Source of the DNA: Gammaproteobacteria bacterium
GTDB taxonomy: Bacteria > Pseudomonadota > Gammaproteobacteria > Eutrophobiales > Eutrophobiaceae
Reading direction: 5' to 3'
DNA: 64,000 bases
Assembly: GCA_965222155.1 (NCBI GenBank)
Contig: CBDCTH010000001.1
Location: 31,401 to 95,400, forward strand
In this document: positions 1 to 64,000 of the stretch, piece by piece
Layout of the letters: each line of letters starts with the position of its first letter
Numbering within the stretch: the first letter of the stretch is position 1
The notes under the pieces: generated by a model
The model's input: the letters and a program-made list of their open reading frames with translations, nothing else
Database searches by the model: none
Told to the model about the DNA's origin: nothing
Made by a program: the position numbers and the translations under genes

Positions 1-28
1 GTTTCGTACGAACAGGAGGAGCAACCCT

Positions 29-790
29 ATGAGTGCCGCCGCTGAAACTATCCTGGCCGACCCGCGTTGTCTGGTGTCCGAGCGGGAGACGCTGACACCC
101 CGCAAAAACTCCCTGGGTTCGGCGTACCTGGCGTTTCATACCGATCGCGAGACAGTCCTGAACCTCGCCCGATTGCACTTGGAAGACGCCTTCCGTCGGG
201 TAGTGCTGGATCCGATGCACGGCCTGGTTATGCTGATGGCCCCAGGTCCGATACATGAAGGGATTGCGGATTTTGTCAACGATGTGGTGAAAGAAACTGC
301 GGAGGCCCTGGACTTGGGCAATGATTCCCTGCGCTCCACCCGCTGGCGGCGGTCGTCGGACCCGCAGAACACCGGTGCCGAACCGGACTGCTGTTATTAC
401 CTGGGGGCGAATGCACTGACTTACCAGGAACTCCGGGAGGAGGAGGACGCGAAGGCCGTCGCCTGGACCCTGTCACATCCCCCGGACCTGGTGGTCGAGG
501 TGGGCATCACCCATATCGATCGAGACAAGCAGGAACTCTATCGGAGGCTGGGCGTACCGGAGTACTGGCAGGTGGACCGGTCGTCCGGCAGGGCATTCAC
601 CGTCACCTTCCTGGACTTACAGGCGGGTAGCGGGCCGGCTTCCCTGGCGACATCCGCAATACTGTCCGGGTTGACACCGGCGGCGCTCGGCGCGGCAGTA
701 CAGGCGCTGATGCAACGCCGTTCTCAAAAACGCCGGGAAGTGGTGCTGGCGGTACTGCGGGAACACGGGGTGGTTGAACAGATACCGTAA
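29..790 (+). CDS. Uma2/DUF820-family putative endonuclease
   Basis: 253-aa ORF with AGGAGG RBS; motifs EPDCCYY, PPDLVVEV, DK..LY..LGVPEYW. Confidence 0.85.
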   Translation: MSAAAETILADPRCLVSERETLTPRKNSLGSAYLAFHTDRETVLNLARLHLEDAFRRVVLDPMHGLVMLMAPGPIHEGIADFVNDVVKETAEALDLGNDSLRSTRWRRSSDPQNTGAEPDCCYYLGANALTYQELREEEDAKAVAWTLSHPPDLVVEVGITHIDRDKQELYRRLGVPEYWQVDRSSGRAFTVTFLDLQAGSGPASLATSAILSGLTPAALGAAVQALMQRRSQKRREVVLAVLREHGVVEQIP

Positions 791-1455
791 CTTTACTTGG
801 GTCTTCCCTGAATCTGGTGGCTAACTGTCGGCTTGGCGTTGTCCGGGTTTATAGAAGTAGAACCCATGGTCCTTTGTGTAGAGCAACAATCAAGGTGAGC
901 CTCTAGCGTCAATCAGGATGATACAGTTGACGCGACGGCAAAGACTATGATTCCCGTTTTTTCTGAGATTGCAAGCCGTCTTTTTTTCTGGTTGTCGTGT
1001 TTTTGTACCTGTGTCTGCCAAGTTGCTGGAAACCCTTGTAGGTGAAAGCGGACAAAATAAGGCAACTCTACTTGCTGCAGTACTTCCAATCATTATATCT
1101 GCTGGATGAAACTCCCCCGGTCTACTCGACAGTCTGTCTGTGGGGAGGTGTACTTTCAGCATGAGGCGCCGGTAGACCCTAGCAGTCTGACGCGAAACAG
1201 GGTTTTTCAGGGTCGACTATACAAGGATAAACCATGACTCATTGCTATTGAGTAAGGCACTACAAACAGGCAGAATGTGCCTTGAATGCCCGTTTCAAAT
1301 CTCTAACGTGGGATTTGGGTGCGTATTTCACAGCAAAGCTGCCACCCATTACACGGCAAAGCTGCCACCCCCAAGGAGGTAGATAACCGGCGCGTTTGAC
1401 GTGGATAACCAAGGGTATCCTGTGTCCTTATTTCTACTGAAAGGAGGAGACACAG

Positions 1456-2997
1456 ATGCCTGCAAAGAGGTTGTCCATGAGAAAGATAAAAGACGTATTA
1501 CGCCTGTGCTGGAGCCAGGGCCTGAGCAAACGCCAGACAGCCAGGAGTTGTGGCATTTCCCGTCCGGCGGTGGATGAGTACCTGCGCCGGGCCGAGGCGG
1601 CCGGGCTGGGTTGGCCGCTGCCTGCGGCGCTGGATGACGGGGCGCTGGAGCGTCTGCTGTTTCCGCCCGCCCCAGCTGTACCCGCCGCGGCCCGCGGCGT
1701 GCCCGATTGGTCACACATTCATCGGGAGTTGAAACGCCCGGGCGTCACCTTGCAGTTGTTATGGCATGAGTATCGCCAGACTCACCCGCAAGGCTATCAG
1801 TACACCTGGTTCTGCCAGCATTATCGGACGTGGCGTGGCAAGCTGGATCTGGTCATGCGCCAGGAGCACCGGGCCGGTGAGAAGCTGTTCGTGGATTATG
1901 CCGGTATGCGTGCTCAGGTCATCAACCCGGCAACCGGGGAAGTCCGTGAGGCAGAGGTGTTTGTGGCAGCGCTGGGCGCGTCGAACTACACCTATGCCGA
2001 GGCCACCTGGAGCCAGGGCCTGGAAGATTGGATCGGCGCCCACGTGCGCTGTTTTACCTACCTGGGCGGTGTGCCTGAAGTGGTGGTGCCGGATAATTTA
2101 CGCGCCGGGGTGAGCCGTGCGCATCGCTATGAGCCGGACATCAACCCCACCTACCAGGACCTGGCCACCCATTACGGGGTCGCCATTGTCCCGGCACGGG
2201 TGCGTCGTCCCCGTGACAAAGCGAAAGCCGAGGTCGCGGTACAGGTGGTAGAGCGCTGGATCCTCGCCGCCCTGCGCCAGCGTCAGTGCTTCTCCCTGGC
2301 CGAGTTGAACCGCGCCATCCGGGCGTTGCTGGAGACGCTCAACAACCGGCCCTTCAAGAAACTGCCGGGCACCCGGCGCGCGCTGTTTGAGCAACTGGAT
2401 AAACCGGCCCTGCGCCCCCTGCCCGTCGAAGCGTACGAATACGCCGAGTGGAAGCAGGCGCGGGTCCATATCGACTATCACATCGAGGTCCATGGCCATT
2501 ACTACTCCGTGCCCCACGCGCTCATCAAAAAACAACTGGACGTGCGCATCACCGCCAACACCATTGAATGCTTTCATCGCGGCCAGCGCATCGCCAGCCA
2601 TCGACGCTCGTATCATAAGGCACGTCATACCACCGTCCCGGCCCACATGCCCGAGGCGCACCGCCAGGCCGGCGAGTGGTCCCCGCAACGCCTGGGCCGC
2701 TGGGCCGCGCAGGTCGGGCCGGCCACAGAAACCCTTATCCTCCGTGTCCTGTCTGCCCGCAAGCACCCCCAGCAGGCCTACCGCAGTTGCTTAGGGATCC
2801 TGCGCCTGGCTAAAACCTACGGCGACGACCGGCTGGAGGCCGCCTGCCAACGCGCCCTCACCCTGGGCAGCCACAGTTACAAAAGTATCGAATCCATCCT
2901 CCGCCACGGCCTGGACCGGCAACCCCTCGCCGAGCAGACCGAGGCGGCCTTACCTGATGACCACGACAATATCCGTGGCCCATCCTACTACCACTGA
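1456..2997 (+). CDS. istA: IS21 transposase IstA
   Basis: N-terminal HTH; DDE core (FVDYAG, VPDNL, KAKAE). Confidence 0.95.
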   Translation: MPAKRLSMRKIKDVLRLCWSQGLSKRQTARSCGISRPAVDEYLRRAEAAGLGWPLPAALDDGALERLLFPPAPAVPAAARGVPDWSHIHRELKRPGVTLQLLWHEYRQTHPQGYQYTWFCQHYRTWRGKLDLVMRQEHRAGEKLFVDYAGMRAQVINPATGEVREAEVFVAALGASNYTYAEATWSQGLEDWIGAHVRCFTYLGGVPEVVVPDNLRAGVSRAHRYEPDINPTYQDLATHYGVAIVPARVRRPRDKAKAEVAVQVVERWILAALRQRQCFSLAELNRAIRALLETLNNRPFKKLPGTRRALFEQLDKPALRPLPVEAYEYAEWKQARVHIDYHIEVHGHYYSVPHALIKKQLDVRITANTIECFHRGQRIASHRRSYHKARHTTVPAHMPEAHRQAGEWSPQRLGRWAAQVGPATETLILRVLSARKHPQQAYRSCLGILRLAKTYGDDRLEAACQRALTLGSHSYKSIESILRHGLDRQPLAEQTEAALPDDHDNIRGPSYYH

Positions 2998-3016
2998 CCC
3001 ACGACAGGAGACTGCT

Positions 3017-3775
3017 ATGTTGATACATCCCACCCTGGACAAACTCCAGACCTTGAAATGCACCGGTATGGCTGCCGCCCTCACCGAGCAGATGTCCGTG
3101 CCCGATATCGATACCCTCAGCTTCGAGGAACGCCTCGGCCTGCTCGTCGACCGGGAGATAACCGAACGGGACAACCGACGCCTGTCCAACCGGCTGCGAT
3201 GCGCCCGCCTCAAACACAATGCCACCCTGGAGGATATCGACTATCGCCCCCCGCGCGGACTGGATAAATCCCTGATGCAATCACTGGCCACCTGCCAGTG
3301 GGTCCGCGAACACCTCAATATCCTCATCACCGGCCCCACCGGCGTCGGCAAAACCTGGCTCGCCTGTGCCCTGGCACACAACGCCTGCCGGCACGGCTAC
3401 ACCGCCCTCTACCTGCGCCTGCCCAGACTCCTCCAGGACCTGTCCATCGCCAAGGGCGATGGACGCTATCCCAAGCTCCTCACCACCCTGGCAAAAACCC
3501 AGGCCCTCATCCTCGATGACTGGGGCCTGGTCAAATTGAACGCAGAGCAGCGCCGTGACCTGCTGGAAATCCTGGAAGACCGCCACGGCGCACGCTCCAC
3601 CCTCGCTACCAGTCAATTACCGGCCGAAAAATGGCATCACAGCATCGGCGACCCCACCCTCGCCGATGCCATCCTTGACCGCCTGGTGCACAATGCTTAC
3701 AAAATACAACTCAAGGGTGAATCCATGCGAAAACAGAAAAAAACATTGACGATGATGACCCCAACAGAGTCATAA
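3017..3775 (+). CDS. istB: IS21 helper ATPase IstB
   Basis: AGGAG RBS before ATG 3017; Walker A GPTGVGKT, Walker B LILDDWG, ADAILDRLVHNA. Confidence 0.95.
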   Translation: MLIHPTLDKLQTLKCTGMAAALTEQMSVPDIDTLSFEERLGLLVDREITERDNRRLSNRLRCARLKHNATLEDIDYRPPRGLDKSLMQSLATCQWVREHLNILITGPTGVGKTWLACALAHNACRHGYTALYLRLPRLLQDLSIAKGDGRYPKLLTTLAKTQALILDDWGLVKLNAEQRRDLLEILEDRHGARSTLATSQLPAEKWHHSIGDPTLADAILDRLVHNAYKIQLKGESMRKQKKTLTMMTPTES

Positions 3776-4045
3776 TGACCAACACCCACGTCATCACGCG
3801 CCTGGGGGTGGCAGCTTTGCTGCGTTCCGGGTGGCAGCCTTCACGTGAAACGGGTGGCAGGATTCAGTGAAATACGCAATTTGGGCATTAATTTGGATTT
3901 GATATTGTTTTTTAGATGTCTCATACTCCTTATATTACAATTATTCTATATATATCAGTATTCTGATTTATGCAGAGATTAGGAAGAAGTTTTATACTCA
4001 AATCTGGAGTATACTCCTGAATAGAAATCAGTGGAGGAGATTGAC

Positions 4046-4240
4046 ATGCCTGAAAAAGCTTTGAGCGAACAACATGCTACTGGAGATCAGCCCAAAATTT
4101 ACGTGACATCAAAGGGCGCTCGGTATGTTAAAGCGGATGAGTTACTGCATAGCAAAAGAGCGCGCGAACAAATCAAAGCATTGGCGAAGCTTGATTTTAG
4201 TAAACCTCAACCTGATACAACTTCGAAAAGTCCATCATAG
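4046..4240 (+). CDS. small hypothetical protein
   Basis: GGAGGAG RBS before ATG 4046; low-GC; upstream of membrane protein gene. Confidence 0.5.
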   Translation: MPEKALSEQHATGDQPKIYVTSKGARYVKADELLHSKRAREQIKALAKLDFSKPQPDTTSKSPS

Positions 4241-4280
4241 AAAACCAATTTAATCATTCTGTAATAAGGACAGCCCCGCC

Positions 4281-4958
4281 TTGACTCTTGGAGCGTTTCT
4301 TGTTCCCACTGTTGCGGGATATTGGTTTTTAACGCACCTGTATTCCACACGGTTTGGTGCCCTCCGTGATTCGGGTTACCATCTTTTCTTCAGAGCCGTC
4401 ATATGCGGTGCCATTTTAGCTTTTATCTCACACTCAATCATTTTTTCTATAGGCTCCTGTTTTCCCGAAATCAGCACGAAATGGGAGTCTTTTATGCCAA
4501 TTCCTTACTCTGGCACGGCTATCCTGACCGCTCTGCTAGGATTTGTGCTTCCGATTATTGGCAATCAGTTTTACGATAAAGAAAAAGCCGTCCGGCGAGC
4601 AGCAGCAGAGAGTGGGGACCTCATTGAACTGCTAATTGCAGAATCTATTGAACATCAACGACTGATTGAGCTCTCTTTAAAAAGCAGGAAATCATATATC
4701 GGTTTTGCTCTTAAGAGCGGAATAATAAGCCAAGGTGAGTCTGATATAGCACTTATCCCTATGGCTAGCGGCTACAGGAATAAAGATACTCAACAGTTAG
4801 AAATCACGACGAACTATGCTACCGTAGTCGAGAAATCTCTTGAAGAGTCTTCAGACTTGATCTATGAAGATTTTCGAATTGTAATACCTATGCTTGAAAT
4901 AGTGTCCGCACGTATATTCCATCCTCAGGCGTATGAAATTTTTCAGAAGGAAGGTTGA
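4281..4958 (+). CDS. hypothetical membrane protein (N-terminal TM helices, soluble C-terminal domain)
   Basis: 225-aa low-GC ORF with about 3 hydrophobic segments; AAGGA upstream of TTG start. Confidence 0.7.
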   Translation: MTLGAFLVPTVAGYWFLTHLYSTRFGALRDSGYHLFFRAVICGAILAFISHSIIFSIGSCFPEISTKWESFMPIPYSGTAILTALLGFVLPIIGNQFYDKEKAVRRAAAESGDLIELLIAESIEHQRLIELSLKSRKSYIGFALKSGIISQGESDIALIPMASGYRNKDTQQLEITTNYATVVEKSLEESSDLIYEDFRIVIPMLEIVSARIFHPQAYEIFQKEG

Positions 4959-5000
4959 TCTTACCGAAAATCCGTCCAGAACTCTTTTACAGGTAGTTTA

Positions 5001-5290
5001 GTCGTCCCTGAATAACCCCAAAAGCTATTCTAACCTATTGATTATAGTTATGTAAGCTGCGTTTTTCCCTGGACTGATAGTGCAGGTTTTGGTATCATGG
5101 GGCTTCATTTTCTGGCAATATCGGAGATAAAAATGACCCCCGGACACGCTGACGCGCATCCTTCATCAGACCTGTTCAGCGAACAGTTGGATACTATGCT
5201 CAACCCACGGCATGACTTGTATCGATTAGCCGACCTGGTGGACGGGTCGGTGTTTGATAAGGCACTCGGTGCGCGGTACTGCCCGTGCGA
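5001..5290 (+). pseudogene. IS5-family remnant: left end plus transposase N-terminus
   Basis: GTCGTCCCTGAATAA end-like sequence; peptide DLFSEQLDTMLNPRHDLYRLADLVD resembles IS5 transposase N-termini; breaks off where the repeated nuclease block begins. Confidence 0.7.
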
Positions 5291-5369
5291 GAGACACGCC
5301 CTATTCCAACAATCTGCTGCCAGACTGTGACCTGCCCCGGATGTCACGTATAGCCGTATGATTGGTCAA

Positions 5370-5924
5370 TCAGTGGAACACCCGGGGCCGAAAGTCTGCC
5401 TGATTGATAATGCTGGCGCTGCTCCCGGTGGCTCGGATGACATACAAGCCCTGCCGCTCCGCATACACCTGCACAGAATGGTCCACCTTCAGGTACGCCA
5501 CTGCGCCCAGTATCTTCCGTCCTTTGAATCCCGACACCCAACCCGTGAATTTATCCAGCTTCTCCAGAAAATGCGTCACATCCCCGGCCCGTAACGTGGT
5601 CTTGACTTCCACGACCACCACTTCTTCTCCATTCGCTGCCAGAATGTCATACTCGTAATGCTCGCCATTACGCCGACCGCTCACTCGGGGATACGTCGTC
5701 TGCACTTCTATCCCGCGCGCCTGCAACAGGGGAAGCAGGTCCCCTTCTACCAGACTCTCCACCAGCTTGCCCCACTGACTGGTAAACAACTCATCCAGCT
5801 TCTTCAAGCGTTGGTCGGTGTCCTTCATCTGTTCACGGACCTCCTCAGACTGCTTGCCGACGGCTCGCAGGATATTCCAGATTTCTTCGGGGGTGGCGGG
5901 GTCTTGATGCAGTTCGTTTTCCAT
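5370..5924 (-). CDS. coiled-coil PD-(D/E)XK nuclease-like protein (DUF3782-like), copy 1, one heptad unit
   Basis: EYDILA...VVVEVKTT motif; AGGAG RBS places start at 5924. Confidence 0.8.
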   Translation of the reverse strand: MENELHQDPATPEEIWNILRAVGKQSEEVREQMKDTDQRLKKLDELFTSQWGKLVESLVEGDLLPLLQARGIEVQTTYPRVSGRRNGEHYEYDILAANGEEVVVVEVKTTLRAGDVTHFLEKLDKFTGWVSGFKGRKILGAVAYLKVDHSVQVYAERQGLYVIRATGSSASIINQADFRPRVFH

Positions 5925-5958
5925 GATGCCTTTCTCCTGTGCTGGTTTGACGTTACAG

Positions 5959-5987
5959 AGAATAATAGAAGCGCCGGGATATATCAA
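5959..5987 (-). promoter_or_regulatory. putative sigma70 promoter, also present upstream of copies 2 and 3
   Basis: TTGATA-17 bp-TATTCT. Confidence 0.45.
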
Positions 5988-6138
5988 GTTCAATTTTCAT
6001 GCTGTCACTCCAAAGTTGCAATGTCCTCTTTTAACCTGCCTGGGGAGAGATATTTGTAACTTCTCAATAACCCCGTGCCTATTTCCGGGAGGGAGGGCGT
6101 CTCACCCTCCACGAGGGCAAGATGCCCTCGTTCAAACA

Positions 6139-6217
6139 TTTGGGGTCAGAGTAAAAATACAGTCAGTTTGGCAAGTGGTAGTGGCTTATTGTTAAGTATT
6201 TTTACTCTGACCCCAAA
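6139..6217. repeat. 22-bp perfect inverted repeat (REP-like)
   Basis: TTTGGGGTCAGAGTAAAAATAC (6139-6160) and its reverse complement (6196-6217). Confidence 0.85.
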
Positions 6218-7107
6218 CTCTCATGAGCAGGTCTTTGCACACCCCGACGGCATGTAACTAAAACTCTGGAGATGCAGTGTTATCCACAGCCTCCTCAGAG
6301 TTGACTACTGTCCCGTCCTGGTGTAGTCTGCTTAGCACATCGTCCACGTTAGCGCGTAAGCCCAACCCGGCTACAGGCCCTATGGCGGGGTCGCCTGAAA
6401 GACCAGAATGGGTATCCCTGTAGCGTGTCCTTTCCAGTCGGTCAGACCTTGTTAAGACCGAATGTGTTCGTGCGGCCTGATGCTTAGAACGCCCAAAAAT
6501 AGTTACACAGCAAACTCTCATGAGCAGGTCTTTGCACACCCCGACGGCATGTAACTAAAACTCTGGAGATGCAGTGTTATCCACAGCCTCCTCAGAGTTG
6601 ACTACTGTCCCGTCCTGGTGTAGTCTGCTTAGCACATCGTCCACGTTAGCGCGTAAGCCCAACCCGGCTACAGGCCCTATGGCGGGGTCGCCTGAAAGAC
6701 CAGAATGGGTATCCCTGTAGCGTGTCCTTTCCAGTCGGTCAGACCTTGTTAAGACCGAATGTGTTCGTGCGGCCTGATGCTTAGAACGCCCAAAAATAGT
6801 TACACAGCAAACTCTCATGAGCAGGTCTTTGCACACCCCGACGGCATGTAACTAAAACTCTGGAGATGCAGTGTTATCCACAGCCTCCTCAGAGTTGACT
6901 ACTGTCCCGTCCTGGTGTAGTCTGCTTAGCACATCGTCCACGTTAGCGCGTAAGCCCAACCCGGCTACAGGCCCTATGGCGGGGTCGCCTGAAAGACCAG
7001 AATGGGTATCCCTGTAGCGTGTCCTTTCCAGTCGGTCAGACCTTGTTAAGACCGAATGTGTTCGTGCGGCCTGATGCTTAGAACGCCCAAAAATAGTTAC
7101 ACAGCAA
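6214..7107. repeat. 3 x 297-bp tandem direct repeat, highly structured (candidate ncRNA or MITE array)
   Basis: Units start at 6214, 6511, 6808 and look identical; each has TGTAACTA...TAGTTACA inverted ends and several abutting stems. Confidence 0.95.
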
Positions 7108-7303
7108 TATCCGTGCTTTCGGTCGCAGGCACCCATTGGCGGACATACGAAGCCGTATAGAGAGGGACAAGTTGCTGAGTAATAGCGCGATTGGACGGAG
7201 TATCACCGAGTTTTTGAGGAATGTCGCTGCCCCCGGTAGCCATGGGAACGCTGCCAGACTGTGACCTGCCCCGGATGTCACGTATAGCCGTATGATTGGT
7301 CAA

Positions 7304-7921
7304 TCAGTGGAACACCCGGGGCCGAAAGTCTGCCTGATTGATAATGCTGGCGCTGCTCCCGGTGGCTCGGATGACATACAAGCCCTGCCGCTCCGCATAC
7401 ACCTCCACAGAATGGTCCACCTTCAGGTACGCCACTGCGCCCAGTATCTTCCGTCCTTTGAATCCCGACACCCAACCCGTGAATTTATCCAGCTTCTCCA
7501 GAAAATGCGTCACATCCCCGGCCCGTAACGTGGTCTTGACTTCCACGACGACCACTTCTTCTCCATTCGCTGCCAGAATGTCATACTCATAATGCTCGCC
7601 ATTACGCCGACCGCTCACCCGGGGATACGTGGTCTGCACTTCTATCCCACGCGCCTGCAACAGGGGAATCAGGTCCCCTTCTACCAGACTCTCCACCAGC
7701 TTGCCCCACTGACTGGTAAACAACTCATCCAGTTTCTTCAAGCGCCGGTCGGTTTCCTTCATCTGCAGGCCGGTCTCCTTCATCTGCCGGTCGGTTTCCT
7801 TCATCTGCCGGTCGGTGTCCTTCATCTGTTCACGGACCTCCTCAGACTGCTTGCCGACGGCTCGTAGAATATTCCAGATTTCTTCGGGGGTGGCGGGGTC
7901 TTGATGCAGTTCGTTTTCCAT
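7304..7921 (-). CDS. coiled-coil PD-(D/E)XK nuclease-like protein, copy 2, four heptad units
   Basis: Near-identical to copy 1; MKDTDRQ-MKETDRQ-MKETGLQ-MKETDRR. Confidence 0.8.
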   Translation of the reverse strand: MENELHQDPATPEEIWNILRAVGKQSEEVREQMKDTDRQMKETDRQMKETGLQMKETDRRLKKLDELFTSQWGKLVESLVEGDLIPLLQARGIEVQTTYPRVSGRRNGEHYEYDILAANGEEVVVVEVKTTLRAGDVTHFLEKLDKFTGWVSGFKGRKILGAVAYLKVDHSVEVYAERQGLYVIRATGSSASIINQADFRPRVFH

Positions 7922-8480
7922 GATGCCTTTCTCCTGTGCTGGTTTGACGTTACAGAGAATAATACAAGCGCCGGAATATATCAAGTTCAATTTTCATGCT
8001 GTCACTCCAAAGTTGCAATGTCCTCTTTTAACCTGCGTGGGGAGAGATATTTGTAACTTCTCAATAACCCCGTGCCTATTTCCGGGAGGGAGGGCGTCTC
8101 ACCCTCGTTCCAGGATGAATGATAAATGGTATCACCGTCACTTCTGACTAACCCGGTGCCTTCAACTCGCAGGGTGCGCAAGATGCCGGAAGACTTTCTC
8201 TGGTGGGGCGGTCATTATAACTGGCTGATAAAGTTAGCGGGAACGGCTGACACCTCAAAGTATCACTTGACAATGAAGGCGGTATCCATATAAGAGGTTC
8301 CTTAAATTCAGGAAGGGCCTGTCTTGGGATGTTGTCATCCATAGCCAAAATCCAGTGGAACAACGGACTTGGTTTACCTGAATGCCTATCCTGGAGATGT
8401 TGCTAATCCGGGGCAGCCATCCGGTTGAAACCAGGTAAATTCCATAAAAGCGGGCAGCCGCTCTGCTATAATAGTTGGGT

Positions 8481-9620
8481 ATGGCCATCACAGCCAAACA
8501 TAATCCCTACACCCCTGGCATAGGAATCGAGCCGGTTTGCCTGGCTGGACGGCAAGAAGAGCAACGTGTTTTGGCAGAAGCGATGGCGCGAATTCAGGAC
8601 AAATTGCCAGGTAACGATCATATCCTGATCGGCCCCAGGGGTAACGGCAAGACGACTTTGCTGCGCTGGTTCGATAGTCATTGCAAGGGACAGGCCAACG
8701 CAGTGGATGTAGTCTGGTTGACTCCGGCGGAGATCCAGGATATCGCTACACTGACCAGACTGTTGACTCCACGGCCGAAGCTCAAGCTGCCGCTGCTGGA
8801 CAGCCTTTCCGTGTCGATAATCGGGAGTCGCTTGATCTGGGGCAAGCCCGCGGCACACACGCTGACCAGGCTACTGACCGCGCGCTGCCGAACCACCCCC
8901 CTGGTACTGTTGCTGGACGAAGCCCACACGCTGCACTCTCAGGTGGGCCAGGTACTGCTGAACGTCAGCCAGGAAGTGCGTGCCGCAGCGCCCTTCCTGT
9001 TGGTCCTGGCCGGTACCCCTGGGCTGCAATCCACCTTGGCCAACATGCAGGCAAGTTTTTGGGACCGGGCAGAGCAATTGTTTATCGGCTTGCTGCCTGA
9101 CGGAGCCAGTGAGGAAATACTGGTTAAAACGGGTGCAGTCAGCGGCCTCCAGTACGAACCTGATGCCCTTGACCAGTTGGTCATCGCTGGGGACCGCTAC
9201 CCGTATTTTGTGCAATTGCTGGGCCGGGCTGCCTGGAAACAGGCCCGGCAGACGCAACGTGCTACAGTTGATCGGCAAGCCGCCGAAACGGCGATAGCAG
9301 AGGTTAAACCTTTACGGTATGAGTATTATCGAAATCGCCTGGCTGAACTGGAACATACTGAGAATGCGGCACCAGCCTATGCAGTAGCCAAACTATTGGA
9401 CGAAAAACAAAGTGTGTCTGACTGGGAATTAAACACCATCCTGCAACAGGTATCAGCCGACCACGGGGATAATGCCCCTGCAATTATAAAACGAAATAAA
9501 GACACCTTGTATGGCTTAGGTCTGATTTGGCGAGATCCGGGAGCAGACGAGTGGACTTGCGGCATCCCCAGCCTGGCTGGATACGTAGCCGACAGACTAC
9601 GGCCTGGGTTGGAAATCTGA
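8481..9620 (+). CDS. AAA+/P-loop ATPase
   Basis: Walker A GPRGNGKT, Walker B LLLDEAH, YPYFVQ; TGnTATAAT 8 nt upstream of ATG 8481. Confidence 0.85.
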   Translation: MAITAKHNPYTPGIGIEPVCLAGRQEEQRVLAEAMARIQDKLPGNDHILIGPRGNGKTTLLRWFDSHCKGQANAVDVVWLTPAEIQDIATLTRLLTPRPKLKLPLLDSLSVSIIGSRLIWGKPAAHTLTRLLTARCRTTPLVLLLDEAHTLHSQVGQVLLNVSQEVRAAAPFLLVLAGTPGLQSTLANMQASFWDRAEQLFIGLLPDGASEEILVKTGAVSGLQYEPDALDQLVIAGDRYPYFVQLLGRAAWKQARQTQRATVDRQAAETAIAEVKPLRYEYYRNRLAELEHTENAAPAYAVAKLLDEKQSVSDWELNTILQQVSADHGDNAPAIIKRNKDTLYGLGLIWRDPGADEWTCGIPSLAGYVADRLRPGLEI

Positions 9621-9948
9621 GAGGCATTATGGTGTATTTTGCCTGTTTGTAGTACCTTGCTCAGCAGCCTTGGACCAGGGTTTGCCATTGAACAGGGTGG
9701 GCTGCCGCTCGCTCACGCCGTATTGGGGCAGTGCAAGCTGAAAGGCATATCCCAATATGGCGCAGAGGGATGGCTGGTCGCTGGCGGACATACGAAGCCG
9801 TATAGAGAGGGATAAGTTGCTGAGTAATAGCGCGATTGGGCGGAGTATCACCGAGTTTTTGAGGAATGTCGCTGCCCCCGGTAGCGATGGGGACGCTGCC
9901 AGACTGTGACCCGCCCCAGATTTCACGTATAGCCGTATGATTGGTCAA

Positions 9949-10545
9949 TCAGCAGAACACCCGGGGCCGAAAGTCTGCCTGATTGATAATGCTGGCGCTG
10001 CTCCCGGTGGCTCGGATGACATACAAGCCCTGCCGCTCCGCATACACCTGCACAGAATGATCCACCTTCAGGTACGCCACTGCGCCCAGTATCTTCCGTC
10101 CTTTGAATCCCGACACCCAACCCGTGAATTTATCCAGCTTCTCCAGAAAATGCGTCACATCCCCGGCCCGTAACGTGGTCTTGACTTCCACGACGACCAC
10201 TTCTTCTCCATTCGCTGCCAGAATGTCATACTCGTAATGCTCGCCATTACGCCGACCGCTCACTCGGGGATACGTCGTCTGCACTTCTATCCCGCGCGCC
10301 TGCAACAGGGGAATCAGGTCCCCTTCTACCAGACTCTCCACCAGCTTGCCCCACTGGCTGGTAAACAACTCATCCAGTTTCTTCAAGCGCCGGTCGGTTT
10401 CCTTCATCTGCCGGTCGGTTTCCTTCATCCGCCGGTCGGTGTCCTTCATCTGTTCACGGACCTCCTCAGACTGCTTGCCGACGGCTCGCAGAATATTCCA
10501 GATTTCTTCGGGGGTGGCGGGGTCTTGATGCAGTTCGTTTTCCAT
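9949..10545 (-). CDS. coiled-coil PD-(D/E)XK nuclease-like protein, copy 3, three heptad units
   Basis: Near-identical to copies 1 and 2; MKDTDRR-MKETDRQ-MKETDRR. Confidence 0.8.
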   Translation of the reverse strand: MENELHQDPATPEEIWNILRAVGKQSEEVREQMKDTDRRMKETDRQMKETDRRLKKLDELFTSQWGKLVESLVEGDLIPLLQARGIEVQTTYPRVSGRRNGEHYEYDILAANGEEVVVVEVKTTLRAGDVTHFLEKLDKFTGWVSGFKGRKILGAVAYLKVDHSVQVYAERQGLYVIRATGSSASIINQADFRPRVFC

Positions 10546-10714
10546 GATGCCTTTCTCCTGTGCTGGTTTGACGTTACAGAGAATAATACAAGCGCCGGAA
10601 TATATCAAGTTCAATTTTCATGCTGTATTTCAAACTGAGACACTATCAGTTTCTCCATAATAAGGAATAGCATCCTAATCTCTGTCGATATATATTCTAA
10701 TCTTGAGACAAGCA

Positions 10715-11536
10715 CTATTTATGTGCATCGAGTAGGATCATGACTTCTCCTTTGCCGTTGTTCGCCAGGTCACCGGTATACATACGGACTTCAGGGCCGA
10801 AATTGCGGAAAAACCGGTAACGGCTTCCCATACGGGAAAGCTGTTTGAAAAACAGGCGCAGGTATTCCATCTTCAGCGTACCGCAGTTTGCCAAGGTAGC
10901 GCCGATCCGGTCAGGCCGCTTGCCCAGTATAATGGTCCCGCGTTTCATCCCGTAACCCGGGAGTTTGCCTGATTTACCCAGGATCAATATGGTGCCGGCC
11001 ACCATGCCGGCGCCGGAAAAGTTTCCTGCGTTGCCAGCGATCATGATCATCCCGCGCCGCATTTTATCACCGGTCCGATTTCCGGCATTGCCCCATACCG
11101 TGATCAGGCCGTCCTGCATTCCCTGCATGCTGGTTCGAGCCCCGGCCCCGATGTAATCGCCAGCATCGCCCTCGACGTCGATCCTGCCCCAGTGCATATC
11201 GCAGCCGAGCCAGTCGCCGCAACTGCCGTTGACCCTGATTGTGCCGCCTCTCATCCCGTGCCCGAGGTAACTGCCGCCATGGGCCTTGACGTTGAGGTGT
11301 CCCCGCGTCATGTCTGCGCCTATCCGGGTAACCAGTTCCGTAGTGCGGCGTAACTCAATATGCTCAGGGTTGTCTCCACTGATGGAAAACAGGTCTCCGG
11401 TTCTGGCCGGTGTTGAACCCAGGACCACTTCGATAGCGGCGATATTATCTGCGGCCGACAGTCTGTCCGGTGTCAGCGCAGATAAATCCAGCCGTTGGCG
11501 CGGCTTGTTCTTCAAGGTGAGTATCATGGGTTTCAT
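10715..11536 (-). CDS. fhcC: formyltransferase/hydrolase complex subunit C (FhcC/FwdC family)
   Basis: Gly-rich GxxMxxG beta-helix repeats; last gene of fhcBADC. Confidence 0.9.
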   Translation of the reverse strand: MKPMILTLKNKPRQRLDLSALTPDRLSAADNIAAIEVVLGSTPARTGDLFSISGDNPEHIELRRTTELVTRIGADMTRGHLNVKAHGGSYLGHGMRGGTIRVNGSCGDWLGCDMHWGRIDVEGDAGDYIGAGARTSMQGMQDGLITVWGNAGNRTGDKMRRGMIMIAGNAGNFSGAGMVAGTILILGKSGKLPGYGMKRGTIILGKRPDRIGATLANCGTLKMEYLRLFFKQLSRMGSRYRFFRNFGPEVRMYTGDLANNGKGEVMILLDAHK

Positions 11537-11551
11537 CTCAGGAACCTCTGA

Positions 11552-12460
11552 TCAAGTCGGTGTTTCTTTCAATATATCCCTGAGGTGGAAATGGTAAGGT
11601 CCCAGTTTTCCGCCATAGTTCCCTGCGCCGATCCGGTAGATGCCCTTGTCCGGTCCATTTTCGCAGACCGCCTCGATACCGGCGCGCATGGCTTCGCTGA
11701 TTGCGGCTTCATTCAAGCCGTCGATGACGATTTCCAGAACGGAACCGATCTCCTCCGTCAGCATGCTGTTTACCCGGCTTTTCAGGGTTGGGCAGAAGAC
11801 CTCATTTGTTGATGCCGGTAGAAAAGAGTATTTCGAGCCTACCTTGGAACCGGATCCGACAATCCCACCGGGAAACGTGGTGACTGCGCCGTCCACTCCG
11901 CGAATCGCCTTAACGGCTTTTTCACAGGCGCTCAGGCCGTGACGGGAAGTCTTTGCCATCACCAGGAAATTACCGCCGCCAATGGCAGGGACTACACCGG
12001 TGCTCTCTTCGCACAGGAATTCACCGTGCATGACCGGGATGCGCCAGTAGCGGATACCGTCCAGTATCTTTGATATCTGGTGACCGTCGCCGAAATATCT
12101 CAGGCTTTTACCCAGCGGCAACATGGTATCGCTATGGGTACCCGCAAAGCAGGCGCTGGTCGCGGTAGTCATTACGGATTGTCCGACGCGCCGGGTGAGT
12201 TGGTCGGCCAACTGCGATTTCGACATGGCAAACATGATGATCGCCACACCGGGCCTGCCGTCCGGGGTTTCTTCCGGCTTCAGTTCCCGTTCAATATCCG
12301 CCTCACAACCGCAGGCAATCACGGACGAGGCAAATCCGGTCAGGGAGTTGGCCGCGCGGTAAGCATACTTCATGGTCATGGCGGTAATGATCAGCCGGGT
12401 CGCCTTCATGGGAAATGCCTCGGCAAACGTATCGTCAATGCTTACGCCGTTTATTTTCAT
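11552..12460 (-). CDS. fhcD: formylmethanofuran:H4MPT formyltransferase FhcD
   Basis: MKINGVSIDDTFAEAF, TPDGRPG, GSKVGSKY, AGNYGGKLG; likely start 12460. Confidence 0.92.
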   Translation of the reverse strand: MKINGVSIDDTFAEAFPMKATRLIITAMTMKYAYRAANSLTGFASSVIACGCEADIERELKPEETPDGRPGVAIIMFAMSKSQLADQLTRRVGQSVMTTATSACFAGTHSDTMLPLGKSLRYFGDGHQISKILDGIRYWRIPVMHGEFLCEESTGVVPAIGGGNFLVMAKTSRHGLSACEKAVKAIRGVDGAVTTFPGGIVGSGSKVGSKYSFLPASTNEVFCPTLKSRVNSMLTEEIGSVLEIVIDGLNEAAISEAMRAGIEAVCENGPDKGIYRIGAGNYGGKLGPYHFHLRDILKETPT

Positions 12461-12469
12461 AATTAAAAT

Positions 12470-13805
12470 CACTGCTGTCCCAAGAAAATCGTGTTGATAT
12501 AATATAACTCATTCATTTCATTAGTAAATAAGCGATTTTTAGCAGACATCGATTAAAACCACCCCTCCCCCGCTGGCTAATGCTACCCTCCTGATTTTTA
12601 TCATTATCAGGAGGAGCCATCATGCCGTCCGGTCACTATATCTTTTCTCAGGTCATGGCCCATTTGCCCATGAAACCATTCCGCCGCTGTGTCCAACGTT
12701 ATCACGGCAACCGTTATGTCAAATCCTTTACCTGTCTCGACCAGTTCCTCTGTATGGCATTCGCCCAACTCACTTACCGCGAGAGCTTGCGTGATATCGA
12801 AGTCTGCCTGCGCGCACACCGGGACAAACTCTATCATATGGGGCTACGCGGCGGCATGTCACGCAACACCCTCGCCCATGCCAACCCGCAGCGCGACGGG
12901 CGCCTCTACGCCGACTTTGCCCACGCCCTGATTCGCCTGGCCCGACCGCTGTATGCCGACGAAGACCTGGGGCTGGAACTCGATAATACCGTCTATGCCC
13001 TCGACTCCTCCACCATCGACCTGTGCCTGTCCGTGTTCCCCTGGGCGCACTTCCGTCAAACCAAAGCGGCTATCAAACTGCATACCTTGCTGGACTTGCG
13101 CGGCACTATCCCCACCTTTATACATCTCTCCGAGGGCAAACTGCACGATGTCAATGTCCTCGACCTGCTGCTGCCCGAGCCCGGCGCCTGCTACGTCATG
13201 GACCGCGCGTAGCTCGATTTCCAACGTCTGTTTGCCCTCAACATCGCCGCCGCCTTCTTCGTTATCCGGGCCAAGTCCAATACCCGTTACCGCCGCCGTT
13301 ATTCCCGACCGGTCGATAAAGCCACCGGCCTGCTGTGTGACCAGACCATCGTCCTGACCGGTGTCCGCGCCGCCACCCACTACCCACAACCACTGCGACG
13401 CATCAAATACCGCGACCCACAGACCCATAAGACGTTCGATTTCCTCACCAACCACTTTGCCTTGCCCGCACACACCATCACCGAGTTGTATCGCTATCGC
13501 TGGCAGGTCGAGTTGTTCTTCAAATGGATTAAACAACACCTGCGCATCAAAGCCTTCTTCGGCACCTCGGAGAACGCTGTCAAAACCCAAATCTGGACCG
13601 CCGTCAGTGTGTATGTCCTGGTGGCGCTCATAAAAAAACGTCTCCAACTGACTACGGAACTCTACACAATATTACAGGTTTTAAGCCTGACCCTGTTTGA
13701 AAAAATACCATTATATCAATTACTTATACAATCCGATTACAAAACAGACCACCGTGATATACTTAACCAGTTGAATTTATTCGATTAATTCTTGGGACAC
13801 TAGTG
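12470..13805 (+). mobile_element. IS4-family insertion sequence
   Basis: IRs CACTGCTGTCCCAAGAA / TTCTTGGGACACTAGTG; 9-bp target duplication AATTAAAAT at 12461-12469 and 13806-13814. Confidence 0.92.
12622..13788 (+). pseudogene. IS4 transposase interrupted by in-frame TAG (13210-13212)
   Basis: ALDSSTI, MDRA*LDF (normally DR.Y), Y.YRWQVELFFKWIKQ (YREK), all in one frame. Confidence 0.88.
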
Positions 13806-13823
13806 AATTAAAATATTAAATAA

Positions 13824-14034
13824 ATCCGCAGATGACGCAGATTAACGCAGATGTATTCAGGTATTATTTGTGCCAATCTGCTGGTTATCATTCCCGCGTA
13901 ACCGGGAATCCGGTAAATAAACACTTCCTTGTCATAATGGGTTTTTTGTCTACTGTATGTCTGCATTCACGATGACAACCAGAAAGACATGAAACACTTA
14001 AAATAATCTGCGTTAATCTGCGTCATCTGCGGAT
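13824..14034. repeat. 29-bp perfect inverted repeat enclosing a REP-like hairpin; one arm encodes the fhcA C-terminus and stop
   Basis: ATCCGCAGATGACGCAGATTAACGCAGAT (13824-13852) and reverse complement (14006-14034). Confidence 0.85.
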
Positions 14035-15689
14035 AAATCCTGTTTGCAATCATGTACCAGCAGTGGATGTTGATTATATCCTTCCAGTTCATCCCGGCTG
14101 ATTTTGAAATTTTCCAGGTTCATGGTCATGTATCTGTCAAAATAGCGTTTCAGGGGTTTTTCTATGCCCCGGTCGTAATCCGGTTCGACCACGTGACTGC
14201 TGGTAGCCGGTATGGCGCAGACCTTGCCGTTCCTGACGCAGAGTTCGCCGCGTTTGAATACGTATTCCGGTCTGCTGAACATGGTCTCTGCGTTGTCATC
14301 AGGCTTATAGACGGTGATATCCGCCGTTGCCCCTATCCCCAGGTGGCCGAGGTTTCTCAGTCCCAGGCTCCTTGCCGGCGCAGCCCGGGTGAGAATAGCA
14401 ATTTCGTATAATGAATATTCCCGGTCGATTGAAGACAGGATGCTTGCGCTTGCGGCATCCTTGTTGATAGTGGCTAACATGTCGTTGCGAAATCCCTTGT
14501 CCATGAGCAGCCTTATCAAATGCGGATAGGAAGTAAATGGCGCGCCGTTCGGGTGATCGGTGGTCAGGAAAACACGCCAGGGGTCATTAATGAGTAAAAA
14601 TATTTCCAGGCCGATACACCACTGCAAGGCATTGACGAAATTTCTGTCCCGGTAGCGGAAAGGCACCACGCCACAGCCGGCATCGCATTCTATGTCCATG
14701 CAGACCCATTTTTTCGGATGGGCATGAATGTGACCCTTATGCTGCATCATGGTATCGGCGGATGCGGTAATCGTTTGGCCGAACATGATCTGGCCGACGT
14801 CAATGGATACGTTTCCGTTCCGGTTGACAGCCTCTGCTACCTGTGCTGCCGCGGACGAGAATTTCCTGTCCCCCTCCTGTCCGTAACTGTAGAATTGTAC
14901 ATGGGCCAGGTGTAACGGCTTGCCCTCCGCCGCGGCAATGGTGTCAAGTGTCGTCTGGTAATTGCCCGGTACCCCCAGGTTGCAGCCATGCACGTGCAGG
15001 GGATGAGGAACGCCGAGCTCGTCCAGTGCATCAAGCAGCGCGGCCATAATGTTACGGGGCGTTATTCCGTAACCGATGTTTTTTTCATCCAGGTCCAGCT
15101 TTCTCTGGTTGAACTTGAACGCGCTGATCCCGCCAGGGTTCACTACCTTGACGCCCATTGCCCGTGCGGCGTGGATTGTCCAGGCCACATAATCATTTAT
15201 CACGGACTGTTCTTTTTTGCCTTGCAGCAGGCGCAGCAGGAAATCGTCGTTGCCGAGCAGTACATAAGCGCCCGTGTCCAGCATGGGGGTATCCGCCATT
15301 TCCAGGTGTGACGGGCGGGCATTCACAGGCATCATCGCCGGTTCGAAACAGGTGGTATAGCCCATTTCGGCATAACGGTAGCCGGTGACAAAACTGGTAG
15401 GGGCAATAGTGCCGGAACCTGAGTGCGTCAAGGCGCTTGAGGCTACCGCACTGGTGCTATGGTCCTCCGCCAGTAATAACCTGGCGATATTGACCTTGCC
15501 CCCGCCGATGTGGGTATGGATATCGATACCGCCTGCCATGACGATGCGGCCGTTCAGGTCTATCAACTGGTGAATTTTTTGATCCGGCGCCGGTTTGACC
15601 AGCTTGCCATCCTGTACGTACAAGTCCATGATTTTGCCGTCTATCCCGTTGCATGGGTCATAGACCTTGCCGCCTTCGAGCTTGATCAT
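14013..15689 (-). CDS. fhcA: formyltransferase/hydrolase subunit A (amidohydrolase)
   Basis: GGIDIHTH, HPLHVH, HVQF, TTDHPNG. Confidence 0.93.
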   Translation of the reverse strand: MIKLEGGKVYDPCNGIDGKIMDLYVQDGKLVKPAPDQKIHQLIDLNGRIVMAGGIDIHTHIGGGKVNIARLLLAEDHSTSAVASSALTHSGSGTIAPTSFVTGYRYAEMGYTTCFEPAMMPVNARPSHLEMADTPMLDTGAYVLLGNDDFLLRLLQGKKEQSVINDYVAWTIHAARAMGVKVVNPGGISAFKFNQRKLDLDEKNIGYGITPRNIMAALLDALDELGVPHPLHVHGCNLGVPGNYQTTLDTIAAAEGKPLHLAHVQFYSYGQEGDRKFSSAAAQVAEAVNRNGNVSIDVGQIMFGQTITASADTMMQHKGHIHAHPKKWVCMDIECDAGCGVVPFRYRDRNFVNALQWCIGLEIFLLINDPWRVFLTTDHPNGAPFTSYPHLIRLLMDKGFRNDMLATINKDAASASILSSIDREYSLYEIAILTRAAPARSLGLRNLGHLGIGATADITVYKPDDNAETMFSRPEYVFKRGELCVRNGKVCAIPATSSHVVEPDYDRGIEKPLKRYFDRYMTMNLENFKISRDELEGYNQHPLLVHDCKQDLSADDAD

Positions 15690-15710
15690 ACTGTCTCCCT
15701 GTTAATTTTC

Positions 15711-15804
15711 GTCACCCTTCCGGGCTTGATCCGGAATCCAGTCTGAACTTGCGTCGCTGAAAGAGTCGCATCTTTTCCTGGATTCCGGCATTCGCCGGAA
15801 TGAC
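15711..15804. repeat. REP-like doublet (GGATTCCGG...CCGGAATGAC family)
   Basis: Two inverted hairpin units; same family at about 13885-13912, 41645-41781 and 42565-42730. Confidence 0.8.
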
Positions 15805-15828
15805 TGCTCAGCCTCATACATGGCTTGT

Positions 15829-17136
15829 TCATGTCAGATTGCCCTCTATACAAGAGATAATTTCCCTGATGACCCAGGCAGCGCTGCGAGAACCGCTATC
15901 CCTCACTTGTTTCAGGGGCATGTTGATGATGTTGTCCGTCCTGAACAGACTGCCGGTGTGGTCAATGCCGGGGATTCCCACTGGAATATAAACGTCGGCG
16001 TCTGTCGCTCCGGTTCGGTATGGGGATAAAATAATCGTGGGGACGTCTAACGCCGGAGGAGTGTCGTCCGTAAAGGTCGAGATCCATAACAAACTGTCCA
16101 CGGCAGATAGGTCCGTGTCGATGCCGGACGGGCATCCTGAACGGAAATTGACATCGGTCGGGAATCCGGTCTGCCAGGTCGCCACACTCTGGAACGATGC
16201 AGCGCCGTTACTGCCGCTGAGTGACAATCCGGCGAAGCGCTGCCTGGTGTTCAGGTCGCGCGCCAGGTCCAGTATTGAACTGATGATCAGGTCGGCGTGA
16301 TCCTGCGGCAGTGCTGCCGGGCACCATACCAGCACGCCATAGTCCGCATCCCGGATTATCCCGGCAACCTGGTTCAGTTTGCGGTTTTTTGCCGCCGGTA
16401 TAGTCTGGTAGTCAGACAGTTGTTCATCTGCCAGTTTGGTGCGCAACAACGCCAGGTTGTCGGCTATTTCATCACCGTGTCCGGAAACAACCACGGGAGC
16501 GTGGTCATTGAATTCATTCAACTCCTGCGTGCCGGGTCGGCCCAGGTAGGCCAGTTTCCTGTTTTTTGATGTGCGCCATCCCGGGCGCGCCCCCTTCGGG
16601 CGCCCTTCGGGCGTCCAAATCTGTTCCGGACAGATTTGTCCGACGAACAGGGAATAGGGGGTGTTGATGAAACGTTCAATGAACCGGGGATAATCCCCGG
16701 TAACGTTGTTACCGATAAAGATGATGGTATCCGCCCTGTTTTTCACCTCTGCCAGGGTGGTCATCATCCCGCCCCGGGTCTGTAGCGCTTTCAGGTTATG
16801 GCCGGCATGGTGTTTGTGTGCCTGCAGGAGAGCGGCATCGACCTTTTCGGCCAGCCGCAGGGCCGCGCGTATGCCGTCTACGTCGGTGCCGAGGCCGGCA
16901 ATCAACGGTTTGCCGGACTGTTGCAGAATCCTGGATGCGGCTGTTACAGCCTGGTCGATGGTAGTCGGAACGCCTTTCAGTCTTGCTTGCGCAGGAGGCA
17001 GGGGCGCAGCAAAACCCTGGCCGGCAAGCCGGCAGTCATTGGCGGATACGTCAAGCTGCTGCTGTTTGTTACGGACCGTCAGGTCATCACACAAAAGGCT
17101 GCAAAACGGGCAGGTTACATTCGCTATTGACGCCAT
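15829..17136 (-). CDS. fhcB: formyltransferase/hydrolase subunit B, lacking the Mo/W-ligating Cys, with a 24-aa repeat-derived insertion
   Basis: CPFCSLLCDD N-terminus, TLAEVKNRAD, TWQTGFP; no CHGP motif. Confidence 0.88.
   Translation of the reverse strand: MASIANVTCPFCSLLCDDLTVRNKQQQLDVSANDCRLAGQGFAAPLPPAQARLKGVPTTIDQAVTAASRILQQSGKPLIAGLGTDVDGIRAALRLAEKVDAALLQAHKHHAGHNLKALQTRGGMMTTLAEVKNRADTIIFIGNNVTGDYPRFIERFINTPYSLFVGQICPEQIWTPEGRPKGARPGWRTSKNRKLAYLGRPGTQELNEFNDHAPVVVSGHGDEIADNLALLRTKLADEQLSDYQTIPAAKNRKLNQVAGIIRDADYGVLVWCPAALPQDHADLIISSILDLARDLNTRQRFAGLSLSGSNGAASFQSVATWQTGFPTDVNFRSGCPSGIDTDLSAVDSLLWISTFTDDTPPALDVPTIILSPYRTGATDADVYIPVGIPGIDHTGSLFRTDNIINMPLKQVRDSGSRSAAWVIREIISCIEGNLT
16569..16640. 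repeat. 72-bp palindromic element inserted in frame in fhcB
   Basis: Homologous to intergenic copies at 18619-18690 and 30921-30991. Confidence 0.85.
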
Positions 17137-17151
17137 CTGGTGTTAATAAAT

Positions 17152-18525
17152 TCAGTCCAGCAGGGCCAGCATTTCGTCGATTGAGGTATATTTCTCCCTG
17201 GGTTTCCCTGCTGTCTGGCCGCGTGTGATTTCGGCGGCGTCGATTTTTTTCCAATCGGAGAAACTGATATGACGGACCCCGCGCCGGTCGAGAATTTCAC
17301 AACAACCTGCGGCGCCGCTTTTGCTCTCGCCGGTGTCCAGCTTGTTGATATCTTCCAGCATCATACCCACCGTCTCCACACTGTCCGCCTTGTTGGTGCC
17401 GATGATGCCGGTGGGACCGCGCTTAATCCAGCCGGCCGTGTATAACCCGTGGTCCACGGCGCCGTCCTTGATGATCCTGCCTTTATCGTTGGAAAAAACA
17501 CCGCGGGATTCATCAAACGGCACTCCGAACATGGGTATGCCGTGGTAGCCTATACTGCGAAAGACGATCCCGGCGTCAATAGTGAGCGTTTCTCCGCTGC
17601 CCCTCGCAGACTGCCGGAATGGTTCCCCTGACAAGGTGTTTTTTTCTATCAGCAGCCGTTCTACCCTGCCGTCGCCAAGCATTTCCCTGGGGCTCTTCAG
17701 GAAGGTAAAAATGCAGTGCTTGTCCGTGGTCAGTTCCCGGTCGGCAAAACCGCAGAACAGGTCATAGATTTTTTTACTGCCGGCATTGGTCTTGTCGGCC
17801 AGCTCTGTTTCGCTTTCCGGGTTTAACACCAGTTCGTTTGCATCAATCACCGGGTCGCAAGCAGCCAGCGCCCCGAACTCCTTCAACTCCTTGGAGGTGA
17901 ACTTGGCCTGTGCAGGACCGCGCCGGCCGATAACGTAGATGTTTTTGATTTTACTGTCAGCCAGTGCATCCAGGGCATGCTCGGCAATATCCGTGTGTTT
18001 TAATTCGTCAACGGTTTTGGCCAGGATCCGGCTTACATCGGCGGCAACATTCCCCTGGCCGATAATGACCGCCGTTTCGTGGGACAGGTCAAATTTCCGC
18101 TCGCGATAATCAGGATGGCCGTTATACCAGCCGACAAATTCCGTTGCCGTGTAGCTGCCCTGTAGGTCTTCTCCCGGGATGCCGAGACGGCGGTCGGTTT
18201 CGGCGCCGCAGGTCAGGATCAGCGCGTGATGGGTTGCCCGTAATTCGGCAATGCTGATGTCCTTGCCGGTGGTCACGTTTCCTATGTAATTGAACTGTTC
18301 CGCTTCAGCGATCCTGGCGTAGACGTTGATAACCTGTTTCAGTTTCGGGTGATCCGGCGCAACACCGCTCCTTACCAGGCCGTAGGGCACGGGCAGCCGT
18401 TCGAACATGTTAATCCTGACTTCGAGGTCGGCTTTGATGAGTGCATCAATGGCATAGAAGCCACTTGGACCGCTGCCGACTACGGCAACTATCAAGGGGT
18501 TGTTCCGGGTTCCTAATCGACTCAT
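17152..18525 (-). CDS. ferredoxin--NADP+ reductase (adrenodoxin reductase/FprA type)
   Basis: VVGSGPSG, GLVRSGVAPDH, IGQGNVA.D, GWIKRGPTGIIGTN. Confidence 0.9.
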   Translation of the reverse strand: MSRLGTRNNPLIVAVVGSGPSGFYAIDALIKADLEVRINMFERLPVPYGLVRSGVAPDHPKLKQVINVYARIAEAEQFNYIGNVTTGKDISIAELRATHHALILTCGAETDRRLGIPGEDLQGSYTATEFVGWYNGHPDYRERKFDLSHETAVIIGQGNVAADVSRILAKTVDELKHTDIAEHALDALADSKIKNIYVIGRRGPAQAKFTSKELKEFGALAACDPVIDANELVLNPESETELADKTNAGSKKIYDLFCGFADRELTTDKHCIFTFLKSPREMLGDGRVERLLIEKNTLSGEPFRQSARGSGETLTIDAGIVFRSIGYHGIPMFGVPFDESRGVFSNDKGRIIKDGAVDHGLYTAGWIKRGPTGIIGTNKADSVETVGMMLEDINKLDTGESKSGAAGCCEILDRRGVRHISFSDWKKIDAAEITRGQTAGKPREKYTSIDEMLALLD

Positions 18526-18543
18526 GATTCACGTTATTGTATT

Positions 18544-18779
18544 TAACCCTGATATTGCGTCAGTGGATGTGCCCTCACTTGTCTTTTTTGCACTGGCGGG
18601 TACGTGCTTCCTCAACCAGACAAATCTGCCAGGAGCAGATTTGGACGTCCGCAGGGCGCCCGCAGGGGGCGCCCCAAGGATGGGGCGCATCAACTACGGC
18701 TATGCTTTCGGTCGCAGGCACCCGCCAGCACAAAAAATCCAGCGTGATCTTCACATCCACTGACACAATATCAGGGTTA
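18544..18779. repeat. nested palindromic repeat cluster
   Basis: Outer 28-bp IR (18544-18571 / 18752-18779, 1 mismatch) encloses a CTGGCGGGT...ACCCGCCAG element, which encloses the 72-bp element. Confidence 0.8.
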
Positions 18780-18876
18780 GAAAGGAAAACGAATCCCGAC
18801 GACCCGCCGCCGCGCCGTACGGGTCAGTTCGGGGATGAAACAGCTAAACAGATTACAGGCTAGCCATATATGCGGG

Positions 18877-19182
18877 CTAGAAACCCAGAGCGGCTTTCTT
18901 TTCGTCCGCGCCGGGTAACGGATCCATGGTGTCGGCACAGACCGGGAGTACCTTGGATTTTTCCGCGTTGATGTCTATCCATTCGAATTTGTCTTCGGGC
19001 AGGTCATCTTCCTCATAGATGGCCTGGACCGGGCATTCCGGTAGGCATGCACTACAATCGATACAGACCTCCGGGTCTATATACAGCATCTCGTCGTCAT
19101 AGTGAAAACACTCCACCGGGCATACCGTGACGCAATCGGTATAACGACAGTCTTTACAGTTATCAGTTACGATGGTTGTCAT
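18877..19182 (-). CDS. 7Fe-type ferredoxin (FdxA-like)
   Basis: CKDCRYTDCVTVCP and CIDCSACLPECP. Confidence 0.9.
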   Translation of the reverse strand: MTTIVTDNCKDCRYTDCVTVCPVECFHYDDEMLYIDPEVCIDCSACLPECPVQAIYEEDDLPEDKFEWIDINAEKSKVLPVCADTMDPLPGADEKKAALGF

Positions 19183-19236
19183 GATATTCTCCTATATAAG
19201 CTGTTCTGAAATAAGTCAACCCCGGCAGTCACGGTT

Positions 19237-20046
19237 CTATCCAGCATATAATAATATTTCTCCCCGGTTCAACTCAACACTGTCGCCACAGTAACGTTTG
19301 AATAAACCCTGCAGGTATTCTTCACCTATCGCAAAGACATCCATCAGGTGGAGCAGGTAAAGCATAATGTAACCTGGCCGGTAAGTACATGAATAGCTGA
19401 ATGTGGGCAGCAAATGTGCGCTCTTCAGACTGACGATGGTGCCCCGCTTCATGCCCGCCCCGGTCCGGATGCCGAGTTCTCCGAGTACAAAAATGCTACC
19501 GGAGAGCATATTGACCCCGGTGAAGTCACCGCTGTTGCCGGCAACGGCGATCAGCCCGTTGCGCATTGCATTGCCGGTCTCGTTTCGCACGTTGCCGTGA
19601 ATGATGATTTCCCCACCTTCCATGCCCATGGTTGCGCCCCGATAGGCACTCCCCACCATGTGGCCTGCATTGCCGTGAATCTCAATTCTGCCTCCGGACA
19701 TCTCCGGCCCGACCCAGTCGGCGGCATTGCCGATAACCCTGATTTCGCCCCCGCTCATGGCGGCCCCAAGGTGTTCGCCGACGTCACCTTCCACCTGGAT
19801 GGTCCCCCGTGACATACCGGCGCCGATAAGTTTTACCCGCCCCAGGTGGTCCCCCTGCACGTTGATGACCCCGTCGGACTGGCCTGTCACACTGAAGAAG
19901 TCACCGATATAACGGGCTTCACTGCCATGCATGACTTCCAGTTTTTCCACGCTTGCCGGTGTCTGGCCGGCGAACCGGGCAGGGGTGATGTTATCCGCCT
20001 CCAGGGGTACGTCCGGCGTTGCAATCTGTTTCAGTGATATAGGCAT
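19237..20046 (-). CDS. fwdC: formylmethanofuran dehydrogenase subunit C
   Basis: GxxMxxG repeats, GAGMKRGT; paralog of fhcC. Confidence 0.88.
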   Translation of the reverse strand: MPISLKQIATPDVPLEADNITPARFAGQTPASVEKLEVMHGSEARYIGDFFSVTGQSDGVINVQGDHLGRVKLIGAGMSRGTIQVEGDVGEHLGAAMSGGEIRVIGNAADWVGPEMSGGRIEIHGNAGHMVGSAYRGATMGMEGGEIIIHGNVRNETGNAMRNGLIAVAGNSGDFTGVNMLSGSIFVLGELGIRTGAGMKRGTIVSLKSAHLLPTFSYSCTYRPGYIMLYLLHLMDVFAIGEEYLQGLFKRYCGDSVELNRGEILLYAG

Positions 20047-20061
20047 ATCAACATCCTGTCA

Positions 20062-20946
20062 CTACAAGTTCAGTTCGTGCAGGTTAATCTTGTATTGTCC
20101 GAGGTTGCCCCCATAGTTGCCGGCGGTAATTTGCCTGATCCCCGGTTTTGCGGCGGCCTGGATGCCTGCAGCCATGGCTTGCTTCACTGCTTGTTCCGTC
20201 AGGCCGTCAATCACGATTTCAAGGGCGCAGTTGACGTCTGCCGGGAGGCTGCTGTCGGTTACCGCTTTCAGCGTGGGACAGTAGGCGTCATTGGTGGACG
20301 CGGGCAGGGTCTTGTAACGTGAACCCACTTTGCTGCCACTGCGCACGACGCCATTGGGAAAGGGCAGGATAATATCTTTTATCGCTCCCATGGCCCGGGT
20401 GGCTGCGCCGGCCGCAGCCAGGGTTTTTTTCTCATCCGTTCCCAGTATGATGATATTACCTCCACCTACTGCCTGCTGTACGGCAAACGATTCTTCCACG
20501 GTAAACTCACCATCCATGACCGGGATACGCCAGAAACGCCGCTCTGCCAGCTTCTTGCTGCCCTGGAAACCATCGCCGAAATAACGCAGTAGTGAACCTA
20601 CCTGGACTATCTCATCACCATCCAGGCCGTTGAAACAAGCCGTAGTCGGGCAGGTCATCACGCATTGGCCGATACGTTCAAGCAGGCGCTTGCCCACCGA
20701 TGCTTTGTCCATGGCGAATAACAGGATGCTGACGCCTGGCCGACGGTCCGGGGTCTGATCGGATGACAGAAAGCCCTCAATGCCGGCCTCACATTTACAG
20801 CCGATCACCGAGGTGGCAAACCCGGTCATCGATTGCGCCGCGGCCTGGCACCACTGTTTGGTCGCCGCGGTGACGATCACCCGCGCCCCCCACATTTTGA
20901 AGGCCTCGGCAAAAGTTCCGACAATTTCAGTTGACCTGATTTTCAT
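20062..20946 (-). CDS. ftr: formylmethanofuran:H4MPT formyltransferase, second copy
   Basis: TFAEAF, TPDRRPG, GSKVGSRY, AGNYGGNLG. Confidence 0.92.
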   Translation of the reverse strand: MKIRSTEIVGTFAEAFKMWGARVIVTAATKQWCQAAAQSMTGFATSVIGCKCEAGIEGFLSSDQTPDRRPGVSILLFAMDKASVGKRLLERIGQCVMTCPTTACFNGLDGDEIVQVGSLLRYFGDGFQGSKKLAERRFWRIPVMDGEFTVEESFAVQQAVGGGNIIILGTDEKKTLAAAGAATRAMGAIKDIILPFPNGVVRSGSKVGSRYKTLPASTNDAYCPTLKAVTDSSLPADVNCALEIVIDGLTEQAVKQAMAAGIQAAAKPGIRQITAGNYGGNLGQYKINLHELNL

Positions 20947-22586
20947 TCTGATACCGTTGCGATTACTTCATGGTCATGCAGGTAACTGTCATTGACTGCA
21001 TAATTGGGGAATTCGATAGAATAATAACTCTCAAAAAACGGCCTTACTTCTGCGACTATGGATTCATCGTATTCAGGTTCCGTATGCAGGAATTTCCCGT
21101 AGAAATCCCGGCGGAACTCGTGGTTTTCGATAATGACGTTACCTGATTTGATCACGTAACGGGGCGCGTTGAACATGGCCTCCTTATCGTCCATTTCATC
21201 GTAGATGGTGATGTCCGCATCGGCGCCCGGCCCCAGGTGGCCTTTGTTTTTCAGGTTCAGAGCCCGGGCCGGTCCGGCGCGGGTAATGATGGCTATCTCA
21301 TTGAGTGTATATTCACGCTCCAGTTCATTCAATAAGGTGCCGTTAACGGCTTTCTGGTTGACGCGCTTGATTTCCTCCTTGCGGAATTCCTTGTCCATCA
21401 GCAGGCGGATCAGCTTTGGGTAACTCATAAAGGAACCACCGTTCGGATGATCAGTGGACAGAACGATACGCCAGGGGTCTTTTGACAGCAGGAACAATTC
21501 CAGGCCGATGGCCCATTGCAGGGCATGAACATAGACATGTTCCTGGTAGCTGAACGGAACGATGCCACAACCGCTTTCGCACTCCGTATCGGCATTTACC
21601 CATTTCGCTTTTTTGAAGCCCCTGAGCATATAGGCCAGTGGCGCGTCCGCAGTCATGATCGTGGCTTTACCGAACATGACTTGGCCGACGTCGCAGGTGA
21701 TATTGGGGTGGTCGTTAACGTACTCGGCGATCTGCCGGGACGCGGATTTAGGGTTCTTGCCGGGCTCTCCCGCGTAGCTGTGGAACTGTATATGGGCCAG
21801 GTGCACGCGCCTGTCGCCGGCCGTTCTCATGGTCTCCAGGGTAGTCTCGAAGTTGCCGCTATGGCCCAGGTTGTTGCAGTGAATATGGGGCGGATGCGGT
21901 AAACCCAATTCATTCACTGTTTCAATAAATGCATCGATAACCTGTCGGGGTGAGACTTCTATGACTTCACTTTTTTCATCGATATTCTTGACGTTGGAGT
22001 TCTTTTTACCCTTCCAGGGCTCATCTCCGCCCGGGTTCACCAGTTTGGCCGTGTAGGCCTTGGTTGCGTTGATCCACCAGGCTACTGCGTGACGGAATTC
22101 CTGTTTACGCCCGGCCTTGAGCAATTGCTGCAAAAAAATATTATTGCCCAGCAGCACGTAAAATCCCTTATCTATAACCGGCGTATCGTGGAATTCTTCA
22201 ATAGTATGGCGGGCGCCGATAGGAGTGACGGCCGCTTCCATGGCGGTCGTGTAGCCCAGGGTGGCATAACGGTATCCCGTTGCAAAGGTGGAAGGAACGG
22301 TGCCGCCGGCGCCGGACCGGGTGTGTTCCGTAGCGGGGTGGGGGTCACGGCGGTGGTCTTCGGGCTGCAGTTTCCTGGCCAGGTTTACCTTGGGGCCGGC
22401 TATGTGGCAGTGGATATCCACGCCGCCGGGCATTACCACCATGCCGCTGACGTCAATTCTCAAGGGTTTGGAGGTAGGAGTTTCGACTATGCGTCCCTGC
22501 TCCAGATAAAGGTCCTTTATTTCCCCGTCAATGCCGTTGGCTGGGTCATGAACCTTGCCCCCTGTAAGTTGAATGCACTCCGTCAT
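20943..22586 (-). CDS. fwdA: formylmethanofuran dehydrogenase subunit A
   Basis: GGVDIHCH, HIHCNNLG, HIQF, STDHPNGG. Confidence 0.92.
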   Translation of the reverse strand: MTECIQLTGGKVHDPANGIDGEIKDLYLEQGRIVETPTSKPLRIDVSGMVVMPGGVDIHCHIAGPKVNLARKLQPEDHRRDPHPATEHTRSGAGGTVPSTFATGYRYATLGYTTAMEAAVTPIGARHTIEEFHDTPVIDKGFYVLLGNNIFLQQLLKAGRKQEFRHAVAWWINATKAYTAKLVNPGGDEPWKGKKNSNVKNIDEKSEVIEVSPRQVIDAFIETVNELGLPHPPHIHCNNLGHSGNFETTLETMRTAGDRRVHLAHIQFHSYAGEPGKNPKSASRQIAEYVNDHPNITCDVGQVMFGKATIMTADAPLAYMLRGFKKAKWVNADTECESGCGIVPFSYQEHVYVHALQWAIGLELFLLSKDPWRIVLSTDHPNGGSFMSYPKLIRLLMDKEFRKEEIKRVNQKAVNGTLLNELEREYTLNEIAIITRAGPARALNLKNKGHLGPGADADITIYDEMDDKEAMFNAPRYVIKSGNVIIENHEFRRDFYGKFLHTEPEYDESIVAEVRPFFESYYSIEFPNYAVNDSYLHDHEVIATVSE

Positions 22587-22615
22587 ATTGTCTGCATAGG
22601 CGCCGCGGCTTTGTT

Positions 22616-22810
22616 AGCCCGTATTTCGCACCAGGTGATGCGCCCTCGCTTGTCTTTGTGCCGCCAGCGGGCACGTGTTCATTGCGCCCATCCCCCTGCT
22701 CAACTCCATACAGGGGCAGGCTCTGGGCGCAACCCTGCGGGCGGCCTGTGCCGTGCAAATTGTCTGTCCTGACGATTTGTCATCGCATCACCTGGTGCGA
22801 AATACGGGCT
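22616..22810. repeat. nested palindromic repeat cluster overlapping the fwdB 3' end
   Basis: 27-bp perfect IR (22616-22642 / 22784-22810) enclosing members of the 72-bp-type and 28-bp hairpin families. Confidence 0.82.
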
Positions 22811-24147
22811 GCGCCGGTTGTTCCTCTGGCCTGGCCTTTTGCCAGCACCAGTTCACGCACGCGTTTTTTGATTGCCGTCAGAATTTCCTCATCGGTCGGG
22901 AAAGGTGAGTCAAAGGCTTTACGCAAGGTGATGGGCACGTCGTCCATGCGGTAGACGGTGCCGGCCGTGTTAATGCCGTAGGTGGATGTCCGGAACGCCA
23001 CGTGCGCCAGCTTGCTGGTTATGGTGGTTTTGGTGTCCAGACATACAAAAGGAATTTTTGCCAGGTGGTCAATGGCCGCCTGGGGAAAATTGGATGCGGG
23101 GTCGGTGGCTATGATCAAGGCAGCATCGGCATCCCGCTTGGACAGCAAATCAACGGTGGTGAACTCGCCCGGGTTGAAACGGGGGAAACCACGGCTGAAA
23201 TTGACGCCGAAGGGATAACCGGTCTGCCAGGACATGACGTTATCGGCGCCGGTTACATTGCCATGGCCCCGCACAGGCTTGGCAACAAAATGGGTATATT
23301 CGTTCAGGTCCGTGGCCAGGGCCAGCAGGGCGCCTGAATTAAAGTGCCGGCCGCGGGTCATGGTCAGGCCCATGCCGAAAAACAACACGCCGTAGCGGCA
23401 CGCTTTCATCCTGTCGACCAGTTCCTCCAGGGTTTCCAGGCTGACCCCGGTAATTTCTTCGATATCGGGGTCTATCCTGCGGCTTTTGACCAATGCGCGT
23501 AACGCCCATAATACTTCAAAGTCCTTGCCAGGCTTCACCTGGATAAACTGGTTGGCTGCCGGTGTGCTGGGTGTCCTGCGTACGTCAACCAGGACTACAT
23601 GCCGATCTTTTTTGCCGCGGGGCGTGAACATTCCTTTGGCTGTGACCGCATAGCGGCCAAAGTGGCGCGGGTGGGATTCGGCCGGATTGCCGCCCCAGTA
23701 AATGACCAGGTCGGCGCGGTTTTTCACCTCGCCCAGAGTCATGGTGCTTTCACCCACTCCCTGGAGGGCAATGCCCGATGGCCCGTGGCAGACAGAAGTC
23801 GTAGTATCAATGTTGCCCTTGATGATATCGGCAATGGCTACGGCTTGCTTTTGCGCCTCACAGGTGGTGTCGCTGAGACCGTAAGTGATAGGGAACCTGG
23901 CGTTGACCAGGGTCCTGGCGGCTTCTTCCACGGCTTCATCAATGGAGACAGGCTGATTATCAATCAGCGCGGCAGGTGCGCCTTCTTCTATGTAGTGTTC
24001 CGCAAACCAGGCGCGGCCGAGTACGCAGGCGTTTTTCGCCTTGATAATGCGCTTTTTGTCCAGGTCCACCGTCAGTATCATGTCGTCACAGACACAACCA
24101 CAGAAAGTACAGGTGGCATTTTCTACAACTTTGATGTTTTCACTCAT
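22780..24147 (-). CDS. fwdB: formylmethanofuran dehydrogenase subunit B (Mo/W-bisPGD catalytic type)
   Basis: CTFCGCVCDD...C FeS motif, TSVCHGPS with catalytic Cys, TLGEVKNRAD, RGHGNV. Confidence 0.9.
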   Translation of the reverse strand: MSENIKVVENATCTFCGCVCDDMILTVDLDKKRIIKAKNACVLGRAWFAEHYIEEGAPAALIDNQPVSIDEAVEEAARTLVNARFPITYGLSDTTCEAQKQAVAIADIIKGNIDTTTSVCHGPSGIALQGVGESTMTLGEVKNRADLVIYWGGNPAESHPRHFGRYAVTAKGMFTPRGKKDRHVVLVDVRRTPSTPAANQFIQVKPGKDFEVLWALRALVKSRRIDPDIEEITGVSLETLEELVDRMKACRYGVLFFGMGLTMTRGRHFNSGALLALATDLNEYTHFVAKPVRGHGNVTGADNVMSWQTGYPFGVNFSRGFPRFNPGEFTTVDLLSKRDADAALIIATDPASNFPQAAIDHLAKIPFVCLDTKTTITSKLAHVAFRTSTYGINTAGTVYRMDDVPITLRKAFDSPFPTDEEILTAIKKRVRELVLAKGQARGTTGAARISHQVMR

Positions 24148-24179
24148 GATTTCTCCCCACGGAATCGCGGCAAGCTATT

Positions 24180-24524
24180 TTAACTGATTTTTTCCACCTG
24201 GACAGAAATATGTTTTGACAGGGGCATGCCGCTGCCGGCGGTATCGCTCTCCATCAGGCGGCTGGAAGTAGGGCCATAGGCGATGAAGATCATGCCCTGA
24301 GGCAGGTCGGTGGCTTTTTTTGGAACACAGGTAACAACGACCTCGCCGATATGATTTTTCAGACGCAGCTTATCGCCGCTGTCGAAACCAAGACGGGCCA
24401 TATCATCCGCATTTATTTCAACGGTGGATGTGACTTCCCGATACTCGTCGCCGAGTTTTCCCTTGTTAAGGGAAGTCCCTTGCTTACTGGATCGTCCCGG
24501 GATCAACAACATGGTTACAGGCAT
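24180..24524 (-). CDS. fwdD: formylmethanofuran dehydrogenase subunit D (molybdopterin dinucleotide-binding)
   Basis: LIPGRS..QG, INADD..RLG, G.IFIAYGP, T.GSGMP.SK. Confidence 0.85.
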   Translation of the reverse strand: MPVTMLLIPGRSSKQGTSLNKGKLGDEYREVTSTVEINADDMARLGFDSGDKLRLKNHIGEVVVTCVPKKATDLPQGMIFIAYGPTSSRLMESDTAGSGMPLSKHISVQVEKIS

Positions 24525-24674
24525 ATATCAACTCCGTTAAAGTACTATCTGGATAGGTGAAATGAATCGGGAAATATGCCGGCGCCATAATCCACAGCTT
24601 TCAGATAATTAATACCATTTTCAGGGGGAATCGTCAAATCATCTTGGGGAGGCTACCGCTTAAGTCAGAGTTTT

Positions 24675-24750
24675 CTTAGAATTTATGGTTGTCCCGTATT
24701 AGAATATCCCCGCTTAGAATTTATGGGTGTCCCAAATTAGAATATCCCCG
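24675..24750. repeat. 2 x 38-bp imperfect direct repeat in the fwdD/mptG divergent region
   Basis: CTTAGAATTTATGGKTGTCCC..ATTAGAATATCCCCG at 24675 and 24713. Confidence 0.8.
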
Positions 24751-25727
24751 TGCTTTTGAAGAAGATGAAACAACAAGACATCGCTGTTGCCGAAACGGTG
24801 AGGGTTGCCGCGGCAGCCCGCCTGCACCTGGGTTTCCTGGATTTGAATAGTGGGTTGGATAGGCGTTACGGCAGTATCGGGCTCGGGATAACGGGTTTCT
24901 CCACGGTGGTGAATGTCTGCCATAGCAACTGGCTGGACATCAACGGAGCGGATGATGAATATATCGCCCGGATTACGGAAACCGTCCTGGATTATTTCCG
25001 CATAAATTCCGGGGTCAGGGTTGAAGTTGAAGAGCATATTCCCCGTCACCAGGGTCTGGGTTCCGGTACCCAGATGGCATTGGCATTGGGTACTGCCATT
25101 ACTGGCCTGTACGGTATCGATACCACAGTTGAAGAACTTGCGATCGCAACAGGAAGAGGTGCGCGTTCCGGAGTAGGGTTGGGGGTGTTCAAGGAGGGTG
25201 GTTTCATTCTCGATAGCGGCAAAGCCGGGGGGCACAGGTTGCCGACGCTGATATTCCGCCACGACTTTCCTGAAGAATGGCAGTTTGTCCTGGTGATGGA
25301 TGAACGGGCCAAGGGGATAAACGGGATGGAAGAGATAGAAGCGTTCAATACATTGCCGAACAAGTCCTCCGAAGCAAGCGCGGAGATTTGCCAACAGGTA
25401 TTGATGCAGATGCTACCGAGTATTATAGAGAAGGATTGCAGTCAGTTCGGTGCATCTGTCAGCAGGATACAGGCGCGCATGGGCGAATATTTCAGCGCTG
25501 CCCAGGGAGGCCTGTTTGCCAGCGATAATGTCAAACAAACGCTTGAATTCCTTTTGGAAAACAAGGCAACCGGCGTCGGCCAGACATCCTGGGGGCCGAC
25601 CGGGTTTGCCGTATTCCCGGACAAGAAATCGGCAATGCAGGTCATGGACAATTTTGCCGGGCGGGATCCTAAGGTAACACTCCGGGTTGCCGGAGCGCGA
25701 AACAGTGGAGCCCGAAGCAGCAGGTGA
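24750..25727 (+). CDS. mptG: beta-ribofuranosylaminobenzene 5'-phosphate synthase (GHMP fold)
   Basis: ARLHLGFLDL, PRHQGLGSGTQ, GRGARSG, GQTSWGPTG; start may be ATG 24765. Confidence 0.9.
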   Translation: MLLKKMKQQDIAVAETVRVAAAARLHLGFLDLNSGLDRRYGSIGLGITGFSTVVNVCHSNWLDINGADDEYIARITETVLDYFRINSGVRVEVEEHIPRHQGLGSGTQMALALGTAITGLYGIDTTVEELAIATGRGARSGVGLGVFKEGGFILDSGKAGGHRLPTLIFRHDFPEEWQFVLVMDERAKGINGMEEIEAFNTLPNKSSEASAEICQQVLMQMLPSIIEKDCSQFGASVSRIQARMGEYFSAAQGGLFASDNVKQTLEFLLENKATGVGQTSWGPTGFAVFPDKKSAMQVMDNFAGRDPKVTLRVAGARNSGARSSR

Positions 25728-25732
25728 TCTTC

Positions 25733-25977
25733 GGGGTCGGACCAACGTAATCTATTGATATTGTTATATAAAATGTTGCTTATAGGTCTGATTTAAGGCT
25801 TAGAACACTTTTTTGACGGTGAAAAACATCACTTTAAGACAGAGTAACAGGCTACGACGGTAAGCGATATTTCTTATAATGCCCATTTTCATGACAAAAA
25901 TTGCATTTTAAGGTTAAAACAAGCCATATATAGAAGTATAAACTAATAAAATCAAATAGTTATCCAGGTCCGACCCC
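25733..25977. mobile_element. AT-rich MITE-like element with IHF-consensus sites near both ends
   Basis: IR GGGGTCGGACC / GGTCCGACCCC; TATCAATAGATTA (minus) and AATCAAATAGTTA (plus). Confidence 0.6.
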
Positions 25978-26016
25978 ACAGCCCGACAGCCTCAGCCCCC
26001 CCAGCCGGGAGCAACT

Positions 26017-26156
26017 CCCGGGATCGAGAGCATCCTGCCCTCGTGGAGGGCGAGACGCCCTCCCTCCCGGGGAAACATGCCCCTTTATGGTCAGAATATG
26101 CCCGAATCCGGCAAGCATCACTGTGACTCTTGGGGGACAGATTTAAATCTGTCCCC
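26017..26156. repeat. REP-like GAGGGCGAGACGCCCTCCCTCCC element (related copies about 6084-6131 and 8081-8110) and palindrome GGGGACAGATTTAAATCTGTCCCC
   Basis: Direct reading of palindromes and dispersed copies. Confidence 0.75.
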
Positions 26157-26452
26157 TGTGTCTTGTTGACATCGATTTAGCGGGAGCCGCTGGAAAGATT
26201 ATAAACATCTGGACATTTACCGGCATTGTTGTACAATCAACACTCTTGTCCGCAGTGTATGAAGTGATGCGGGTAGCTCATGTGGGGCCGGACGTTTCGC
26301 TGATTATCGACTGGATGATTGCAGTCAAATGGTTACGACTCGCATTTTTGGTCTTGCATATCCCGGGGTTCTACCCTGTTCGGATAATTCCGTGAATAGT
26401 TGGTGGCCGGTAAAGGCCGCATATTAATACAAGTTATGCAACTGTCAGTGAT

Positions 26453-27448
26453 ATGAGAAATTTTGACGCAGAAGAAAAAAACCTGAGCATCAACCACCTG
26501 ATCGCTCCTAAGGTAAATCAATTAATCAACTTTGCCCCCGGGCTCGGATTGAGTACCAGTCTCACGACAAATGGAAGTTTAATGATAGACGCGGGCATCG
26601 AGAGGTGTGGCAGTATTGAGGCCGGCAGGCAGATTGCCGAAATCTGTCTCGGAGGGCTGGCTACTGCGAGATTGCGGGCTTCGCGGGACTATGAAAACTG
26701 GCCATGGCAAGTGGATGTTCATACCAGCCATCCGGTGATTGCCTGTTTAGCCAGCCAATATGCCGGTTGGAGCCTTTCCAACGGCAAGGGTAAGGGCACA
26801 TTCAACGCGTTAGGATCCGGCCCAGCCAGGGCCCTTGGCAGTAGAGAACCATTATTTGATGAAATCGGTTATAGAGACAAGGCGGACAAAACCTGTATCG
26901 TATTGGAAGTTGATAGTATTCCGCCGGATGATATTGCCGATAAAATTGCAAACCGGTGCCAGGTTGTGCCGGAGAACCTCACGCTTATCCTGACCCCTAC
27001 TTCTAGTCTGGCCGGTGCAGTACAGGTTGTCGCCCGGGTGTTTGAGTCTGCATTACACAAGGCCCACACAATGCATTTTCCCCTGGAAAGAATTATAGAC
27101 GGTATGGGCACCGTCCCCCTGTGTCCCCCTGCGCCGGACTTTCTGACAGCCATGAGCCGTACCAATGATGCAATTTTATTCGGGGGTCATGTCCATTTGT
27201 TTGTCAATGCGGGTAAAGAAGATGCAGAGGCGCTGGCCCGTGCGTTGCCAAGTAATACTTCAGAAGACTACGGCAGGCCTTTTGCCGAGGTATTTAAAAG
27301 TGTTAACTTTGATTTCTACAAGCTTGATCCCATGTTGTTCAGCCCGGCCCGGGTTACCGTCAGCTCTCTCAAGACAGGGCATTCGTTTCAGGCAGGAGAG
27401 ATCAATCTGCCGGCCTTGAACAAATCATTCACCACTGTATTCAACTAA
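26453..27448 (+). CDS. mch: methenyltetrahydromethanopterin cyclohydrolase
   Basis: ACLASQYAGW, GSGPARA, VQVVAR..E.ALHK, RTNDAILFGG, FY.LDP.LFSPA. Confidence 0.95.
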   Translation: MRNFDAEEKNLSINHLIAPKVNQLINFAPGLGLSTSLTTNGSLMIDAGIERCGSIEAGRQIAEICLGGLATARLRASRDYENWPWQVDVHTSHPVIACLASQYAGWSLSNGKGKGTFNALGSGPARALGSREPLFDEIGYRDKADKTCIVLEVDSIPPDDIADKIANRCQVVPENLTLILTPTSSLAGAVQVVARVFESALHKAHTMHFPLERIIDGMGTVPLCPPAPDFLTAMSRTNDAILFGGHVHLFVNAGKEDAEALARALPSNTSEDYGRPFAEVFKSVNFDFYKLDPMLFSPARVTVSSLKTGHSFQAGEINLPALNKSFTTVFN

Positions 27449-27478
27449 GCCGGACAGTAATACCCGGGATAACCCGGC

Positions 27479-28312
27479 ATGGTTGACTTGGCAGCACAGG
27501 TGTATGACTGTTTTATCTATGATATCAATGCGTTAAAACCTGGTAATGTAGGTCGGCATGGCGCCGGTCATGGTATGGAATGTGCGGACTTTATCAAAAG
27601 TGCACAAGTTGTAACACCCATCCTGTGCAATCATCAGCTTAGGCTTGGCAAAAGAATTTTGGCCAGTGTCGAGGCCACTTTCAGCGCGGTTCATTGCAAT
27701 ACCAACCTGGGCATGCTATTACTTATTGCGCCTGTCATCAGGGTGTTTGAACAACTTGTCTCCCCGGGAGATTTTAAGGATGAGATCAAACACACCCTGA
27801 TGTCACTGGGGCGACAGGAGGCGCAGGACATATTCGCGGCCATTCGTCTGGCCAATCCGGGCGGTCTTGGCAAGGTAGATAAATATGACGTAAACTTGCC
27901 GCTGGATATTGATATTTATTCAGCTATGGATAGCGCGAAGGACCGGGATCTTATTGCGTTGCAATACGCAAACGGTTACCAGGAAGTCGTTAATTTGGGG
28001 ATAAAATGCCTACAAAACTATCACATTCGCTGGAATAGTGTAGAATGGGCAGTCGTTGCCTGTTATCTTATGTATATGGCGAGGTTCCCGGATTCTCATA
28101 TCCGCAGAAAATACGGGATCGAAATCGCAGAGCAGGTGAGGAAGAAAACAATTCCTGTACGGGACCGGTTTGCGGACTATGATAATCCGGGGGATGCGAA
28201 AGAGGTACTGATGATCTTTGATAAGGAACTCAAAGAATCGGAAATTAATCCTGGCACCTGTGCAGACCTGACTGTAGCCAGCCTGCTGTTGTACCGGCTT
28301 GGCGTTGGCTGA
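27479..28312 (+). CDS. CitG-like protein (Orf7 of H4MPT clusters)
   Basis: KPGNV, NTNLG.LLL, AIRLANPGG, DSHI.RK.G, NPGTCADLT. Confidence 0.85.
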   Translation: MVDLAAQVYDCFIYDINALKPGNVGRHGAGHGMECADFIKSAQVVTPILCNHQLRLGKRILASVEATFSAVHCNTNLGMLLLIAPVIRVFEQLVSPGDFKDEIKHTLMSLGRQEAQDIFAAIRLANPGGLGKVDKYDVNLPLDIDIYSAMDSAKDRDLIALQYANGYQEVVNLGIKCLQNYHIRWNSVEWAVVACYLMYMARFPDSHIRRKYGIEIAEQVRKKTIPVRDRFADYDNPGDAKEVLMIFDKELKESEINPGTCADLTVASLLLYRLGVG

Positions 28313-28370
28313 GATGTCAGTCGTGACTGTTGGAGTGGGAGATGGTTGATAGACCTTATGGAGGTTTATT

Positions 28371-28943
28371 ATGTTTAAAATTCTTGAAAAACTTACTGGT
28401 ATTTTTAAAGCAGAAGAAGGAGGTAATGATATGGCCGTGATTGATAGAGTACTCGTTGGTGAAGCATTGGTAGGGGATGGTAATGAGGTAGCCCATATTG
28501 ACCTGATTATGGGACCCCGCGGTAGCGCGGCAGAGACCGCGGCCTGCAATGCCCTTACCAATAACAAAGACGGTTTTACATCCCTGTTGGCAGTCGTTTC
28601 ACCGAACCTGGCATGTAAACCTACTACGGTTATGTTCAACAAGGTTACCATCAAAGGCGCAAGCCAGGCCGTGCAGATGTTCGGTCCGGCTCAACGTGCA
28701 GTGTCTATGGCGGTGATGGATTGTGTTGAAGATGGCACCATTCCTGCCGACGAAGCCGATGATATTTTTATCTGTGTTGGCGTGTTTATACACTGGTTGG
28801 CTGAAGATGATGGCAAAATTCAGGATTACAATTATGAAGCCGTGAAGATGTCAATCAAACGTGCTGTTGCTCGTGAACCCAAGGCTTCCGAAGTATTGAG
28901 CAAGCGTGGAGACGCGGATCATCCGTTCCAGGCTCATTCATAA
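28371..28943 (+). CDS. fae: formaldehyde-activating enzyme (two possible starts, 28371 and 28431)
   Basis: [40 protein letters not shown]. Confidence 0.95.
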
Positions 28944-28970
28944 CAACCATTTGTAACCACTTGTCGTACA

Positions 28971-28996
28971 ATAACCCCGGCGCAAGCCGGGGTTAT
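28971..28996. terminator. hairpin between convergent fae and orf17
   Basis: ATAACCCCGGC-GCAA-GCCGGGGTTAT. Confidence 0.7.
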
Positions 28997-29032
28997 GGTT
29001 TGGCCATGTGGAATATAAAGAACTGTATTTTT

Positions 29033-29734
29033 CTATATTTTCTGTAGCTGAAGCAAATGCCCGGATGTGATCTTTTTGTTGTGCAAAGATGAGGCAAGCA
29101 GCGCCCCGTGCACGCCGTGGGCGCTGAGCAGGCGCAAGTCATCCGCGTTACGCACGCCTCCGGCTGCATAGACCTGTTTGTCAGGCAGTTTATCGATCAG
29201 ATTACAGATGCGTTCCAGATCAGGCCCCCTATTGCTGCCTATCCGTTCCAGGGCCATAAGGATCAGGCGTTGCGGCAATAGATCAGGTCGCTCCAGCAAG
29301 TCTATATTGCCCAGAAGGCGTCTGCCGGTGTAATCCAGTGATAAGATACTATCCGGTTTACGCGTATAATCAGCGAGTTGATCGATGGCGATTCCAGTTT
29401 CCGAGCCCAGTACGTTGCTGACGCGATCCTGGAATGGACTGGAGTTTTCGCTGATGAACAGCTTCAGGCCTGAATCTATCCATAAGCTGATTTCGTCGTT
29501 AGTCTCCAGTAATCGAGTGATGAGGGCGTGGTTGTTGCCGTTATTTTCAATGGCATTGAGATCCGCGATGTAAAATGTCTTGAATGGGAATACCGACAGG
29601 TAGGCGCGGGTGACGGCCAGGATATCCGGTTCCGGACAAAGCGGCGTAGCCAGGGGCCGGTATGTTTGTCTTTTCCCCTGCCTGGCCGTAACTACCAGGC
29701 CGTCTTTCAAGTCGATGACGGGTATAATATGCAT
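29033..29734 (-). CDS. HisA/HisF-like TIM barrel (Orf17 of H4MPT clusters)
   Basis: MHIIPVIDLKDG.VV, YIADLNAI, YAAGGVRN. Confidence 0.85.
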   Translation of the reverse strand: MHIIPVIDLKDGLVVTARQGKRQTYRPLATPLCPEPDILAVTRAYLSVFPFKTFYIADLNAIENNGNNHALITRLLETNDEISLWIDSGLKLFISENSSPFQDRVSNVLGSETGIAIDQLADYTRKPDSILSLDYTGRRLLGNIDLLERPDLLPQRLILMALERIGSNRGPDLERICNLIDKLPDKQVYAAGGVRNADDLRLLSAHGVHGALLASSLHNKKITSGHLLQLQKI

Positions 29735-30781
29735 GTGGAAAATTATACAGGTTGGGATATTGGCGGCGCACATTTAAAGATCGCCAGTCTGGATAAAAAC
29801 GGGGCACTGTGTACCCTGGGCCAGTTTGCCACTCCATTATGGCAAGGCATCGATATGCTGAAGGATCCCGTCACCCGGGCGGTCAATTCTCTGCCTTCAG
29901 GTAACTGTGTCCATACCCTGACCATGACCGGAGAACTGGCAGACTGCTTTCCAGGACGCCGGGACGGGGTGATACAACTGGTGGATTATATATCGGCTCG
30001 GCTTGGCCCTAGTACCCCGCTCTATGTGTATGCAGGCAGCAAAGGTTTGGTAACGCCTGACCGGGTGCCTGACTGTCATACCGACATCGCCTCAGCCAAC
30101 TGGCATGCAACTGCGACTTATGTTGCCAAATACCTGGGATCAGGAATTCTGATAGACCTGGGTACTACCACAACCGATATCATTCCTTTCCATGAACACC
30201 AGGTTTGTAGCCGCGGCTACACCGACCAGGAGCGGTTGAGAACCGGTGAACTGGTGTATACGGGCATAACGAGAACGCCTGTTATGGCAGTCCTTGAGCG
30301 CGTACCGTACAAGGATGTGTGGCAATCAATCGCGGCGGAGTATTTTGCCGGCATGGCGGACGTATACCGTATCACCGGTGACCTGGATGAACGCTTCGAT
30401 TTAATGCCCGCGGCTGACGCGGGTGAGAAAACCCGCTACCATAGCGTTAAACGCCTGGCGAGGATGCTAGGAGCGGAATATAACACAACGGATGCTATTG
30501 AGCCCTGGTTGGATGTAGCACATCATATCGCTGAAAAACAATTTGAAAGAATCGACCAGGCTTTCAATAACGTTACGGACAGGCTGGGAAAAACCGTACG
30601 GAACAACATCGTTGCTGCTGGAGCAGGGCGCTTTATTATTGAGAAACTGGCACAGAAGAATAACTACGGGGTAATTGATTTTGAGGATTTATTGCCAACT
30701 TCCGACAAGAATTTGCGCGCCGTCAATAATTGCTCAACAGCGGTGGCAGTCGCCGGATTAACCCGCATGTTGCACCTTTGA
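29729..30781 (+). CDS. hydantoinase/oxoprolinase-family protein (Orf9, MfnF-like)
   Basis: GWDIGGAHLK, TMTGELADCF, SANW.A, DLGTTTTDI, GELVYTG. Confidence 0.85.
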   Translation: MHVENYTGWDIGGAHLKIASLDKNGALCTLGQFATPLWQGIDMLKDPVTRAVNSLPSGNCVHTLTMTGELADCFPGRRDGVIQLVDYISARLGPSTPLYVYAGSKGLVTPDRVPDCHTDIASANWHATATYVAKYLGSGILIDLGTTTTDIIPFHEHQVCSRGYTDQERLRTGELVYTGITRTPVMAVLERVPYKDVWQSIAAEYFAGMADVYRITGDLDERFDLMPAADAGEKTRYHSVKRLARMLGAEYNTTDAIEPWLDVAHHIAEKQFERIDQAFNNVTDRLGKTVRNNIVAAGAGRFIIEKLAQKNNYGVIDFEDLLPTSDKNLRAVNNCSTAVAVAGLTRMLHL

Positions 30782-30811
30782 ATATGATGACAAATCATCA
30801 GAACGGGTGTA

Positions 30812-31170
30812 ATGACAAATCGTCAGGACAGACGATTTACAAAGTACGTCCTGTACTTTGCCCCGTTGGGGCTAGCCCGCATTTCTCACCAGTTGATGCG
30901 ATGATCGTGCCGGATTTTAGATGTGCGCCTTCCATGGCGCACACCCTGCGGGCATCCTTCGGATGTCCAAATCTGCTCCGGGCAGATTTGTGCCGCCAGC
31001 GGGTGCCTGCGACCGAAAGCATAGCCGTAGTTCTGGTTGAGGGACAAATTGTCAGGACAGACAATTTGCACGGCGACAGCCGCCCGCAGGGTTGCGCCCA
31101 GAGCCTGCCCCCCTGCTTACAACCGCAGGGGCAAGCTCTGTATGGAGTTGAGCAGGGGGAAGTGCGCAAT
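30812..31170. repeat. composite cluster of nested palindromic elements between orf9 and pabB
   Basis: Contains segments homologous to elements at 16569, 18590-18732 and 22616-22790. Confidence 0.82.
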
Positions 31171-32521
31171 GAAGCTGGTTGAACTGGATTATGCCCGGGA
31201 CTCGGCGCTGTTGTTCAGTCGTATTGCCGGCGAACCGTGGAGCATTTTCCTGGACAGCGGATATCCGCTGATTGACAGGGGCCGTTACGACATAATGACT
31301 GCCCGACCCTACCGAACCCTTGTGACTTATGGTGATGAAACCCGGATAGCCGACGGGAAGACTCTGCAACACTCGGGGGAAGACCCGTTTGACCTGGTCA
31401 GACGGCAGTTGGGTGAACGCCGCATCAATTTATCCGGGTTCCCGTTTTCCGGCGGGGCGCTGGGGTATTTCTCCTACGACCTGGGACGCCGTATAGAACA
31501 GTTGCCGGCGCTGTGCCGGGATGATATCAACATGCCGGATATGGCCATAGGCCTGTATGACTGGGCGTTGATTGTCGATCACCATAGAAGACGAACCTGG
31601 TTGATTGCAGCAGACGAGACCAGGCTCGGCGTTGAAGAGTGGAGGGCTCTGCAGGATTTGTTCAACAGTGACAATACGCGGGAATCGGTGGGCCATTCGG
31701 TACAATCGCGCTTGCTGAATCACACCGACAAGGAGCAATATAGCGCCGCCTTTAACCGGATTCAACGCTATATCCGCGACGGTGACTGCTACCAGGTCAA
31801 CCTGGCCCAGCGTTTCAGCGTTGCCGTCACAGGCGATTCATGGAGCGTTTACCGGCAGTTAAGAAAATCCAACCCTGCTCCCTATGCCTGCTTTTTCCGG
31901 CTTGAGCAGGGCTGCATCCTGAGTTCGTCGCCGGAACGGTTTATTTCCGTATCCAATGATCAGGTAGAGACCAAGCCCATCAAGGGTACCATCAGGCGCT
32001 CTGTTTATGCCTATGAAGATAAAGCCCTGGCAGAACAATTGCTTGAGAGCGAAAAGGACCGGGCGGAAAATCTGATGATCGTGGACTTGCTGAGAAATGA
32101 TATCGGCAAGAATTGTGAAATCGGCAGCGTCATGGTCCCCAGGTTATTCGCCCTGGAAAGTTTTGCCACCGTACATCACCTGGTAAGCACTGTGACCGGC
32201 CGGCTGGCACGGAGCAAACACGCGCTTGATTTATTGCGAGGAGCTTTCCCGGGGGGGTCCATAACGGGCGCGCCCAAACTTCGGGCCATGCAGATTATCG
32301 AAGAACTGGAGGCTTATCGCCGTACCGTTTATTGCGGCGCCATCGGCTATATCGGGTTTGACGGTAATATGGATACCAATATTGCGATACGTACCCTGGT
32401 ACATAAAGATGACAGGATTTATTTCTGGGCAGGCGGAGGAATAGTAGCTGACTCCGTACCAGAAAGTGAATACAGGGAGTGCTTTACCAAGGCCGAGGCT
32501 ATTATGCGGCTGTTTGAGTAG
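31169..32521 (+). CDS. pabB: aminodeoxychorismate synthase component I
   Basis: FLDSG, GD.YQVNLAQRF, SSSPERF, PIKGT, KDRAENLMIVDLLRND, FPGGSITGAPK; upstream ORF extension is repeat-derived. Confidence 0.93.
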   Translation: MKLVELDYARDSALLFSRIAGEPWSIFLDSGYPLIDRGRYDIMTARPYRTLVTYGDETRIADGKTLQHSGEDPFDLVRRQLGERRINLSGFPFSGGALGYFSYDLGRRIEQLPALCRDDINMPDMAIGLYDWALIVDHHRRRTWLIAADETRLGVEEWRALQDLFNSDNTRESVGHSVQSRLLNHTDKEQYSAAFNRIQRYIRDGDCYQVNLAQRFSVAVTGDSWSVYRQLRKSNPAPYACFFRLEQGCILSSSPERFISVSNDQVETKPIKGTIRRSVYAYEDKALAEQLLESEKDRAENLMIVDLLRNDIGKNCEIGSVMVPRLFALESFATVHHLVSTVTGRLARSKHALDLLRGAFPGGSITGAPKLRAMQIIEELEAYRRTVYCGAIGYIGFDGNMDTNIAIRTLVHKDDRIYFWAGGGIVADSVPESEYRECFTKAEAIMRLFE

Positions 32522-32565
32522 ACCTTCTATTACCCTGTGAGCTCTGTGGCTGAACAATTTCCAAA

Positions 32566-33174
32566 ATGTGGGTAGTTAAGATCGGCGGCAGCCTGGAGAC
32601 GGCTCCCGGGATAGGTGAACTGTTGGCGTTGCTGGTTGGTTACGGACGTTCAAGCATTGTCATCGTGCCCGGCGGCGGACGATTTGCCGACCGGGTCCGG
32701 GCCAGTCAGAACAAATTGAACCTGAATGATGAGACCGCTCACGTCATGGCCATACGGGCCATGGAGCAGTTTGCCGAGGTATTGTTCGGACTGAATCCGA
32801 ATTTACACCCCATAGTCCATACAGGCGAAATTGATGCCATAAACAAAAAGGCGGCAGTCCCCGTCTGGCTTCCCGGTAAACTGCTTGCCGAACAACCTGA
32901 TATTCCTGCAAGTTGGCAGGTGACCTCCGATAGTCTGGCCCTGTGGTTTGCCGGAGAGATCAATGCAGAAGCGTTGGTCCTGGTCAAATCAGCGAGCAAC
33001 AAGACATCGGACCTGAAGCAGCTGGTTGAATCGGGTTACCTGGATGAGTATTTTCCGCAGATGCTTGCAAGAACAAACGTAAAAAAAATTGCCTGTATCA
33101 GTATCAACGACCTGGAAATCCTGCAACGGGCCTTGGCCTCCGGCACAATTCCCCAAGAAATACGGATTGTGTGA
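32566..33174 (+). CDS. amino-acid kinase family protein (Orf21, MfnE-like)
   Basis: VVKIGGSL, VPGGG.FAD, SW.VTSDSLA. Confidence 0.85.
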   Translation: MWVVKIGGSLETAPGIGELLALLVGYGRSSIVIVPGGGRFADRVRASQNKLNLNDETAHVMAIRAMEQFAEVLFGLNPNLHPIVHTGEIDAINKKAAVPVWLPGKLLAEQPDIPASWQVTSDSLALWFAGEINAEALVLVKSASNKTSDLKQLVESGYLDEYFPQMLARTNVKKIACISINDLEILQRALASGTIPQEIRIV

Positions 33175-33237
33175 GACCCGCACAAAAGGGGACGGAATTG
33201 AATTCCGTCCCCATGCTACGAAGATTTTAACGCCGGA

Positions 33238-33337
33238 TTTTTTTGTCAGGCGAGGCGGACGACGAGTGAGGGAGGGAGTGTACGTCAGGTACATGACCGA
33301 CTGAACGAGGAAATCCAACGAAGCCTGACAAAAAAAA
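33238..33337. repeat. long imperfect palindromic intergenic element
   Basis: TTTTTTTGTCAGGC...GCCTGACAAAAAAA with inner TGTAC...GTACA. Confidence 0.7.
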
Positions 33338-33356
33338 GACAAGTTAGAATAAGAAA

Positions 33357-33390
33357 GCCTGGCGCCTGAAGGAGGTTGGAGGCGCCAGGC
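33357..33390 (-). terminator. probable terminator downstream of nrdB
   Basis: GCCTGGCGCCT / AGGCGCCAGGC stem followed by TTTCTT on the minus strand. Confidence 0.6.
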
Positions 33391-33462
33391 AATAGCCGAG
33401 CTTCCTGCTGGGCTTCCCGCTGAAATTGTTTTACCGGGTCTGTTTAGCCGGATCAGTCACCG

Positions 33463-34683
33463 TTAGTCCCAGTTCAATGCGCCGCCGGTCTGATATTCAG
33501 TGACGCGCGTTTCAAAAAAGTTCTTTTCTTTGTTCAAGTCCATGAGTTCGCTCATCCATGGAAAAGGGTTGCTGGCCCCGGTATATTGTTCGTTCAAGCC
33601 AATTTGGGCGCAGCGTCGATTCGCGATGAATTTCAGGTACTCTTCAAACATGTTGGCATTGAGGCTCAGCACGCCCCGCGGCATGGTGTCATAGGCATAG
33701 CGGATTTCCAGGTCCACCGCCTCGCGTAACATGGTAATGATTTCCTGTTGAAACTCCGTGGTCCACAAATGGGGGTTTTCAATTTTTATCTGGTTGATGA
33801 CGTCTATGCCGAAGTTCATGTGCATGGATTCATCGCGCAGGATGTATTGAAACTGCTCAGCGCAACCCATCATCTTGTTGCGTCGGCCCATGGACAGGAC
33901 TTGTACGAAGCCCACGTAGAAGAAAATACCCTCAAATACGATATAGAAGGCAATCAGGTCCCGCAGCAGGCGTTGATCCGCCTCCAGCGTACCTGTATGG
34001 AACTCCGGGTCTCCAAGGCTTTGAGTGAAGCGCATGGCCCAGGAAGCCTTGTCATGTATGGCAGGAACCTCACGATACATATTGAATACCTCGGCCTCAT
34101 CCAGTCCCAGTGATTCGATGCAATACTGGTAGGCATGGGTATGCAAAGCTTCTTCAAAAGCCTGCCGCAGCAGGTATTGTCGGCATTCAGGGTTGGTTAT
34201 GTGGCGGTATACCGCCAGCACCAGGTTGTTCGCCACCAGCGAGTCCGCTGAAGCAAAAAACCCCAGGTTACGTTTTATGATGGTCCGCTCATCTTCGCTG
34301 AGGCCGTTTGGGTTTTTCCACAACGCGATGTCCGCAGTCATATTTATTTCCTGGGGCATCCAGTGATTGGCGCATGCGTCCAGGTATTTTTGCCAGGCCC
34401 ATTTGTATTTGAACGGTACCAGTTGATTCAGGTCGGCGCGGCAGTTGATCATCTGTTTGTCATCGACACTGATCCTGCCGGCGCCGAATTCAACTTCCTC
34501 CAGGCCGGTAACACCGCCTTGATCCTGCACCTGCGCAAAGAGTAACTCCGAATCAGATTGTGCAGCGCTACCCAGAGCGTCCGGTTCGTTCCCTATAACC
34601 GGCTGAGGCGGAAAGCTGGTTTCGCTCCGTTCTTGTCTGGTACCGGCAATAGGGTCATCCCAACTGGTCAGCATAATTTTCAC
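33463..34683 (-). CDS. nrdB: class Ia ribonucleotide reductase beta subunit
   Basis: [28 protein letters not shown]. Confidence 0.95.
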
Positions 34684-34759
34684 CCGTCATCATGATGGTT
34701 CATGTTTCCGATATATATGTAATCTACCGGGAGCTTTGCAGAAGCCTGTTCCCGGCCCG

Positions 34760-37700
34760 TTACTGGCATGACTCACACTCTGCGTCATCCAGCGTACATA
34801 GATTGGGTTCCAACTGCTCGGAGCCTGCGCGTTCAACCGCTGCAAGCTTGTTTTCCCGGCCCCCGCTCAGGGTGCTTTTCTCAACGTGTGTCGCACCCAG
34901 GCTACGCAAGTAATAAGTTGTCTTGAGCCCGCGTATCCAGGCCAGTTTGTACAGGTTGTCCATTTTCTTACCATCCGGTGCGGACATGTACAAATTCAGT
35001 GACTGTGCCTGGTCGATCCATTTTTGCCGGCGTGATGCGCATTCCACCAGCCAGCGCGGGTCGACCTCAAAAGCGGTCGAATAAAGCATTTTCAAATCAT
35101 CCGGTATGCGGTCTATCTGCTGGACGCTGCCGTCAAAGTATTTGAGGTCGCTGACCATGACGTCATCCCAGAGTCCGCGCTCCTTGAGGTCGTTTACCAT
35201 GTAAGGGTTGACTACGGTGAACTCGCCGGACAGGTTGGATTTGACAAACAGGTTCTGGTAAGTCGGTTCAATGGATTGAGCGACAGCGCAAATGTTGGAA
35301 ATGGTTGCAGTGGGCGCAATGGCCATGCAATTGGAATTACGCATACCCGTTTTTTTCACGCGTTTGCGTAAACCGGTCCAATCCAGCTTCTGCGACTTAT
35401 CCATGTCCAGTAAGCCGTCACGGTTTTCTTCCAGTATGTCGATAGAATCAATCGGTAGAATTCCCTTGCTCCAGAGCGAGCCTTTGAAACTGGTGTAAGT
35501 ACCGCGCGCTTCGGCCAGGTCGGTTGACGCCTTGATTGCGTAGTAGCTGACCATCTCCATACTGCTGTCGGCAAACTCAATCGCTTCCCTGGACGCGTAG
35601 GGCAGGCGCAGTTTATACAGTGCATCCTGAAACCCCATGATTCCCATGCCTACCGGACGATGTTTTAAATTGGAACGGCGCGCCTGCGGCACACTGTAAT
35701 AGTTGTAGTCGATGACGTTATCCAGCATACGCATGGCGACGTTGATGGTGCGCTCCAGTTTTTCCTGGTCAAGCCCGTTTTCAGTCACGTGCTGCGCCAG
35801 GTTGACGGAACCGAGGTTGCAGACGGCAATCTCGTCATCCGAGGTGTTCAGCGTGATCTCGGTACACAGGTTGGATGAATGCACTACGCCGATATGTTGT
35901 TGTGGTGAGCGCAGGTTGCAGGGATCCTTAAACGTGAGCCAGGGGTGGCCGGTTTCGTACAGCATGGAAAGCATCTTGCGCCACAGGTCCAACGCCTTGA
36001 GGGTCTTATGCAGTTTAAGCTCGCCGCGGGCCGCCATTTGCTCATATTCCACGTAGCGCTGAGCGAATTCCTGCCCATACAGGTCATGCAAATCTCCGGT
36101 ATCGTCGGGCGAGAACAGGGTCCAGCCACCGCCTTCGCTGACCCGTTGCATGAACAGGTCGGGTATCCAGTTGGCGGTATTCATGTCATGGGTACGGCGC
36201 CGGTCATCGCCGGTATTTTTGCGCAGTTCCAGGAACTCCTCGATATCGAGATGCCAGCTTTCCAGGTATGCGCACATGGCGCCTTTACGTTTCCCGCCGT
36301 TATGAGCCAGCATACTACTGGTCATATAAGATTCATCTCCTTCGACTTTGAGGTCATAGACGAATGGAACCGGCTCAATCGTTTTCACTTCACGTATGCG
36401 GGTAAAAACACAGTCATTCCATTCCAACCAGTTTCGTTTTTTAAGCGCTTTACAATTGACCAAAGCAGCAACTTCCGGCACCGCAGGGATACGCAAGTCG
36501 TGAACCTTCGTTGTGCCGTTGAAGTGAATCAAAGTACCGTCCGCTCGTTTACCCGTATGGTGATTTTTTCGTTCACGATATTGTCCGGCGCAGGGAATAC
36601 CCAAGCGCAATAGCTGGTGGCGCAGGCCATAAATAAGTGATTTGGAGGTATTGGTAAAATAGATTTCTTTCCCCCGGCTGACAGCGCCGTCCGTTTCCAG
36701 CAATCCCTGGATCAAGGCCAGAGTTTGCTGTCGTGGCAGGTGTGAAAAACGGCGGGCAATGCGCTTACCACCTGTTGAACTGTAGACATCTTCATAACTG
36801 AAAATGAAACCAGGCATAGCGCCGGTGACAAAGCGACCGGTAGTTGCATCCCTGGCCAGTCCTGTGCCCACTGACCAGCCAATTTGCAGGTAGTTTTCAC
36901 GACGGTTCTTGACCCAGTAGTGAATTCCGCGAGCGCTGAGGTATCGTGTTACAAAATCGATGTGTGCGTCTTTGTCAGGATTCCCTGATACGCCCCATTC
37001 CAGGCCATTTTTGGAGCAATGCCCATCACCCAACAGGATACCGTATAAGCGGGCATCTGCCTCTTCCACACCGGTAACCGGCACGATCTCTTTCGGTATG
37101 ACCTGTGCGATATAATCACCTTTTTTCAACAGGCTTGCTTCTATCCATTCAGGACTGACCTTATTCTTGTTTAACCAGTTGATGGTGCGCCGGTTCTCTT
37201 GTTCCATGGGCACATTTTGTAACGCCCATAACGGATGTTCCGTCGTTACCTTAACGGGAGACAAAGAGTGTTTAGCTTTAATTTCGACCATAGGGCCAGT
37301 CTGGTTATAGGCCATCTTATCGGTGACTTCCCGGTATTGACCGCGTTGCCCAAGCACCAAGTCGCCGACTGAAACATCTTTGATAGGTTTAGCGCCATCA
37401 GCGGTATGAATGAGAGTATCTGCTGCGAAACATTGATTGACGGCAACGGCGGTGTCGTTGGCAACCTTGAGAAAGGGCACGACACCCTGAGATTTCCCGT
37501 TGGTCCCTTTAATATGGGCGCCCATTGAGCGAACCCGGCTCCAGTCATTACCCAGGCCGCCGGCAAATTTGGACAACAAGGCGTCATCCTTGATCGCACT
37601 GAAGATACCGTCCAGGTTGTCCGGCACCGTGCTCAGGTAACAACTGGAAAGCTGTGGCCGGCACGTTCCTGAATTAAACAAGGTGGGCGTAGAACTCATG

Positions 37701-38839
37701 AAGTCAAAGGAAGACAGCAGTTCATAAAATTCGATCGTCTTGTTTTCCCGGTCCAGTTCGTTAATAGCCAGGCCCATCGCCACCCGCATGAAGAAAACCT
37801 GTGGTAATTCGATACGGACCTGCTCATCGGTATGGATGAAGTAACGGTCGTACAGGGTCTGCAAACCCAGGTAGGTAAACAAATGATCCCGCTCAGGCTT
37901 CAATGCCTTGCCCAGGCGCTCCAGGTCGTATTTCACCAGTTCATGGCCCAGTAATTCCAGGGAAGCAGCCGTTTCGACGAACTTGCGGAAATAGAGCGGA
38001 TATTGCTCAGCCATCTGTGCCTGGGTTGCTTCCACGTCGTCCTGGTTGATATAGCTCAGGGCTTCCCTGCGCAAGCCGTCCAGCAACAAGCGGGCGGCGA
38101 CATAAGTGTAATTCGGTTCTTTCTCGATCAGCGCCCGGGCGCTCATAACCAATGCGGGATTTACGTCAGCCTCATTGACCCCGTCGAATATATTACGCCG
38201 TGTGTCGTCTGTAATAAGACTGCCGTCAACGTGTTCCAGGCCGTTACAGGCCTCGTTAACGACTGCGACCAGACGCTCCATGTCCAGTTTTTTTAATGTG
38301 CCGTTCCTGGTTTTCACATTGATGCCGTCCGTTGCATCGGTCTGTTCGATGTCAGCCTCCTTTTCTTTTTCGATGCGGGACCGGGCCCGCTCTTCCCTGT
38401 AGATCACGTAAGCGCGGGCAACCTTCTGCTCGCCGGCGCGCATCAATGCCAGTTCGACATGATCCTGGATATCTTCTATATGTACGGTGCCGCCGCTGGA
38501 CTGGCGGCGCGTCACGCCCCTGACTACCTGTTCGGCGAGTTCCTTTACTTTTTCGTGGACACGGGTTGACGCTGCTGCGGTGCCCCCTTCCACGTCCAGG
38601 AATGCCTTGGTGATCGCTACACTGATCTTGGATGCGTCAAAGGCAGTGACTTTACCATTGCGGCGAATAACATTGTATTCTCCGGGTTGGTAGGTGTTTA
38701 ATACGCCGCTGTATTCGCGCTTTGGCCGGTCGCCGTTCTGTCGGGCAAGTTCATTATCCGTGTGAATATTATCGGTGTTTACATCAACCACGGACTCCAC
38801 CAAGACAGGTTTTTCGCTTTGCATGCGCCGTATCCACAC
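34760..38839 (-). CDS. nrdA: class Ia ribonucleotide reductase alpha subunit with intein
   Basis: ATP cones, TPTLFN, QLSSC, SSNLCTEI, APTATIS, KTTYYLR, C-terminal CESCQ; exact start uncertain. Confidence 0.95.
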   Translation of the reverse strand: MWIRRMQSEKPVLVESVVDVNTDNIHTDNELARQNGDRPKREYSGVLNTYQPGEYNVIRRNGKVTAFDASKISVAITKAFLDVEGGTAAASTRVHEKVKELAEQVVRGVTRRQSSGGTVHIEDIQDHVELALMRAGEQKVARAYVIYREERARSRIEKEKEADIEQTDATDGINVKTRNGTLKKLDMERLVAVVNEACNGLEHVDGSLITDDTRRNIFDGVNEADVNPALVMSARALIEKEPNYTYVAARLLLDGLRREALSYINQDDVEATQAQMAEQYPLYFRKFVETAASLELLGHELVKYDLERLGKALKPERDHLFTYLGLQTLYDRYFIHTDEQVRIELPQVFFMRVAMGLAINELDRENKTIEFYELLSSFDFMSSTPTLFNSGTCRPQLSSCYLSTVPDNLDGIFSAIKDDALLSKFAGGLGNDWSRVRSMGAHIKGTNGKSQGVVPFLKVANDTAVAVNQCFAADTLIHTADGAKPIKDVSVGDLVLGQRGQYREVTDKMAYNQTGPMVEIKAKHSLSPVKVTTEHPLWALQNVPMEQENRRTINWLNKNKVSPEWIEASLLKKGDYIAQVIPKEIVPVTGVEEADARLYGILLGDGHCSKNGLEWGVSGNPDKDAHIDFVTRYLSARGIHYWVKNRRENYLQIGWSVGTGLARDATTGRFVTGAMPGFIFSYEDVYSSTGGKRIARRFSHLPRQQTLALIQGLLETDGAVSRGKEIYFTNTSKSLIYGLRHQLLRLGIPCAGQYRERKNHHTGKRADGTLIHFNGTTKVHDLRIPAVPEVAALVNCKALKKRNWLEWNDCVFTRIREVKTIEPVPFVYDLKVEGDESYMTSSMLAHNGGKRKGAMCAYLESWHLDIEEFLELRKNTGDDRRRTHDMNTANWIPDLFMQRVSEGGGWTLFSPDDTGDLHDLYGQEFAQRYVEYEQMAARGELKLHKTLKALDLWRKMLSMLYETGHPWLTFKDPCNLRSPQQHIGVVHSSNLCTEITLNTSDDEIAVCNLGSVNLAQHVTENGLDQEKLERTINVAMRMLDNVIDYNYYSVPQARRSNLKHRPVGMGIMGFQDALYKLRLPYASREAIEFADSSMEMVSYYAIKASTDLAEARGTYTSFKGSLWSKGILPIDSIDILEENRDGLLDMDKSQKLDWTGLRKRVKKTGMRNSNCMAIAPTATISNICAVAQSIEPTYQNLFVKSNLSGEFTVVNPYMVNDLKERGLWDDVMVSDLKYFDGSVQQIDRIPDDLKMLYSTAFEVDPRWLVECASRRQKWIDQAQSLNLYMSAPDGKKMDNLYKLAWIRGLKTTYYLRSLGATHVEKSTLSGGRENKLAAVERAGSEQLEPNLCTLDDAECESCQ
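36299..37432 (-). mobile_element. 378-aa intein with LAGLIDADG homing endonuclease, Gly at +1
   Basis: VNQ|CFAADT ... VTTEHP ... YGILLGDG ... QGLLETDG ... VYDLKV ... LAHN|GGKRKG. Confidence 0.92.
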
Positions 38840-38925
38840 AACTTGTTAATATTGAAATTACCGTCTGCGGGGCTTGTTAAAGACCCGGAAACGAGATGAA
38901 GCTTGTCACGTGGAAATAATTATTG

Positions 38926-38975
38926 CACTACTACATTGTGTGGTCAAGTGGTATTTACACTACAATACCTTGTGG
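38926..38975. promoter_or_regulatory. two probable NrdR boxes
   Basis: ACTACTACATTGTGTG and CTACAATACCTTGTGG upstream of nrdA. Confidence 0.6.
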
Positions 38976-39004
38976 ATTCTGCTGTGACTTAGCTTTGGAT
39001 TTCG

Positions 39005-39013
39005 TGTGGATAA
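39005..39013 (-). promoter_or_regulatory. DnaA box upstream of nrdA
   Basis: TGTGGATAA (=TTATCCACA), degenerate copies nearby. Confidence 0.6.
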
Positions 39014-39164
39014 GCTGCGTAAAAAACTGTGCAAAAACTTGTGGAACAGAATAAAATGCAGCGTTTTCAATAATCTGCCCTGGTTAGCATAAGTTGTCGT
39101 AATATATTGTTTGAAGCTGCTCAACGGTAGATGAAAAATAACAGAGAGAGAGAGAATTAAGCGT

Positions 39165-40592
39165 ATGTCGGCAGAGATAATAACAATTAAAGCGGATGTC
39201 GCGGTGCTGGGATCCGGGCCGGGCGGTTACACAGCGGCGTTTCGCGCCGCCGACCTGGGCCTGAAGACCGTTTTGATCGAGCGCTATCCCAGCCTGGGCG
39301 GTGTATGCCTGAACGTCGGATGTATCCCCTCAAAAGCCCTGCTGCATGTCGCCAAGGTGATCAGCGATACCAGGGAAGCCGCCGCTTATGGGATCGAGTT
39401 CGGCGAACCGAATATAGACCGGACCAGACTGCTGCGCTGGAAGGATAAGATATTAACCAGGCTGACCGGCGGTTTGAAAGGACTGGCAGGACAAAGGCAG
39501 GTCACACTGGTTCAAGGCGCGGGACAATTTGTTTCAGCCAACCGGATCACTGTAGATACAGGCGACGGAACACAGGATGTGGAATTTGATAAGGCTATTA
39601 TTGCCGTCGGTTCCCGACCGGTAAGCCTGCCTGACTGTCCGGATGATGCGCGGGTGATGGATTCTACCGGGGCCTTGGCGTTGCCGGATATCCCGTCAAG
39701 ATTACTGATCATCGGCGGCGGGATAATCGGCCTGGAAATGGCTGCGGTATACCACGAATTAGGCAGCAGGATTAGCGTGGTGGAACTGTTGGATAACCTG
39801 ATGACGGGGGCTGACCCTGACCTGGTTAAACCACTGCATAAACGCATAGCAAGGCAGTACGAGAATATTTACACGGGAACCCGCGTGACCGGGATCAGCC
39901 CCGGCGATAACGGCCTGGTGGTCGGCTTTTCCGGCGCCCAGGCAGCGCCTGAAGACACCTTTGACCGGGTCCTGGTGGCGGTGGGCCGACATCCTGACGG
40001 TAAACTCATCGGCGCCGATAACGCCGGTATCAATGTCGATGACCGGGGATTTATCCCGGTGGACAAACAGCAACGCACCAACGTTGCCAATATCTTCGCC
40101 GTCGGTGACGTTACCGGTGAACCCATGCTGGCCCATAAGGCCACCCATGAGGGGAAGGTGGCCGCAGAGGTTGCCGCCGGCAGGAACAGCGCGTTCGACG
40201 CCAGGGTAATCCCCTCGGTGGCTTATACCGACCCGGAAGTCGCCTGGGTCGGCGTCACGGAAACCGAGGCGGAACAGCAAGGTCTCAACTACGGCAAAGG
40301 CGTGTTTCCCTGGGCGGCCAGTGGGCGTTCCCTGAGTCTGGGCCGTAGCGAGGGGCTGACCAAGCTGTTGTTCGATGAACAGACCCGGCAGGTCATCGGT
40401 GCGGGTATTGTCGGTTCCAATGCCGGCGATTTAATCGCGGAAGTGGCGCTTGCCATTGAGATGGATTGCACGGCGGAAGATATCGGTTTGACGGTCCACC
40501 CCCATCCCACCCTGGCTGAAACCGTTGCCGGCGCCGCCGAGATGTTCGACGGGACGATTACGGATTTGTACGCTTCGGGGAACCGAAATTGA
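39165..40592 (+). CDS. lpdA: dihydrolipoamide dehydrogenase
   Basis: GSGPGGY, GGVCLNVGCIPSK, PMLAHKA, HPHPTLAE. Confidence 0.95.
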   Translation: MSAEIITIKADVAVLGSGPGGYTAAFRAADLGLKTVLIERYPSLGGVCLNVGCIPSKALLHVAKVISDTREAAAYGIEFGEPNIDRTRLLRWKDKILTRLTGGLKGLAGQRQVTLVQGAGQFVSANRITVDTGDGTQDVEFDKAIIAVGSRPVSLPDCPDDARVMDSTGALALPDIPSRLLIIGGGIIGLEMAAVYHELGSRISVVELLDNLMTGADPDLVKPLHKRIARQYENIYTGTRVTGISPGDNGLVVGFSGAQAAPEDTFDRVLVAVGRHPDGKLIGADNAGINVDDRGFIPVDKQQRTNVANIFAVGDVTGEPMLAHKATHEGKVAAEVAAGRNSAFDARVIPSVAYTDPEVAWVGVTETEAEQQGLNYGKGVFPWAASGRSLSLGRSEGLTKLLFDEQTRQVIGAGIVGSNAGDLIAEVALAIEMDCTAEDIGLTVHPHPTLAETVAGAAEMFDGTITDLYASGNRN

Positions 40593-40605
40593 CTGATGCG
40601 GGCGT

Positions 40606-40680
40606 GACCAGTATGTCAGGGATTCACGGGTGGCTGCTATCTACGAAGGCGCCAACGGCATTCAGGCACTGGACCTGTAA
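40606..40680 (+). pseudogene. acyl-CoA dehydrogenase C-terminal fragment
   Basis: Reads DQYVRDSRVAAIYEGANGIQALDL*. Confidence 0.75.
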
Positions 40681-40695
40681 CAAGCTTATCTTCCT

Positions 40696-41586
40696 TCAAT
40701 CCCGGCTGAATACGAATTTATCCTTCTCTCTCCTTACCGGGGGTTTGATGGTGGGGCGGCCTTTTTTCAGTTTGCCCAGAGCGTAGCCTTGCACTTTGGA
40801 GGCTTGCGTGATGATGGTGAATTTCATCAGCCAGCCGCTTGCCGTGGCCAGGATGCAGGCAAGCAGCGCCAGGGGTCCCAGCAGCGCTGGCTGGACTATG
40901 ATCGTGACAAGCAGAAGCAGCGGCAGGGCGTTTCCAAGGATGACATGCGGCCTGTTGATGCCGTCCAGGATTTTCAGTGCAGCCCGGGGGGCGTTGTTAA
41001 GCGCCAGCTGTTGCCGGTAATGTTGCCAGCTCACCAGCCGGCAGCCCAGCAGACCCATCAGCAGGTACAGGAGCCACATTTGTTCGGCATTGGAAAAAAT
41101 CAGCAGGATGGACAGGATGGCCGTGCCTTCTGTAAGGCCGGTACTGATGATCAGCGGCACCACCGCCGGTTCCCGCCAGGCCGGAATGCCTTTGCTGGCC
41201 TTCAGGATTCTGCCCTGGCAATAGAGGAACAGGAAACCCAGCAGGCCGGCGCTGGCCAGCAGCGCAGGCGCCTGCATCAACACGCCTATGAAGGTAGCGG
41301 CGAACAGCAATACCGAGACAGATGCTTCCCGGGTCATCCAGGAAGTCTGGGGATGAAAAAATACGTGCAGGAAACGCCAGGGCCGGCCGATCTCCAACCA
41401 CACGAGAAATAATCCCAGGCTCACGAACAGTAGCGCCGCCAGGCCGATGACCAGTGTCGGTGTGTTCGGCCAGGATGAGATAGCCGCCATCAGTATCAGG
41501 GCGCCGCCGCTGCCGCCAAACATGAAATTACCTGCAGCGCGCCAGTCCCACTGGGTCTGTAAGGCATTTCCGAAAGTATTTTGCAT
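40696..41586 (-). CDS. DmsC-family membrane anchor, PadD-like
   Basis: QWDWRAAGNFMFGG, EIGRPWR, SWMTRE; many TM helices. Confidence 0.8.
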   Translation of the reverse strand: MQNTFGNALQTQWDWRAAGNFMFGGSGGALILMAAISSWPNTPTLVIGLAALLFVSLGLFLVWLEIGRPWRFLHVFFHPQTSWMTREASVSVLLFAATFIGVLMQAPALLASAGLLGFLFLYCQGRILKASKGIPAWREPAVVPLIISTGLTEGTAILSILLIFSNAEQMWLLYLLMGLLGCRLVSWQHYRQQLALNNAPRAALKILDGINRPHVILGNALPLLLLVTIIVQPALLGPLALLACILATASGWLMKFTIITQASKVQGYALGKLKKGRPTIKPPVRREKDKFVFSRD

Positions 41587-41832
41587 AGTTCACCAAACCT
41601 GTCCTGGACGTTGTAACCCAGTGTTGTTTGTTACTGCTCTTATTCGTCATTCCGGCACAAGCCGGAATCCAGTAGAACAGTAAATCTTATAAAGCCAATT
41701 TATCGCAGGCGATAAACATTTTAATGGATTCCGGCCTGCGCCGGAACATTTTAATGGATTCCGGCCTGCGCCGGAATGACGGCCAGAGCGCCGCGCCAGT
41801 CCCATTGAGTCTGTAGTGCATTTCCGAAAGTA

Positions 41833-42516
41833 CTATTCACCCTGCATATCCCCCTGCATTTCTTCGGGTAATTCTTTATCCCACAGGTAATAAAAGCCCG
41901 GTTCCGTACCCAGTTCGGCGTGCATCTGGAACCAGGTGTTCTCGGCCAGCAACTCCGATACGTTGCTGTTTTCGTCCTCTATGTCGCCGAAACTCAGGGC
42001 ATCGGCTATGCAGGAGTTAACACAGGCCGGCGTGGCTTCGGGGTCGATGCCGGGAGTAAGCCCCTTGGCAACGCCGGAGTCCACCCGGTCGGAACAGAAG
42101 GTGCATTTCTGCGCCACGCCCATGGTGCGTTCATCGAAACGCTTCTCTTCGTTCTCGGTGGGCAGGTCGCCGAATGCAAATTCCGGCCTGTCCACCTTGT
42201 AGCGGGCCTGGTAGGGGCAGGCCACGGTGCAATAACTGCAACCGATGCACAGGTCGTAATCAATGGTGACAATACCGTCTTCCCGTTGTCCCGTCGCGGT
42301 GCTGGGACAGACGTGCATACAGGGCGGGTCCGCGCAGTGCTGGCAGCCTACCGGCATAAACAGGCGTTGTACGTCAGGGAACTCACCCCATTCAACGTCC
42401 AGCACCTTGCGCCACTGCACGCCCGGCGGAGTGGCATTGGTATGTTTGCAGGCCGCGGTGCAGGTCTGGCAACCGACGCAGCGGTTCATGTCCGCAATCA
42501 TGACATAGCGCGTCAT
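41833..42516 (-). CDS. four-cluster FeS subunit (DmsB/PadC-like)
   Basis: CVGCQTCTAAC, CQHCADPPC, CIGCSYCTVAC, KCTFC, PACVNSC. Confidence 0.9.
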   Translation of the reverse strand: MTRYVMIADMNRCVGCQTCTAACKHTNATPPGVQWRKVLDVEWGEFPDVQRLFMPVGCQHCADPPCMHVCPSTATGQREDGIVTIDYDLCIGCSYCTVACPYQARYKVDRPEFAFGDLPTENEEKRFDERTMGVAQKCTFCSDRVDSGVAKGLTPGIDPEATPACVNSCIADALSFGDIEDENSNVSELLAENTWFQMHAELGTEPGFYYLWDKELPEEMQGDMQGE

Positions 42517-42768
42517 AGTCCTGCTCCCACAATCGCCCCTGCCTTACGACATGCCAGGGCAAGCATACCGGAGAACGCCGGTATCCAGTCATCTACCACG
42601 ACATAACCAATCATATTCCTGCCCCCACAATCGCAATACCGGCGAACGCCGGTATCCAGTCATCTACCACGACATAACCAATCATATTCCTGCTCCCACA
42701 ATCGCAATACCGGCGAACGCCGGTATCCAGTCATCTACCACGACATAACCAATCATATTCCTGCTCCT
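42513..42768 (-). repeat. tandem 71/71/98-bp repeats encoding three ATGA-coupled mini-ORFs
   Basis: Unit boundaries at 42513, 42611, 42682, 42753. Confidence 0.9.
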
Positions 42769-45500
42769 ATGCGTGTTACATATACCTTGGTGCCGTCGAT
42801 ACTGGAACCGCCGCCATCCAGCGAGTCGACGTTCATGGGGACCAGGGAGTTCAGCCCCGGTCGTTTCAGGTCTTTGGCGAACGGCATCTTCCACTGGCCG
42901 AACTGGGCGATCATCACCACCACGTCGGGTCGCACCCCCTGGCGCAGGCGGGCGTAACCGCGGGTGGAATTGACCGGCGAGGTGACCTCAATGAGATCGC
43001 CGTCTTCAATACCCATTTCCTCCGCTTTATTGGCATTCATGATAATGCCGTCGTGGCCGTACACGTTGTCAGCTACTTCTTTCATCAATGGTATGCCCAC
43101 GTTGGAGCCCCAGGCGTATTGCATGCTGCGGCCGGTGAGTAGCCAGAACGGATAGTCCGCTGCCTTGACGTCGTGGTTGCGCTCGATGATTTCGTCCCAG
43201 AGCTTGTTCAAATCCTCGAATTCGGGCAGGGGCTGATATTCCTCCAGTTGTTTGTCCCACCAATGCACCCCGGTCTCGTGCAGGCGATTGGCCAGTTGCT
43301 TGCCCATGCGGTAATAACGTTCCTGGTAAGGCAGTTCAAAGCGCAGCCCCAGGTCTTCCAGCTTGTGGTACAGGTACCAGTTCAGGCGGGAATAGGGACG
43401 GGTCTTGAACCCGTTCTGCCGGAACCAGTCCAGGTCCAGGATTTCCTTGCCGCCGCTCAGGTCATGGCTGGCAGCCTTGCTCACCGCATTCCAGATATTA
43501 TCCTGCGAGTGTTCCTTGTCCAGGTCCAGCGAGAAGTCATAATCGTCGGTTTGCAGGGGGATGCCGCACACCCCGGCGTTGATGGCGCCGTTATAGGCTT
43601 CCAGCAAGCCGGTGCGTTTGGCCAGTTCGTTGGCGATCCAACTGAAGTCTTTTGCCTCGTGCAGCGGTTCTACCACCGCCTGGCGCAAGGCCCAGCCTTC
43701 CGTTTCCCAGTGATTCTCAAGATAGTGCCCGCCGCCGATCCGGTGCAGCTGGTCGCTTTCCAGGTCGGTCGCCTCAGGCATGATCACATCGGCGTAGTGG
43801 TTAGTCTCATCCAGGGTGTAGGCAAACGTGGCGGTAAAAGGAAATTCCGCCATCGCATCCCCCATCCTGTTTGTTTCGGAATGGGAAATGGCGGGGTTGC
43901 ATTTATAGACGAACCAGATGTCCGGCGGGTTTGGTTTCGGCCAGCTCTCGGCTGCGCGTCCCTGTAGTCTCAACCAGGCCAACGTGGTGGAACCGAACAG
44001 TTGCGCACCCATCTTGTCGCCCCCCATGGGGGTCAGGCTGTTATGGGCATGACGGGTAAAGGGGTTGGCATCCCAGCCTTCCTTGTCCGTGGGAGTAAAC
44101 GTGTGGGTCATAAAGCCGTCTTCCCCGACGTCCACCGTTAACGACCTCTCCCAGTCCGTATCGCCGGCCACGTGGGTGGTGCTGCCCAGCATACCGCCGG
44201 ACACCTCCAGCGCACCCACCAGCACCTGCATCATGGTATGGGCCCAGACGCATTCAAACGCGCCCCAGCCGTTATTAACGGATTTGCCCAGGACCGTTGC
44301 TACAGGTCGGAACGGCAGGGTGCGGCCGTCCACTACCTCGGTCTCGCCGATATGGGCATGGGACAGGTACTCATTGGTGATGCGGCGAATGGTCGCGGCG
44401 GGGACTTCGGAAATCCCGGCCGCCCACTCGGGGGTTTTATCGGCAAGCAACTGCCTGGTTTTTTCCAGCCCGGTAGCGCCCTCGACACTGTCGTAGCGCC
44501 AGGTCTCTTCATCGGCGCCGATCTCGATCGCGTTGACCACCGTAAAGGTGCCGGTCAGGGCCGGATCCGTAGCGGCTTGATCATAAGGCACTGCCTGGTT
44601 TGAGCTATTGTCCCACAGCAGCGGCTTTTTTGTTTCCGGGTCACGCAGGTAAAATCCATTAGGCCCCACCAGGTAAGGCGACGCCGTACGGTTTTTCAGG
44701 AACGGCACATCCAGCTTGTCGATGGGAGTCTCGTGCAGCATGACGTGCAGCATGGAATACAATACCGCGTTATCGGTCTTGGTCTTGATGGGTATCCATT
44801 CCGTGGCGCTGGCGCCGGTCACCGACAGGTGGGGTTCAAACTGTATGCGTTTCATGCCGCGCTTGCGGGCATCGGCATGGCGCCGCACCCCGGTAACGCC
44901 GCCGGAGGCGTCGATATTACTGCCGAACGAAATCAGGTATTCACAGCGGGGCGTATCCGGCAGGATGGTGAAGGCCCGGTGCCAGAGCTCGCCGAACATG
45001 TGTTCGGTGTGGTAACACTTGACCGTGCCGCCGGCCCCCAGGCTCTGGTCGAAGGGACCCCATGCGAACAACAGCGCCGGGAAGCTGCCCATATATTTGA
45101 AAGGTGTGGCCGCGCCGCCGGTGGTGAAGGCCAGGCGCGGGTTGCCGTTCTCATCCATAACGCCTTTGGCCCGGGTGGCGTTCATCTTGTCGGCGACGAT
45201 ATCCAGGGCCTCGTCCCAACTGATTTCCACCCAACCGGGCTCTTCATGCCGACCCTTTTTCGGGTTGGTGCGTTTCATGGGTTTTTTGATGCGGTGCGGG
45301 TTATACAGTTTCTGCACCAGCCCGAATGGCTTGACGCAGACCTTGCCGTCGGCAGGGTGTTCGCCTTTCAAGTCGAAATTGGGCTCAATTTTGGTGGCTA
45401 CGCCGTCAACGGTTTCCACGGTCAGTAAATCCGGACCGTTTACGCACTGATAACAATAGGTGGAAACTCTTTTTACTTCAGGCTCAACTTTGGCATGCAT
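42753..45500 (-). CDS. Mo-bisPGD oxidoreductase large subunit, phenylacetyl-CoA:acceptor oxidoreductase (PadB)-like
   Basis: TYCYQCVNGPDLL, CVK, PMKRTNPKKG, ISWDEALD; no Tat signal; followed by FeS and anchor genes. Confidence 0.8.
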   Translation of the reverse strand: MHAKVEPEVKRVSTYCYQCVNGPDLLTVETVDGVATKIEPNFDLKGEHPADGKVCVKPFGLVQKLYNPHRIKKPMKRTNPKKGRHEEPGWVEISWDEALDIVADKMNATRAKGVMDENGNPRLAFTTGGAATPFKYMGSFPALLFAWGPFDQSLGAGGTVKCYHTEHMFGELWHRAFTILPDTPRCEYLISFGSNIDASGGVTGVRRHADARKRGMKRIQFEPHLSVTGASATEWIPIKTKTDNAVLYSMLHVMLHETPIDKLDVPFLKNRTASPYLVGPNGFYLRDPETKKPLLWDNSSNQAVPYDQAATDPALTGTFTVVNAIEIGADEETWRYDSVEGATGLEKTRQLLADKTPEWAAGISEVPAATIRRITNEYLSHAHIGETEVVDGRTLPFRPVATVLGKSVNNGWGAFECVWAHTMMQVLVGALEVSGGMLGSTTHVAGDTDWERSLTVDVGEDGFMTHTFTPTDKEGWDANPFTRHAHNSLTPMGGDKMGAQLFGSTTLAWLRLQGRAAESWPKPNPPDIWFVYKCNPAISHSETNRMGDAMAEFPFTATFAYTLDETNHYADVIMPEATDLESDQLHRIGGGHYLENHWETEGWALRQAVVEPLHEAKDFSWIANELAKRTGLLEAYNGAINAGVCGIPLQTDDYDFSLDLDKEHSQDNIWNAVSKAASHDLSGGKEILDLDWFRQNGFKTRPYSRLNWYLYHKLEDLGLRFELPYQERYYRMGKQLANRLHETGVHWWDKQLEEYQPLPEFEDLNKLWDEIIERNHDVKAADYPFWLLTGRSMQYAWGSNVGIPLMKEVADNVYGHDGIIMNANKAEEMGIEDGDLIEVTSPVNSTRGYARLRQGVRPDVVVMIAQFGQWKMPFAKDLKRPGLNSLVPMNVDSLDGGGSSIDGTKVYVTRIGAGI

Positions 45501-45648
45501 CTGGCACCCCCTCCGACATAGACCAGGACTGTGACGTTGAGATTATATCATATCCTAGCCACATCTGAATTTGTATCACATCTTCCTGAAGCGGGATTTA
45601 AAAACCGGACGTTCTTGCTAATTATATTTATATAGCTACAATTATGTA

Positions 45649-45948
45649 ATGCGTTTTGAATGGAAGCATGACAAGGACCGCGCTAATCGGACAAAGCACA
45701 GAGTTTCTTTTGAGACTGCCTGTCTGGTGTTTGCTGACCCTTGGCATTTAACTACCCGGGATCGTCATAAAAGTAGTGAGGAACGCTGGCAAACGTTGGG
45801 TATGGTCAATGGTGTTGTTCTGCTTCTTGTCGCACATACTATTATTGAAGACGAACATGAGGAAATTATACGAATTATTTCGGCCAGGAAGGCAACCAGG
45901 AAAGAGAGACTGATTTATGAGCAAGCGTACAAAAAAACAAAATACTGA
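45649..45948 (+). CDS. BrnT-family toxin
   Basis: FEW...N..KH.VSF, EERW..LG, IRIISARKA. Confidence 0.9.
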   Translation: MRFEWKHDKDRANRTKHRVSFETACLVFADPWHLTTRDRHKSSEERWQTLGMVNGVVLLLVAHTIIEDEHEEIIRIISARKATRKERLIYEQAYKKTKY

Positions 45949-46117
45949 AGTCGAAAATTTGGCTTTAATGACGGATGAGGAGATAGACACGTCTGATATT
46001 CCTGAGATAACTGACTGGAGTAATGCAGTTGTCGGAAAATATTACCGGCCCATAAAAAAAACAGATCTCGTCAAGCCCGGAGATGGTGTTACCCATCAAC
46101 CACTGCCGTTGCGGTAA
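45917..46117 (+). pseudogene. BrnA-family antitoxin, C-terminally truncated
   Basis: DEEIDTSDIPE..DW..A..G.YYRP.K, then diverges and runs into the RidA 3' end. Confidence 0.7.
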
Positions 46118-46496
46118 TCTCCACTAAAAACTCCGGCATGGCCAGGGCCTGTATGCCCAGCAAGGTATTTGCCGGCAGGTGTTCCGGATCAAAATACCGA
46201 CCCATGGCAGCGCCTATGGCAGGAATTTTATCGGGATTGTAGTCCACCACGTAAATATCCAGGCGCACCACGTCTTTTATGGTAGCGCCCGCGGCGGCCA
46301 GGGCGGATTGTATGTTCTCCAGTGCCTGGCCTGTCTGTTGTTCCAGGTCGTCCCCGCCTACTAAATTCATATCCTTATCCCAGGCGGTTTGCCCGGCGCA
46401 ATGAATGATCTTTGTCCCGGTAGAGACAACGACTTGGGAAAAACCGTACTGGGCTGAGGGCCAGAGCTCATCGGGTTGTATATGCTGGTTTGCCAT
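46089..46496 (-). CDS. RidA/YjgF-family protein
   Basis: FSQVV, AGQ, L.AAGA...DVV, LVEI.ATA. Confidence 0.88.
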   Translation of the reverse strand: MANQHIQPDELWPSAQYGFSQVVVSTGTKIIHCAGQTAWDKDMNLVGGDDLEQQTGQALENIQSALAAAGATIKDVVRLDIYVVDYNPDKIPAIGAAMGRYFDPEHLPANTLLGIQALAMPEFLVEITATAVVDG

Positions 46497-46788
46497 GCTT
46501 CATCTCCGGTTATTTTATTTAATATGTCTTTATACCAGAATTCTGAAACTGATATATGCTACGACATTTTGCAGAACAAAAGTTGTGTAATTACAACACG
46601 TTGATAATATTAGCGGGAATAGCTGATGAAATAATGCTCCTCTTTACATTATTGCTATTTTAAGATTAAAATGTTCGATAAGTCTGTTGGAGGAAAGCTA
46701 CAATCTTCCTATATACATTTAATTACAAGCGATTGTAATACAGGGAATAATTTTAGCTGATAAGCGCATCTATTTTAGGAGGACACTC

Positions 46789-49275
46789 ATGATAAACGTA
46801 CTCATCCGCCAAAAAAATCGGCTATTTCCGCTCATCCTTACATTATTATCGGTTTCCCTCCCAACATCATCTTTTGCACAGGGGGTACTGGAGGAAGTCG
46901 TAGTTACGGCGCAAAAACGTGAACAGGGCCTGCAGGATGTTGGCATTGCCATTACTGCTTTTACCGGTGAGCAAATGAAGGCGCTTGGCATTGAGGAAAG
47001 TTTTGACATTGCCGCCTTCTCTCCCGGCGTTCACATCAGTGGTAACCTGGCCGGACAAAATACCCAATTTTCCATTCGCGGTGTGACTCAGAATGATTTT
47101 AACGACGTCATTGAGGCGCCAACGGCTGTCTATCTTGATGAAGGTTACTTCGCTATCGCCCAGGCGCAGACCTTTGCCGTGTTTGATATCGACCGGGCGG
47201 AAGTACTCAAAGGTCCGCAAGGGACACTTTATGGTCGTAATGCGACAGGGGGACTGGTTAATTATATCAGCAACAAACCCAGTTTTGACGGAACCGAAGG
47301 TTACCTGGACTTGACATATGGTCTTTTCGATACCTCTGCCGATGCGGACCAATGGCGGGTTGAAGGCGCCGTGGGTGGTGCTTTAAGCGATACTGTCGCA
47401 GGACGAGCAGCCTTTTTATATAACCAGCACGATGGTTACCTTGATAACCTTTATCCTCTGGATGCAGTTGGGGCGCCACCAGGAATCGGCGCCGGTGCAG
47501 ATCTGGGTGATGATGATACATTTGCGTTGCGCGGCGCTTTATTGTTCGAGCCCAATGAGGACCTGTCTGTGTCTGTCTCTGCTAATGTAGCCGGTACGGA
47601 TGTTGCCACCGGCCCATATCAATCAAAACCGACAACAGGCGTTTATAACGCCACGGGCGAATTGATCGATGTTATTGATACACCTGCCGGTGAAACTCGA
47701 CGTAGCATAGCTGCCGATGGTTCAGACTTCGGTTCCGATCAAGATGATAATGGAATGCCGGATGACTTTTTCAATAACGCTACCGGAGCTTTTGGCGCTG
47801 ATGGTTTGGTGGATGTAGGGCGCCCACCCGGCACAGATTTCTTTGGTTATCTTGATCCCGATGGTGAAGATTTCAAAACGTCTGGTGATTTTGCCTTCAA
47901 AGATTCAGGGCATACTGACACCTGGGGTATCAATGGCAGGATTGAATATGATCTGAATGATTCAATCAGGCTGACAATGGTTTCAGATTTTAAGGATTAT
48001 GAAAAATTGTTGTTTATCGATGTGGATTCCGCACCCGTAAACCAACTGGCGAACTATGCCGCTGTTGATGCGACCAGCTTTACCCAGGAAGTGCGTTTAA
48101 GCGGACAAACGGATCAAAGCAGTTGGGTGCTGGGTTTTTACTATCTGAATATCGATACCGATTCGGATAACGGCCTTAAAATAAGTCCGGGAGGAGTTGC
48201 AGGGCCTCCGATTGATGTTGGCACTGACGCAGTACTGGAGACAGAATCGTATTCTGTTTTTGGTCAATACGAATGGGATATTACTACTCAAATTACCCTT
48301 ATCGGTGGGCTGCGGCTTATCCAGGAAGAGAAGGATTTTGAAATGGATGCAGGCATCTATGTTGCCAGCTCTGATCCACGCGCCATACATCAGGGTCCGA
48401 AGATCAATGGCTTAACTGCGGTACCGGGATTACCCGCCGATACCAGTATCACCACTAGTACGTCAGATACCTTATGGGCGGGTAAAATACAAATTGATTA
48501 CCAGGCGACGGATGATCTGCTGCTTTATGCCGGCGTCAATCGTGGTGTGAAGGCCGGTAGCTTTAATGCTCCCATATTGGGTTCCTATGTGTCATTACAG
48601 TTTGTAAACGGCGGTAATGGTAATAGTGCAATTCCTTACAAGGAAGAGGTTTTGCTGAGTTATGAGGGTGGTTTTAAAGCGACATTATTAGGAGGCAGCA
48701 CGCGCCTGAATGGTTCCATATTCTACTATGATTACTCTGATTACCAGGCGTTCTTGTTTACCGGTGTCGGTGGTGTAGTCATCAACGCAGATGCCGAAAA
48801 TTATGGTGTTGAGTTGGAACTACAGACCACACCATTTAAGGGCTTCGATGCCTTGATGAGTTTAAGTTGGTTTGATGCAACCGTTGAAGATGTTCCAAAT
48901 AGTATTGGTTCGTCGATATTACTGGATGTTAATCCAACGTATGCGCCGGAATTTCAATTCACCGCCCTGGCGCGTTATGAATGGCCCATGTTGAATGGCA
49001 TGATGAACATAACCGGAGATATCAGTTATTCGGATAAATATTATTATAACTTGAGAAATTATAGCGCTGATAAATTTGATTCATACACTATGGTCAACCT
49101 GGGTCTGGGTTGGAGCAGCGAAGACGACCATTGGCAGGCGGGATTTAAAGTAAATAATGTCACAGACGAAAGGGCAGGTATTCAGGGCTTTGATATTGCG
49201 ACGGCCTGTGGTTGTAACGAAATATCATTTCGAGCTCCACGCTGGTTCGGATTTAATATCAGATACGATTTTTAG
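46789..49275 (+). CDS. TonB-dependent receptor
   Basis: Signal peptide, LEEVVVTAQKRE, EVLKGPQGTLYGRNATGG, C-terminal Phe. Confidence 0.95.
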   Translation: MINVLIRQKNRLFPLILTLLSVSLPTSSFAQGVLEEVVVTAQKREQGLQDVGIAITAFTGEQMKALGIEESFDIAAFSPGVHISGNLAGQNTQFSIRGVTQNDFNDVIEAPTAVYLDEGYFAIAQAQTFAVFDIDRAEVLKGPQGTLYGRNATGGLVNYISNKPSFDGTEGYLDLTYGLFDTSADADQWRVEGAVGGALSDTVAGRAAFLYNQHDGYLDNLYPLDAVGAPPGIGAGADLGDDDTFALRGALLFEPNEDLSVSVSANVAGTDVATGPYQSKPTTGVYNATGELIDVIDTPAGETRRSIAADGSDFGSDQDDNGMPDDFFNNATGAFGADGLVDVGRPPGTDFFGYLDPDGEDFKTSGDFAFKDSGHTDTWGINGRIEYDLNDSIRLTMVSDFKDYEKLLFIDVDSAPVNQLANYAAVDATSFTQEVRLSGQTDQSSWVLGFYYLNIDTDSDNGLKISPGGVAGPPIDVGTDAVLETESYSVFGQYEWDITTQITLIGGLRLIQEEKDFEMDAGIYVASSDPRAIHQGPKINGLTAVPGLPADTSITTSTSDTLWAGKIQIDYQATDDLLLYAGVNRGVKAGSFNAPILGSYVSLQFVNGGNGNSAIPYKEEVLLSYEGGFKATLLGGSTRLNGSIFYYDYSDYQAFLFTGVGGVVINADAENYGVELELQTTPFKGFDALMSLSWFDATVEDVPNSIGSSILLDVNPTYAPEFQFTALARYEWPMLNGMMNITGDISYSDKYYYNLRNYSADKFDSYTMVNLGLGWSSEDDHWQAGFKVNNVTDERAGIQGFDIATACGCNEISFRAPRWFGFNIRYDF

Positions 49276-50476
49276 TATCGGCTATCCTGGCCTGGGTCAA
49301 TGCCATATGCAGGTCATTCTTGAGGTCGGATACGTCTTCGTGACCGATTGACAGCCGGATTAAGCCGGGCGTAATACCGGATTGCGCCTTCTCTTCATCC
49401 GTCAGCCTGTTATGGGTAGTGGTGGCAGGATGGGTAATCGTGCTCTTGCTGTCGCCGAGATTCGCGGTGATCGAGAACAACTCAATATGATCGATAAGCT
49501 GCCATGCCGCTTTTTTTCCTCCTTCAATGACGAAGCTGACAATGCCGCCGAAGTCTTTCTGCTGACGCACCGCCAGTTCGTGTTGCGGGTGATCGGCCAG
49601 TCCCGGAAAGTAGACCTTTTCTATTCCAGCCCGGGCGCTTAACCAATCGGCGATCTCTGCGGCATTGCGGCTGTGGGATTGCATCCGCAGGCTCAAGGTT
49701 TCCAGTCCTTTTAAAAAGACCCAGGCGTTAAACGGACTCATCGTCGTACCGCCATACTTGAGGACATTGAATATGTTTTCTCCCAGCAGTTCTTCGCTGC
49801 CCAGCACGGCGCCGCCGACGCAGCGCCCCTGACCGTCCAGGTATTTTGTCGCCGAATGGATGACGATATCGGCGCCAAGCGGGAAAGGCTGCTGCAAGGC
49901 CGGTGTACAAAAGCAATTATCCACCACCAGCAGACAGCCATGACTATGGGCGATGTCGGCCAGGCGTTGAATATCGGCAACTTCCGTCAACGGGTTGGAT
50001 GGAGTCTCCAGGTACAACAGGCGCGTTTTTTCAGTAATCGCCGCCTCCCAGGCCGCGTAATCGCTGAGTTCGACATAACTGGTTGCGATATCGAATTTAC
50101 TCAGGATCTTGTTGAACAGGTTCACCGTCGTGCCGAAGACGCTGCGCGAGGAGACAAGGTGATCGTCGGCTTTCAACAGGCCCAGACAGGTGCTCATAAT
50201 GGCGCCCATTCCCGAAGACGTTGCAATACAGCGTTCAGCGCCTTCCATAGCAGCCAGCCGTTCTTCAAAGACACGTACCGTGGGATTGGTGAACCTGGAA
50301 TAGATATTGCCGGGTTCGTCCTCGGCAAACCTAGCCGCGGCCTGGGCTGCGTCCCTGAAGACAAAACTGGAAGTCAGGAACAACGGTTCGCTGTGTTCTC
50401 CTTCCCCGGTGGGTTGCCGGCCGGCGCGCACCGCCAGGGTATTCACCCCGTATCGATCAGGATTGATTTTAGCCAT
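49259..50476 (-). CDS. metZ: O-succinylhomoserine sulfhydrylase
   Basis: YSRFTNPT, SSGM, ETPSNP, HSATKYLDGQGR, ANLGDSKSTITHPATTTH; AGGAGG RBS. Confidence 0.93.
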   Translation of the reverse strand: MAKINPDRYGVNTLAVRAGRQPTGEGEHSEPLFLTSSFVFRDAAQAAARFAEDEPGNIYSRFTNPTVRVFEERLAAMEGAERCIATSSGMGAIMSTCLGLLKADDHLVSSRSVFGTTVNLFNKILSKFDIATSYVELSDYAAWEAAITEKTRLLYLETPSNPLTEVADIQRLADIAHSHGCLLVVDNCFCTPALQQPFPLGADIVIHSATKYLDGQGRCVGGAVLGSEELLGENIFNVLKYGGTTMSPFNAWVFLKGLETLSLRMQSHSRNAAEIADWLSARAGIEKVYFPGLADHPQHELAVRQQKDFGGIVSFVIEGGKKAAWQLIDHIELFSITANLGDSKSTITHPATTTHNRLTDEEKAQSGITPGLIRLSIGHEDVSDLKNDLHMALTQARIADTKNRI

Positions 50477-50611
50477 GTTACCTCCTGTGCCCGTGTTTCT
50501 CCCCGGCAACTGCGCCGGAGAGAGACAGGCTGAACAGTTAAATCAGCAAGCTCCAGAAGAGTCCACCTGATGAAAGTACCTGGCTGAGTGCGTGTTATCG
50601 CCGCAAGGCAC

Positions 50612-50650
50612 AAAAAAACCCGCATTCAGCTTGGTCGCTAAAGCAGGTTC
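50612..50650 (-). terminator. intrinsic terminator, riboswitch expression platform
   Basis: AACCTGCTTTAGC...GCTGAATGCGGGTT then T-run. Confidence 0.75.
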
Positions 50651-50655
50651 GCTCT

Positions 50656-50706
50656 CTTTAGCCGTATTTATAATGCGCCCGCAAGCTGAATATCAAATCG
50701 GCGCCC
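50656..50706 (-). ncRNA. SAM-II riboswitch upstream of metZ
   Basis: GCGCCGAUUUG...UUGCGGGCGC..AUAAAUACGGCUAAAG fits the SAM-II pseudoknot pattern. Confidence 0.85.
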
Positions 50707-50827
50707 AACTCGGAACGACAATAATACAATCATTCGACCATGTCAAACAGTATCAGGTGATAAATATATACCAGATTGTTTCAGTTATATCAGCTAGTGT
50801 GAATATAGATACATCGGGACAACATGC

Positions 50828-51976
50828 TTGACAGTCGTTCACTACAATGATATGTTCCCTAATTATGAACATAACAATTTAGTGAACAATATGATTGATG
50901 CCGTATACGGAAAAGGATTATATCGAGAGACAGATATTCTTAAGGCTGCCCTGGATGTATTTCGCATTACTACGGGATTGCAATTGGAAATAGCGGAATT
51001 GCAATTGGATATTGGTCCAAGGCAAGTTGGAAGTAAAGCCGATATCTTACATCGCCAGGCAGATGCCTTGGTGCACCTGAATGGTCCGGGAATCAACCGG
51101 GAGTTTGTGGTGGAAGTGAAGTACCGGCTGACCATGACCAACCTCGGGATGATAGTTCATCTATTGCAATCCTTCCCGCAAAAAGGGTTAATCGTTACGA
51201 ACTACGTAAACCCCAGGATGGCCGAGCGTTTGAAAGCGATGAATATATCGTTCCTCGACCTGGCAGGAAACGCTTACTTTAATGAACCGCCTGTATATGT
51301 CTATGTCAAAGGCAACCAACCCGTTGAAGATCGTTACCGCAAACCAGCTGCTCGTGTCTTCCAGCCAAGTGGTTTGAAACTGCTGTTTGCGTTGCTCTGT
51401 GAACCCAAACTGGTGTTTAAATCCTATCGCACAATCGCAAAGACAGCCGGTGTCGCTTTAGGTACTGTGGCACGGGTAATCAACGACCTGAGAGAGCTGG
51501 GTTACCTTATGGATGTGTACACAGGTAGCCCCGGGCTTATAAATAAAGAAAAGCTGCTCGAACGCTGGGTCACTACTTACCCAGAGTTGCTGCGGCCAAA
51601 GCTGGTAATGGGGCATTACAGTGCGGTTGACAGCAAATGGTGGACACAAGCTGAGATCACCGATTTACAAGCCTACTGGGGTGGAGAAGTGGCAGCGGCA
51701 AAACTCACGGGATATCTGCGGCCGGAGAAGGTGATTGTTTATACACGGGACCAGCCGGTGCAACTGTTACTGATGAATAAGTTGAAAAAAGACCCTGATG
51801 GTAACGTGGAGATACTGGAAGCTTTCTGGCAGGACGAATATGCCTGGCCCCATCATGAACTGGTGCCTCCGCTGCTGATTTATGCCGATTTAATGGCAAC
51901 AGGAGACGTCAGAAATATTGAAACTGCAAAGATGATTTATGAGCGAGAACTTGCTGGACTTATCCGGGAAAATTGA
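50828..51976 (+). CDS. AbiEi-like type IV TA antitoxin
   Basis: FLDLAGNAY, HTH (YR.IA..AGVALGTV), WGGE.AA, PLLIYADL; start uncertain (ATG 50891 possible). Confidence 0.8.
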   Translation: MTVVHYNDMFPNYEHNNLVNNMIDAVYGKGLYRETDILKAALDVFRITTGLQLEIAELQLDIGPRQVGSKADILHRQADALVHLNGPGINREFVVEVKYRLTMTNLGMIVHLLQSFPQKGLIVTNYVNPRMAERLKAMNISFLDLAGNAYFNEPPVYVYVKGNQPVEDRYRKPAARVFQPSGLKLLFALLCEPKLVFKSYRTIAKTAGVALGTVARVINDLRELGYLMDVYTGSPGLINKEKLLERWVTTYPELLRPKLVMGHYSAVDSKWWTQAEITDLQAYWGGEVAAAKLTGYLRPEKVIVYTRDQPVQLLLMNKLKKDPDGNVEILEAFWQDEYAWPHHELVPPLLIYADLMATGDVRNIETAKMIYERELAGLIREN

Positions 51977-52811
51977 ACCGGAACTGGTGGAGCTATTCCG
52001 GGCAATTGAGAATGTAACTGCAGCAAGTCGGATTTGCTACTTCGTTATGGGCGCGACAGCCAGGGATATAATTTTACATTACGGATATGATGTCCCGGTC
52101 AAACGCGCTACCGCTGACACGGATTTGGGCATAGAAGTCTCCAGTTGGCATGAATTTCAAACTCTCAAAGATAAACTTACAGCCACCGGTTTGTTTACGA
52201 CGACTAGTGCTCCACACAGGTTATTCTACAAGAAAAAACTGCCACTCGATATTATCCCCTTTGGCCCGCTGGAGCACCCTGGTAAGGAAATAACCTGGCC
52301 GCCTGGTAACAGAATAATGAATGTATTGGGATTTGAGGATGCTTACCGGAACGCATTGATAGTGAGGCTTAACGACAACCCGTCACTTGATATCCAATTT
52401 GCGACACCTGCTGGGCTGGCTGTTCTGAAGATTATTGCATGGCAAGATCGCTCACCTGGCGATAGCAAGGACGCACAAGACCTTGCATACCTTATGTCCA
52501 ACTATCTGGATGCAGGCAACCAAAAGCGATTATACAATGATCATGGAGATTTGCTTGATGTAGATGACTTTGATTATATACGTTCCGGTGCACAACTACT
52601 CGGGCGGGATATGGCAAAGATGATGCTGCCGGAGACAAGAGAGGTTGTTGTTCAGATACTTGGCCGTGAAACCAATAGCCCGAAAAGACATCGCCTGGTG
52701 GAAGATATGATGAAAAACTTCCCAGTTAGCGAGAATTCATTTGAAACATACCTGGAACACCTGAAAGCGCTCAAAAAGGGGATTCAAGATGTTAAGCCTG
52801 AGCTGGTTTAG
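51939..52811 (+). CDS. AbiEii-like nucleotidyltransferase toxin
   Basis: GATARD, RAT.D.D, DIIPFG, LK..AW.DR, KDAQDL. Confidence 0.82.
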   Translation: MSENLLDLSGKIEPELVELFRAIENVTAASRICYFVMGATARDIILHYGYDVPVKRATADTDLGIEVSSWHEFQTLKDKLTATGLFTTTSAPHRLFYKKKLPLDIIPFGPLEHPGKEITWPPGNRIMNVLGFEDAYRNALIVRLNDNPSLDIQFATPAGLAVLKIIAWQDRSPGDSKDAQDLAYLMSNYLDAGNQKRLYNDHGDLLDVDDFDYIRSGAQLLGRDMAKMMLPETREVVVQILGRETNSPKRHRLVEDMMKNFPVSENSFETYLEHLKALKKGIQDVKPELV

Positions 52812-54435
52812 CGATTAGATTACCTCTGTATTGTTCCCGCAGGGATAATTTGCTGACCTTCCCCGTGGCGGTGTGGGGCAGTTGTTCAACAAAGATGACA
52901 TCGTCAGGTTTCCACCAGCTTGCCACCTTACCGTCGAACCAGGCCAGCATGTCATCTTTGGATACCGTCTGATTTGGTTTTTTGACGGCAATCAACAAGG
53001 GGCGTTCATTCCATTTCTCGTGCACGGCGCCGACCACGGCCGCTTCGGCAATGGCGGGATGTGTCATGGCGCAGTTCTCGAGGTCGATGGAACTGATCCA
53101 TTCACCGCCGGACTTGATCAGGTCTTTCGACCTGTCGGTAACCTGAATAGTGCCATCGGGGTCTATGGTTGCCACGTCCCCGGTCATAAACCAGCCGGCT
53201 GCATCGACCGCGGCTTCTGTCTCTGTTGATCCGAAATAATCACTGCATACAGTCGGTCCCTTTACCTTCAGGTGTCCTGCCGAGGCGCTATCCCAGGGCA
53301 ACGCATTATCCTCATCATCAGTTATCTTCACCTGCAGGCCAAAAATAGGCCTGCCCTGTTTGAGGGAATATCGTTTCCTTTCTTCATCATTCAGCAAATC
53401 AAAGTCGGGGCCGGGTACATTGAGTGTGCCGGCTGAGCAAAGTTCGGTCATCCCCCAGCCCTGAGCCAGTTCGACTCCATAATCTTCCTTAAAACGCTGG
53501 AATAGAGACAATGGGCAGGCGCCGCCGCCGACAACTGCCTTGCGCAGGGATTTCAGGTTTCCGTTTGATTGATCCAGGTGATCAAGCAGCATCTGCCAGA
53601 TTGTCGGTACACTGACGGCATAAGTGACCTCTTCCCTGGCGATAAGATTGCTCAGCACCCGGGGATTTCCCATATAGCGGTCAGGGAACACGATCTTGGC
53701 GCCCGCTAACGGCGCGCGGAAAGGCAAGCCCCAGGCATTCACATGAAACATGGGTACAACGGGCATAATGGTATCGTTGATGCTGAGGCCATCGGTATCC
53801 AGCAATGAGACGGATAGTGCGTGCAGTAACAGTGACCTGTGGGAATAAAGCACCCCTTTGGGATTCCCTGTTGTGCCGGATGTATAGCACATCGCGCATG
53901 CCGATGTTTCGTCCAGTTCCGGCCAACTGCAGTTGTCATTCTGGCCGGCTAACAGTTGTTCATAGCTGTGTACATTGGTAAGTGTGGTTTCCGGTGACCC
54001 ACCGTTTGCATTCAATATTACTATGCCTTTGACCTTTTTGAGTTGGGGCGCCAGCCGTTCCAGCAGAGGCACAAAATCCTGGTCGGTAACTATCCATTTA
54101 TCATCTGCGTGGTTGATAATATAGGCAATCTGGTTATCAAACAGCCGCGGATTGATGGTGTGCAGCACGTAACCTCCGCAGATTACTCCATAGTAGAGTT
54201 CAAGGTGCTGCTGGTGGTTCCATGCCAGTGTTGCGATCCTGTCGCCCGGCTGACAGTCGAGGGCCTGCAAGGCATTGAACAGTTTGCGCGCGCGCCGGAA
54301 GACATCGGAATAGTTCGCACGCCGGATATCGCGTTCGTTTATTGCTGATACTATTTCCCGCTCACCGTGGTACATTTCCGCATGGCGCATTACCGTGGTA
54401 ATGGTGAGCGGCATATCCATCATTTGTCCTTTCAT
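52792..54435 (-). CDS. acyl-CoA ligase (DmdB-like clade possible)
   Basis: [48 protein letters not shown]. Confidence 0.92.
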
Positions 54436-54478
54436 GTCTGTTGTTCGATGACCATGTGATATTTACCGGCAAACCGGG

Positions 54479-54598
54479 CTATAGTGATGATACAAACTCC
54501 ATGTATTCCCCAGCCAGGTTGTTCAGGAGGCTTTCCAGTTCATCAACGGTGGGCGCGAAGTCCAGGAGTATCAGTTCATCAACCCCTAGCGAAGCTTC
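54479..54598 (-). pseudogene. C-terminal remnant, possibly an LLM-class oxidoreductase
   Basis: Reads EASLGVDELILLDFAPTVDELESLLNNLAGEYMEFVSSL* with no 5' part. Confidence 0.4.
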
Positions 54599-54599
54599 G

Positions 54600-55468
54600 C
54601 CTCATACCGACAAGCATGTGGTTATCAGATGTTGTGCATCGCAAAAACTTGACCTTTTTGTAAATGAAAAAGCCATTCAAGGATTCTAGTCAACTATAGC
54701 GATATAGACGCCATTGAAAGGGTTATAAAGCAAAATGACGACATCGCCGCCGTTATCCTCGACCCGGCAATGCATGCGGGTGGTTTGTGGGGCAGCAGCA
54801 GGGAATACTTGCAATCACTCCGGGAAATCACCTCGCAGAACGGCATTGTGTTAATATTTGACGAGGTGATCACCGGGATGCGACTGGCGTTGGGCGGAGC
54901 CCAGTCTTTTTATGGTGTGACACCGGACCTGGCTACCCTGGGCAAGGCCGTTGCCGCGGGGGAACGTCTGGCCGCCGTTGTCGGCAGGGAAGAGATCATG
55001 CAGGTCGTTGACCCGAACGCGCCGGCCGGCGTGGCAAAAGTGTTTCAATCGGGTACCGCCAATGACGGCACCGCCGCTATTGCCGCGTCAATTGGCGCAA
55101 TCCACACCTATCGTGATTTGGATGCAGACAATCAATATAATCACCTTTTTGAAATTGGCGAAAGACTGGCTCGGGGAATTCGCCGGGCTTTTCAGACTCG
55201 CGGCATTCCCTGTCATGTCAATCAAATTGGTCCGCTGCTGCAATTATTTCTGTCTGATAAAAAACCGACTTTTGAAAATTTCGTCAATTTAGACCTGGAA
55301 GTGCTTTCTCTTTTTTTCCTGGCCCTGATAAATGAAGGGGTGATATTGACACTGCCGACGTCTAACCACATTTACCTCTCATTTGTGCATACGGTAGACG
55401 AAATTGAAGAGATCATAGAGAAAGCGAATCTGGTTTTGGACAAATATGATTTTTCATCGTTAACTTAA
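54600..55468 (+). pseudogene. class III aminotransferase (GSA aminomutase-like), 5' truncated
   Basis: DIAAVILDP, LIFDEVITG.R, PDLATLGK; N-terminal third missing or frameshifted. Confidence 0.75.
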
Positions 55469-55527
55469 GCTAAAACCGGCACATGTAATTACAAATATTA
55501 ACTAAACTGATTATTGAGGTTATTGAA

Positions 55528-56958
55528 ATGACAGATACAAGCAACTTGGAACTGGACAGACTGTTCGAAAAACAAAAAGCCGCATTTCTGGCCAACAACA
55601 ACCCTTCTTATGAAGAAAGAATGGCGTGGTTGCAATCCCTTGAGAAAATGATGGTTGATTTACGTCATCCTATTCGGGCGGCTCTCACGGAGGATTTCGA
55701 TTCGCATCCTCCCTTGATTACCGACCTGTTTGAAACAGGTGGCGTATTAGGCCGGTGTCGAAATGCACAGGCTCATCTCCAGGAGTGGATGGCGCCGGAG
55801 GAGCGACCTCTGCTGGACGTGGTGCATGGGTCATCCAGTTGTCAGGTTATGCGGCAACCCAAGGGCGTAATGGGTAATATCGCGCCGTGGAACTTCCCGA
55901 TTGAGTGTTCTCTGGTCATGGTGTGCGACATGCTTGCCGCAGGGAACCGAGTGATTGTTAAAATGTCTGAATTGGCCCCTGCTACCGCTGAACTTTTACA
56001 GGAAAACGTGGGCAGGTATTTCTCTGAAGAGGTGTTGGCGATTGTTATCGGCGGGGTTGAATTTTCGCAGTACTTTGCACAAATTCCCTGGGACCATTTG
56101 ACCTATACGGGTAATACCAACGTGGGTCGACTCGTTATGCAAGCCGCGGCCAGGAACCTGACGCCGATTACGTTGGAGTTAGGTGGTAAGAACCCAACCA
56201 TCTTTCTTGAAGATGGTGTTGATGAGCAACTGATTAAAGAATATTTAAGTTTCAAGTTTTGCAAGAGTGGACAGATTTGCACCTCACCCGACTATGCGCT
56301 GGTACCGGAAAACCTGCTGGACCAATGGTTGGAGATAGCGCAGAAAGTATGGCAGGAAGCTTACCCCAGTTTCATTGGTCACCCGGACGTGACAGGGATT
56401 ATCAACGAACGCCACTATGACCGTTTGATTGGCGCCCTGGAGGAGGCCAGGGCGAGCGGAACTCAGGTTATTGCATTGAATGATGAAGAGCCTGATCGCA
56501 CGCGGCGACAAATGCCAATGTACCTGGTTGTGAACCCGTCGGAAGACCTGGAAGTCATGCGGGAAGAAACTTTTGGCCCGATCACACCGGTTAAAACCTA
56601 TCAAACACTGGATGAGGCATATACTTATATCAATAGTCGTGAACGACCATTGGCATCTTACCTGGTGACCATGAGCCGCCAGCCGGAGGCGGTTGAACAA
56701 TTTAAGAAAGGTATCGTTTCCGGTGGCGCAGGTATTAATGTTTTTGGTTTTCAGGCTGCCGAACCCACCGCGCCGTTCGGTGGCATTGGCGCCAGCGGGA
56801 TAGGATGCCATGGTGGGCAGCAGGGATTTTCTAACTATTCCCATTCCAAAACGGTATATAACTGCTCGCAGGACAATCCATTGAAGATGTCGGTTTGTGC
56901 TCCATATAACGAAATCACTCAAGCCTTTGCCGATGGGATTTTTGCAGTTCCTGAATAA
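55528..56958 (+). CDS. aldehyde dehydrogenase (coniferyl aldehyde dehydrogenase-like)
   Basis: APWNFP, KMSE, LELGGKNP, GQIC, EETFGP, PFGG.G.SG.G. Confidence 0.9.
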   Translation: MTDTSNLELDRLFEKQKAAFLANNNPSYEERMAWLQSLEKMMVDLRHPIRAALTEDFDSHPPLITDLFETGGVLGRCRNAQAHLQEWMAPEERPLLDVVHGSSSCQVMRQPKGVMGNIAPWNFPIECSLVMVCDMLAAGNRVIVKMSELAPATAELLQENVGRYFSEEVLAIVIGGVEFSQYFAQIPWDHLTYTGNTNVGRLVMQAAARNLTPITLELGGKNPTIFLEDGVDEQLIKEYLSFKFCKSGQICTSPDYALVPENLLDQWLEIAQKVWQEAYPSFIGHPDVTGIINERHYDRLIGALEEARASGTQVIALNDEEPDRTRRQMPMYLVVNPSEDLEVMREETFGPITPVKTYQTLDEAYTYINSRERPLASYLVTMSRQPEAVEQFKKGIVSGGAGINVFGFQAAEPTAPFGGIGASGIGCHGGQQGFSNYSHSKTVYNCSQDNPLKMSVCAPYNEITQAFADGIFAVPE

Positions 56959-56973
56959 GATACTGGTGAATAT

Positions 56974-57762
56974 ATGAATTCCCGTGGAAATCCGCTTTCA
57001 CAGGAAGCCAAGGTTGCGCTGGTCACGGGCGCGGCGGGCGGTATCGGCCGGGCCGTAGCCGTCACATTGGCGCAACAGGGCGCTAAAGTGGTTGCGACAG
57101 ACCGGCCGTCTGCGTCTGACAGGCTTGAGGAGACACGGCGATTAATTCTTGAACGTGGCGGCGTTGTGTTGCCGGTCTATGCCGATCTAGCCGTGACCGG
57201 GGAAATAGATGATCTGGTCAAACGGGCAACCGATGAATTCAATCGCATAGACATACTGGTTAATGTCGCTGCGGTTCACAAGTATCCTCAGCCGTTGCTT
57301 GAAATCAGTGAGGCAGACTGGGACCACGTACAGAATGTGAATTTCAAAAGTTGTCTGCTGCTTTGTCAGCGACTGGCGCCGCTTATGGTCAAACAAGGCT
57401 CCGGCAATATCGTAACTATCGCATCCGATAGCGCATTTGACGTGATCGCGGATGAAGGCCCTTACGGCATTTCCAAGATCAGCCTGACCAAGCTTACCGC
57501 CTATCTGGCCAAGGAACTGGCTGAAACAGGTGTACGGGTCAACGCCATTGCGCCCGGCTGGGTCAGGACCCCGTTAATCGAGGAATACTGGTCCGATCCT
57601 GAATTCCTCAAAGAAGCAAAAGCAGGCATCCCCCTGGGCCGGATTGCCGAACCGGAAGAGATCGCCAACGTGGTCCTGTTTCTGGTATCGGAACTGGCCA
57701 GCTACGTGCACGGCCATTGCATCGTGGTCGATGGTGGGCGTATTGCCGGCGTGCCTTGTTAG
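56974..57762 (+). CDS. short-chain dehydrogenase/reductase
   Basis: TGAAGGIG, YGISK, VRVNAIAPG, VDGG. Confidence 0.92.
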   Translation: MNSRGNPLSQEAKVALVTGAAGGIGRAVAVTLAQQGAKVVATDRPSASDRLEETRRLILERGGVVLPVYADLAVTGEIDDLVKRATDEFNRIDILVNVAAVHKYPQPLLEISEADWDHVQNVNFKSCLLLCQRLAPLMVKQGSGNIVTIASDSAFDVIADEGPYGISKISLTKLTAYLAKELAETGVRVNAIAPGWVRTPLIEEYWSDPEFLKEAKAGIPLGRIAEPEEIANVVLFLVSELASYVHGHCIVVDGGRIAGVPC

Positions 57763-57806
57763 ATACAGATCAGTACATTATTCTTCCGTATGCTATACTT
57801 CGTTCC

Positions 57807-57989
57807 ATGAGATCAAAAGCGCTTGTCCTGAAAAACACCTACCTTGGAAATGCAAAGATTACACGCAAAATGCGGGTTCGTTCTATTGCCAGTTCTACGG
57901 CAATAGAAACCCAGGAGTCCATCAGCTCTATTGAAACAAAGCTCATGCATTCAAAACGCCTTGTTCGCCATGGAATAACGCTTGCCTGA
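57807..57989 (+). CDS. small putative Fic antitoxin, copy 1
   Basis: 60 aa, ASSTAIET motif; paralog of 61320-61502; TGnTATACT 7 nt before ATG. Confidence 0.6.
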   Translation: MRSKALVLKNTYLGNAKITRKMRVRSIASSTAIETQESISSIETKLMHSKRLVRHGITLA

Positions 57990-58160
57990 CGAAACCTTTC
58001 ATTGGCTCATAGTTGCAGCCCATAGCAACTTGAATGGCAAGAAAATAATCCTCTTTATTTCTATCCCATGAACTAAAATCTAATTCCGGCTTGTTTGACT
58101 GTAAAGCCATCACATTTGCCAGCAAACGCGCAATCCTTCCATTACCCTCACGAAATGAGG
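57943..58160 (-). pseudogene. Fic-family 3' remnant
   Basis: FREGNGRIARLLAN..., paralogous to the 3' end of 61456-62100; catalytic His and 5' part lost. Confidence 0.8.
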
Positions 58161-59323
58161 GTCGGCCGCAGTTCGATGTCATGGATTTTTTTCAATGGCA
58201 AGGCGCTGATGGTGTCAGTGAGAGGATACTCCCGGTCACCGGGATAGATTACCCACAAGTGCTCCAGCCCCAGGTCTTCGATCACCACGTGCATGGATTT
58301 CGTCGTTCGTGGGGCGTCGGTGCATTTGAACTCGAAGCCCCAGCGCCGTCCGCGCCGTAATAACATCAGGTCCAGCTCAGCGCCACGCTGGGTCCTGTAG
58401 AAATAGGCATCGCGTTCACCATGCGCATTGAGCGTCTGCTCCAGGGCGAACCCCTCCCAGCTGGCGCCATAGCGCGGATGTACCTGTAACTCCTTCATTT
58501 CTTCCAGCCCCAGCAGGAAATGCAAGACCCCACTATCGCGCAGGAAGACCCTGGGAGACTTGATTATGCGCTTGCCAAGTCTCTCGAACCAGGGTGGCAG
58601 TACACGCAGCATGAAAGATCCCGCCAGCAGGTCGCGGTAATGGTTTGCTGCCGTGACACTTACGTCCATCGAGCGCCCCACCTCTGCCGCGTTCCAGGTT
58701 TGTCCGTGATAATGCGCCAGCATTCTCCAGAAGCGGCCCAGGGCCTCAGGAGACACCTTTGACCCCAGCCCGGGAATGTCCCGCTCCAGAAATGTGCGTG
58801 TAAAGGACTGCATCCAACGTGTCCATGCCGCCGCTGACGGCGCCAGCCAGGCTCGTGGAAAGCCGCCGCGCATCCAGAGTCGGTCCTGGTTTTGTGGACC
58901 TACCTCGGCAAGAGAGAAGCCTCCTACGTCAACGAACAGGATCCGCCCTGCCAGCGTTTCAGAAACCCCTTTTATCAAGTCCCAGGAAGCGCTACCCAAC
59001 AGCAGAAAGACTGCTTTCCGGTTTCGGCTGTCACAGATCGGACGCAGTACTTCAAAAAGTTCCGGCATCCGCTGCACCTCGTCGAGGACAACCAGGCCCT
59101 CGCTCTCGCGCAGCAGCTTTTCCGGAGTTACCGACAGCGCTTCCCGTGTGGTGGCCACCTCCAGGTCGAAAACCGTGAATGGCCCTGGCCACCCGGATAC
59201 CACCTGCTCGGCCAGGGTAGTTTTGCCGACCTGTCGAGCCCCCAACAATGCCACTACCGGGGCCTCTGAGAGCTGGCCGGTAGCTGCGGCGAGCAGGTCG
59301 GTGCGTGCAATATATTGTTGCAT
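58148..59323 (-). CDS. AAA+ ATPase with DUF4143-type C-terminal domain
   Basis: GARQVGKTT, LDEVQ, GS.S, GGFP, K.P..F..DSG, WEG, ELD. Confidence 0.9.
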   Translation of the reverse strand: MQQYIARTDLLAAATGQLSEAPVVALLGARQVGKTTLAEQVVSGWPGPFTVFDLEVATTREALSVTPEKLLRESEGLVVLDEVQRMPELFEVLRPICDSRNRKAVFLLLGSASWDLIKGVSETLAGRILFVDVGGFSLAEVGPQNQDRLWMRGGFPRAWLAPSAAAWTRWMQSFTRTFLERDIPGLGSKVSPEALGRFWRMLAHYHGQTWNAAEVGRSMDVSVTAANHYRDLLAGSFMLRVLPPWFERLGKRIIKSPRVFLRDSGVLHFLLGLEEMKELQVHPRYGASWEGFALEQTLNAHGERDAYFYRTQRGAELDLMLLRRGRRWGFEFKCTDAPRTTKSMHVVIEDLGLEHLWVIYPGDREYPLTDTISALPLKKIHDIELRPTLIS

Positions 59324-59396
59324 ATCTATCTTTTAGAATAAGATAAACAACAATTAAATCACAGGTAGTCTGTCCCGTCAAGACACAATATCCGGG

Positions 59397-59925
59397 CTAT
59401 ATGTGTCGCCCACCTCTGCGGATACGCCAGCTGTCAAGGAAGACAGCAATAATTATTACTCCCCCCGTTATCAGACGTTTTGCCGGTTCGGATACTCCTA
59501 TCTGCGCCAGTCCGCTTTGCAATACCGCGACGATTAAAACTCCTGCGAATGCGCCGATGATAGTGCCGCGACCACCCATTAAACTTGTGCCGCCGATAAC
59601 GGCCGCGGCAATTGCAGCCAATTCCATACCGGAGCCGGCATTCGGGTCCGCTGACCCGAGGTAGGCTGCGTTGAATACACCTCCGAGACCTGCCAGAGCC
59701 CCTGAAACAGCCAGTACCAGCAGGCGATAGAATCTGGTATCGATTCCGGACATCCTCGCTGCCTGGGCATTGGTTCCTGTGGCTGTGATATAGCGTCCCA
59801 GTACTGTTCTGGTCAAAATAAACTGGCCCGCGATGACCGTCGTAAGGGCAATAATTAATGCAACGGAAACGCCTGTTCCCGGTATCGGCAACGCGAGTTT
59901 CTGGATTGAGGCGCCTATATACTCA
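59397..59925 (-). pseudogene. sugar ABC permease (RbsC-like), 3' half only
   Basis: GR...A.G.N..AA..SGI, ELAAIAAAVIGGTSL.GG.G. Confidence 0.8.
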
Positions 59926-60085
59926 GAAAGCCCGCAAGAATACTGCCAAGGGTTGTTTTGCTGGCGCCATTTTCGCCTACGATGGCATGTATTTCGCCAC
60001 GCGCAATTGTCAGGGTGACATCGGTAAGAACGGGTGTTGAAAACGACTTGTTAAGGTTCGAGATACTTAAACGAGTCGACGCCAT
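59915..60085 (-). pseudogene. sugar ABC ATPase (RbsA-like), N-terminal 56 codons only
   Basis: [21 protein letters not shown]....[17 protein letters not shown], then stop. Confidence 0.8.
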
Positions 60086-60092
60086 CCCCCGG

Positions 60093-61103
60093 CTACTCTA
60101 CAGAGACTTTGGTTATCAGATCCAATGGGGTTGTTTTATCTTCAATTGTTGAACCGGAAGATAATGCCTCAAGCGCATATTCGATTCCATACACAGCCAA
60201 CAGGTCTGCGTGCTGATCAATGGTCGCCAATACTTTTTCTTCCCTGATGAGGTCATGAATCGCAGAAATATTATCGAAACCGACAATTTTTAATTCACCC
60301 GTCTTCCCAGCCTGGGCAACGGCCGCCGCGGCGCCCAGAGCCATGTTGTCATTTCCGCACAGGATAGCTGCCAGTTCAGGATGATGTACCAGCATGGCCG
60401 CCGTTACCGTCACCGCCAACGTCTGGTCCCATTGGGCACTTTGTTGCGCCACGATATCCATTCCCGCATCGGTCATTGCCTTTCGGAACCCGTCCGTACG
60501 TCGTTGCGAATTAAAAGCTGTAGGCACGCCTTCGAGTATGGCGACCTGCGCTCCGGCGGTCAGTTTTGACGCAAGGTATTCGCCAACCCGTTCAGCGCCG
60601 CGGAAATTGTCCGGCCCGACAAATGGAATTTTCAGGTCATACTCGTCAAGTATCTTTTTTTCCAACCGGTTGTCTATATTGATAATGGCAATACCTGCGG
60701 AATGCGCTCTTGCCAGTGCGGGGATAACCGCCTTTGAGTTAGCCGGTGAGATAACGATGGCGTCCACCCTGGAAGCAATCATTTGATCGATTAGGGCAAC
60801 TTGCTGAGCAAGATCGACTTCATTCTTTATGCCATTGATAACCAGGGTGTAACGCTCATGGTTAGCAGCCTGATGTGCCTTTGCCCCTTCTGCCATGGTG
60901 ACAAAAAATTCATTTGCGAGAGATTTCATGATAAGCGCAATCGTCGGGCGTTTTATGTCCATGTTGTCCTGGTCGGTACCCGGCTCCGCCCGCTCCAGAT
61001 CGCCGCAGGATATGGCGACCGATAAACATAGTGCCGCCGTTATGGCACTCAAATTATGTTGCATGATAAACTCGGCAAGCTGTCTGTGTGGTTGGTTTGT
61101 CAT
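60093..61103 (-). CDS. sugar ABC periplasmic binding protein (RbsB-like)
   Basis: [23 protein letters not shown]; start uncertain. Confidence 0.88.
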
Positions 61104-61319
61104 GCAGTCTGATCTTTCCCCCTGATCTGACCCACAGCAGGTGAGGGAAAATGGATCATATCATGCTGCCTGCTGGGCGAACACAGCGGGTGGTATGTAG
61201 CCCGATGAGCTGTGTCGTCGCACATGGTTGTAGTGTTGTATTCGCCTCTGATGTATCCCCGCAATGGGTTCCGAATGAGTGTATAGTTATGGGCAAGAAC
61301 TTAAGCTATACTTGCTATT

Positions 61320-61502
61320 ATGAGGCCAAAAGCGCTTTCCCTGAAAAACACCTACCTTGGAAATGCAAAGATCGCACGCAAAATGCGTGTCCGTTCTATT
61401 GCCAGTTCTACGGCAATAGAAACCCGGGAGTCTATTTCCTCCATTGAAGCTAAACTTAGAGATTCAAAGCGCTCTGCTCGCCGTGCAGTAACGCTTGCCT
61501 GA
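61320..61502 (+). CDS. small putative Fic antitoxin, copy 2
   Basis: 60 aa, ASSTAIET; TATACT 7 nt before ATG; 3' overlap with fic. Confidence 0.6.
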   Translation: MRPKALSLKNTYLGNAKIARKMRVRSIASSTAIETRESISSIEAKLRDSKRSARRAVTLA

Positions 61503-62100
61503 CAAAACCTTTCATTAGTTCATAGTTGCAATCCATCGCAGCTTGAATAGCTAGAAAGTAATCATCTCTATTACCATCCCATGAACTAAAGTCCAATTCA
61601 GGCCTGTTTGCTTGTAATGTCATCACATTTGCCAGTAAACGCGCAATCCTGCCATTACCTTCACGAAATGGATGAACTAAAATGAACTCTGCCTGCACAA
61701 TGGCAATAGCTTCAATGAGTTGTTCATCGCCCATTCGATCACAAGGCGTATACTGGCTAAGATATTTTTTGTCCAACTCTTTTAATAAGTAAGGTATTTG
61801 CCCAGCAGCAGCAAAATGAAAATCCCCCTTACCAATATTCACAGAACGCTCTTTCCCCGCCCATTCATACACGTTACCAAGCCACTTGCGGTGCCACTCA
61901 AAAACATCTGCTACTGTTATCACCTGATCTATTTCAACCTCTGATAACACTACGTCATACAACTGTTCTAACAAATCCAACTCAAGATCATTCATTTCCA
62001 GAACATCGGTTATGCCTAACTTATTGAGCAATACCAGACCATCAGAGCCCGGTTGATACTGGCCTTCTGTAGTACCTGATGGGTCGTATCGATCAAACAT
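61456..62100 (-). CDS. Fic-family protein
   Basis: Canonical HPFREGNGRIAR; NKLGI, YEWAG..R. Confidence 0.92.
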   Translation of the reverse strand: MFDRYDPSGTTEGQYQPGSDGLVLLNKLGITDVLEMNDLELDLLEQLYDVVLSEVEIDQVITVADVFEWHRKWLGNVYEWAGKERSVNIGKGDFHFAAAGQIPYLLKELDKKYLSQYTPCDRMGDEQLIEAIAIVQAEFILVHPFREGNGRIARLLANVMTLQANRPELDFSSWDGNRDDYFLAIQAAMDCNYELMKGFVRQALLHGEQSALNL

Positions 62101-62112
62101 GATTAAAGCGTC

Positions 62113-62535
62113 TTATGAATCGACTGTTTTGAGATCGAGATACTCGGCAAAACACTTGAGTGCTGTCCGCAATCCATTGACGTGTTCTATGTTCAGTGTG
62201 GGCGCCACGATGCGAAGATTATCTATCTCGTACGCACGTGTTTCGACAATGAGGAACTCTGTCCGCTCGGTCTGCTTATTTAGAAAATCTACGATGCTGC
62301 GTAGCTCATTACCCGAGTCTTCGAGAAAGAAGATTATGCGAAGCTGGCCTTGGCGTAGATTCTCGATCACACTATCGAAATAATCATCCCCGGTATCACT
62401 TATGCTGAGTCGCCCAAACTCTTTTTTCAGGCTACAGTTCCTTTTATCGGCGGTTTCAGAGGCCATTCTCCCAAGTAGTTCACGGTACCTGTAGTGATGG
62501 CCATTTGTCGCATACTCAAGCACCTGTCCTACCAC
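62113..62535 (-). pseudogene. fragment of a hypothetical (nuclease-like) protein
   Basis: VGQVLEYA...RIIFFLE..ELR..VDFLN looks like an internal fragment. Confidence 0.45.
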
Positions 62536-63346
62536 TTACCGTCAGGACTGAGCACTTGATGTGGTCTAACCAATCATCGAATCTATCCGACAACGATTTC
62601 AACTCGTCCATCCAACCAACGTCTCTTGTGTAGACCAGTGACATCATATTACCATTTGCATTGATCTTGACTGCTCTTATGAATCCACCGTCATTCAAGA
62701 GTTTATCCAGAGAATCAACTACCTTATCCTGTGCATTGTCATTATTCGCGCTGTATGTCGAAATTTGTATTAGAATTTCACCGCATACGACATCAACTGT
62801 ATCCATAACCAAGTTTATATCCGAAGGATACATATTTTCATGCTTCGATTTTTTTGCTGGTCCGTGCCGATCATACATGTTCGGGTCGAATGAAAAAAGC
62901 GTCAGTGGAGCCTGCGGTAATCCGCGCTTGAATCGCTCTCTCCAATCGCCTTCAGCAATCTCGACATCTGCGTGACCAGCATATTGTTGCCTGAGTGCAT
63001 AGGCTGTTATACTATCCTCCTCACATAAAATCAGGGAAGATTTACCCTGCCAAACTTCCGATAGGAAAGCAGCGCTATTGGGATAACAATCGCCCACATC
63101 CAGTTTTTTCCATGCCTTTTCGTACCGGGAATTCTGGTTTGGTAAACATCTTCGTACTTTGTCAAACAATCGCGATGAATAATCTTTCTTATAACGGGAA
63201 TCGGCAAGAGGAGCCATGGCATGAGCGTCGATGAAACTTAGCCGGGAAGCATGCTGACCAATGATTACCAACAACTCGCAGAACAACCAATGTTGCATAA
63301 GATTACCCTGATTACCGCGATAATAGGTTACCTACGAGTACTTCAT
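62516..63346 (-). pseudogene. RlmJ-like SAM-dependent methyltransferase, TAG at codon 5 (or shorter start at 63298)
   Basis: RGNQGNLMQH, FIDAHA, YPNS, FDPNMY parallel RlmJ motifs. Confidence 0.5.
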
Positions 63347-63507
63347 GAAACCTTTCGATCATCTAAATAAGGGAGATATAATAACCCTATGCTAATCAAA
63401 TTATTCATCTTCTTCACAATAAACGTTCTAATAACATCCAATAACCACCTTTAAATTCATAACCTGTTGACTTTAAGAACTGAATTCCGAAGAAGTTTCA
63501 TAAAGAT

Positions 63508-64000
63508 ATGGCCCAGGTAATCAACCGCAGGGATCTGAATTTCCTGCTTCACGAGATGCTCGACATGGAGAGCCTGTGCATGCGGGCATATTTCGCCGGT
63601 CACGGACGTGACGTTTTCGACCCCATGCTCGATCTTGCCGAGGATATTGCCAGGGAGCACTTTCTTGCCTGCGCCGATGCCGGCGATAAACAGGCCGCCG
63701 AACTGGTGGACGGCAAGATGAGGATGATCCCGGAGGCGAAAACCGCCTTGGATAATATGTTTGAGGCCGGTTTTATTGCGTCCTGCCTGGGTGCTGAGTA
63801 TGGGGGCTTGCAACTGCCTGTCACGGTCGCCAGCGCCTGTATGGTGATATTTCAATCCGCGAACATGGGTTTGAGCGGTTTGCCGTTGCTCACGATGGGT
63901 GTCGCCAACCTGATCAACGCTTATGGCGGTGCTGAACAGAAAGCCTTGTACATTCCTCCGCTGCTGAACGGTGATTACTACGGCACCATGTGTTTATCGG
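63508..64000 (+). CDS. acyl-CoA dehydrogenase, 5' part (runs off window)
   Basis: MAQVINRRDLNFLLHEML...EYGGLQLP...LT.G..NLI.AYG..EQK...GTMCLS. Confidence 0.85.
   Translation, partial: MAQVINRRDLNFLLHEMLDMESLCMRAYFAGHGRDVFDPMLDLAEDIAREHFLACADAGDKQAAELVDGKMRMIPEAKTALDNMFEAGFIASCLGAEYGGLQLPVTVASACMVIFQSANMGLSGLPLLTMGVANLINAYGGAEQKALYIPPLLNGDYYGTMCLS

Follow-up and report, generated by a model that had tools for sequence, protein, structure and literature searches.

Eleven genes, all on the minus strand, form one run from position 10715 to 24524 of the 64,000-nucleotide stretch analysed here (the window), which comes from an uncultured gammaproteobacterium. They follow the order fwdD-fwdB-fwdA-ftr-fwdC, fdx, fpr, fhcB-A-D-C, and an archaeal-type Fwd gene set here adjoins the usual formate-releasing Fhc set. 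A first-pass annotation had described this co-oriented run, and all eleven genes were recovered across the same span and on the same strand. The features are as follows:

24750..33174, plus strand: H4MPT/methanofuran island, divergent from the fwd run (NCBIfam and Pfam matches)
24180..24524, minus strand: fwdD, 114 aa, molybdopterin-dinucleotide-binding 'domain IV' cap (PF01568, E 1.9e-10)
22780..24147, minus strand: fwdB, 455 aa, candidate Mo/W-bis-pterin catalytic subunit (TIGR03129, 509 bits, cut-off 328)
22615..22779, no strand: REP-like multi-copy repeats in the fwdB-fwdA gap (191 short blastn matches in the own genome)
20943..22586, minus strand: fwdA, 547 aa, amidohydrolase subunit (TIGR03121, 702 bits)
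20062..20946, minus strand: ftr, 294 aa, formyl-MFR:H4MPT formyltransferase (PF01913 and PF02741; NF002554, 432 bits)
19237..20046, minus strand: fwdC, 269 aa, GXGXG beta-helix subunit (TIGR03122, 251 bits; PF01493)
18877..19182, minus strand: fdx, 101 aa, 7Fe FdxA-type ferredoxin (NF045490, 112 bits, under the cut-off of 135)
18564..18762, no strand: REP-like multi-copy repeats in the fdx-fpr gap (112 short blastn matches in the own genome)
17152..18525, minus strand: fpr, 457 aa, FprA/adrenodoxin-reductase-type NADPH:ferredoxin reductase
15829..17136, minus strand: fhcB, 435 aa, scaffold-type B subunit without catalytic residues (TIGR03129, 224 bits, below cut-off)
14013..15689, minus strand: fhcA, 558 aa, formyl-MFR hydrolase subunit (TIGR03121, 752 bits)
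about 12461/12473-13806, plus strand: IS4-family insertion sequence separating fhcA and fhcD, transposase frame in pieces
11552..12460, minus strand: fhcD, formyltransferase of the Fhc set (NF002554, 441 bits; best PDB match 6s6y_D)
10715..11536, minus strand: fhcC, 273 aa (TIGR03122, 232 bits)

FwdB matches the archaeal FwdB chains 9sfi_Q, 8rja_B, and 5t5i_B (E 2.6e-116 to 1.4e-111) far more strongly than FhcB of Methylorubrum extorquens (6s6y_B, E 1.6e-12 only). It carries the motifs CxxCxxxC...C, SVCHGPS, and PVRGH, and 92 of 92 related loci keep its four FeS cysteines together with Cys120, His121, and Arg293. Across the 13 loci with all eleven genes it is also the most conserved protein (median identity 80%), with Fdx at 79% and FhcB the least conserved at 36%. 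FwdD, whose gene sits upstream of fwdB in related loci too, scores 78.5 bits against NF042908, under the archaeal-specific cut-off of 175. The best PDB match of FwdA is likewise archaeal (FwdA chain 8rja_A, 475 bits, versus 366 bits for M. extorquens FhcA), with conservation of 97% or more across 149 rows for HxH (H59, H61), K181, and additional His and Asp residues, which preserves the amidohydrolase metal-ligand signature. The start of ftr overlaps the stop of fwdA by 4 nt, and the two genes are translationally coupled; Ftr finds its best PDB match in bacterial FhcD (6s6y_D) and is 50% identical to the FhcD of the window.

FhcB is 27% identical to FwdB and has His, Ala, and Ser at the positions of the catalytic Cys, His, and Arg, and the Fhc set contains no FwdD gene. 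FhcA is closest in the PDB to M. extorquens FhcA (6s6y_A, 457 bits; best archaeal chain 412 bits). Judged from sequence, all hallmarks of a redox-active Fwd are present in the first gene set but not in the second. The FeS motif, SVCHGP cysteine, and accompanying FwdD that the first-pass annotation had attributed to the first B subunit were thus confirmed (motifs, PF01568, NF042908), as was the missing catalytic cysteine of the second; it had named the FeS motif for the first B subunit only, but FhcB also has the four N-terminal cysteines, which are at least 95% conserved over 91 FwdB and FhcB rows although FhcB is otherwise just 34-69% identical. The order and orientation described for fhcB-A-D-C stand, with the correction that the IS4-family element lies between fhcA and fhcD. 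This element has terminal inverted repeats at 12446-12486 and 13789-13829, and its 196-aa ORF (12622-13212) matches NF033592 profile positions 4-185 of 332. The own genome holds a 100% identical 1334-bp copy (G000:C12:2746528-2747862) and four more at 74-75%; in relatives, fhcA adjoins fhcD with no element between. The insertion is recent. The true start of fhcD is the ATG at 12460, which aligns with the start in a relative, and not the GTG at 12472.

The nine-cysteine 7Fe pattern of Fdx (C9, C12, C17, C21, C25, C40, C43, C46, C50) is shared without exception by 50 of 50 aligned sequences; elsewhere, the own genome encodes another FdxA paralogue with 50% identity to Fdx. Fpr is represented there by a single close copy and resembles the NADPH-specific FprA of Mycobacterium tuberculosis (PDB 1lqt, E 2.4e-104, about 50% identity) and bovine adrenodoxin reductase (PDB 1cjc, E 4e-101). 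The fpr end lies 15 nt from the fhcB start, a distance of 15-20 nt across the window and relatives. A polyferredoxin search of the whole window found CxxCxxCxxxC in two frames only, Fdx and a DsrO-like protein, in agreement with the earlier statement that FwdF/G/H-like genes are missing from the window. Near the fwd genes there is neither a polyferredoxin nor any FeS gene other than fdx, and Fdx is therefore the sole encoded electron partner. The DsrO-like protein, at 41836-42543, belongs to a separate molybdopterin-oxidoreductase unit.

Two gaps within the run, of 193 nt between fwdB and fwdA and of 351 nt between fdx and fpr, are filled by the REP-like repeats. A related RNA-run contig has 41 nt in place of the first; one relative has 17 nt at the second, and DNA runs show variant joints that skip parts of it. 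Contig depth at the fwdB-fwdA repeat region is very high in this bin. Promoter and terminator scans performed no better than chance. Contigs from a sponge metatranscriptome run, 90-96% alike and representing a related strain, cover fwdB, fwdA, ftr, fdx, and fhcB and read across the junctions of fwdB with fwdA and of fwdA with ftr, which is a hint of expression in that strain rather than proof of transcription.

The divergent island encodes RFAP synthase, mch, a CitG-like protein, fae, a HisA/F-like protein (minus strand), an MfnF-like protein, pabB, and an MfnE-like protein. Elsewhere, the own genome contains the Mo/W cofactor-related genes mobA, moaA, and modA, whose presence the first-pass annotation had left to be checked, an NAD-type formate dehydrogenase that could take the formate of Fhc, and a PQQ alcohol dehydrogenase; together with the nearby fae and mch, the last of these points to formaldehyde oxidation. 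Neither FmdE nor an AfpA/DmrB-type reductase was found in the own genome (best TIGR02699 match 20.8 bits), and there is a single DHFR-family gene, as in relatives without FwdB (at E<=1e-40). No Moco gene lies beside the gammaproteobacterial fwd clusters in any of 68 loci spanning 12 kb or more, a point against a Mo/W-dependent Fwd.

With moderate confidence, we propose that fwdD-B-A-ftr-C encodes an Ftr-containing Mo/W formyl-MFR dehydrogenase whose electrons pass via Fdx and Fpr to NADP+. The Fwd set would combine the gene order of Fhc with a live redox centre, its cofactor binding and complex composition being predicted from the genes. Ftr would transfer the formyl group from formyl-H4MPT to methanofuran, FwdA would hydrolyse formyl-methanofuran, and FwdB/D would use its metallopterin to oxidise the formate equivalent to CO2. 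The [4Fe-4S] cluster of FwdB would then pass electrons to the dedicated 7Fe ferredoxin, from which the FprA-type flavoprotein would deliver them to NADP+, a putative path and direction that would run parallel to Fhc plus the NAD-linked formate dehydrogenase. The CO2/formyl-MFR couple lies near -530 mV versus -320 mV for NADP+, making oxidation strongly downhill. If true, the same one-carbon intermediate has two routes, to formate via Fhc and directly to CO2 via Fwd; to our knowledge, the latter oxidation has never been shown biochemically in bacteria. Fwd is probably not the only user of the Fdx-Fpr pair. The first-pass annotation had proposed both exits, with electrons passing from Fwd through Fdx to Fpr; the restriction of redox hallmarks to the first set is borne out, but exclusive wiring of the pair to Fwd is not, and because the IS element splits the Fhc genes here, the two exits may not both be fully expressed in this genome.

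Its reading had also presupposed that fdx and fpr are conserved with the cluster in the order fwdDBA-ftr-C-fdx-fpr, and among 57 informative related loci, 54 indeed have fdx-fpr immediately behind fwdC; in 17 of these 54, fhcB does not come next despite at least 2 kb of room. Among 61 relatives, 32 have FwdB and Fpr, 4 FwdB alone, 2 Fpr alone, and 23 neither. All five complete genomes with Fwd-Fdx-Fpr that were tested have a single A subunit and therefore no Fhc. Two same-genus genomes (G005 and G010) are without fwdDBA-ftr-C and have an intact fdx-fpr-fhcBADC with an identical junction; comparison of the two gives a dN/dS of 0.15 in fpr and 0.09 in fdx, with dS at about 0.36. They share a fwd deletion, and the pair has been under purifying selection since, so that Fdx-Fpr has a use without Fwd.

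Such retention suits a possible, though less likely, explanation in which Fwd is a true dehydrogenase with another acceptor and the pair runs from NADPH to ferredoxin, the usual direction of FprA/adrenodoxin-reductase-family enzymes. Fdx would then feed low-potential electrons to a need of the H4MPT/methanofuran pathway, for example a dihydromethanopterin reductase step that is otherwise missing, radical-SAM chemistry, or the upkeep of FeS clusters. The occurrence of the pair also in genomes without Fhc, which makes it the constant part of the cluster, its position adjoining the cofactor-biosynthesis island, the lack of an AfpA/DmrB-type reductase, and the single DHFR-family gene all agree with this. 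However, fdx-fpr is inserted between catalytic-subunit genes and not among biosynthetic ones, and it stays with fwd where fwd and fhc are apart (the 17 loci above). Two Fwd genomes (G026 and that of locus L109) have the pathway but no Fpr at E<=1e-30. Fwd moreover requires some ferredoxin-like partner, none other being encoded nearby, and we know of no dedicated Fdx-Fpr pair in other H4MPT-using bacteria. Together with G026 and the genome of L109, the Fwd genome of locus L081, which has only a 40%-identical partial Fpr homologue elsewhere in the genome, brings to three the Fwd genomes that lack a close Fpr, and these count against an exclusive Fwd-Fdx-Fpr wiring. In one locus labelled Gemmatimonadales, fpr lies immediately upstream of fwdD, in favour of the link, but no ORF there has a ferredoxin motif, which speaks against it.

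It is improbable that the pair serves both B-type complexes, with the Fhc of this lineage also redox-linked rather than a pure hydrolase scaffold. The shared N-terminal cysteines, the short fpr-fhcB distance, and the retention of Fdx-Fpr with Fhc alone in G005 and G010 would fit such a role, but FhcB lacks the Cys, His, and Arg, the Fhc set lacks FwdD, and the accessible text of PMC6926001 gives no known redox step in the Fhc reaction. Retention of the FeS cysteines is, besides, the common state: 123 of 129 B-type representatives have the first three of the four, irrespective of their catalytic triad. Loss of the redox centre has occurred many times among bacterial B subunits (of the 129 rows of the B-subunit tree, only 22 keep the triad), and the Fwd set might likewise be a second hydrolytic Fhc-like complex with relic redox residues; this is very unlikely, given the invariance of triad and FeS cysteines in 92 of 92 loci, the top conservation of FwdB, the retained FwdD, and the link of the Planctomycete sister clade to Moco genes. 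Operation in the archaeal direction, with CO2 fixed to formyl-methanofuran for assimilation, is just as hard to sustain: for CO2 reduction, the potential of NADPH acting through a 7Fe ferredoxin is too positive by about 200 mV, the cluster has no electron-bifurcating or hydrogenase module, and fae, mch, and the PQQ alcohol dehydrogenase suggest formaldehyde oxidation. In its favour, the enzyme family is reversible and archaeal homologues reduce CO2, as stated in the accessible portion of PMC11656701.

The closest relatives of FwdB are Planctomycete proteins, which form its sister clade in the B-subunit tree (support 99). Their Pirellulales-labelled fwdD-B-A-C clusters encode FwdB proteins up to 63% identical, all with Cys-His-Arg, but contain neither ftr nor fdx nor fpr in any of 35 loci that reach 9 kb or more, lie beside MobA (15/27), MoeA (12/27), and aldehyde:ferredoxin oxidoreductase (14/27) in loci of at least 12 kb, and in some cases encode FwdD and FwdB as a fusion. 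Over its full length, Fpr aligns with M. tuberculosis FprA, which works with a 7Fe ferredoxin, and with adrenodoxin reductase (1lqt, 1cjc), and it has an FdxA-type partner. In those systems electrons go from NADPH to P450s and similar acceptors; here, the proposed flow runs the opposite way, and fdx and fpr form part of a C1 operon.

FwdB, D, A, and C are homologous over their full length to archaeal FwdABCDFG/Fmd (PDB 5t5i, 8rja, 9sfi, 9sw6, 7bkb), with the same FeS motif and Cys-His-Arg triad. In contrast to these CO2 reducers, the window cluster is without FwdF/G polyferredoxin and FmdE, its operon holds a formyltransferase gene, its encoded partners comprise a 7Fe ferredoxin together with an NADPH reductase, and it belongs to a bacterium in which other genes suggest C1 oxidation. 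With FhcABCD of M. extorquens (PDB 6s6y), the Fwd set shares the B-A-formyltransferase-C order; both window formyltransferases are closest to FhcD, and the second set matches the complex. FwdB nevertheless retains the redox centre and the FwdD cap, and even the window FhcB still has FeS cysteines, unlike M. extorquens FhcB, which according to the accessible text of PMC6926001 lacks the cap, FeS domain, and catalytic residues. A functional parallel is the Fmd of the ethane oxidiser Ca. Ethanoperedens thermophilum, described in the accessible parts of PMC11493965 and PMC11656701 as an oxidative formyl-MFR dehydrogenase for which the acceptor F420, of higher potential than ferredoxin, is proposed to provide a thermodynamic pull. 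That enzyme is archaeal and reaches F420 via a bound reductase, whereas the system proposed here would reach NADP+ via a soluble ferredoxin and an FprA-type flavoprotein.

All eleven genes of the cluster lie in one orientation, on the minus strand, within 10715-24524 of the window, and coordinates and family scans bear out the co-oriented run described in the first-pass annotation.

Genes of the cluster and their family assignments (set 1, fwdD-fwdB-fwdA-ftr-fwdC, spans 24524-19237)
Set 1, upstream of fwdB, minus strand: FwdD, 114 aa, PF01568 and NF042908, domain IV cap
Set 1, minus strand: FwdB, TIGR03129 at 509 bits (cut-off 328)
Set 1, minus strand: FwdA, TIGR03121 at 702 bits, above cut-off
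Set 1, minus strand: Ftr, formyltransferase, PF01913 and PF02741
Set 1, minus strand: FwdC, beta-helix subunit, TIGR03122 at 251 bits, above cut-off
19182-18877, minus strand: Fdx, 101 aa, FdxA-like ferredoxin, NF045490 at 112 bits, below the cut-off of 135
18525-17152, minus strand: Fpr, flavoprotein of 457 aa, FprA/adrenodoxin reductase homologue
17136-15829, minus strand: FhcB, second B subunit, TIGR03129 at merely 224 bits
15689-14013, minus strand: FhcA, second A subunit, 752 bits in the family scan
Start at ATG 12460, minus strand: FhcD, second formyltransferase, from the family scan
11536-10715, minus strand: FhcC, second C subunit, from the family scan

The fwdA and ftr genes overlap by 4 nt, fpr ends 15 nt ahead of fhcB, and set 2 reads B-A-[IS]-D-C. 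The description of the cluster also holds for its contents, as judged from the family scans, the residues and a motif survey of the window: the set-1 B subunit has the FeS motif, the SVCHGP Cys and an accompanying FwdD, the set-2 B subunit lacks that Cys, and Fdx (101 aa) is the sole frame close to fwd with a ferredoxin motif, no FwdF/G polyferredoxin module being among the ferredoxin-motif frames of the window. The cluster is real and far from a chance arrangement.

FwdB carries the motif CxxCxxxC...C, the Cys-His of SVCHGPS and the Arg of PVRGH, and it matches archaeal FwdB chains at E-values of 2.6e-116 to 1.4e-111, versus 1.6e-12 for M. extorquens FhcB. Its Cys120, His121 and Arg293 align with three residues of M. 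wolfeii FwdB that PMC6926001 names, the metal ligand (Cys118), the neighbouring His (His119) and the catalytic Arg (Arg288). The ligand-Cys column also aligns with an X in chain 9sfi_Q, taken here as selenocysteine; a stop codon at this position occurs in none of 92 loci (80 scanned and 12 fetched from relatives, some genomes being in both sets), and all 92 keep the FeS Cys and the Cys-His-Arg triad. In FwdA, an HxH motif and Lys, His and Asp residues are conserved as probable metal ligands. FhcB has His, Ala and Ser in place of Cys, His and Arg and lacks the FwdD cap, while its four N-terminal Cys are kept, so that the loss of the B-subunit FeS domain seen in M. extorquens is absent here. Over 13 loci in which all eleven genes align at no less than 80% of their length, FwdB shows the highest median identity (80%), followed by Fdx (79%), whereas FhcB shows the lowest (36%), a ranking expected if the B subunit is catalytic in set 1 and a scaffold in set 2. 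The first-pass annotation had also proposed looking for Mo/W cofactor genes, and these are present in the genome, where mobA and moaA share a region and modA is also encoded; the genes indicate a capacity for the cofactor, and FwdB may contain the predicted Mo/W-bis-pyranopterin guanine dinucleotide. Matches to PF12849 in the genome fit a tungstate binder and a phosphate binder alike.

The two sets differ in their affinities. The best match of FwdA is archaeal FwdA (475 bits, versus 366 for M. extorquens FhcA), whereas the order is reversed for FhcA (457 versus 412 bits in favour of the M. extorquens protein, 6s6y_A), and the closest match of both formyltransferases is bacterial FhcD. Identity between paralogues within the window is 27% for B, 46% for A, 50% for Ftr and 34% for C. 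Among representatives clustered at 50% identity, the nearest neighbours of FwdB share only 53% identity with it, and several of them have FwdD fused to FwdB. The named proteins related to them come from Pirellulales/Planctomycetes, with Cys-His-Arg in all that were checked. The fusions are 570-606 aa long (P0121, P0122, P0126, P0128, P0144, P0145 and P0320), and in P0122 the ligand position is occupied by Gly. The phylogeny envisaged for both gene sets was carried through as a tree for the B subunit, and A, Ftr and C were compared by the match scores and identities just described. In this FastTree analysis of 129 B-type rows with SH-like supports, in which only Planctomycete-labelled rows are named and archaeal and bacterial rows are not separable, the window FwdB is sister to five such Planctomycete-type proteins (support 99, up to 63% identity).

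With respect to electron transfer, the nine-Cys pattern of Fdx is invariant in the aligned sequences, and its spacing is presumably that of a 7Fe ferredoxin with one [3Fe-4S] and one [4Fe-4S] cluster. A second FdxA, 50% identical to the operon Fdx, is encoded elsewhere in the genome, suggesting that the operon Fdx is a dedicated paralogue. Fpr matches M. tuberculosis FprA (1lqt; E 2.4e-104, residues 10-454) and, over its full length, bovine adrenodoxin reductase (E 4e-101), and is a predicted NADPH:ferredoxin reductase of the FprA/adrenodoxin reductase type. The motif CxxCxxCxxxC occurs in two window frames only, namely Fdx and a DsrO-like subunit 18 kb away that belongs to an unrelated molybdopterin-oxidoreductase unit. 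The latter (40696-45500, minus strand) consists of three genes, encoding a PhsA/Psr-like catalytic subunit of 915 aa, the DsrO-like four-cluster FeS subunit and an NrfD-like membrane subunit. A search of the genome for FmdE found none, and a predicted FwdB-Fdx complex, run without controls, scored 0.29 against a mark of 0.32, which gives no verdict on binding either way.

The best available reading, which is partly supported, is that set 1 encodes a predicted formyltransferase/dehydrogenase complex. Ftr would load the formyl group of formyl-H4MPT onto methanofuran, FwdA would hydrolyse it, and FwdB/D would oxidise the product to CO2, with electrons passing from the FwdB cluster through the 7Fe ferredoxin and the FprA-type enzyme to NADP+. 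We infer all four steps from the observed residues, the synteny and the absence of another encoded electron carrier. Given potentials of about -530 mV for CO2/formyl-MFR and -320 mV for NADP+, the oxidative direction would be strongly favourable and the reverse would not.

FwdB-type proteins (E<=1e-40) were detected in 36 of 61 genomes, including that of the window; within the same family 32 of 36 genomes have one, as do 3 of 24 among the class's other families. When 400 other genomes were drawn evenly across the phylum, a single one, again from this family, gave a match at E<=1e-90. Scanning one genome per species yielded 80 loci with FwdB 75-96% identical, mostly titled 'Gammaproteobacteria bacterium' but also Chromatiales, Thiotrichaceae, Legionellales, 'uncultured Enterobacteriaceae', Proteobacteria and Gemmatimonadota; titled relatives include 'Chromatiales bacterium USCg_Taylor' (an upland-soil-cluster gamma methanotroph MAG), 'Candidatus Oxydemutatoraceae' and 'candidatus Porisulfidus'. 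The synteny fwdC-fdx-fpr, another point singled out for checking, is widely conserved: excluding 23 of the 80 loci, which end too early downstream of fwdC, fdx and fpr directly follow fwdC in 54 of 57 informative loci, with fdx only in one and neither gene in two. Next in line is fhcB in 33 of these 54 loci, while 17 have no fhcB despite at least 2 kb more DNA.

Across the 61 relatives, FwdB and Fpr occur together in 32, FwdB alone in four, Fpr alone in two and neither in 23, and a close Fpr is missing in three Fwd genomes. Both genomes with Fpr alone (G005 and G010, 98% and 97% complete) belong to the window's genus and show a clean loss of fwdD through fwdC, with fdx-fpr-fhcBADC kept; the sequence upstream of fdx is common to both, implying that the loss predates their split. 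In G005, about 7.5 kb of other DNA separates fdx from fpr, both intact (locus L193, 2549-10102). Since the loss, dN/dS has been 0.15 for fpr and 0.09 for fdx (dS ~0.36), like that of Fwd-bearing pairs, and this retention at low dN/dS argues that Fdx-Fpr has a use without Fwd. Conversely, all five complete fwd-fdx-fpr genomes tested, one of them in the window's genus, have a single A subunit and hence no Fhc. One genus therefore contains all three configurations (Fwd with Fhc, Fwd only, Fhc only), with fdx-fpr as their constant part, offering a ready natural comparison.

This pattern keeps alive the alternative that Fdx-Fpr delivers NADPH electrons to something the whole pathway needs, since the pair is the constant part of the three configurations and persists without Fwd. 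An AfpA/DmrB-type dihydromethanopterin reductase was not found in the genome, which has one DHFR-family gene, and this also fits such a role. A bolder reading is that the pair also serves the FeS cluster of FhcB, whose FeS Cys are conserved in all relatives examined; however, the first three of the four FeS Cys are kept in 123 of 129 B-type representatives whatever the catalytic residues, and their retention is, on these alignments, the common state among bacterial B subunits. It is improbable that both B-type complexes share Fdx-Fpr as an electron module, with the lineage's Fhc also redox-active, or that the pair is the missing dihydromethanopterin-reducing system.

Alongside the favoured oxidation of formyl groups by set 1, the genomic context points to C1 metabolism. 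Divergent upstream genes encode RFAP synthase, Mch, Fae, MfnF-like and MfnE-like proteins and PabB (H4MPT and methanofuran), and a PQQ alcohol/methanol-dehydrogenase-family gene above cut-off and an MtdB-type gene lie elsewhere in the genome. A search for pmoA gave no match in the genome, but its control gave none anywhere either, and the result is no sign that the gene is absent. An NAD-type formate dehydrogenase alpha subunit (913 aa, above the TIGR01591 cut-off) is also present elsewhere, so the classical route from Fhc to formate dehydrogenase is encoded as well.

That route may be affected by an IS4-family element of 1.3 kb (12461-13806) inserted between fhcA and fhcD, genes that adjoin in relatives. 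The element lies on the strand opposite to the fhc genes, has terminal inverted repeats and a broken-up transposase frame, and is a recent insertion; the genome holds one copy at 100% identity and four at 74-75%. The true fhcD start, ATG 12460, is about a dozen bases from the end of the element, and because of this position fhcD-fhcC may be uncoupled from fhcB-fhcA in this genome. A candidate IS-free allele, in which DNA run X1 joins 12460 to 13806, is backed by just 22 letters on its shorter side and is too weak to indicate polymorphism. DNA runs X5-X19, with word shares of about 0.24-0.28, do not enter the evidence. REP-like palindromes lie beyond the element at 13822-14034, and the long gaps between fdx and fpr (351 nt), fwdB and fwdA (193 nt) and fhcB and fhcA (139 nt) contain short repeats with 100-190 genome copies; the fdx-fpr spacing is 17 nt in one relative. 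A scan for promoter-like sites (15 versus 11.5±3.4 expected) and terminator-like sites (18 versus 17±4.8) was uninformative. Contigs from an RNA-library run labelled sponge metagenome, which come from a related strain and are no proof of transcription, are 90-96% alike over parts of fwdB, fwdA, ftr, fdx and the fhcB start. They span the fwdB/fwdA and fwdA/ftr junctions and leave the fwdC-fdx-fpr junctions unbridged.

The remainder of the window contains other features. An IS21-family element (1456-3775) encodes a 513-aa IstA-like transposase and a 272-aa IstB helper ATPase. On the minus strand, three paralogous ORFs of 207-228 aa (5370-5993, 7304-7990 and 9949-10614) each have a C-terminal Hjc (archaeal Holliday-junction resolvase) domain, one being directly downstream of fhcC, and two of the three flank an AAA/STAND-like ATPase gene (8475-9620). 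An AbiEi-type antitoxin/regulator gene is located at 50828-51976 (plus strand) and a Uma2-family putative endonuclease gene at 29-790 (plus strand). In the ribonucleotide reductase alpha subunit (34760-38839, minus strand, 1359 aa), NCBIfam matches cover two stretches with some 375 residues (roughly 470-845) between them, a pattern suggestive of an intein or another kind of insertion. A hemL-like ORF (54770-55468, plus strand) and an ABC sugar permease ORF (59397-59891, minus strand) are truncated, matching only the C-terminal half and the C-terminal part of their models, respectively; such truncated genes, together with many IS and REP elements, suggest gene erosion.

In the textbook view, bacterial C1 oxidation yields formate as its end product through Fhc. 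If the proposed function of set 1 is true, formyl groups would be converted directly to CO2 with a gain of NADPH, bypassing free formate, by a formyl-MFR dehydrogenase that is compact, has a simple, soluble electron chain and is encoded beside genes pointing to C1 oxidation; this would be of interest to C1 physiology and CO2-conversion enzymology. According to Chistoserdova (2016), Archaea, Synergistetes, Firmicutes and NC10 retain the fwdD homologue, which Planctomycetes and Proteobacteria lack. Hemmann et al. (2019; PMC6926001) know of no bacterial methylofuran enzyme besides Fhc and list the features lost by FhcB. Wells et al. (2023; PMC10100899) ascribe bacterial FwdB-family members to transfer from Archaea and assign them no function. 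Literature searches turned up no description of gammaproteobacterial fwdD/B with fdx-fpr, which supplements might nevertheless list. A redox-competent fwdD/B is the rule in this family of uncultured Gammaproteobacteria, and the system is, by its predicted function, a bacterial Fwd that includes Ftr, comes with a ferredoxin-FprA module and is widespread in one uncultured lineage.

Compared with known systems, the nearest relatives differ in gene content. Planctomycete-type metagenome loci have the order fwdD-B-A-C; none of the 35 that reach 9 kb has ftr, fdx or fpr, and the absence of these genes there indicates that the integrated ftr and fdx-fpr are particular to the gammaproteobacterial version. 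Planctomycete-type loci of at least 12 kb contain MobA-like (15 of 27), MoeA (12 of 27) and aldehyde:ferredoxin oxidoreductase genes (14 of 27), compared with 0 of 68 gammaproteobacterial loci, and their neighbourhood looks like a tungsten/molybdenum-enzyme island; this association between the sister clade and genes for Moco insertion indirectly supports the FwdB lineage as a metallopterin enzyme. In locus L124 (6424-17523) and other loci among L113-L192, aldehyde:ferredoxin oxidoreductase, fwdD-B-A-C, MobA-like and two MoeA genes share one neighbourhood, one MoeA of these loci being fused to a PBP-like domain. In the version labelled Gemmatimonadales, fpr lies upstream of fwdD and there is no ORF with a ferredoxin motif. 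Set 1 shares with Fhc the gene order B-A-formyltransferase-C, to which it adds FwdD and a predicted live redox site. In function, the closest precedent comes from an ethane-oxidising archaeon, whose F420-coupled Fmd has been proposed to act as a thermodynamic pull (PMC11493965, PMC11656701).

Follow-up and report, generated by a model that had tools for sequence, protein, structure and literature searches.

MIRUs (mycobacterial interspersed repetitive units) are described as short, often tandem units between co-directional genes, in which the ends of the unit ORF overlap the neighboring stop and start codons (−4 nt), and this ORF was proposed to let the insert sit in place with little effect on expression (PMC12548453, citing Supply et al. 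1997). The REPIN concept covers inverted pairs of REP sequences that are mobilized by RAYT (PMC3116915, PMC3337134). Translational coupling by termination–reinitiation is described for ATGA and TGATG overlaps (PMC6728339, PMC10666635, PMC12548453). In the case of ‘delivery’ ORFs, including uORF coupling and bicistronic design, a short ORF only brings the ribosome to the next start and melts structure (PMC12548453). The ORFs that we analyzed differ from the last of these, since delivery ORFs are in 5′ leaders or engineered constructs and are not repeat insertions between operon genes.

We analyzed a 64,000-nt window of a gammaproteobacterial genome (GenBank assembly GCA_965222155.1, contig CBDCTH010000001.1, positions 31,401 to 95,400), in which six operon junctions are interrupted. 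In same-genus relatives, the uninterrupted form of all six was a stop/start overlap, either ATGA or, for orf9/pabB, 14 nt. The spacer-free ATGA overlap of fhcB/fhcA was found in 14 of the 19 relatives scored, that of fhcA/fhcD in 5 of 19 (varied inserts in the other 14), that of fwdB/fwdA in 5 of 10, and that of padB/padC in 13 of 20; the 14-nt overlap of orf9/pabB was found in 15 of 21. For padC/padD we found ATGA overlaps (n = 5), short overlaps of −8 and −11 nt (n = 2), a 1-nt spacer (n = 1), and inserts in 13 instances, with the window counted among them. Duplications of junction sequence flanked the inserts.

We consider it probable that hairpin repeats, on entering operons, gave rise to the bridging mini-ORFs mainly as a structural by-product. 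In the order of events that we infer, REP/REPIN-like palindromes and nested hairpin modules, with hundreds of copies in the genome, would have inserted into the overlaps that linked ancestral gene pairs (ATGA, or 14 nt for orf9/pabB), and in several insertions 30–55 nt of junction sequence would have been duplicated. As the upstream gene would retain its ATGA, an ATG would automatically lie on its stop codon, while the downstream gene would retain or regain an ATGA of its own. With a G+C-rich insert containing few stop codons, a full ATGA-ORF-ATGA bridge would then depend on nothing but the length modulo 3, and by chance this is right in about 1 of 3 cases. At orf9/pabB, the ORF would merely run on into the old orf9 stop. 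No genome-wide filter would require a bridge, and at padB/padC, perhaps also at fhcB/fhcA, the bridge probably acts as a termination–reinitiation relay of the kind suggested for MIRUs. The ATGAs that flank an insert are inherited remnants or duplicates of the old overlap, and by themselves they are not evidence of selection.

The originally predicted anatomy of the junctions was confirmed in part, with the mini-ORFs present at the places given. Between fhcB (15829–17136) and fhcA (14013–15689), the expected 48-aa ORF is present (15832→15686, minus strand), with its ATG on the fhcB TGA (15832–15829) and its TGA on the fhcA ATG (15689–15686), giving ATGA at both ends. The inserted spacer (15690..15828, 139 nt) contains two inverted REP-like hairpin units with about 100 and 19 genome copies, and holds a new SD (AGGGAGA) ahead of fhcA; its fold reaches −45.1 kcal/mol (z −2.66). 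The 387-nt mosaic-repeat spacer between orf9 (29528–30781) and pabB (31169–32521) is crossed by a 132-aa ORF (30784–31182, plus strand) that starts 3 nt past the orf9 stop (30781). This ORF exists as predicted, but it runs past the pabB start and ends 14 nt within pabB (ATG 31169), at a TGA that serves as the orf9 stop in relatives. The 52-aa ORF of the fhcA–fhcD spacer (13966→13808, minus strand) also exists, and when the insertion element dividing this junction (12468–13806, minus strand) was removed in silico, its TAA lay 2 nt before the fhcD ATG (12460), as had been claimed; its start, however, is 46 nt downstream of the fhcA stop (14013) and not at that stop. The insertion element has inverted ends and duplicated 9 nt of its target (ATTTTAATT), and its second genome copy, located elsewhere, is 99.9% identical. 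The IS4 label originally given to the element is putative, as no Pfam match was found for either of its proteins, and the 262-aa protein also had no NCBIfam match.

The fwdB–fwdA and padC–padD junctions had been said to fit in part only, and this was the case. A nested-hairpin repeat in the 3′ coding end of fwdB (22587..22810, minus strand) now supplies the C-terminal 9 residues of fwdB together with its stop codon, and holds a 27-aa ORF (22783→22700). Comparison with relatives identified the stranded original fwdB tail (NKAAAPMQTI and stop; 22583..22616, minus strand), which is still in ATGA overlap with the fwdA ATG. Like fwdB, fhcA has a new C-terminus encoded by a repeat. The padC–padD spacer (41587..41832) contains a REPIN-type 27-bp stem, together with a 48-nt duplicate of the padD 5′ end (41792–41839, matching 41538–41585). 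In the window, this spacer has a fold of −74.9 kcal/mol (z −9.4) and is crossed by no bridging ORF.

The inserted repeats resemble REP sequences in being short imperfect palindromes of the GTCATTCCGGC...GCCGGAAT type, with about 100 copies that are mostly extragenic, and they resemble REPINs in forming inverted doublets that fold as one long hairpin in the fhcB/fhcA and padC/padD spacers. Unlike REPINs, however, many elements of this genome are mosaics of nested modules and not simple doublets. Three matches to the Y1-transposase family (PF01797) were found in the genome, and none of the few REP patterns tried occurred within 1.5 kb of them.

At padB/padC, the predicted chain of three mini-ORFs was found on the minus strand: m1 (42756→42682, 24 aa), whose start overlaps the padB stop (42755–42753) by ATGA; m2 (42685→42611, 24 aa), with a peptide identical to that of m1; and m3 (42614→42513, 33 aa), whose stop overlaps the padC ATG (42516). 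ATGA thus occurs at all four joints, the padB stop and the padC ATG included. The junction holds a tandem array of three 71-nt units (42565..42777; TRF period 71, 2.9 copies, 98% matches). Each unit contains an SD (GGAGCAGGA), ATGA, a diverged duplicate of padC codons 1 to 9, and a 9-bp REP-type hairpin, and the third unit has an extra in-frame piece of 27 nt. The complete unit with SD, ATG, and pseudo-padC is confined to padB/padC and arose through duplication of the local junction; its hairpin core has 12 genome copies. One unit was counted in the relative G014 and three in the window. The RNA runs covered small shares of the window, as contigs only. In one contig from the RNA library of a relative, 142 nt are skipped, equal to two units, with just 26 letters on one side of the joint.

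Hairpin inserts at padB/padC were found in six genomes, represent two unrelated hairpin types, and all have a perfect ATGA-ORF-ATGA bridge. The spacers of 67, 70, 79, 79, and 97 nt and the window units of 71, 71, and 98 nt are all in the relay frame, which counts against the by-product reading. Indels are in frame or compensating (a +1/+8 pair and +27 nested insertions), and the peptides of different genomes have in common only the duplicated GAG(L/I) end. Such frame-keeping in all six genomes favors a local relay, compatible with our main reading, in which the mini-ORFs would be translated at padB/padC and possibly at fhcB/fhcA, where 3 of 4 inserts are bridged. A ribosome would end padB, restart at the overlapping ATG, cross the hairpin units, and stop and restart at each ATGA. 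The tight coupling of padC to padB would thus outlast the 236-nt insert, with selection on the frame and not on the peptide. The old padC SD and ATG persist within the padB 3′ end, and initiation there would therefore be expected. Coupling is described as fading past a spacing of ~30–40 nt, and the same solution was proposed for MIRUs (PMC12548453).

Several observations weigh against such a relay. The relay is judged from a small sample, at junctions chosen because the window displays the pattern. The 65-nt padB/padC spacer of the relative G003 has no bridge, and padC has its own SD directly before its ATG, so that coupling may be unneeded. At the adjoining padC/padD junction, 11 of 13 inserts are tolerated without a bridge, including the stem of −75 kcal/mol, and an unbiased scan of the window genome gave 5 junction duplications with repeats, of which only one was bridged. 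We show the anatomy of the junctions, their ancestral states, and the statistics, and any translation of the mini-ORFs is something that we infer; we give the local relay slightly less than an even chance. Selection appears to keep the bridge at padB/padC, perhaps also at fhcB/fhcA, and padB/padC is probably a MIRU-like case of a maintained ribosome relay.

Functional micropeptides encoded by the mini-ORFs would be consistent with their ATG starts and with the SD preceding each of m1–m3. However, the peptides are not conserved among relatives with different hairpins, where the frame alone is conserved, the 52-aa ORF has no Pfam match, and the sequences are repeat-derived and found elsewhere in both orientations. 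We therefore regard micropeptides as the least credible explanation, with hardly any chance of being correct.

The original prediction further held that repeat inserts persist in operons only with a stop-free ORF that carries ribosomes all the way between the stop codon of the gene upstream and the start codon of the gene downstream. Repeats are abundant in the genome and without specificity for operons: of the 2437 spacers with a length of 40 nt or more, 933 contain them, at shares of 37% for co-directional, 37% for divergent, and 45% for convergent ones. The proposed genome-wide bridging count was run on gene calls from a hexamer-based caller made for this analysis, in which some downstream starts fall within repeat arms. 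Among 451 repeat-bearing co-directional spacers, a stop-free frame crossed 86 in the sense and 106 in the antisense direction, and open frames were thus without a sense-strand excess; the sense count was only slightly higher than the 72.8 of dinucleotide shuffles. Strict stop-to-start bridging ORFs were found in 22 spacers (5%), and 429 were unbridged. These 22 bridges compare with 8 antisense, 7.9 shuffled, and 7–15 (mean 10.9) in eight frame rotations, which counts against the by-product reading; with ATG starts only, there were 14 bridges vs a mean of 6.1 in controls. The bridge excess is not repeat-specific, because non-repeat spacers show a comparable excess (40 bridges vs a mean of 27.4).

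Frame compatibility was not enriched either. Of 78 overlap-type start/stop pairs, 27 were in frame, as expected by chance, and 51 were out of frame, with open frames in 4 of the 27 and 7 of the 51, respectively. Seven of the 18 repeat-bearing ATGA...ATGA junctions were in frame, and two of them were open. The tandem-repeat periods in co-directional spacers were evenly spread modulo 3 (14/17/14), without a 3n−1 bias. An ATGA end of the family-B module served as the stop of a gene in 2 of 55 copies and as the start of one in 3 of 110. When spacers of the right length were shuffled, a bridge still formed in 34–68% of trials. Bridging beyond chance is therefore not a genome-wide property, with an about twofold excess under loose criteria. 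The four window examples and the twofold surplus of strict bridges relative to controls speak for the general rule. Open frames, the 429 unbridged spacers, frame compatibility, and the relatives’ unbridged inserts all oppose it and refute its ‘only if’ form, and we regard the rule in general as very improbable. In a weaker and local form, the original interpretation keeps partial support from the surplus of strict bridges and from the padB/padC frame retained in all six genomes with a hairpin insert. The anatomy is real, and its interpretation was over-generalized.

In relatives, junctions of this pathway that overlapped ancestrally often carry an insert without a bridge, and the bridge was missing at 12 of 14 fhcA/fhcD, 11 of 13 padC/padD, and 9 of 10 pabB/mfnE inserts. 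Overall, bridges were present in 16 of the 36 instances of junctions with inserts vs 6.9 expected from shuffles, although the instances are non-independent, and 4 of 5 independent ATGA...ATGA inserts outside the window genome were in frame and open; both results count against the by-product reading. A genus-wide process might account for these counts: hairpin repeats landing in ATGA overlaps would be repaired by junction duplication, and at tightly coupled pairs selection would hold 3n−1 lengths for an ATGA-miniORF-ATGA relay. The MIRU strategy would thereby have arisen a second time, independently and from REP sequences, with tandem amplification. The counts that support it are these 4 of 5 inserts and the frame-keeping of 6 of 6 at padB/padC, and we consider it a tentative and rather unlikely proposal.

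If the general claim were true, translation would police where mobile repeats live within operons, which is not so in the window genome. The junctions are a natural record of overlapping gene pairs separated by repeats, with duplications, new C-termini (fwdB and fhcA), and stranded tails. The padB/padC array provides one candidate for a MIRU-like relay outside mycobacteria, in which termination–reinitiation might be chained over more than 200 nt.

Compared with known termination–reinitiation, the six ancestral junctions and each padB/padC joint are overlaps of the same kind, whereas the window would need one or three translated spacer ORFs as putative ribosome carriers. Compared with MIRUs, the host belongs to another lineage, a methylotroph-type bacterium with H4MPT pathway genes. 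There is no dispersed family of the same design, as the whole padB/padC unit is found at a single locus, and the dispersed repeats of the window genome are without a relay design, as judged from frames, family-B ends, and tandem periods. The padB/padC array itself resembles MIRUs, which are units of ~40–100 nt, often in tandem, between co-directional genes: the ORFs of its 71-nt units read in the same direction as the neighboring genes and have ATGA at every joint, and the array occurs as one unit in G014 or three in the window.

The mini-ORFs lie in two C1-pathway gene clusters and one molybdopterin oxidoreductase operon, with genes assigned on the basis of NCBIfam and Pfam matches. On the reverse strand, fwdD (24524-24180), fwdB (24147-22780), fwdA (22586-20943), ftr (20946-20062) and fwdC (20046-19237) were followed by a ferredoxin gene, a GOGAT-small-subunit-like gene, fhcB-like (17136-15829), fhcA-like (15689-14013), fhcD (12460-11552) and fhcC (11536-10715) genes. 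A complete Fwd-type cluster including FwdD is located directly upstream of an Fhc-type cluster (14013-24524), and the match of fhcB to the subunit-B model was limited to its N-terminal part (224 bits, cut-off 328). The forward strand carried mch, a CitG-like gene, fae, orf9 (29528-30781), pabB (31169-32521) and an MfnE-like gene. The third operon, on the reverse strand, encodes a 915-aa molybdopterin oxidoreductase ("padB", 45500-42753), a 4Fe-4S subunit ("padC", 42516-41833) and an NrfD-like membrane subunit ("padD", 41586-40696); the pad names come from the original prediction, and the family matches gave them no support. Two other repeated regions were seen nearby. The divergent region between fwdD and a GHMP-kinase gene (24675-24750) has a 38-nt unit twice in tandem and may be a regulatory site, and a large block at 5200-10720, with triplicate 300-nt units, three tandem 297-nt units (6214-7107) and 21-nt-period runs (CTTCATCTGCCGGTCGGT...), could represent a family of repeated genes of coiled-coil type.

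All mini-ORFs listed in the original prediction were present in the sequence. The fhcB/fhcA spacer holds a 48-aa ORF that begins and ends in ATGA, and the padB/padC spacer holds a chain of ORFs of 24, 24 and 33 aa with ATGA at all four joints. Two others bridge their junctions less exactly than described. The 132-aa ORF at orf9/pabB starts 3 nt past the orf9 stop, but its own stop falls 14 nt inside pabB because its TGA is the ancestral orf9 stop. Were it not for an insertion element between the two genes, the 52-aa ORF at fhcA/fhcD would indeed stop 2 nt short of the fhcD ATG, but it starts 46 nt past the fhcA stop. This element (12468-13806) is 1339 nt long and has inverted ends, a target duplication of 9 nt and a second copy in the genome with 99.9% identity; its 262-aa and 76-aa proteins matched no Pfam family, and the former also had no NCBIfam match. 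The spacers themselves are composed of repeats, including a palindrome family of ~100 copies and a nested-hairpin module mosaic of 60-90 copies. The fhcB/fhcA spacer folds as an inverted REP pair (z -2.7), and that of padC/padD forms a stem of 27 bp (-74.9 kcal/mol, z -9.4).

The origin of the ATGA ends became clear from 22 other genomes of the genus, where the uninterrupted form of every junction examined was a stop/start overlap. Among these relatives, which are not independent of each other, ATGA was found at fhcB/fhcA in 14 of 19, at fhcA/fhcD in 5 of 19 and at fwdB/fwdA in 5 of 10, and ATGA or GTGA at padB/padC in 13 of 20. At padC/padD there were five ATGA overlaps, two other short overlaps and one 1-nt spacer, and orf9 and pabB overlapped by 14 nt in 15 of 21. 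The spacers in the window are therefore insertions into overlaps. The padB/padC insert has a copy of the junction on each side, consisting of the SD GGAGCAGGA, ATGA and diverged first codons of padC (MIGYVVVDD vs MTRYVMIAD). At padC/padD, the 5' end of padD is duplicated over 48 nt, and the ATG is gone from the left copy. In fwdB, a repeat was inserted within the coding sequence, 30 nt upstream of the stop, so that the final nine residues and the stop are now repeat-encoded, and the old fwdB tail remains, unused, on the fwdA ATG. Enzyme C-terminal ends that are now repeat-encoded were seen at 22587-22810 (fwdB, ARISHQVMR) and 13990-14040 (fhcA, ..YPQMTQIN), the latter being common to several relatives.

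Since the overlaps are ancestral or duplicated, the ATGA at both ends of an insert is inherited, and a complete bridge then needs just the correct length modulo 3 and a G+C-rich insert without a stop. When spacers were shuffled with their real lengths retained, a bridge was formed in 34-68% of trials.

The original prediction held that repeat inserts survive in operons only if ribosomes can be relayed across them by such bridges. Inserts of at least 25 nt at the same junctions in relatives contradict this rule. Bridged inserts were 3 of 4 at fhcB/fhcA (two loci without usable alignment left out), 6 of 7 at padB/padC and 4 of 4 at orf9/pabB, together with 1 of 3 at fwdB/fwdA, 2 of 13 at padC/padD and 2 of 14 at fhcA/fhcD, both from one event. 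At junctions that had not been flagged, the counts were 1 of 10 at pabB/mfnE, 1 of 2 at ftr/fwdC and 1 of 1 at fwdA/ftr, where the single 52-codon bridge (locus L035 of genome G031) is uncertain because an N run sits within the repeat-filled spacer. At fhcD/fhcC, also unflagged, one relative (G032) has a clean bridge of ATGA, 24 codons and ATGA with a 32-nt junction duplication, and another insert is unbridged; two loci with unclear start codons were left out. Junction gog/fhcB was omitted for an uncertain start codon, and fwdD/fwdB because its ~31-nt spacer is a native one rather than an insertion. Ancestrally coupled junctions thus readily tolerate inserts that have no bridge.

We also examined the rule across the genome using our own hexamer model for gene calling (4369 genes, of which 3714 robust ones were retained), with spacer bases masked as repeats when they had at least 10 BLAST matches within the genome. 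Repeats were borne by 933 of the 2437 spacers of at least 40 nt, and their shares were 37% in co-directional, 37% in divergent and 45% in convergent junctions, indicating that repeats do not favour operon junctions. In 451 co-directional repeat-bearing spacers of 60-499 nt, a frame open over the whole spacer was found 86 times in sense, 106 times in antisense and 72.8 times in dinucleotide shuffles. Strict bridges, starting at -4 to +9 of the upstream stop and ending at -9 to +15 of the downstream start, numbered 22 in sense, 8 in antisense and 7.9 in shuffles (14, 6 and 4.1 with ATG starts only). Antisense alone was not a fair control, since it is not flanked by stop and start codons, and flank-keeping shuffles and rotations were added. 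Dinucleotide shuffles understate chance because they homogenise stops clustered in the A+T-rich spacer ends, hence the eight frame rotations, which retain all local composition and gave 7-15 strict bridges (mean 10.9) vs the true 22.

A modest, about twofold excess of loose bridges remains; it is not specific to repeats and owes part of its size to start codons called within repeat arms. Repeat-free spacers showed a similar excess of strict bridges (40 vs a mean of 27.4), and the 22 bridges, all counted, include at least four with the downstream start in a repeat arm (ATGCGGG) and one with a doubtful upstream gene. Overlap-type start/stop pairs were in frame in 27 cases and out of frame in 51, with 4 and 7 open, respectively, and the 18 repeat-bearing junctions of ATGA...ATGA type comprised 7 in frame and 2 complete bridges. 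Overall, 95% of the repeat-bearing co-directional junctions were unbridged, and neither a strand bias nor a frame bias was seen, contrary to the relay rule.

A perfect ATGA-ORF-ATGA bridge, of 65 aa, was present in just one other repeat-bearing spacer of this genome, at C12:1926386-1926575 on the reverse strand. Three ORFs of 58-59 aa on small contigs (C2:16908-17076, C3:3005-3176 and C3:3680-3848), which begin and end in ATGA and have almost identical SD regions, probably represent genuine small genes of a repeated module rather than repeat bridges. We rejected the idea that the ATGA ends of the family-B nested module are there by design as a source of gene stops and starts, as left ends provided a gene stop in 2 of 55 cases and right ends a gene start in 3 of 110, and the orientation of the module was random. 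A 3n-1 period preference of tandem repeats at co-directional junctions was likewise rejected (residue classes 14/17/14). Two long arrays (C12:582525-585992 and C12:2251601-2253253) with periods of 72-73 and 67-68 nt, whose units match at just 65-80%, carry the signature of CRISPR arrays.

At padB/padC, the junction-duplicated unit would later have been amplified into three tandem 71-nt copies, a count that rests on the assembly, with short-read DNA contigs breaking within the array. The unit length of 71 nt is of the 3n-1 class, and with an ATGA inside each unit, amplification by itself would propagate the ORF chain. This one junction may be a maintained chain of termination and reinitiation, a tentative candidate to which we give slightly less than an even chance. 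The junction received two unrelated hairpins, of the GGATACCGGC..GCCGGTAT and GGGGACGGATTT.AAATCCGTCCCC types, and its spacers (67, 70, 79, 79 and 97 nt) and the units in the window (71, 71 and 98 nt) all fit the relay frame, with a +1/+8 pair that compensates and two +27 insertions among the length differences. The sole common part of the bridge peptides is the duplicated GAG(L/I) end. Outside the window genome, four of five independent ATGA...ATGA insert events were in frame and open; by our own arithmetic, at least four of five in frame has a probability of ~0.045 given a one-third chance of the right frame, although the junction families behind this count were chosen partly because the window shows the pattern. 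However, an unbiased scan of this genome found repeat-bearing junction duplications at five places, and only padB/padC was bridged. An SD of its own also precedes padC. No RNA run contained more than 0.13 of the words sampled, and these matches were solely in contigs of relatives.

According to a review, coupling fades past ~30-40 nt spacing (PMC12548453). The dispersed repeats of this genome fit REP/REPIN elements, and a search of this genome did not establish a link to RAYT. Searches of open-access full text turned up only a passage on MIRU, and nothing on coupled relays formed by REP-type inserts. The padB/padC array shares the MIRU anatomy but differs in being a local junction duplication and not a dispersed family.
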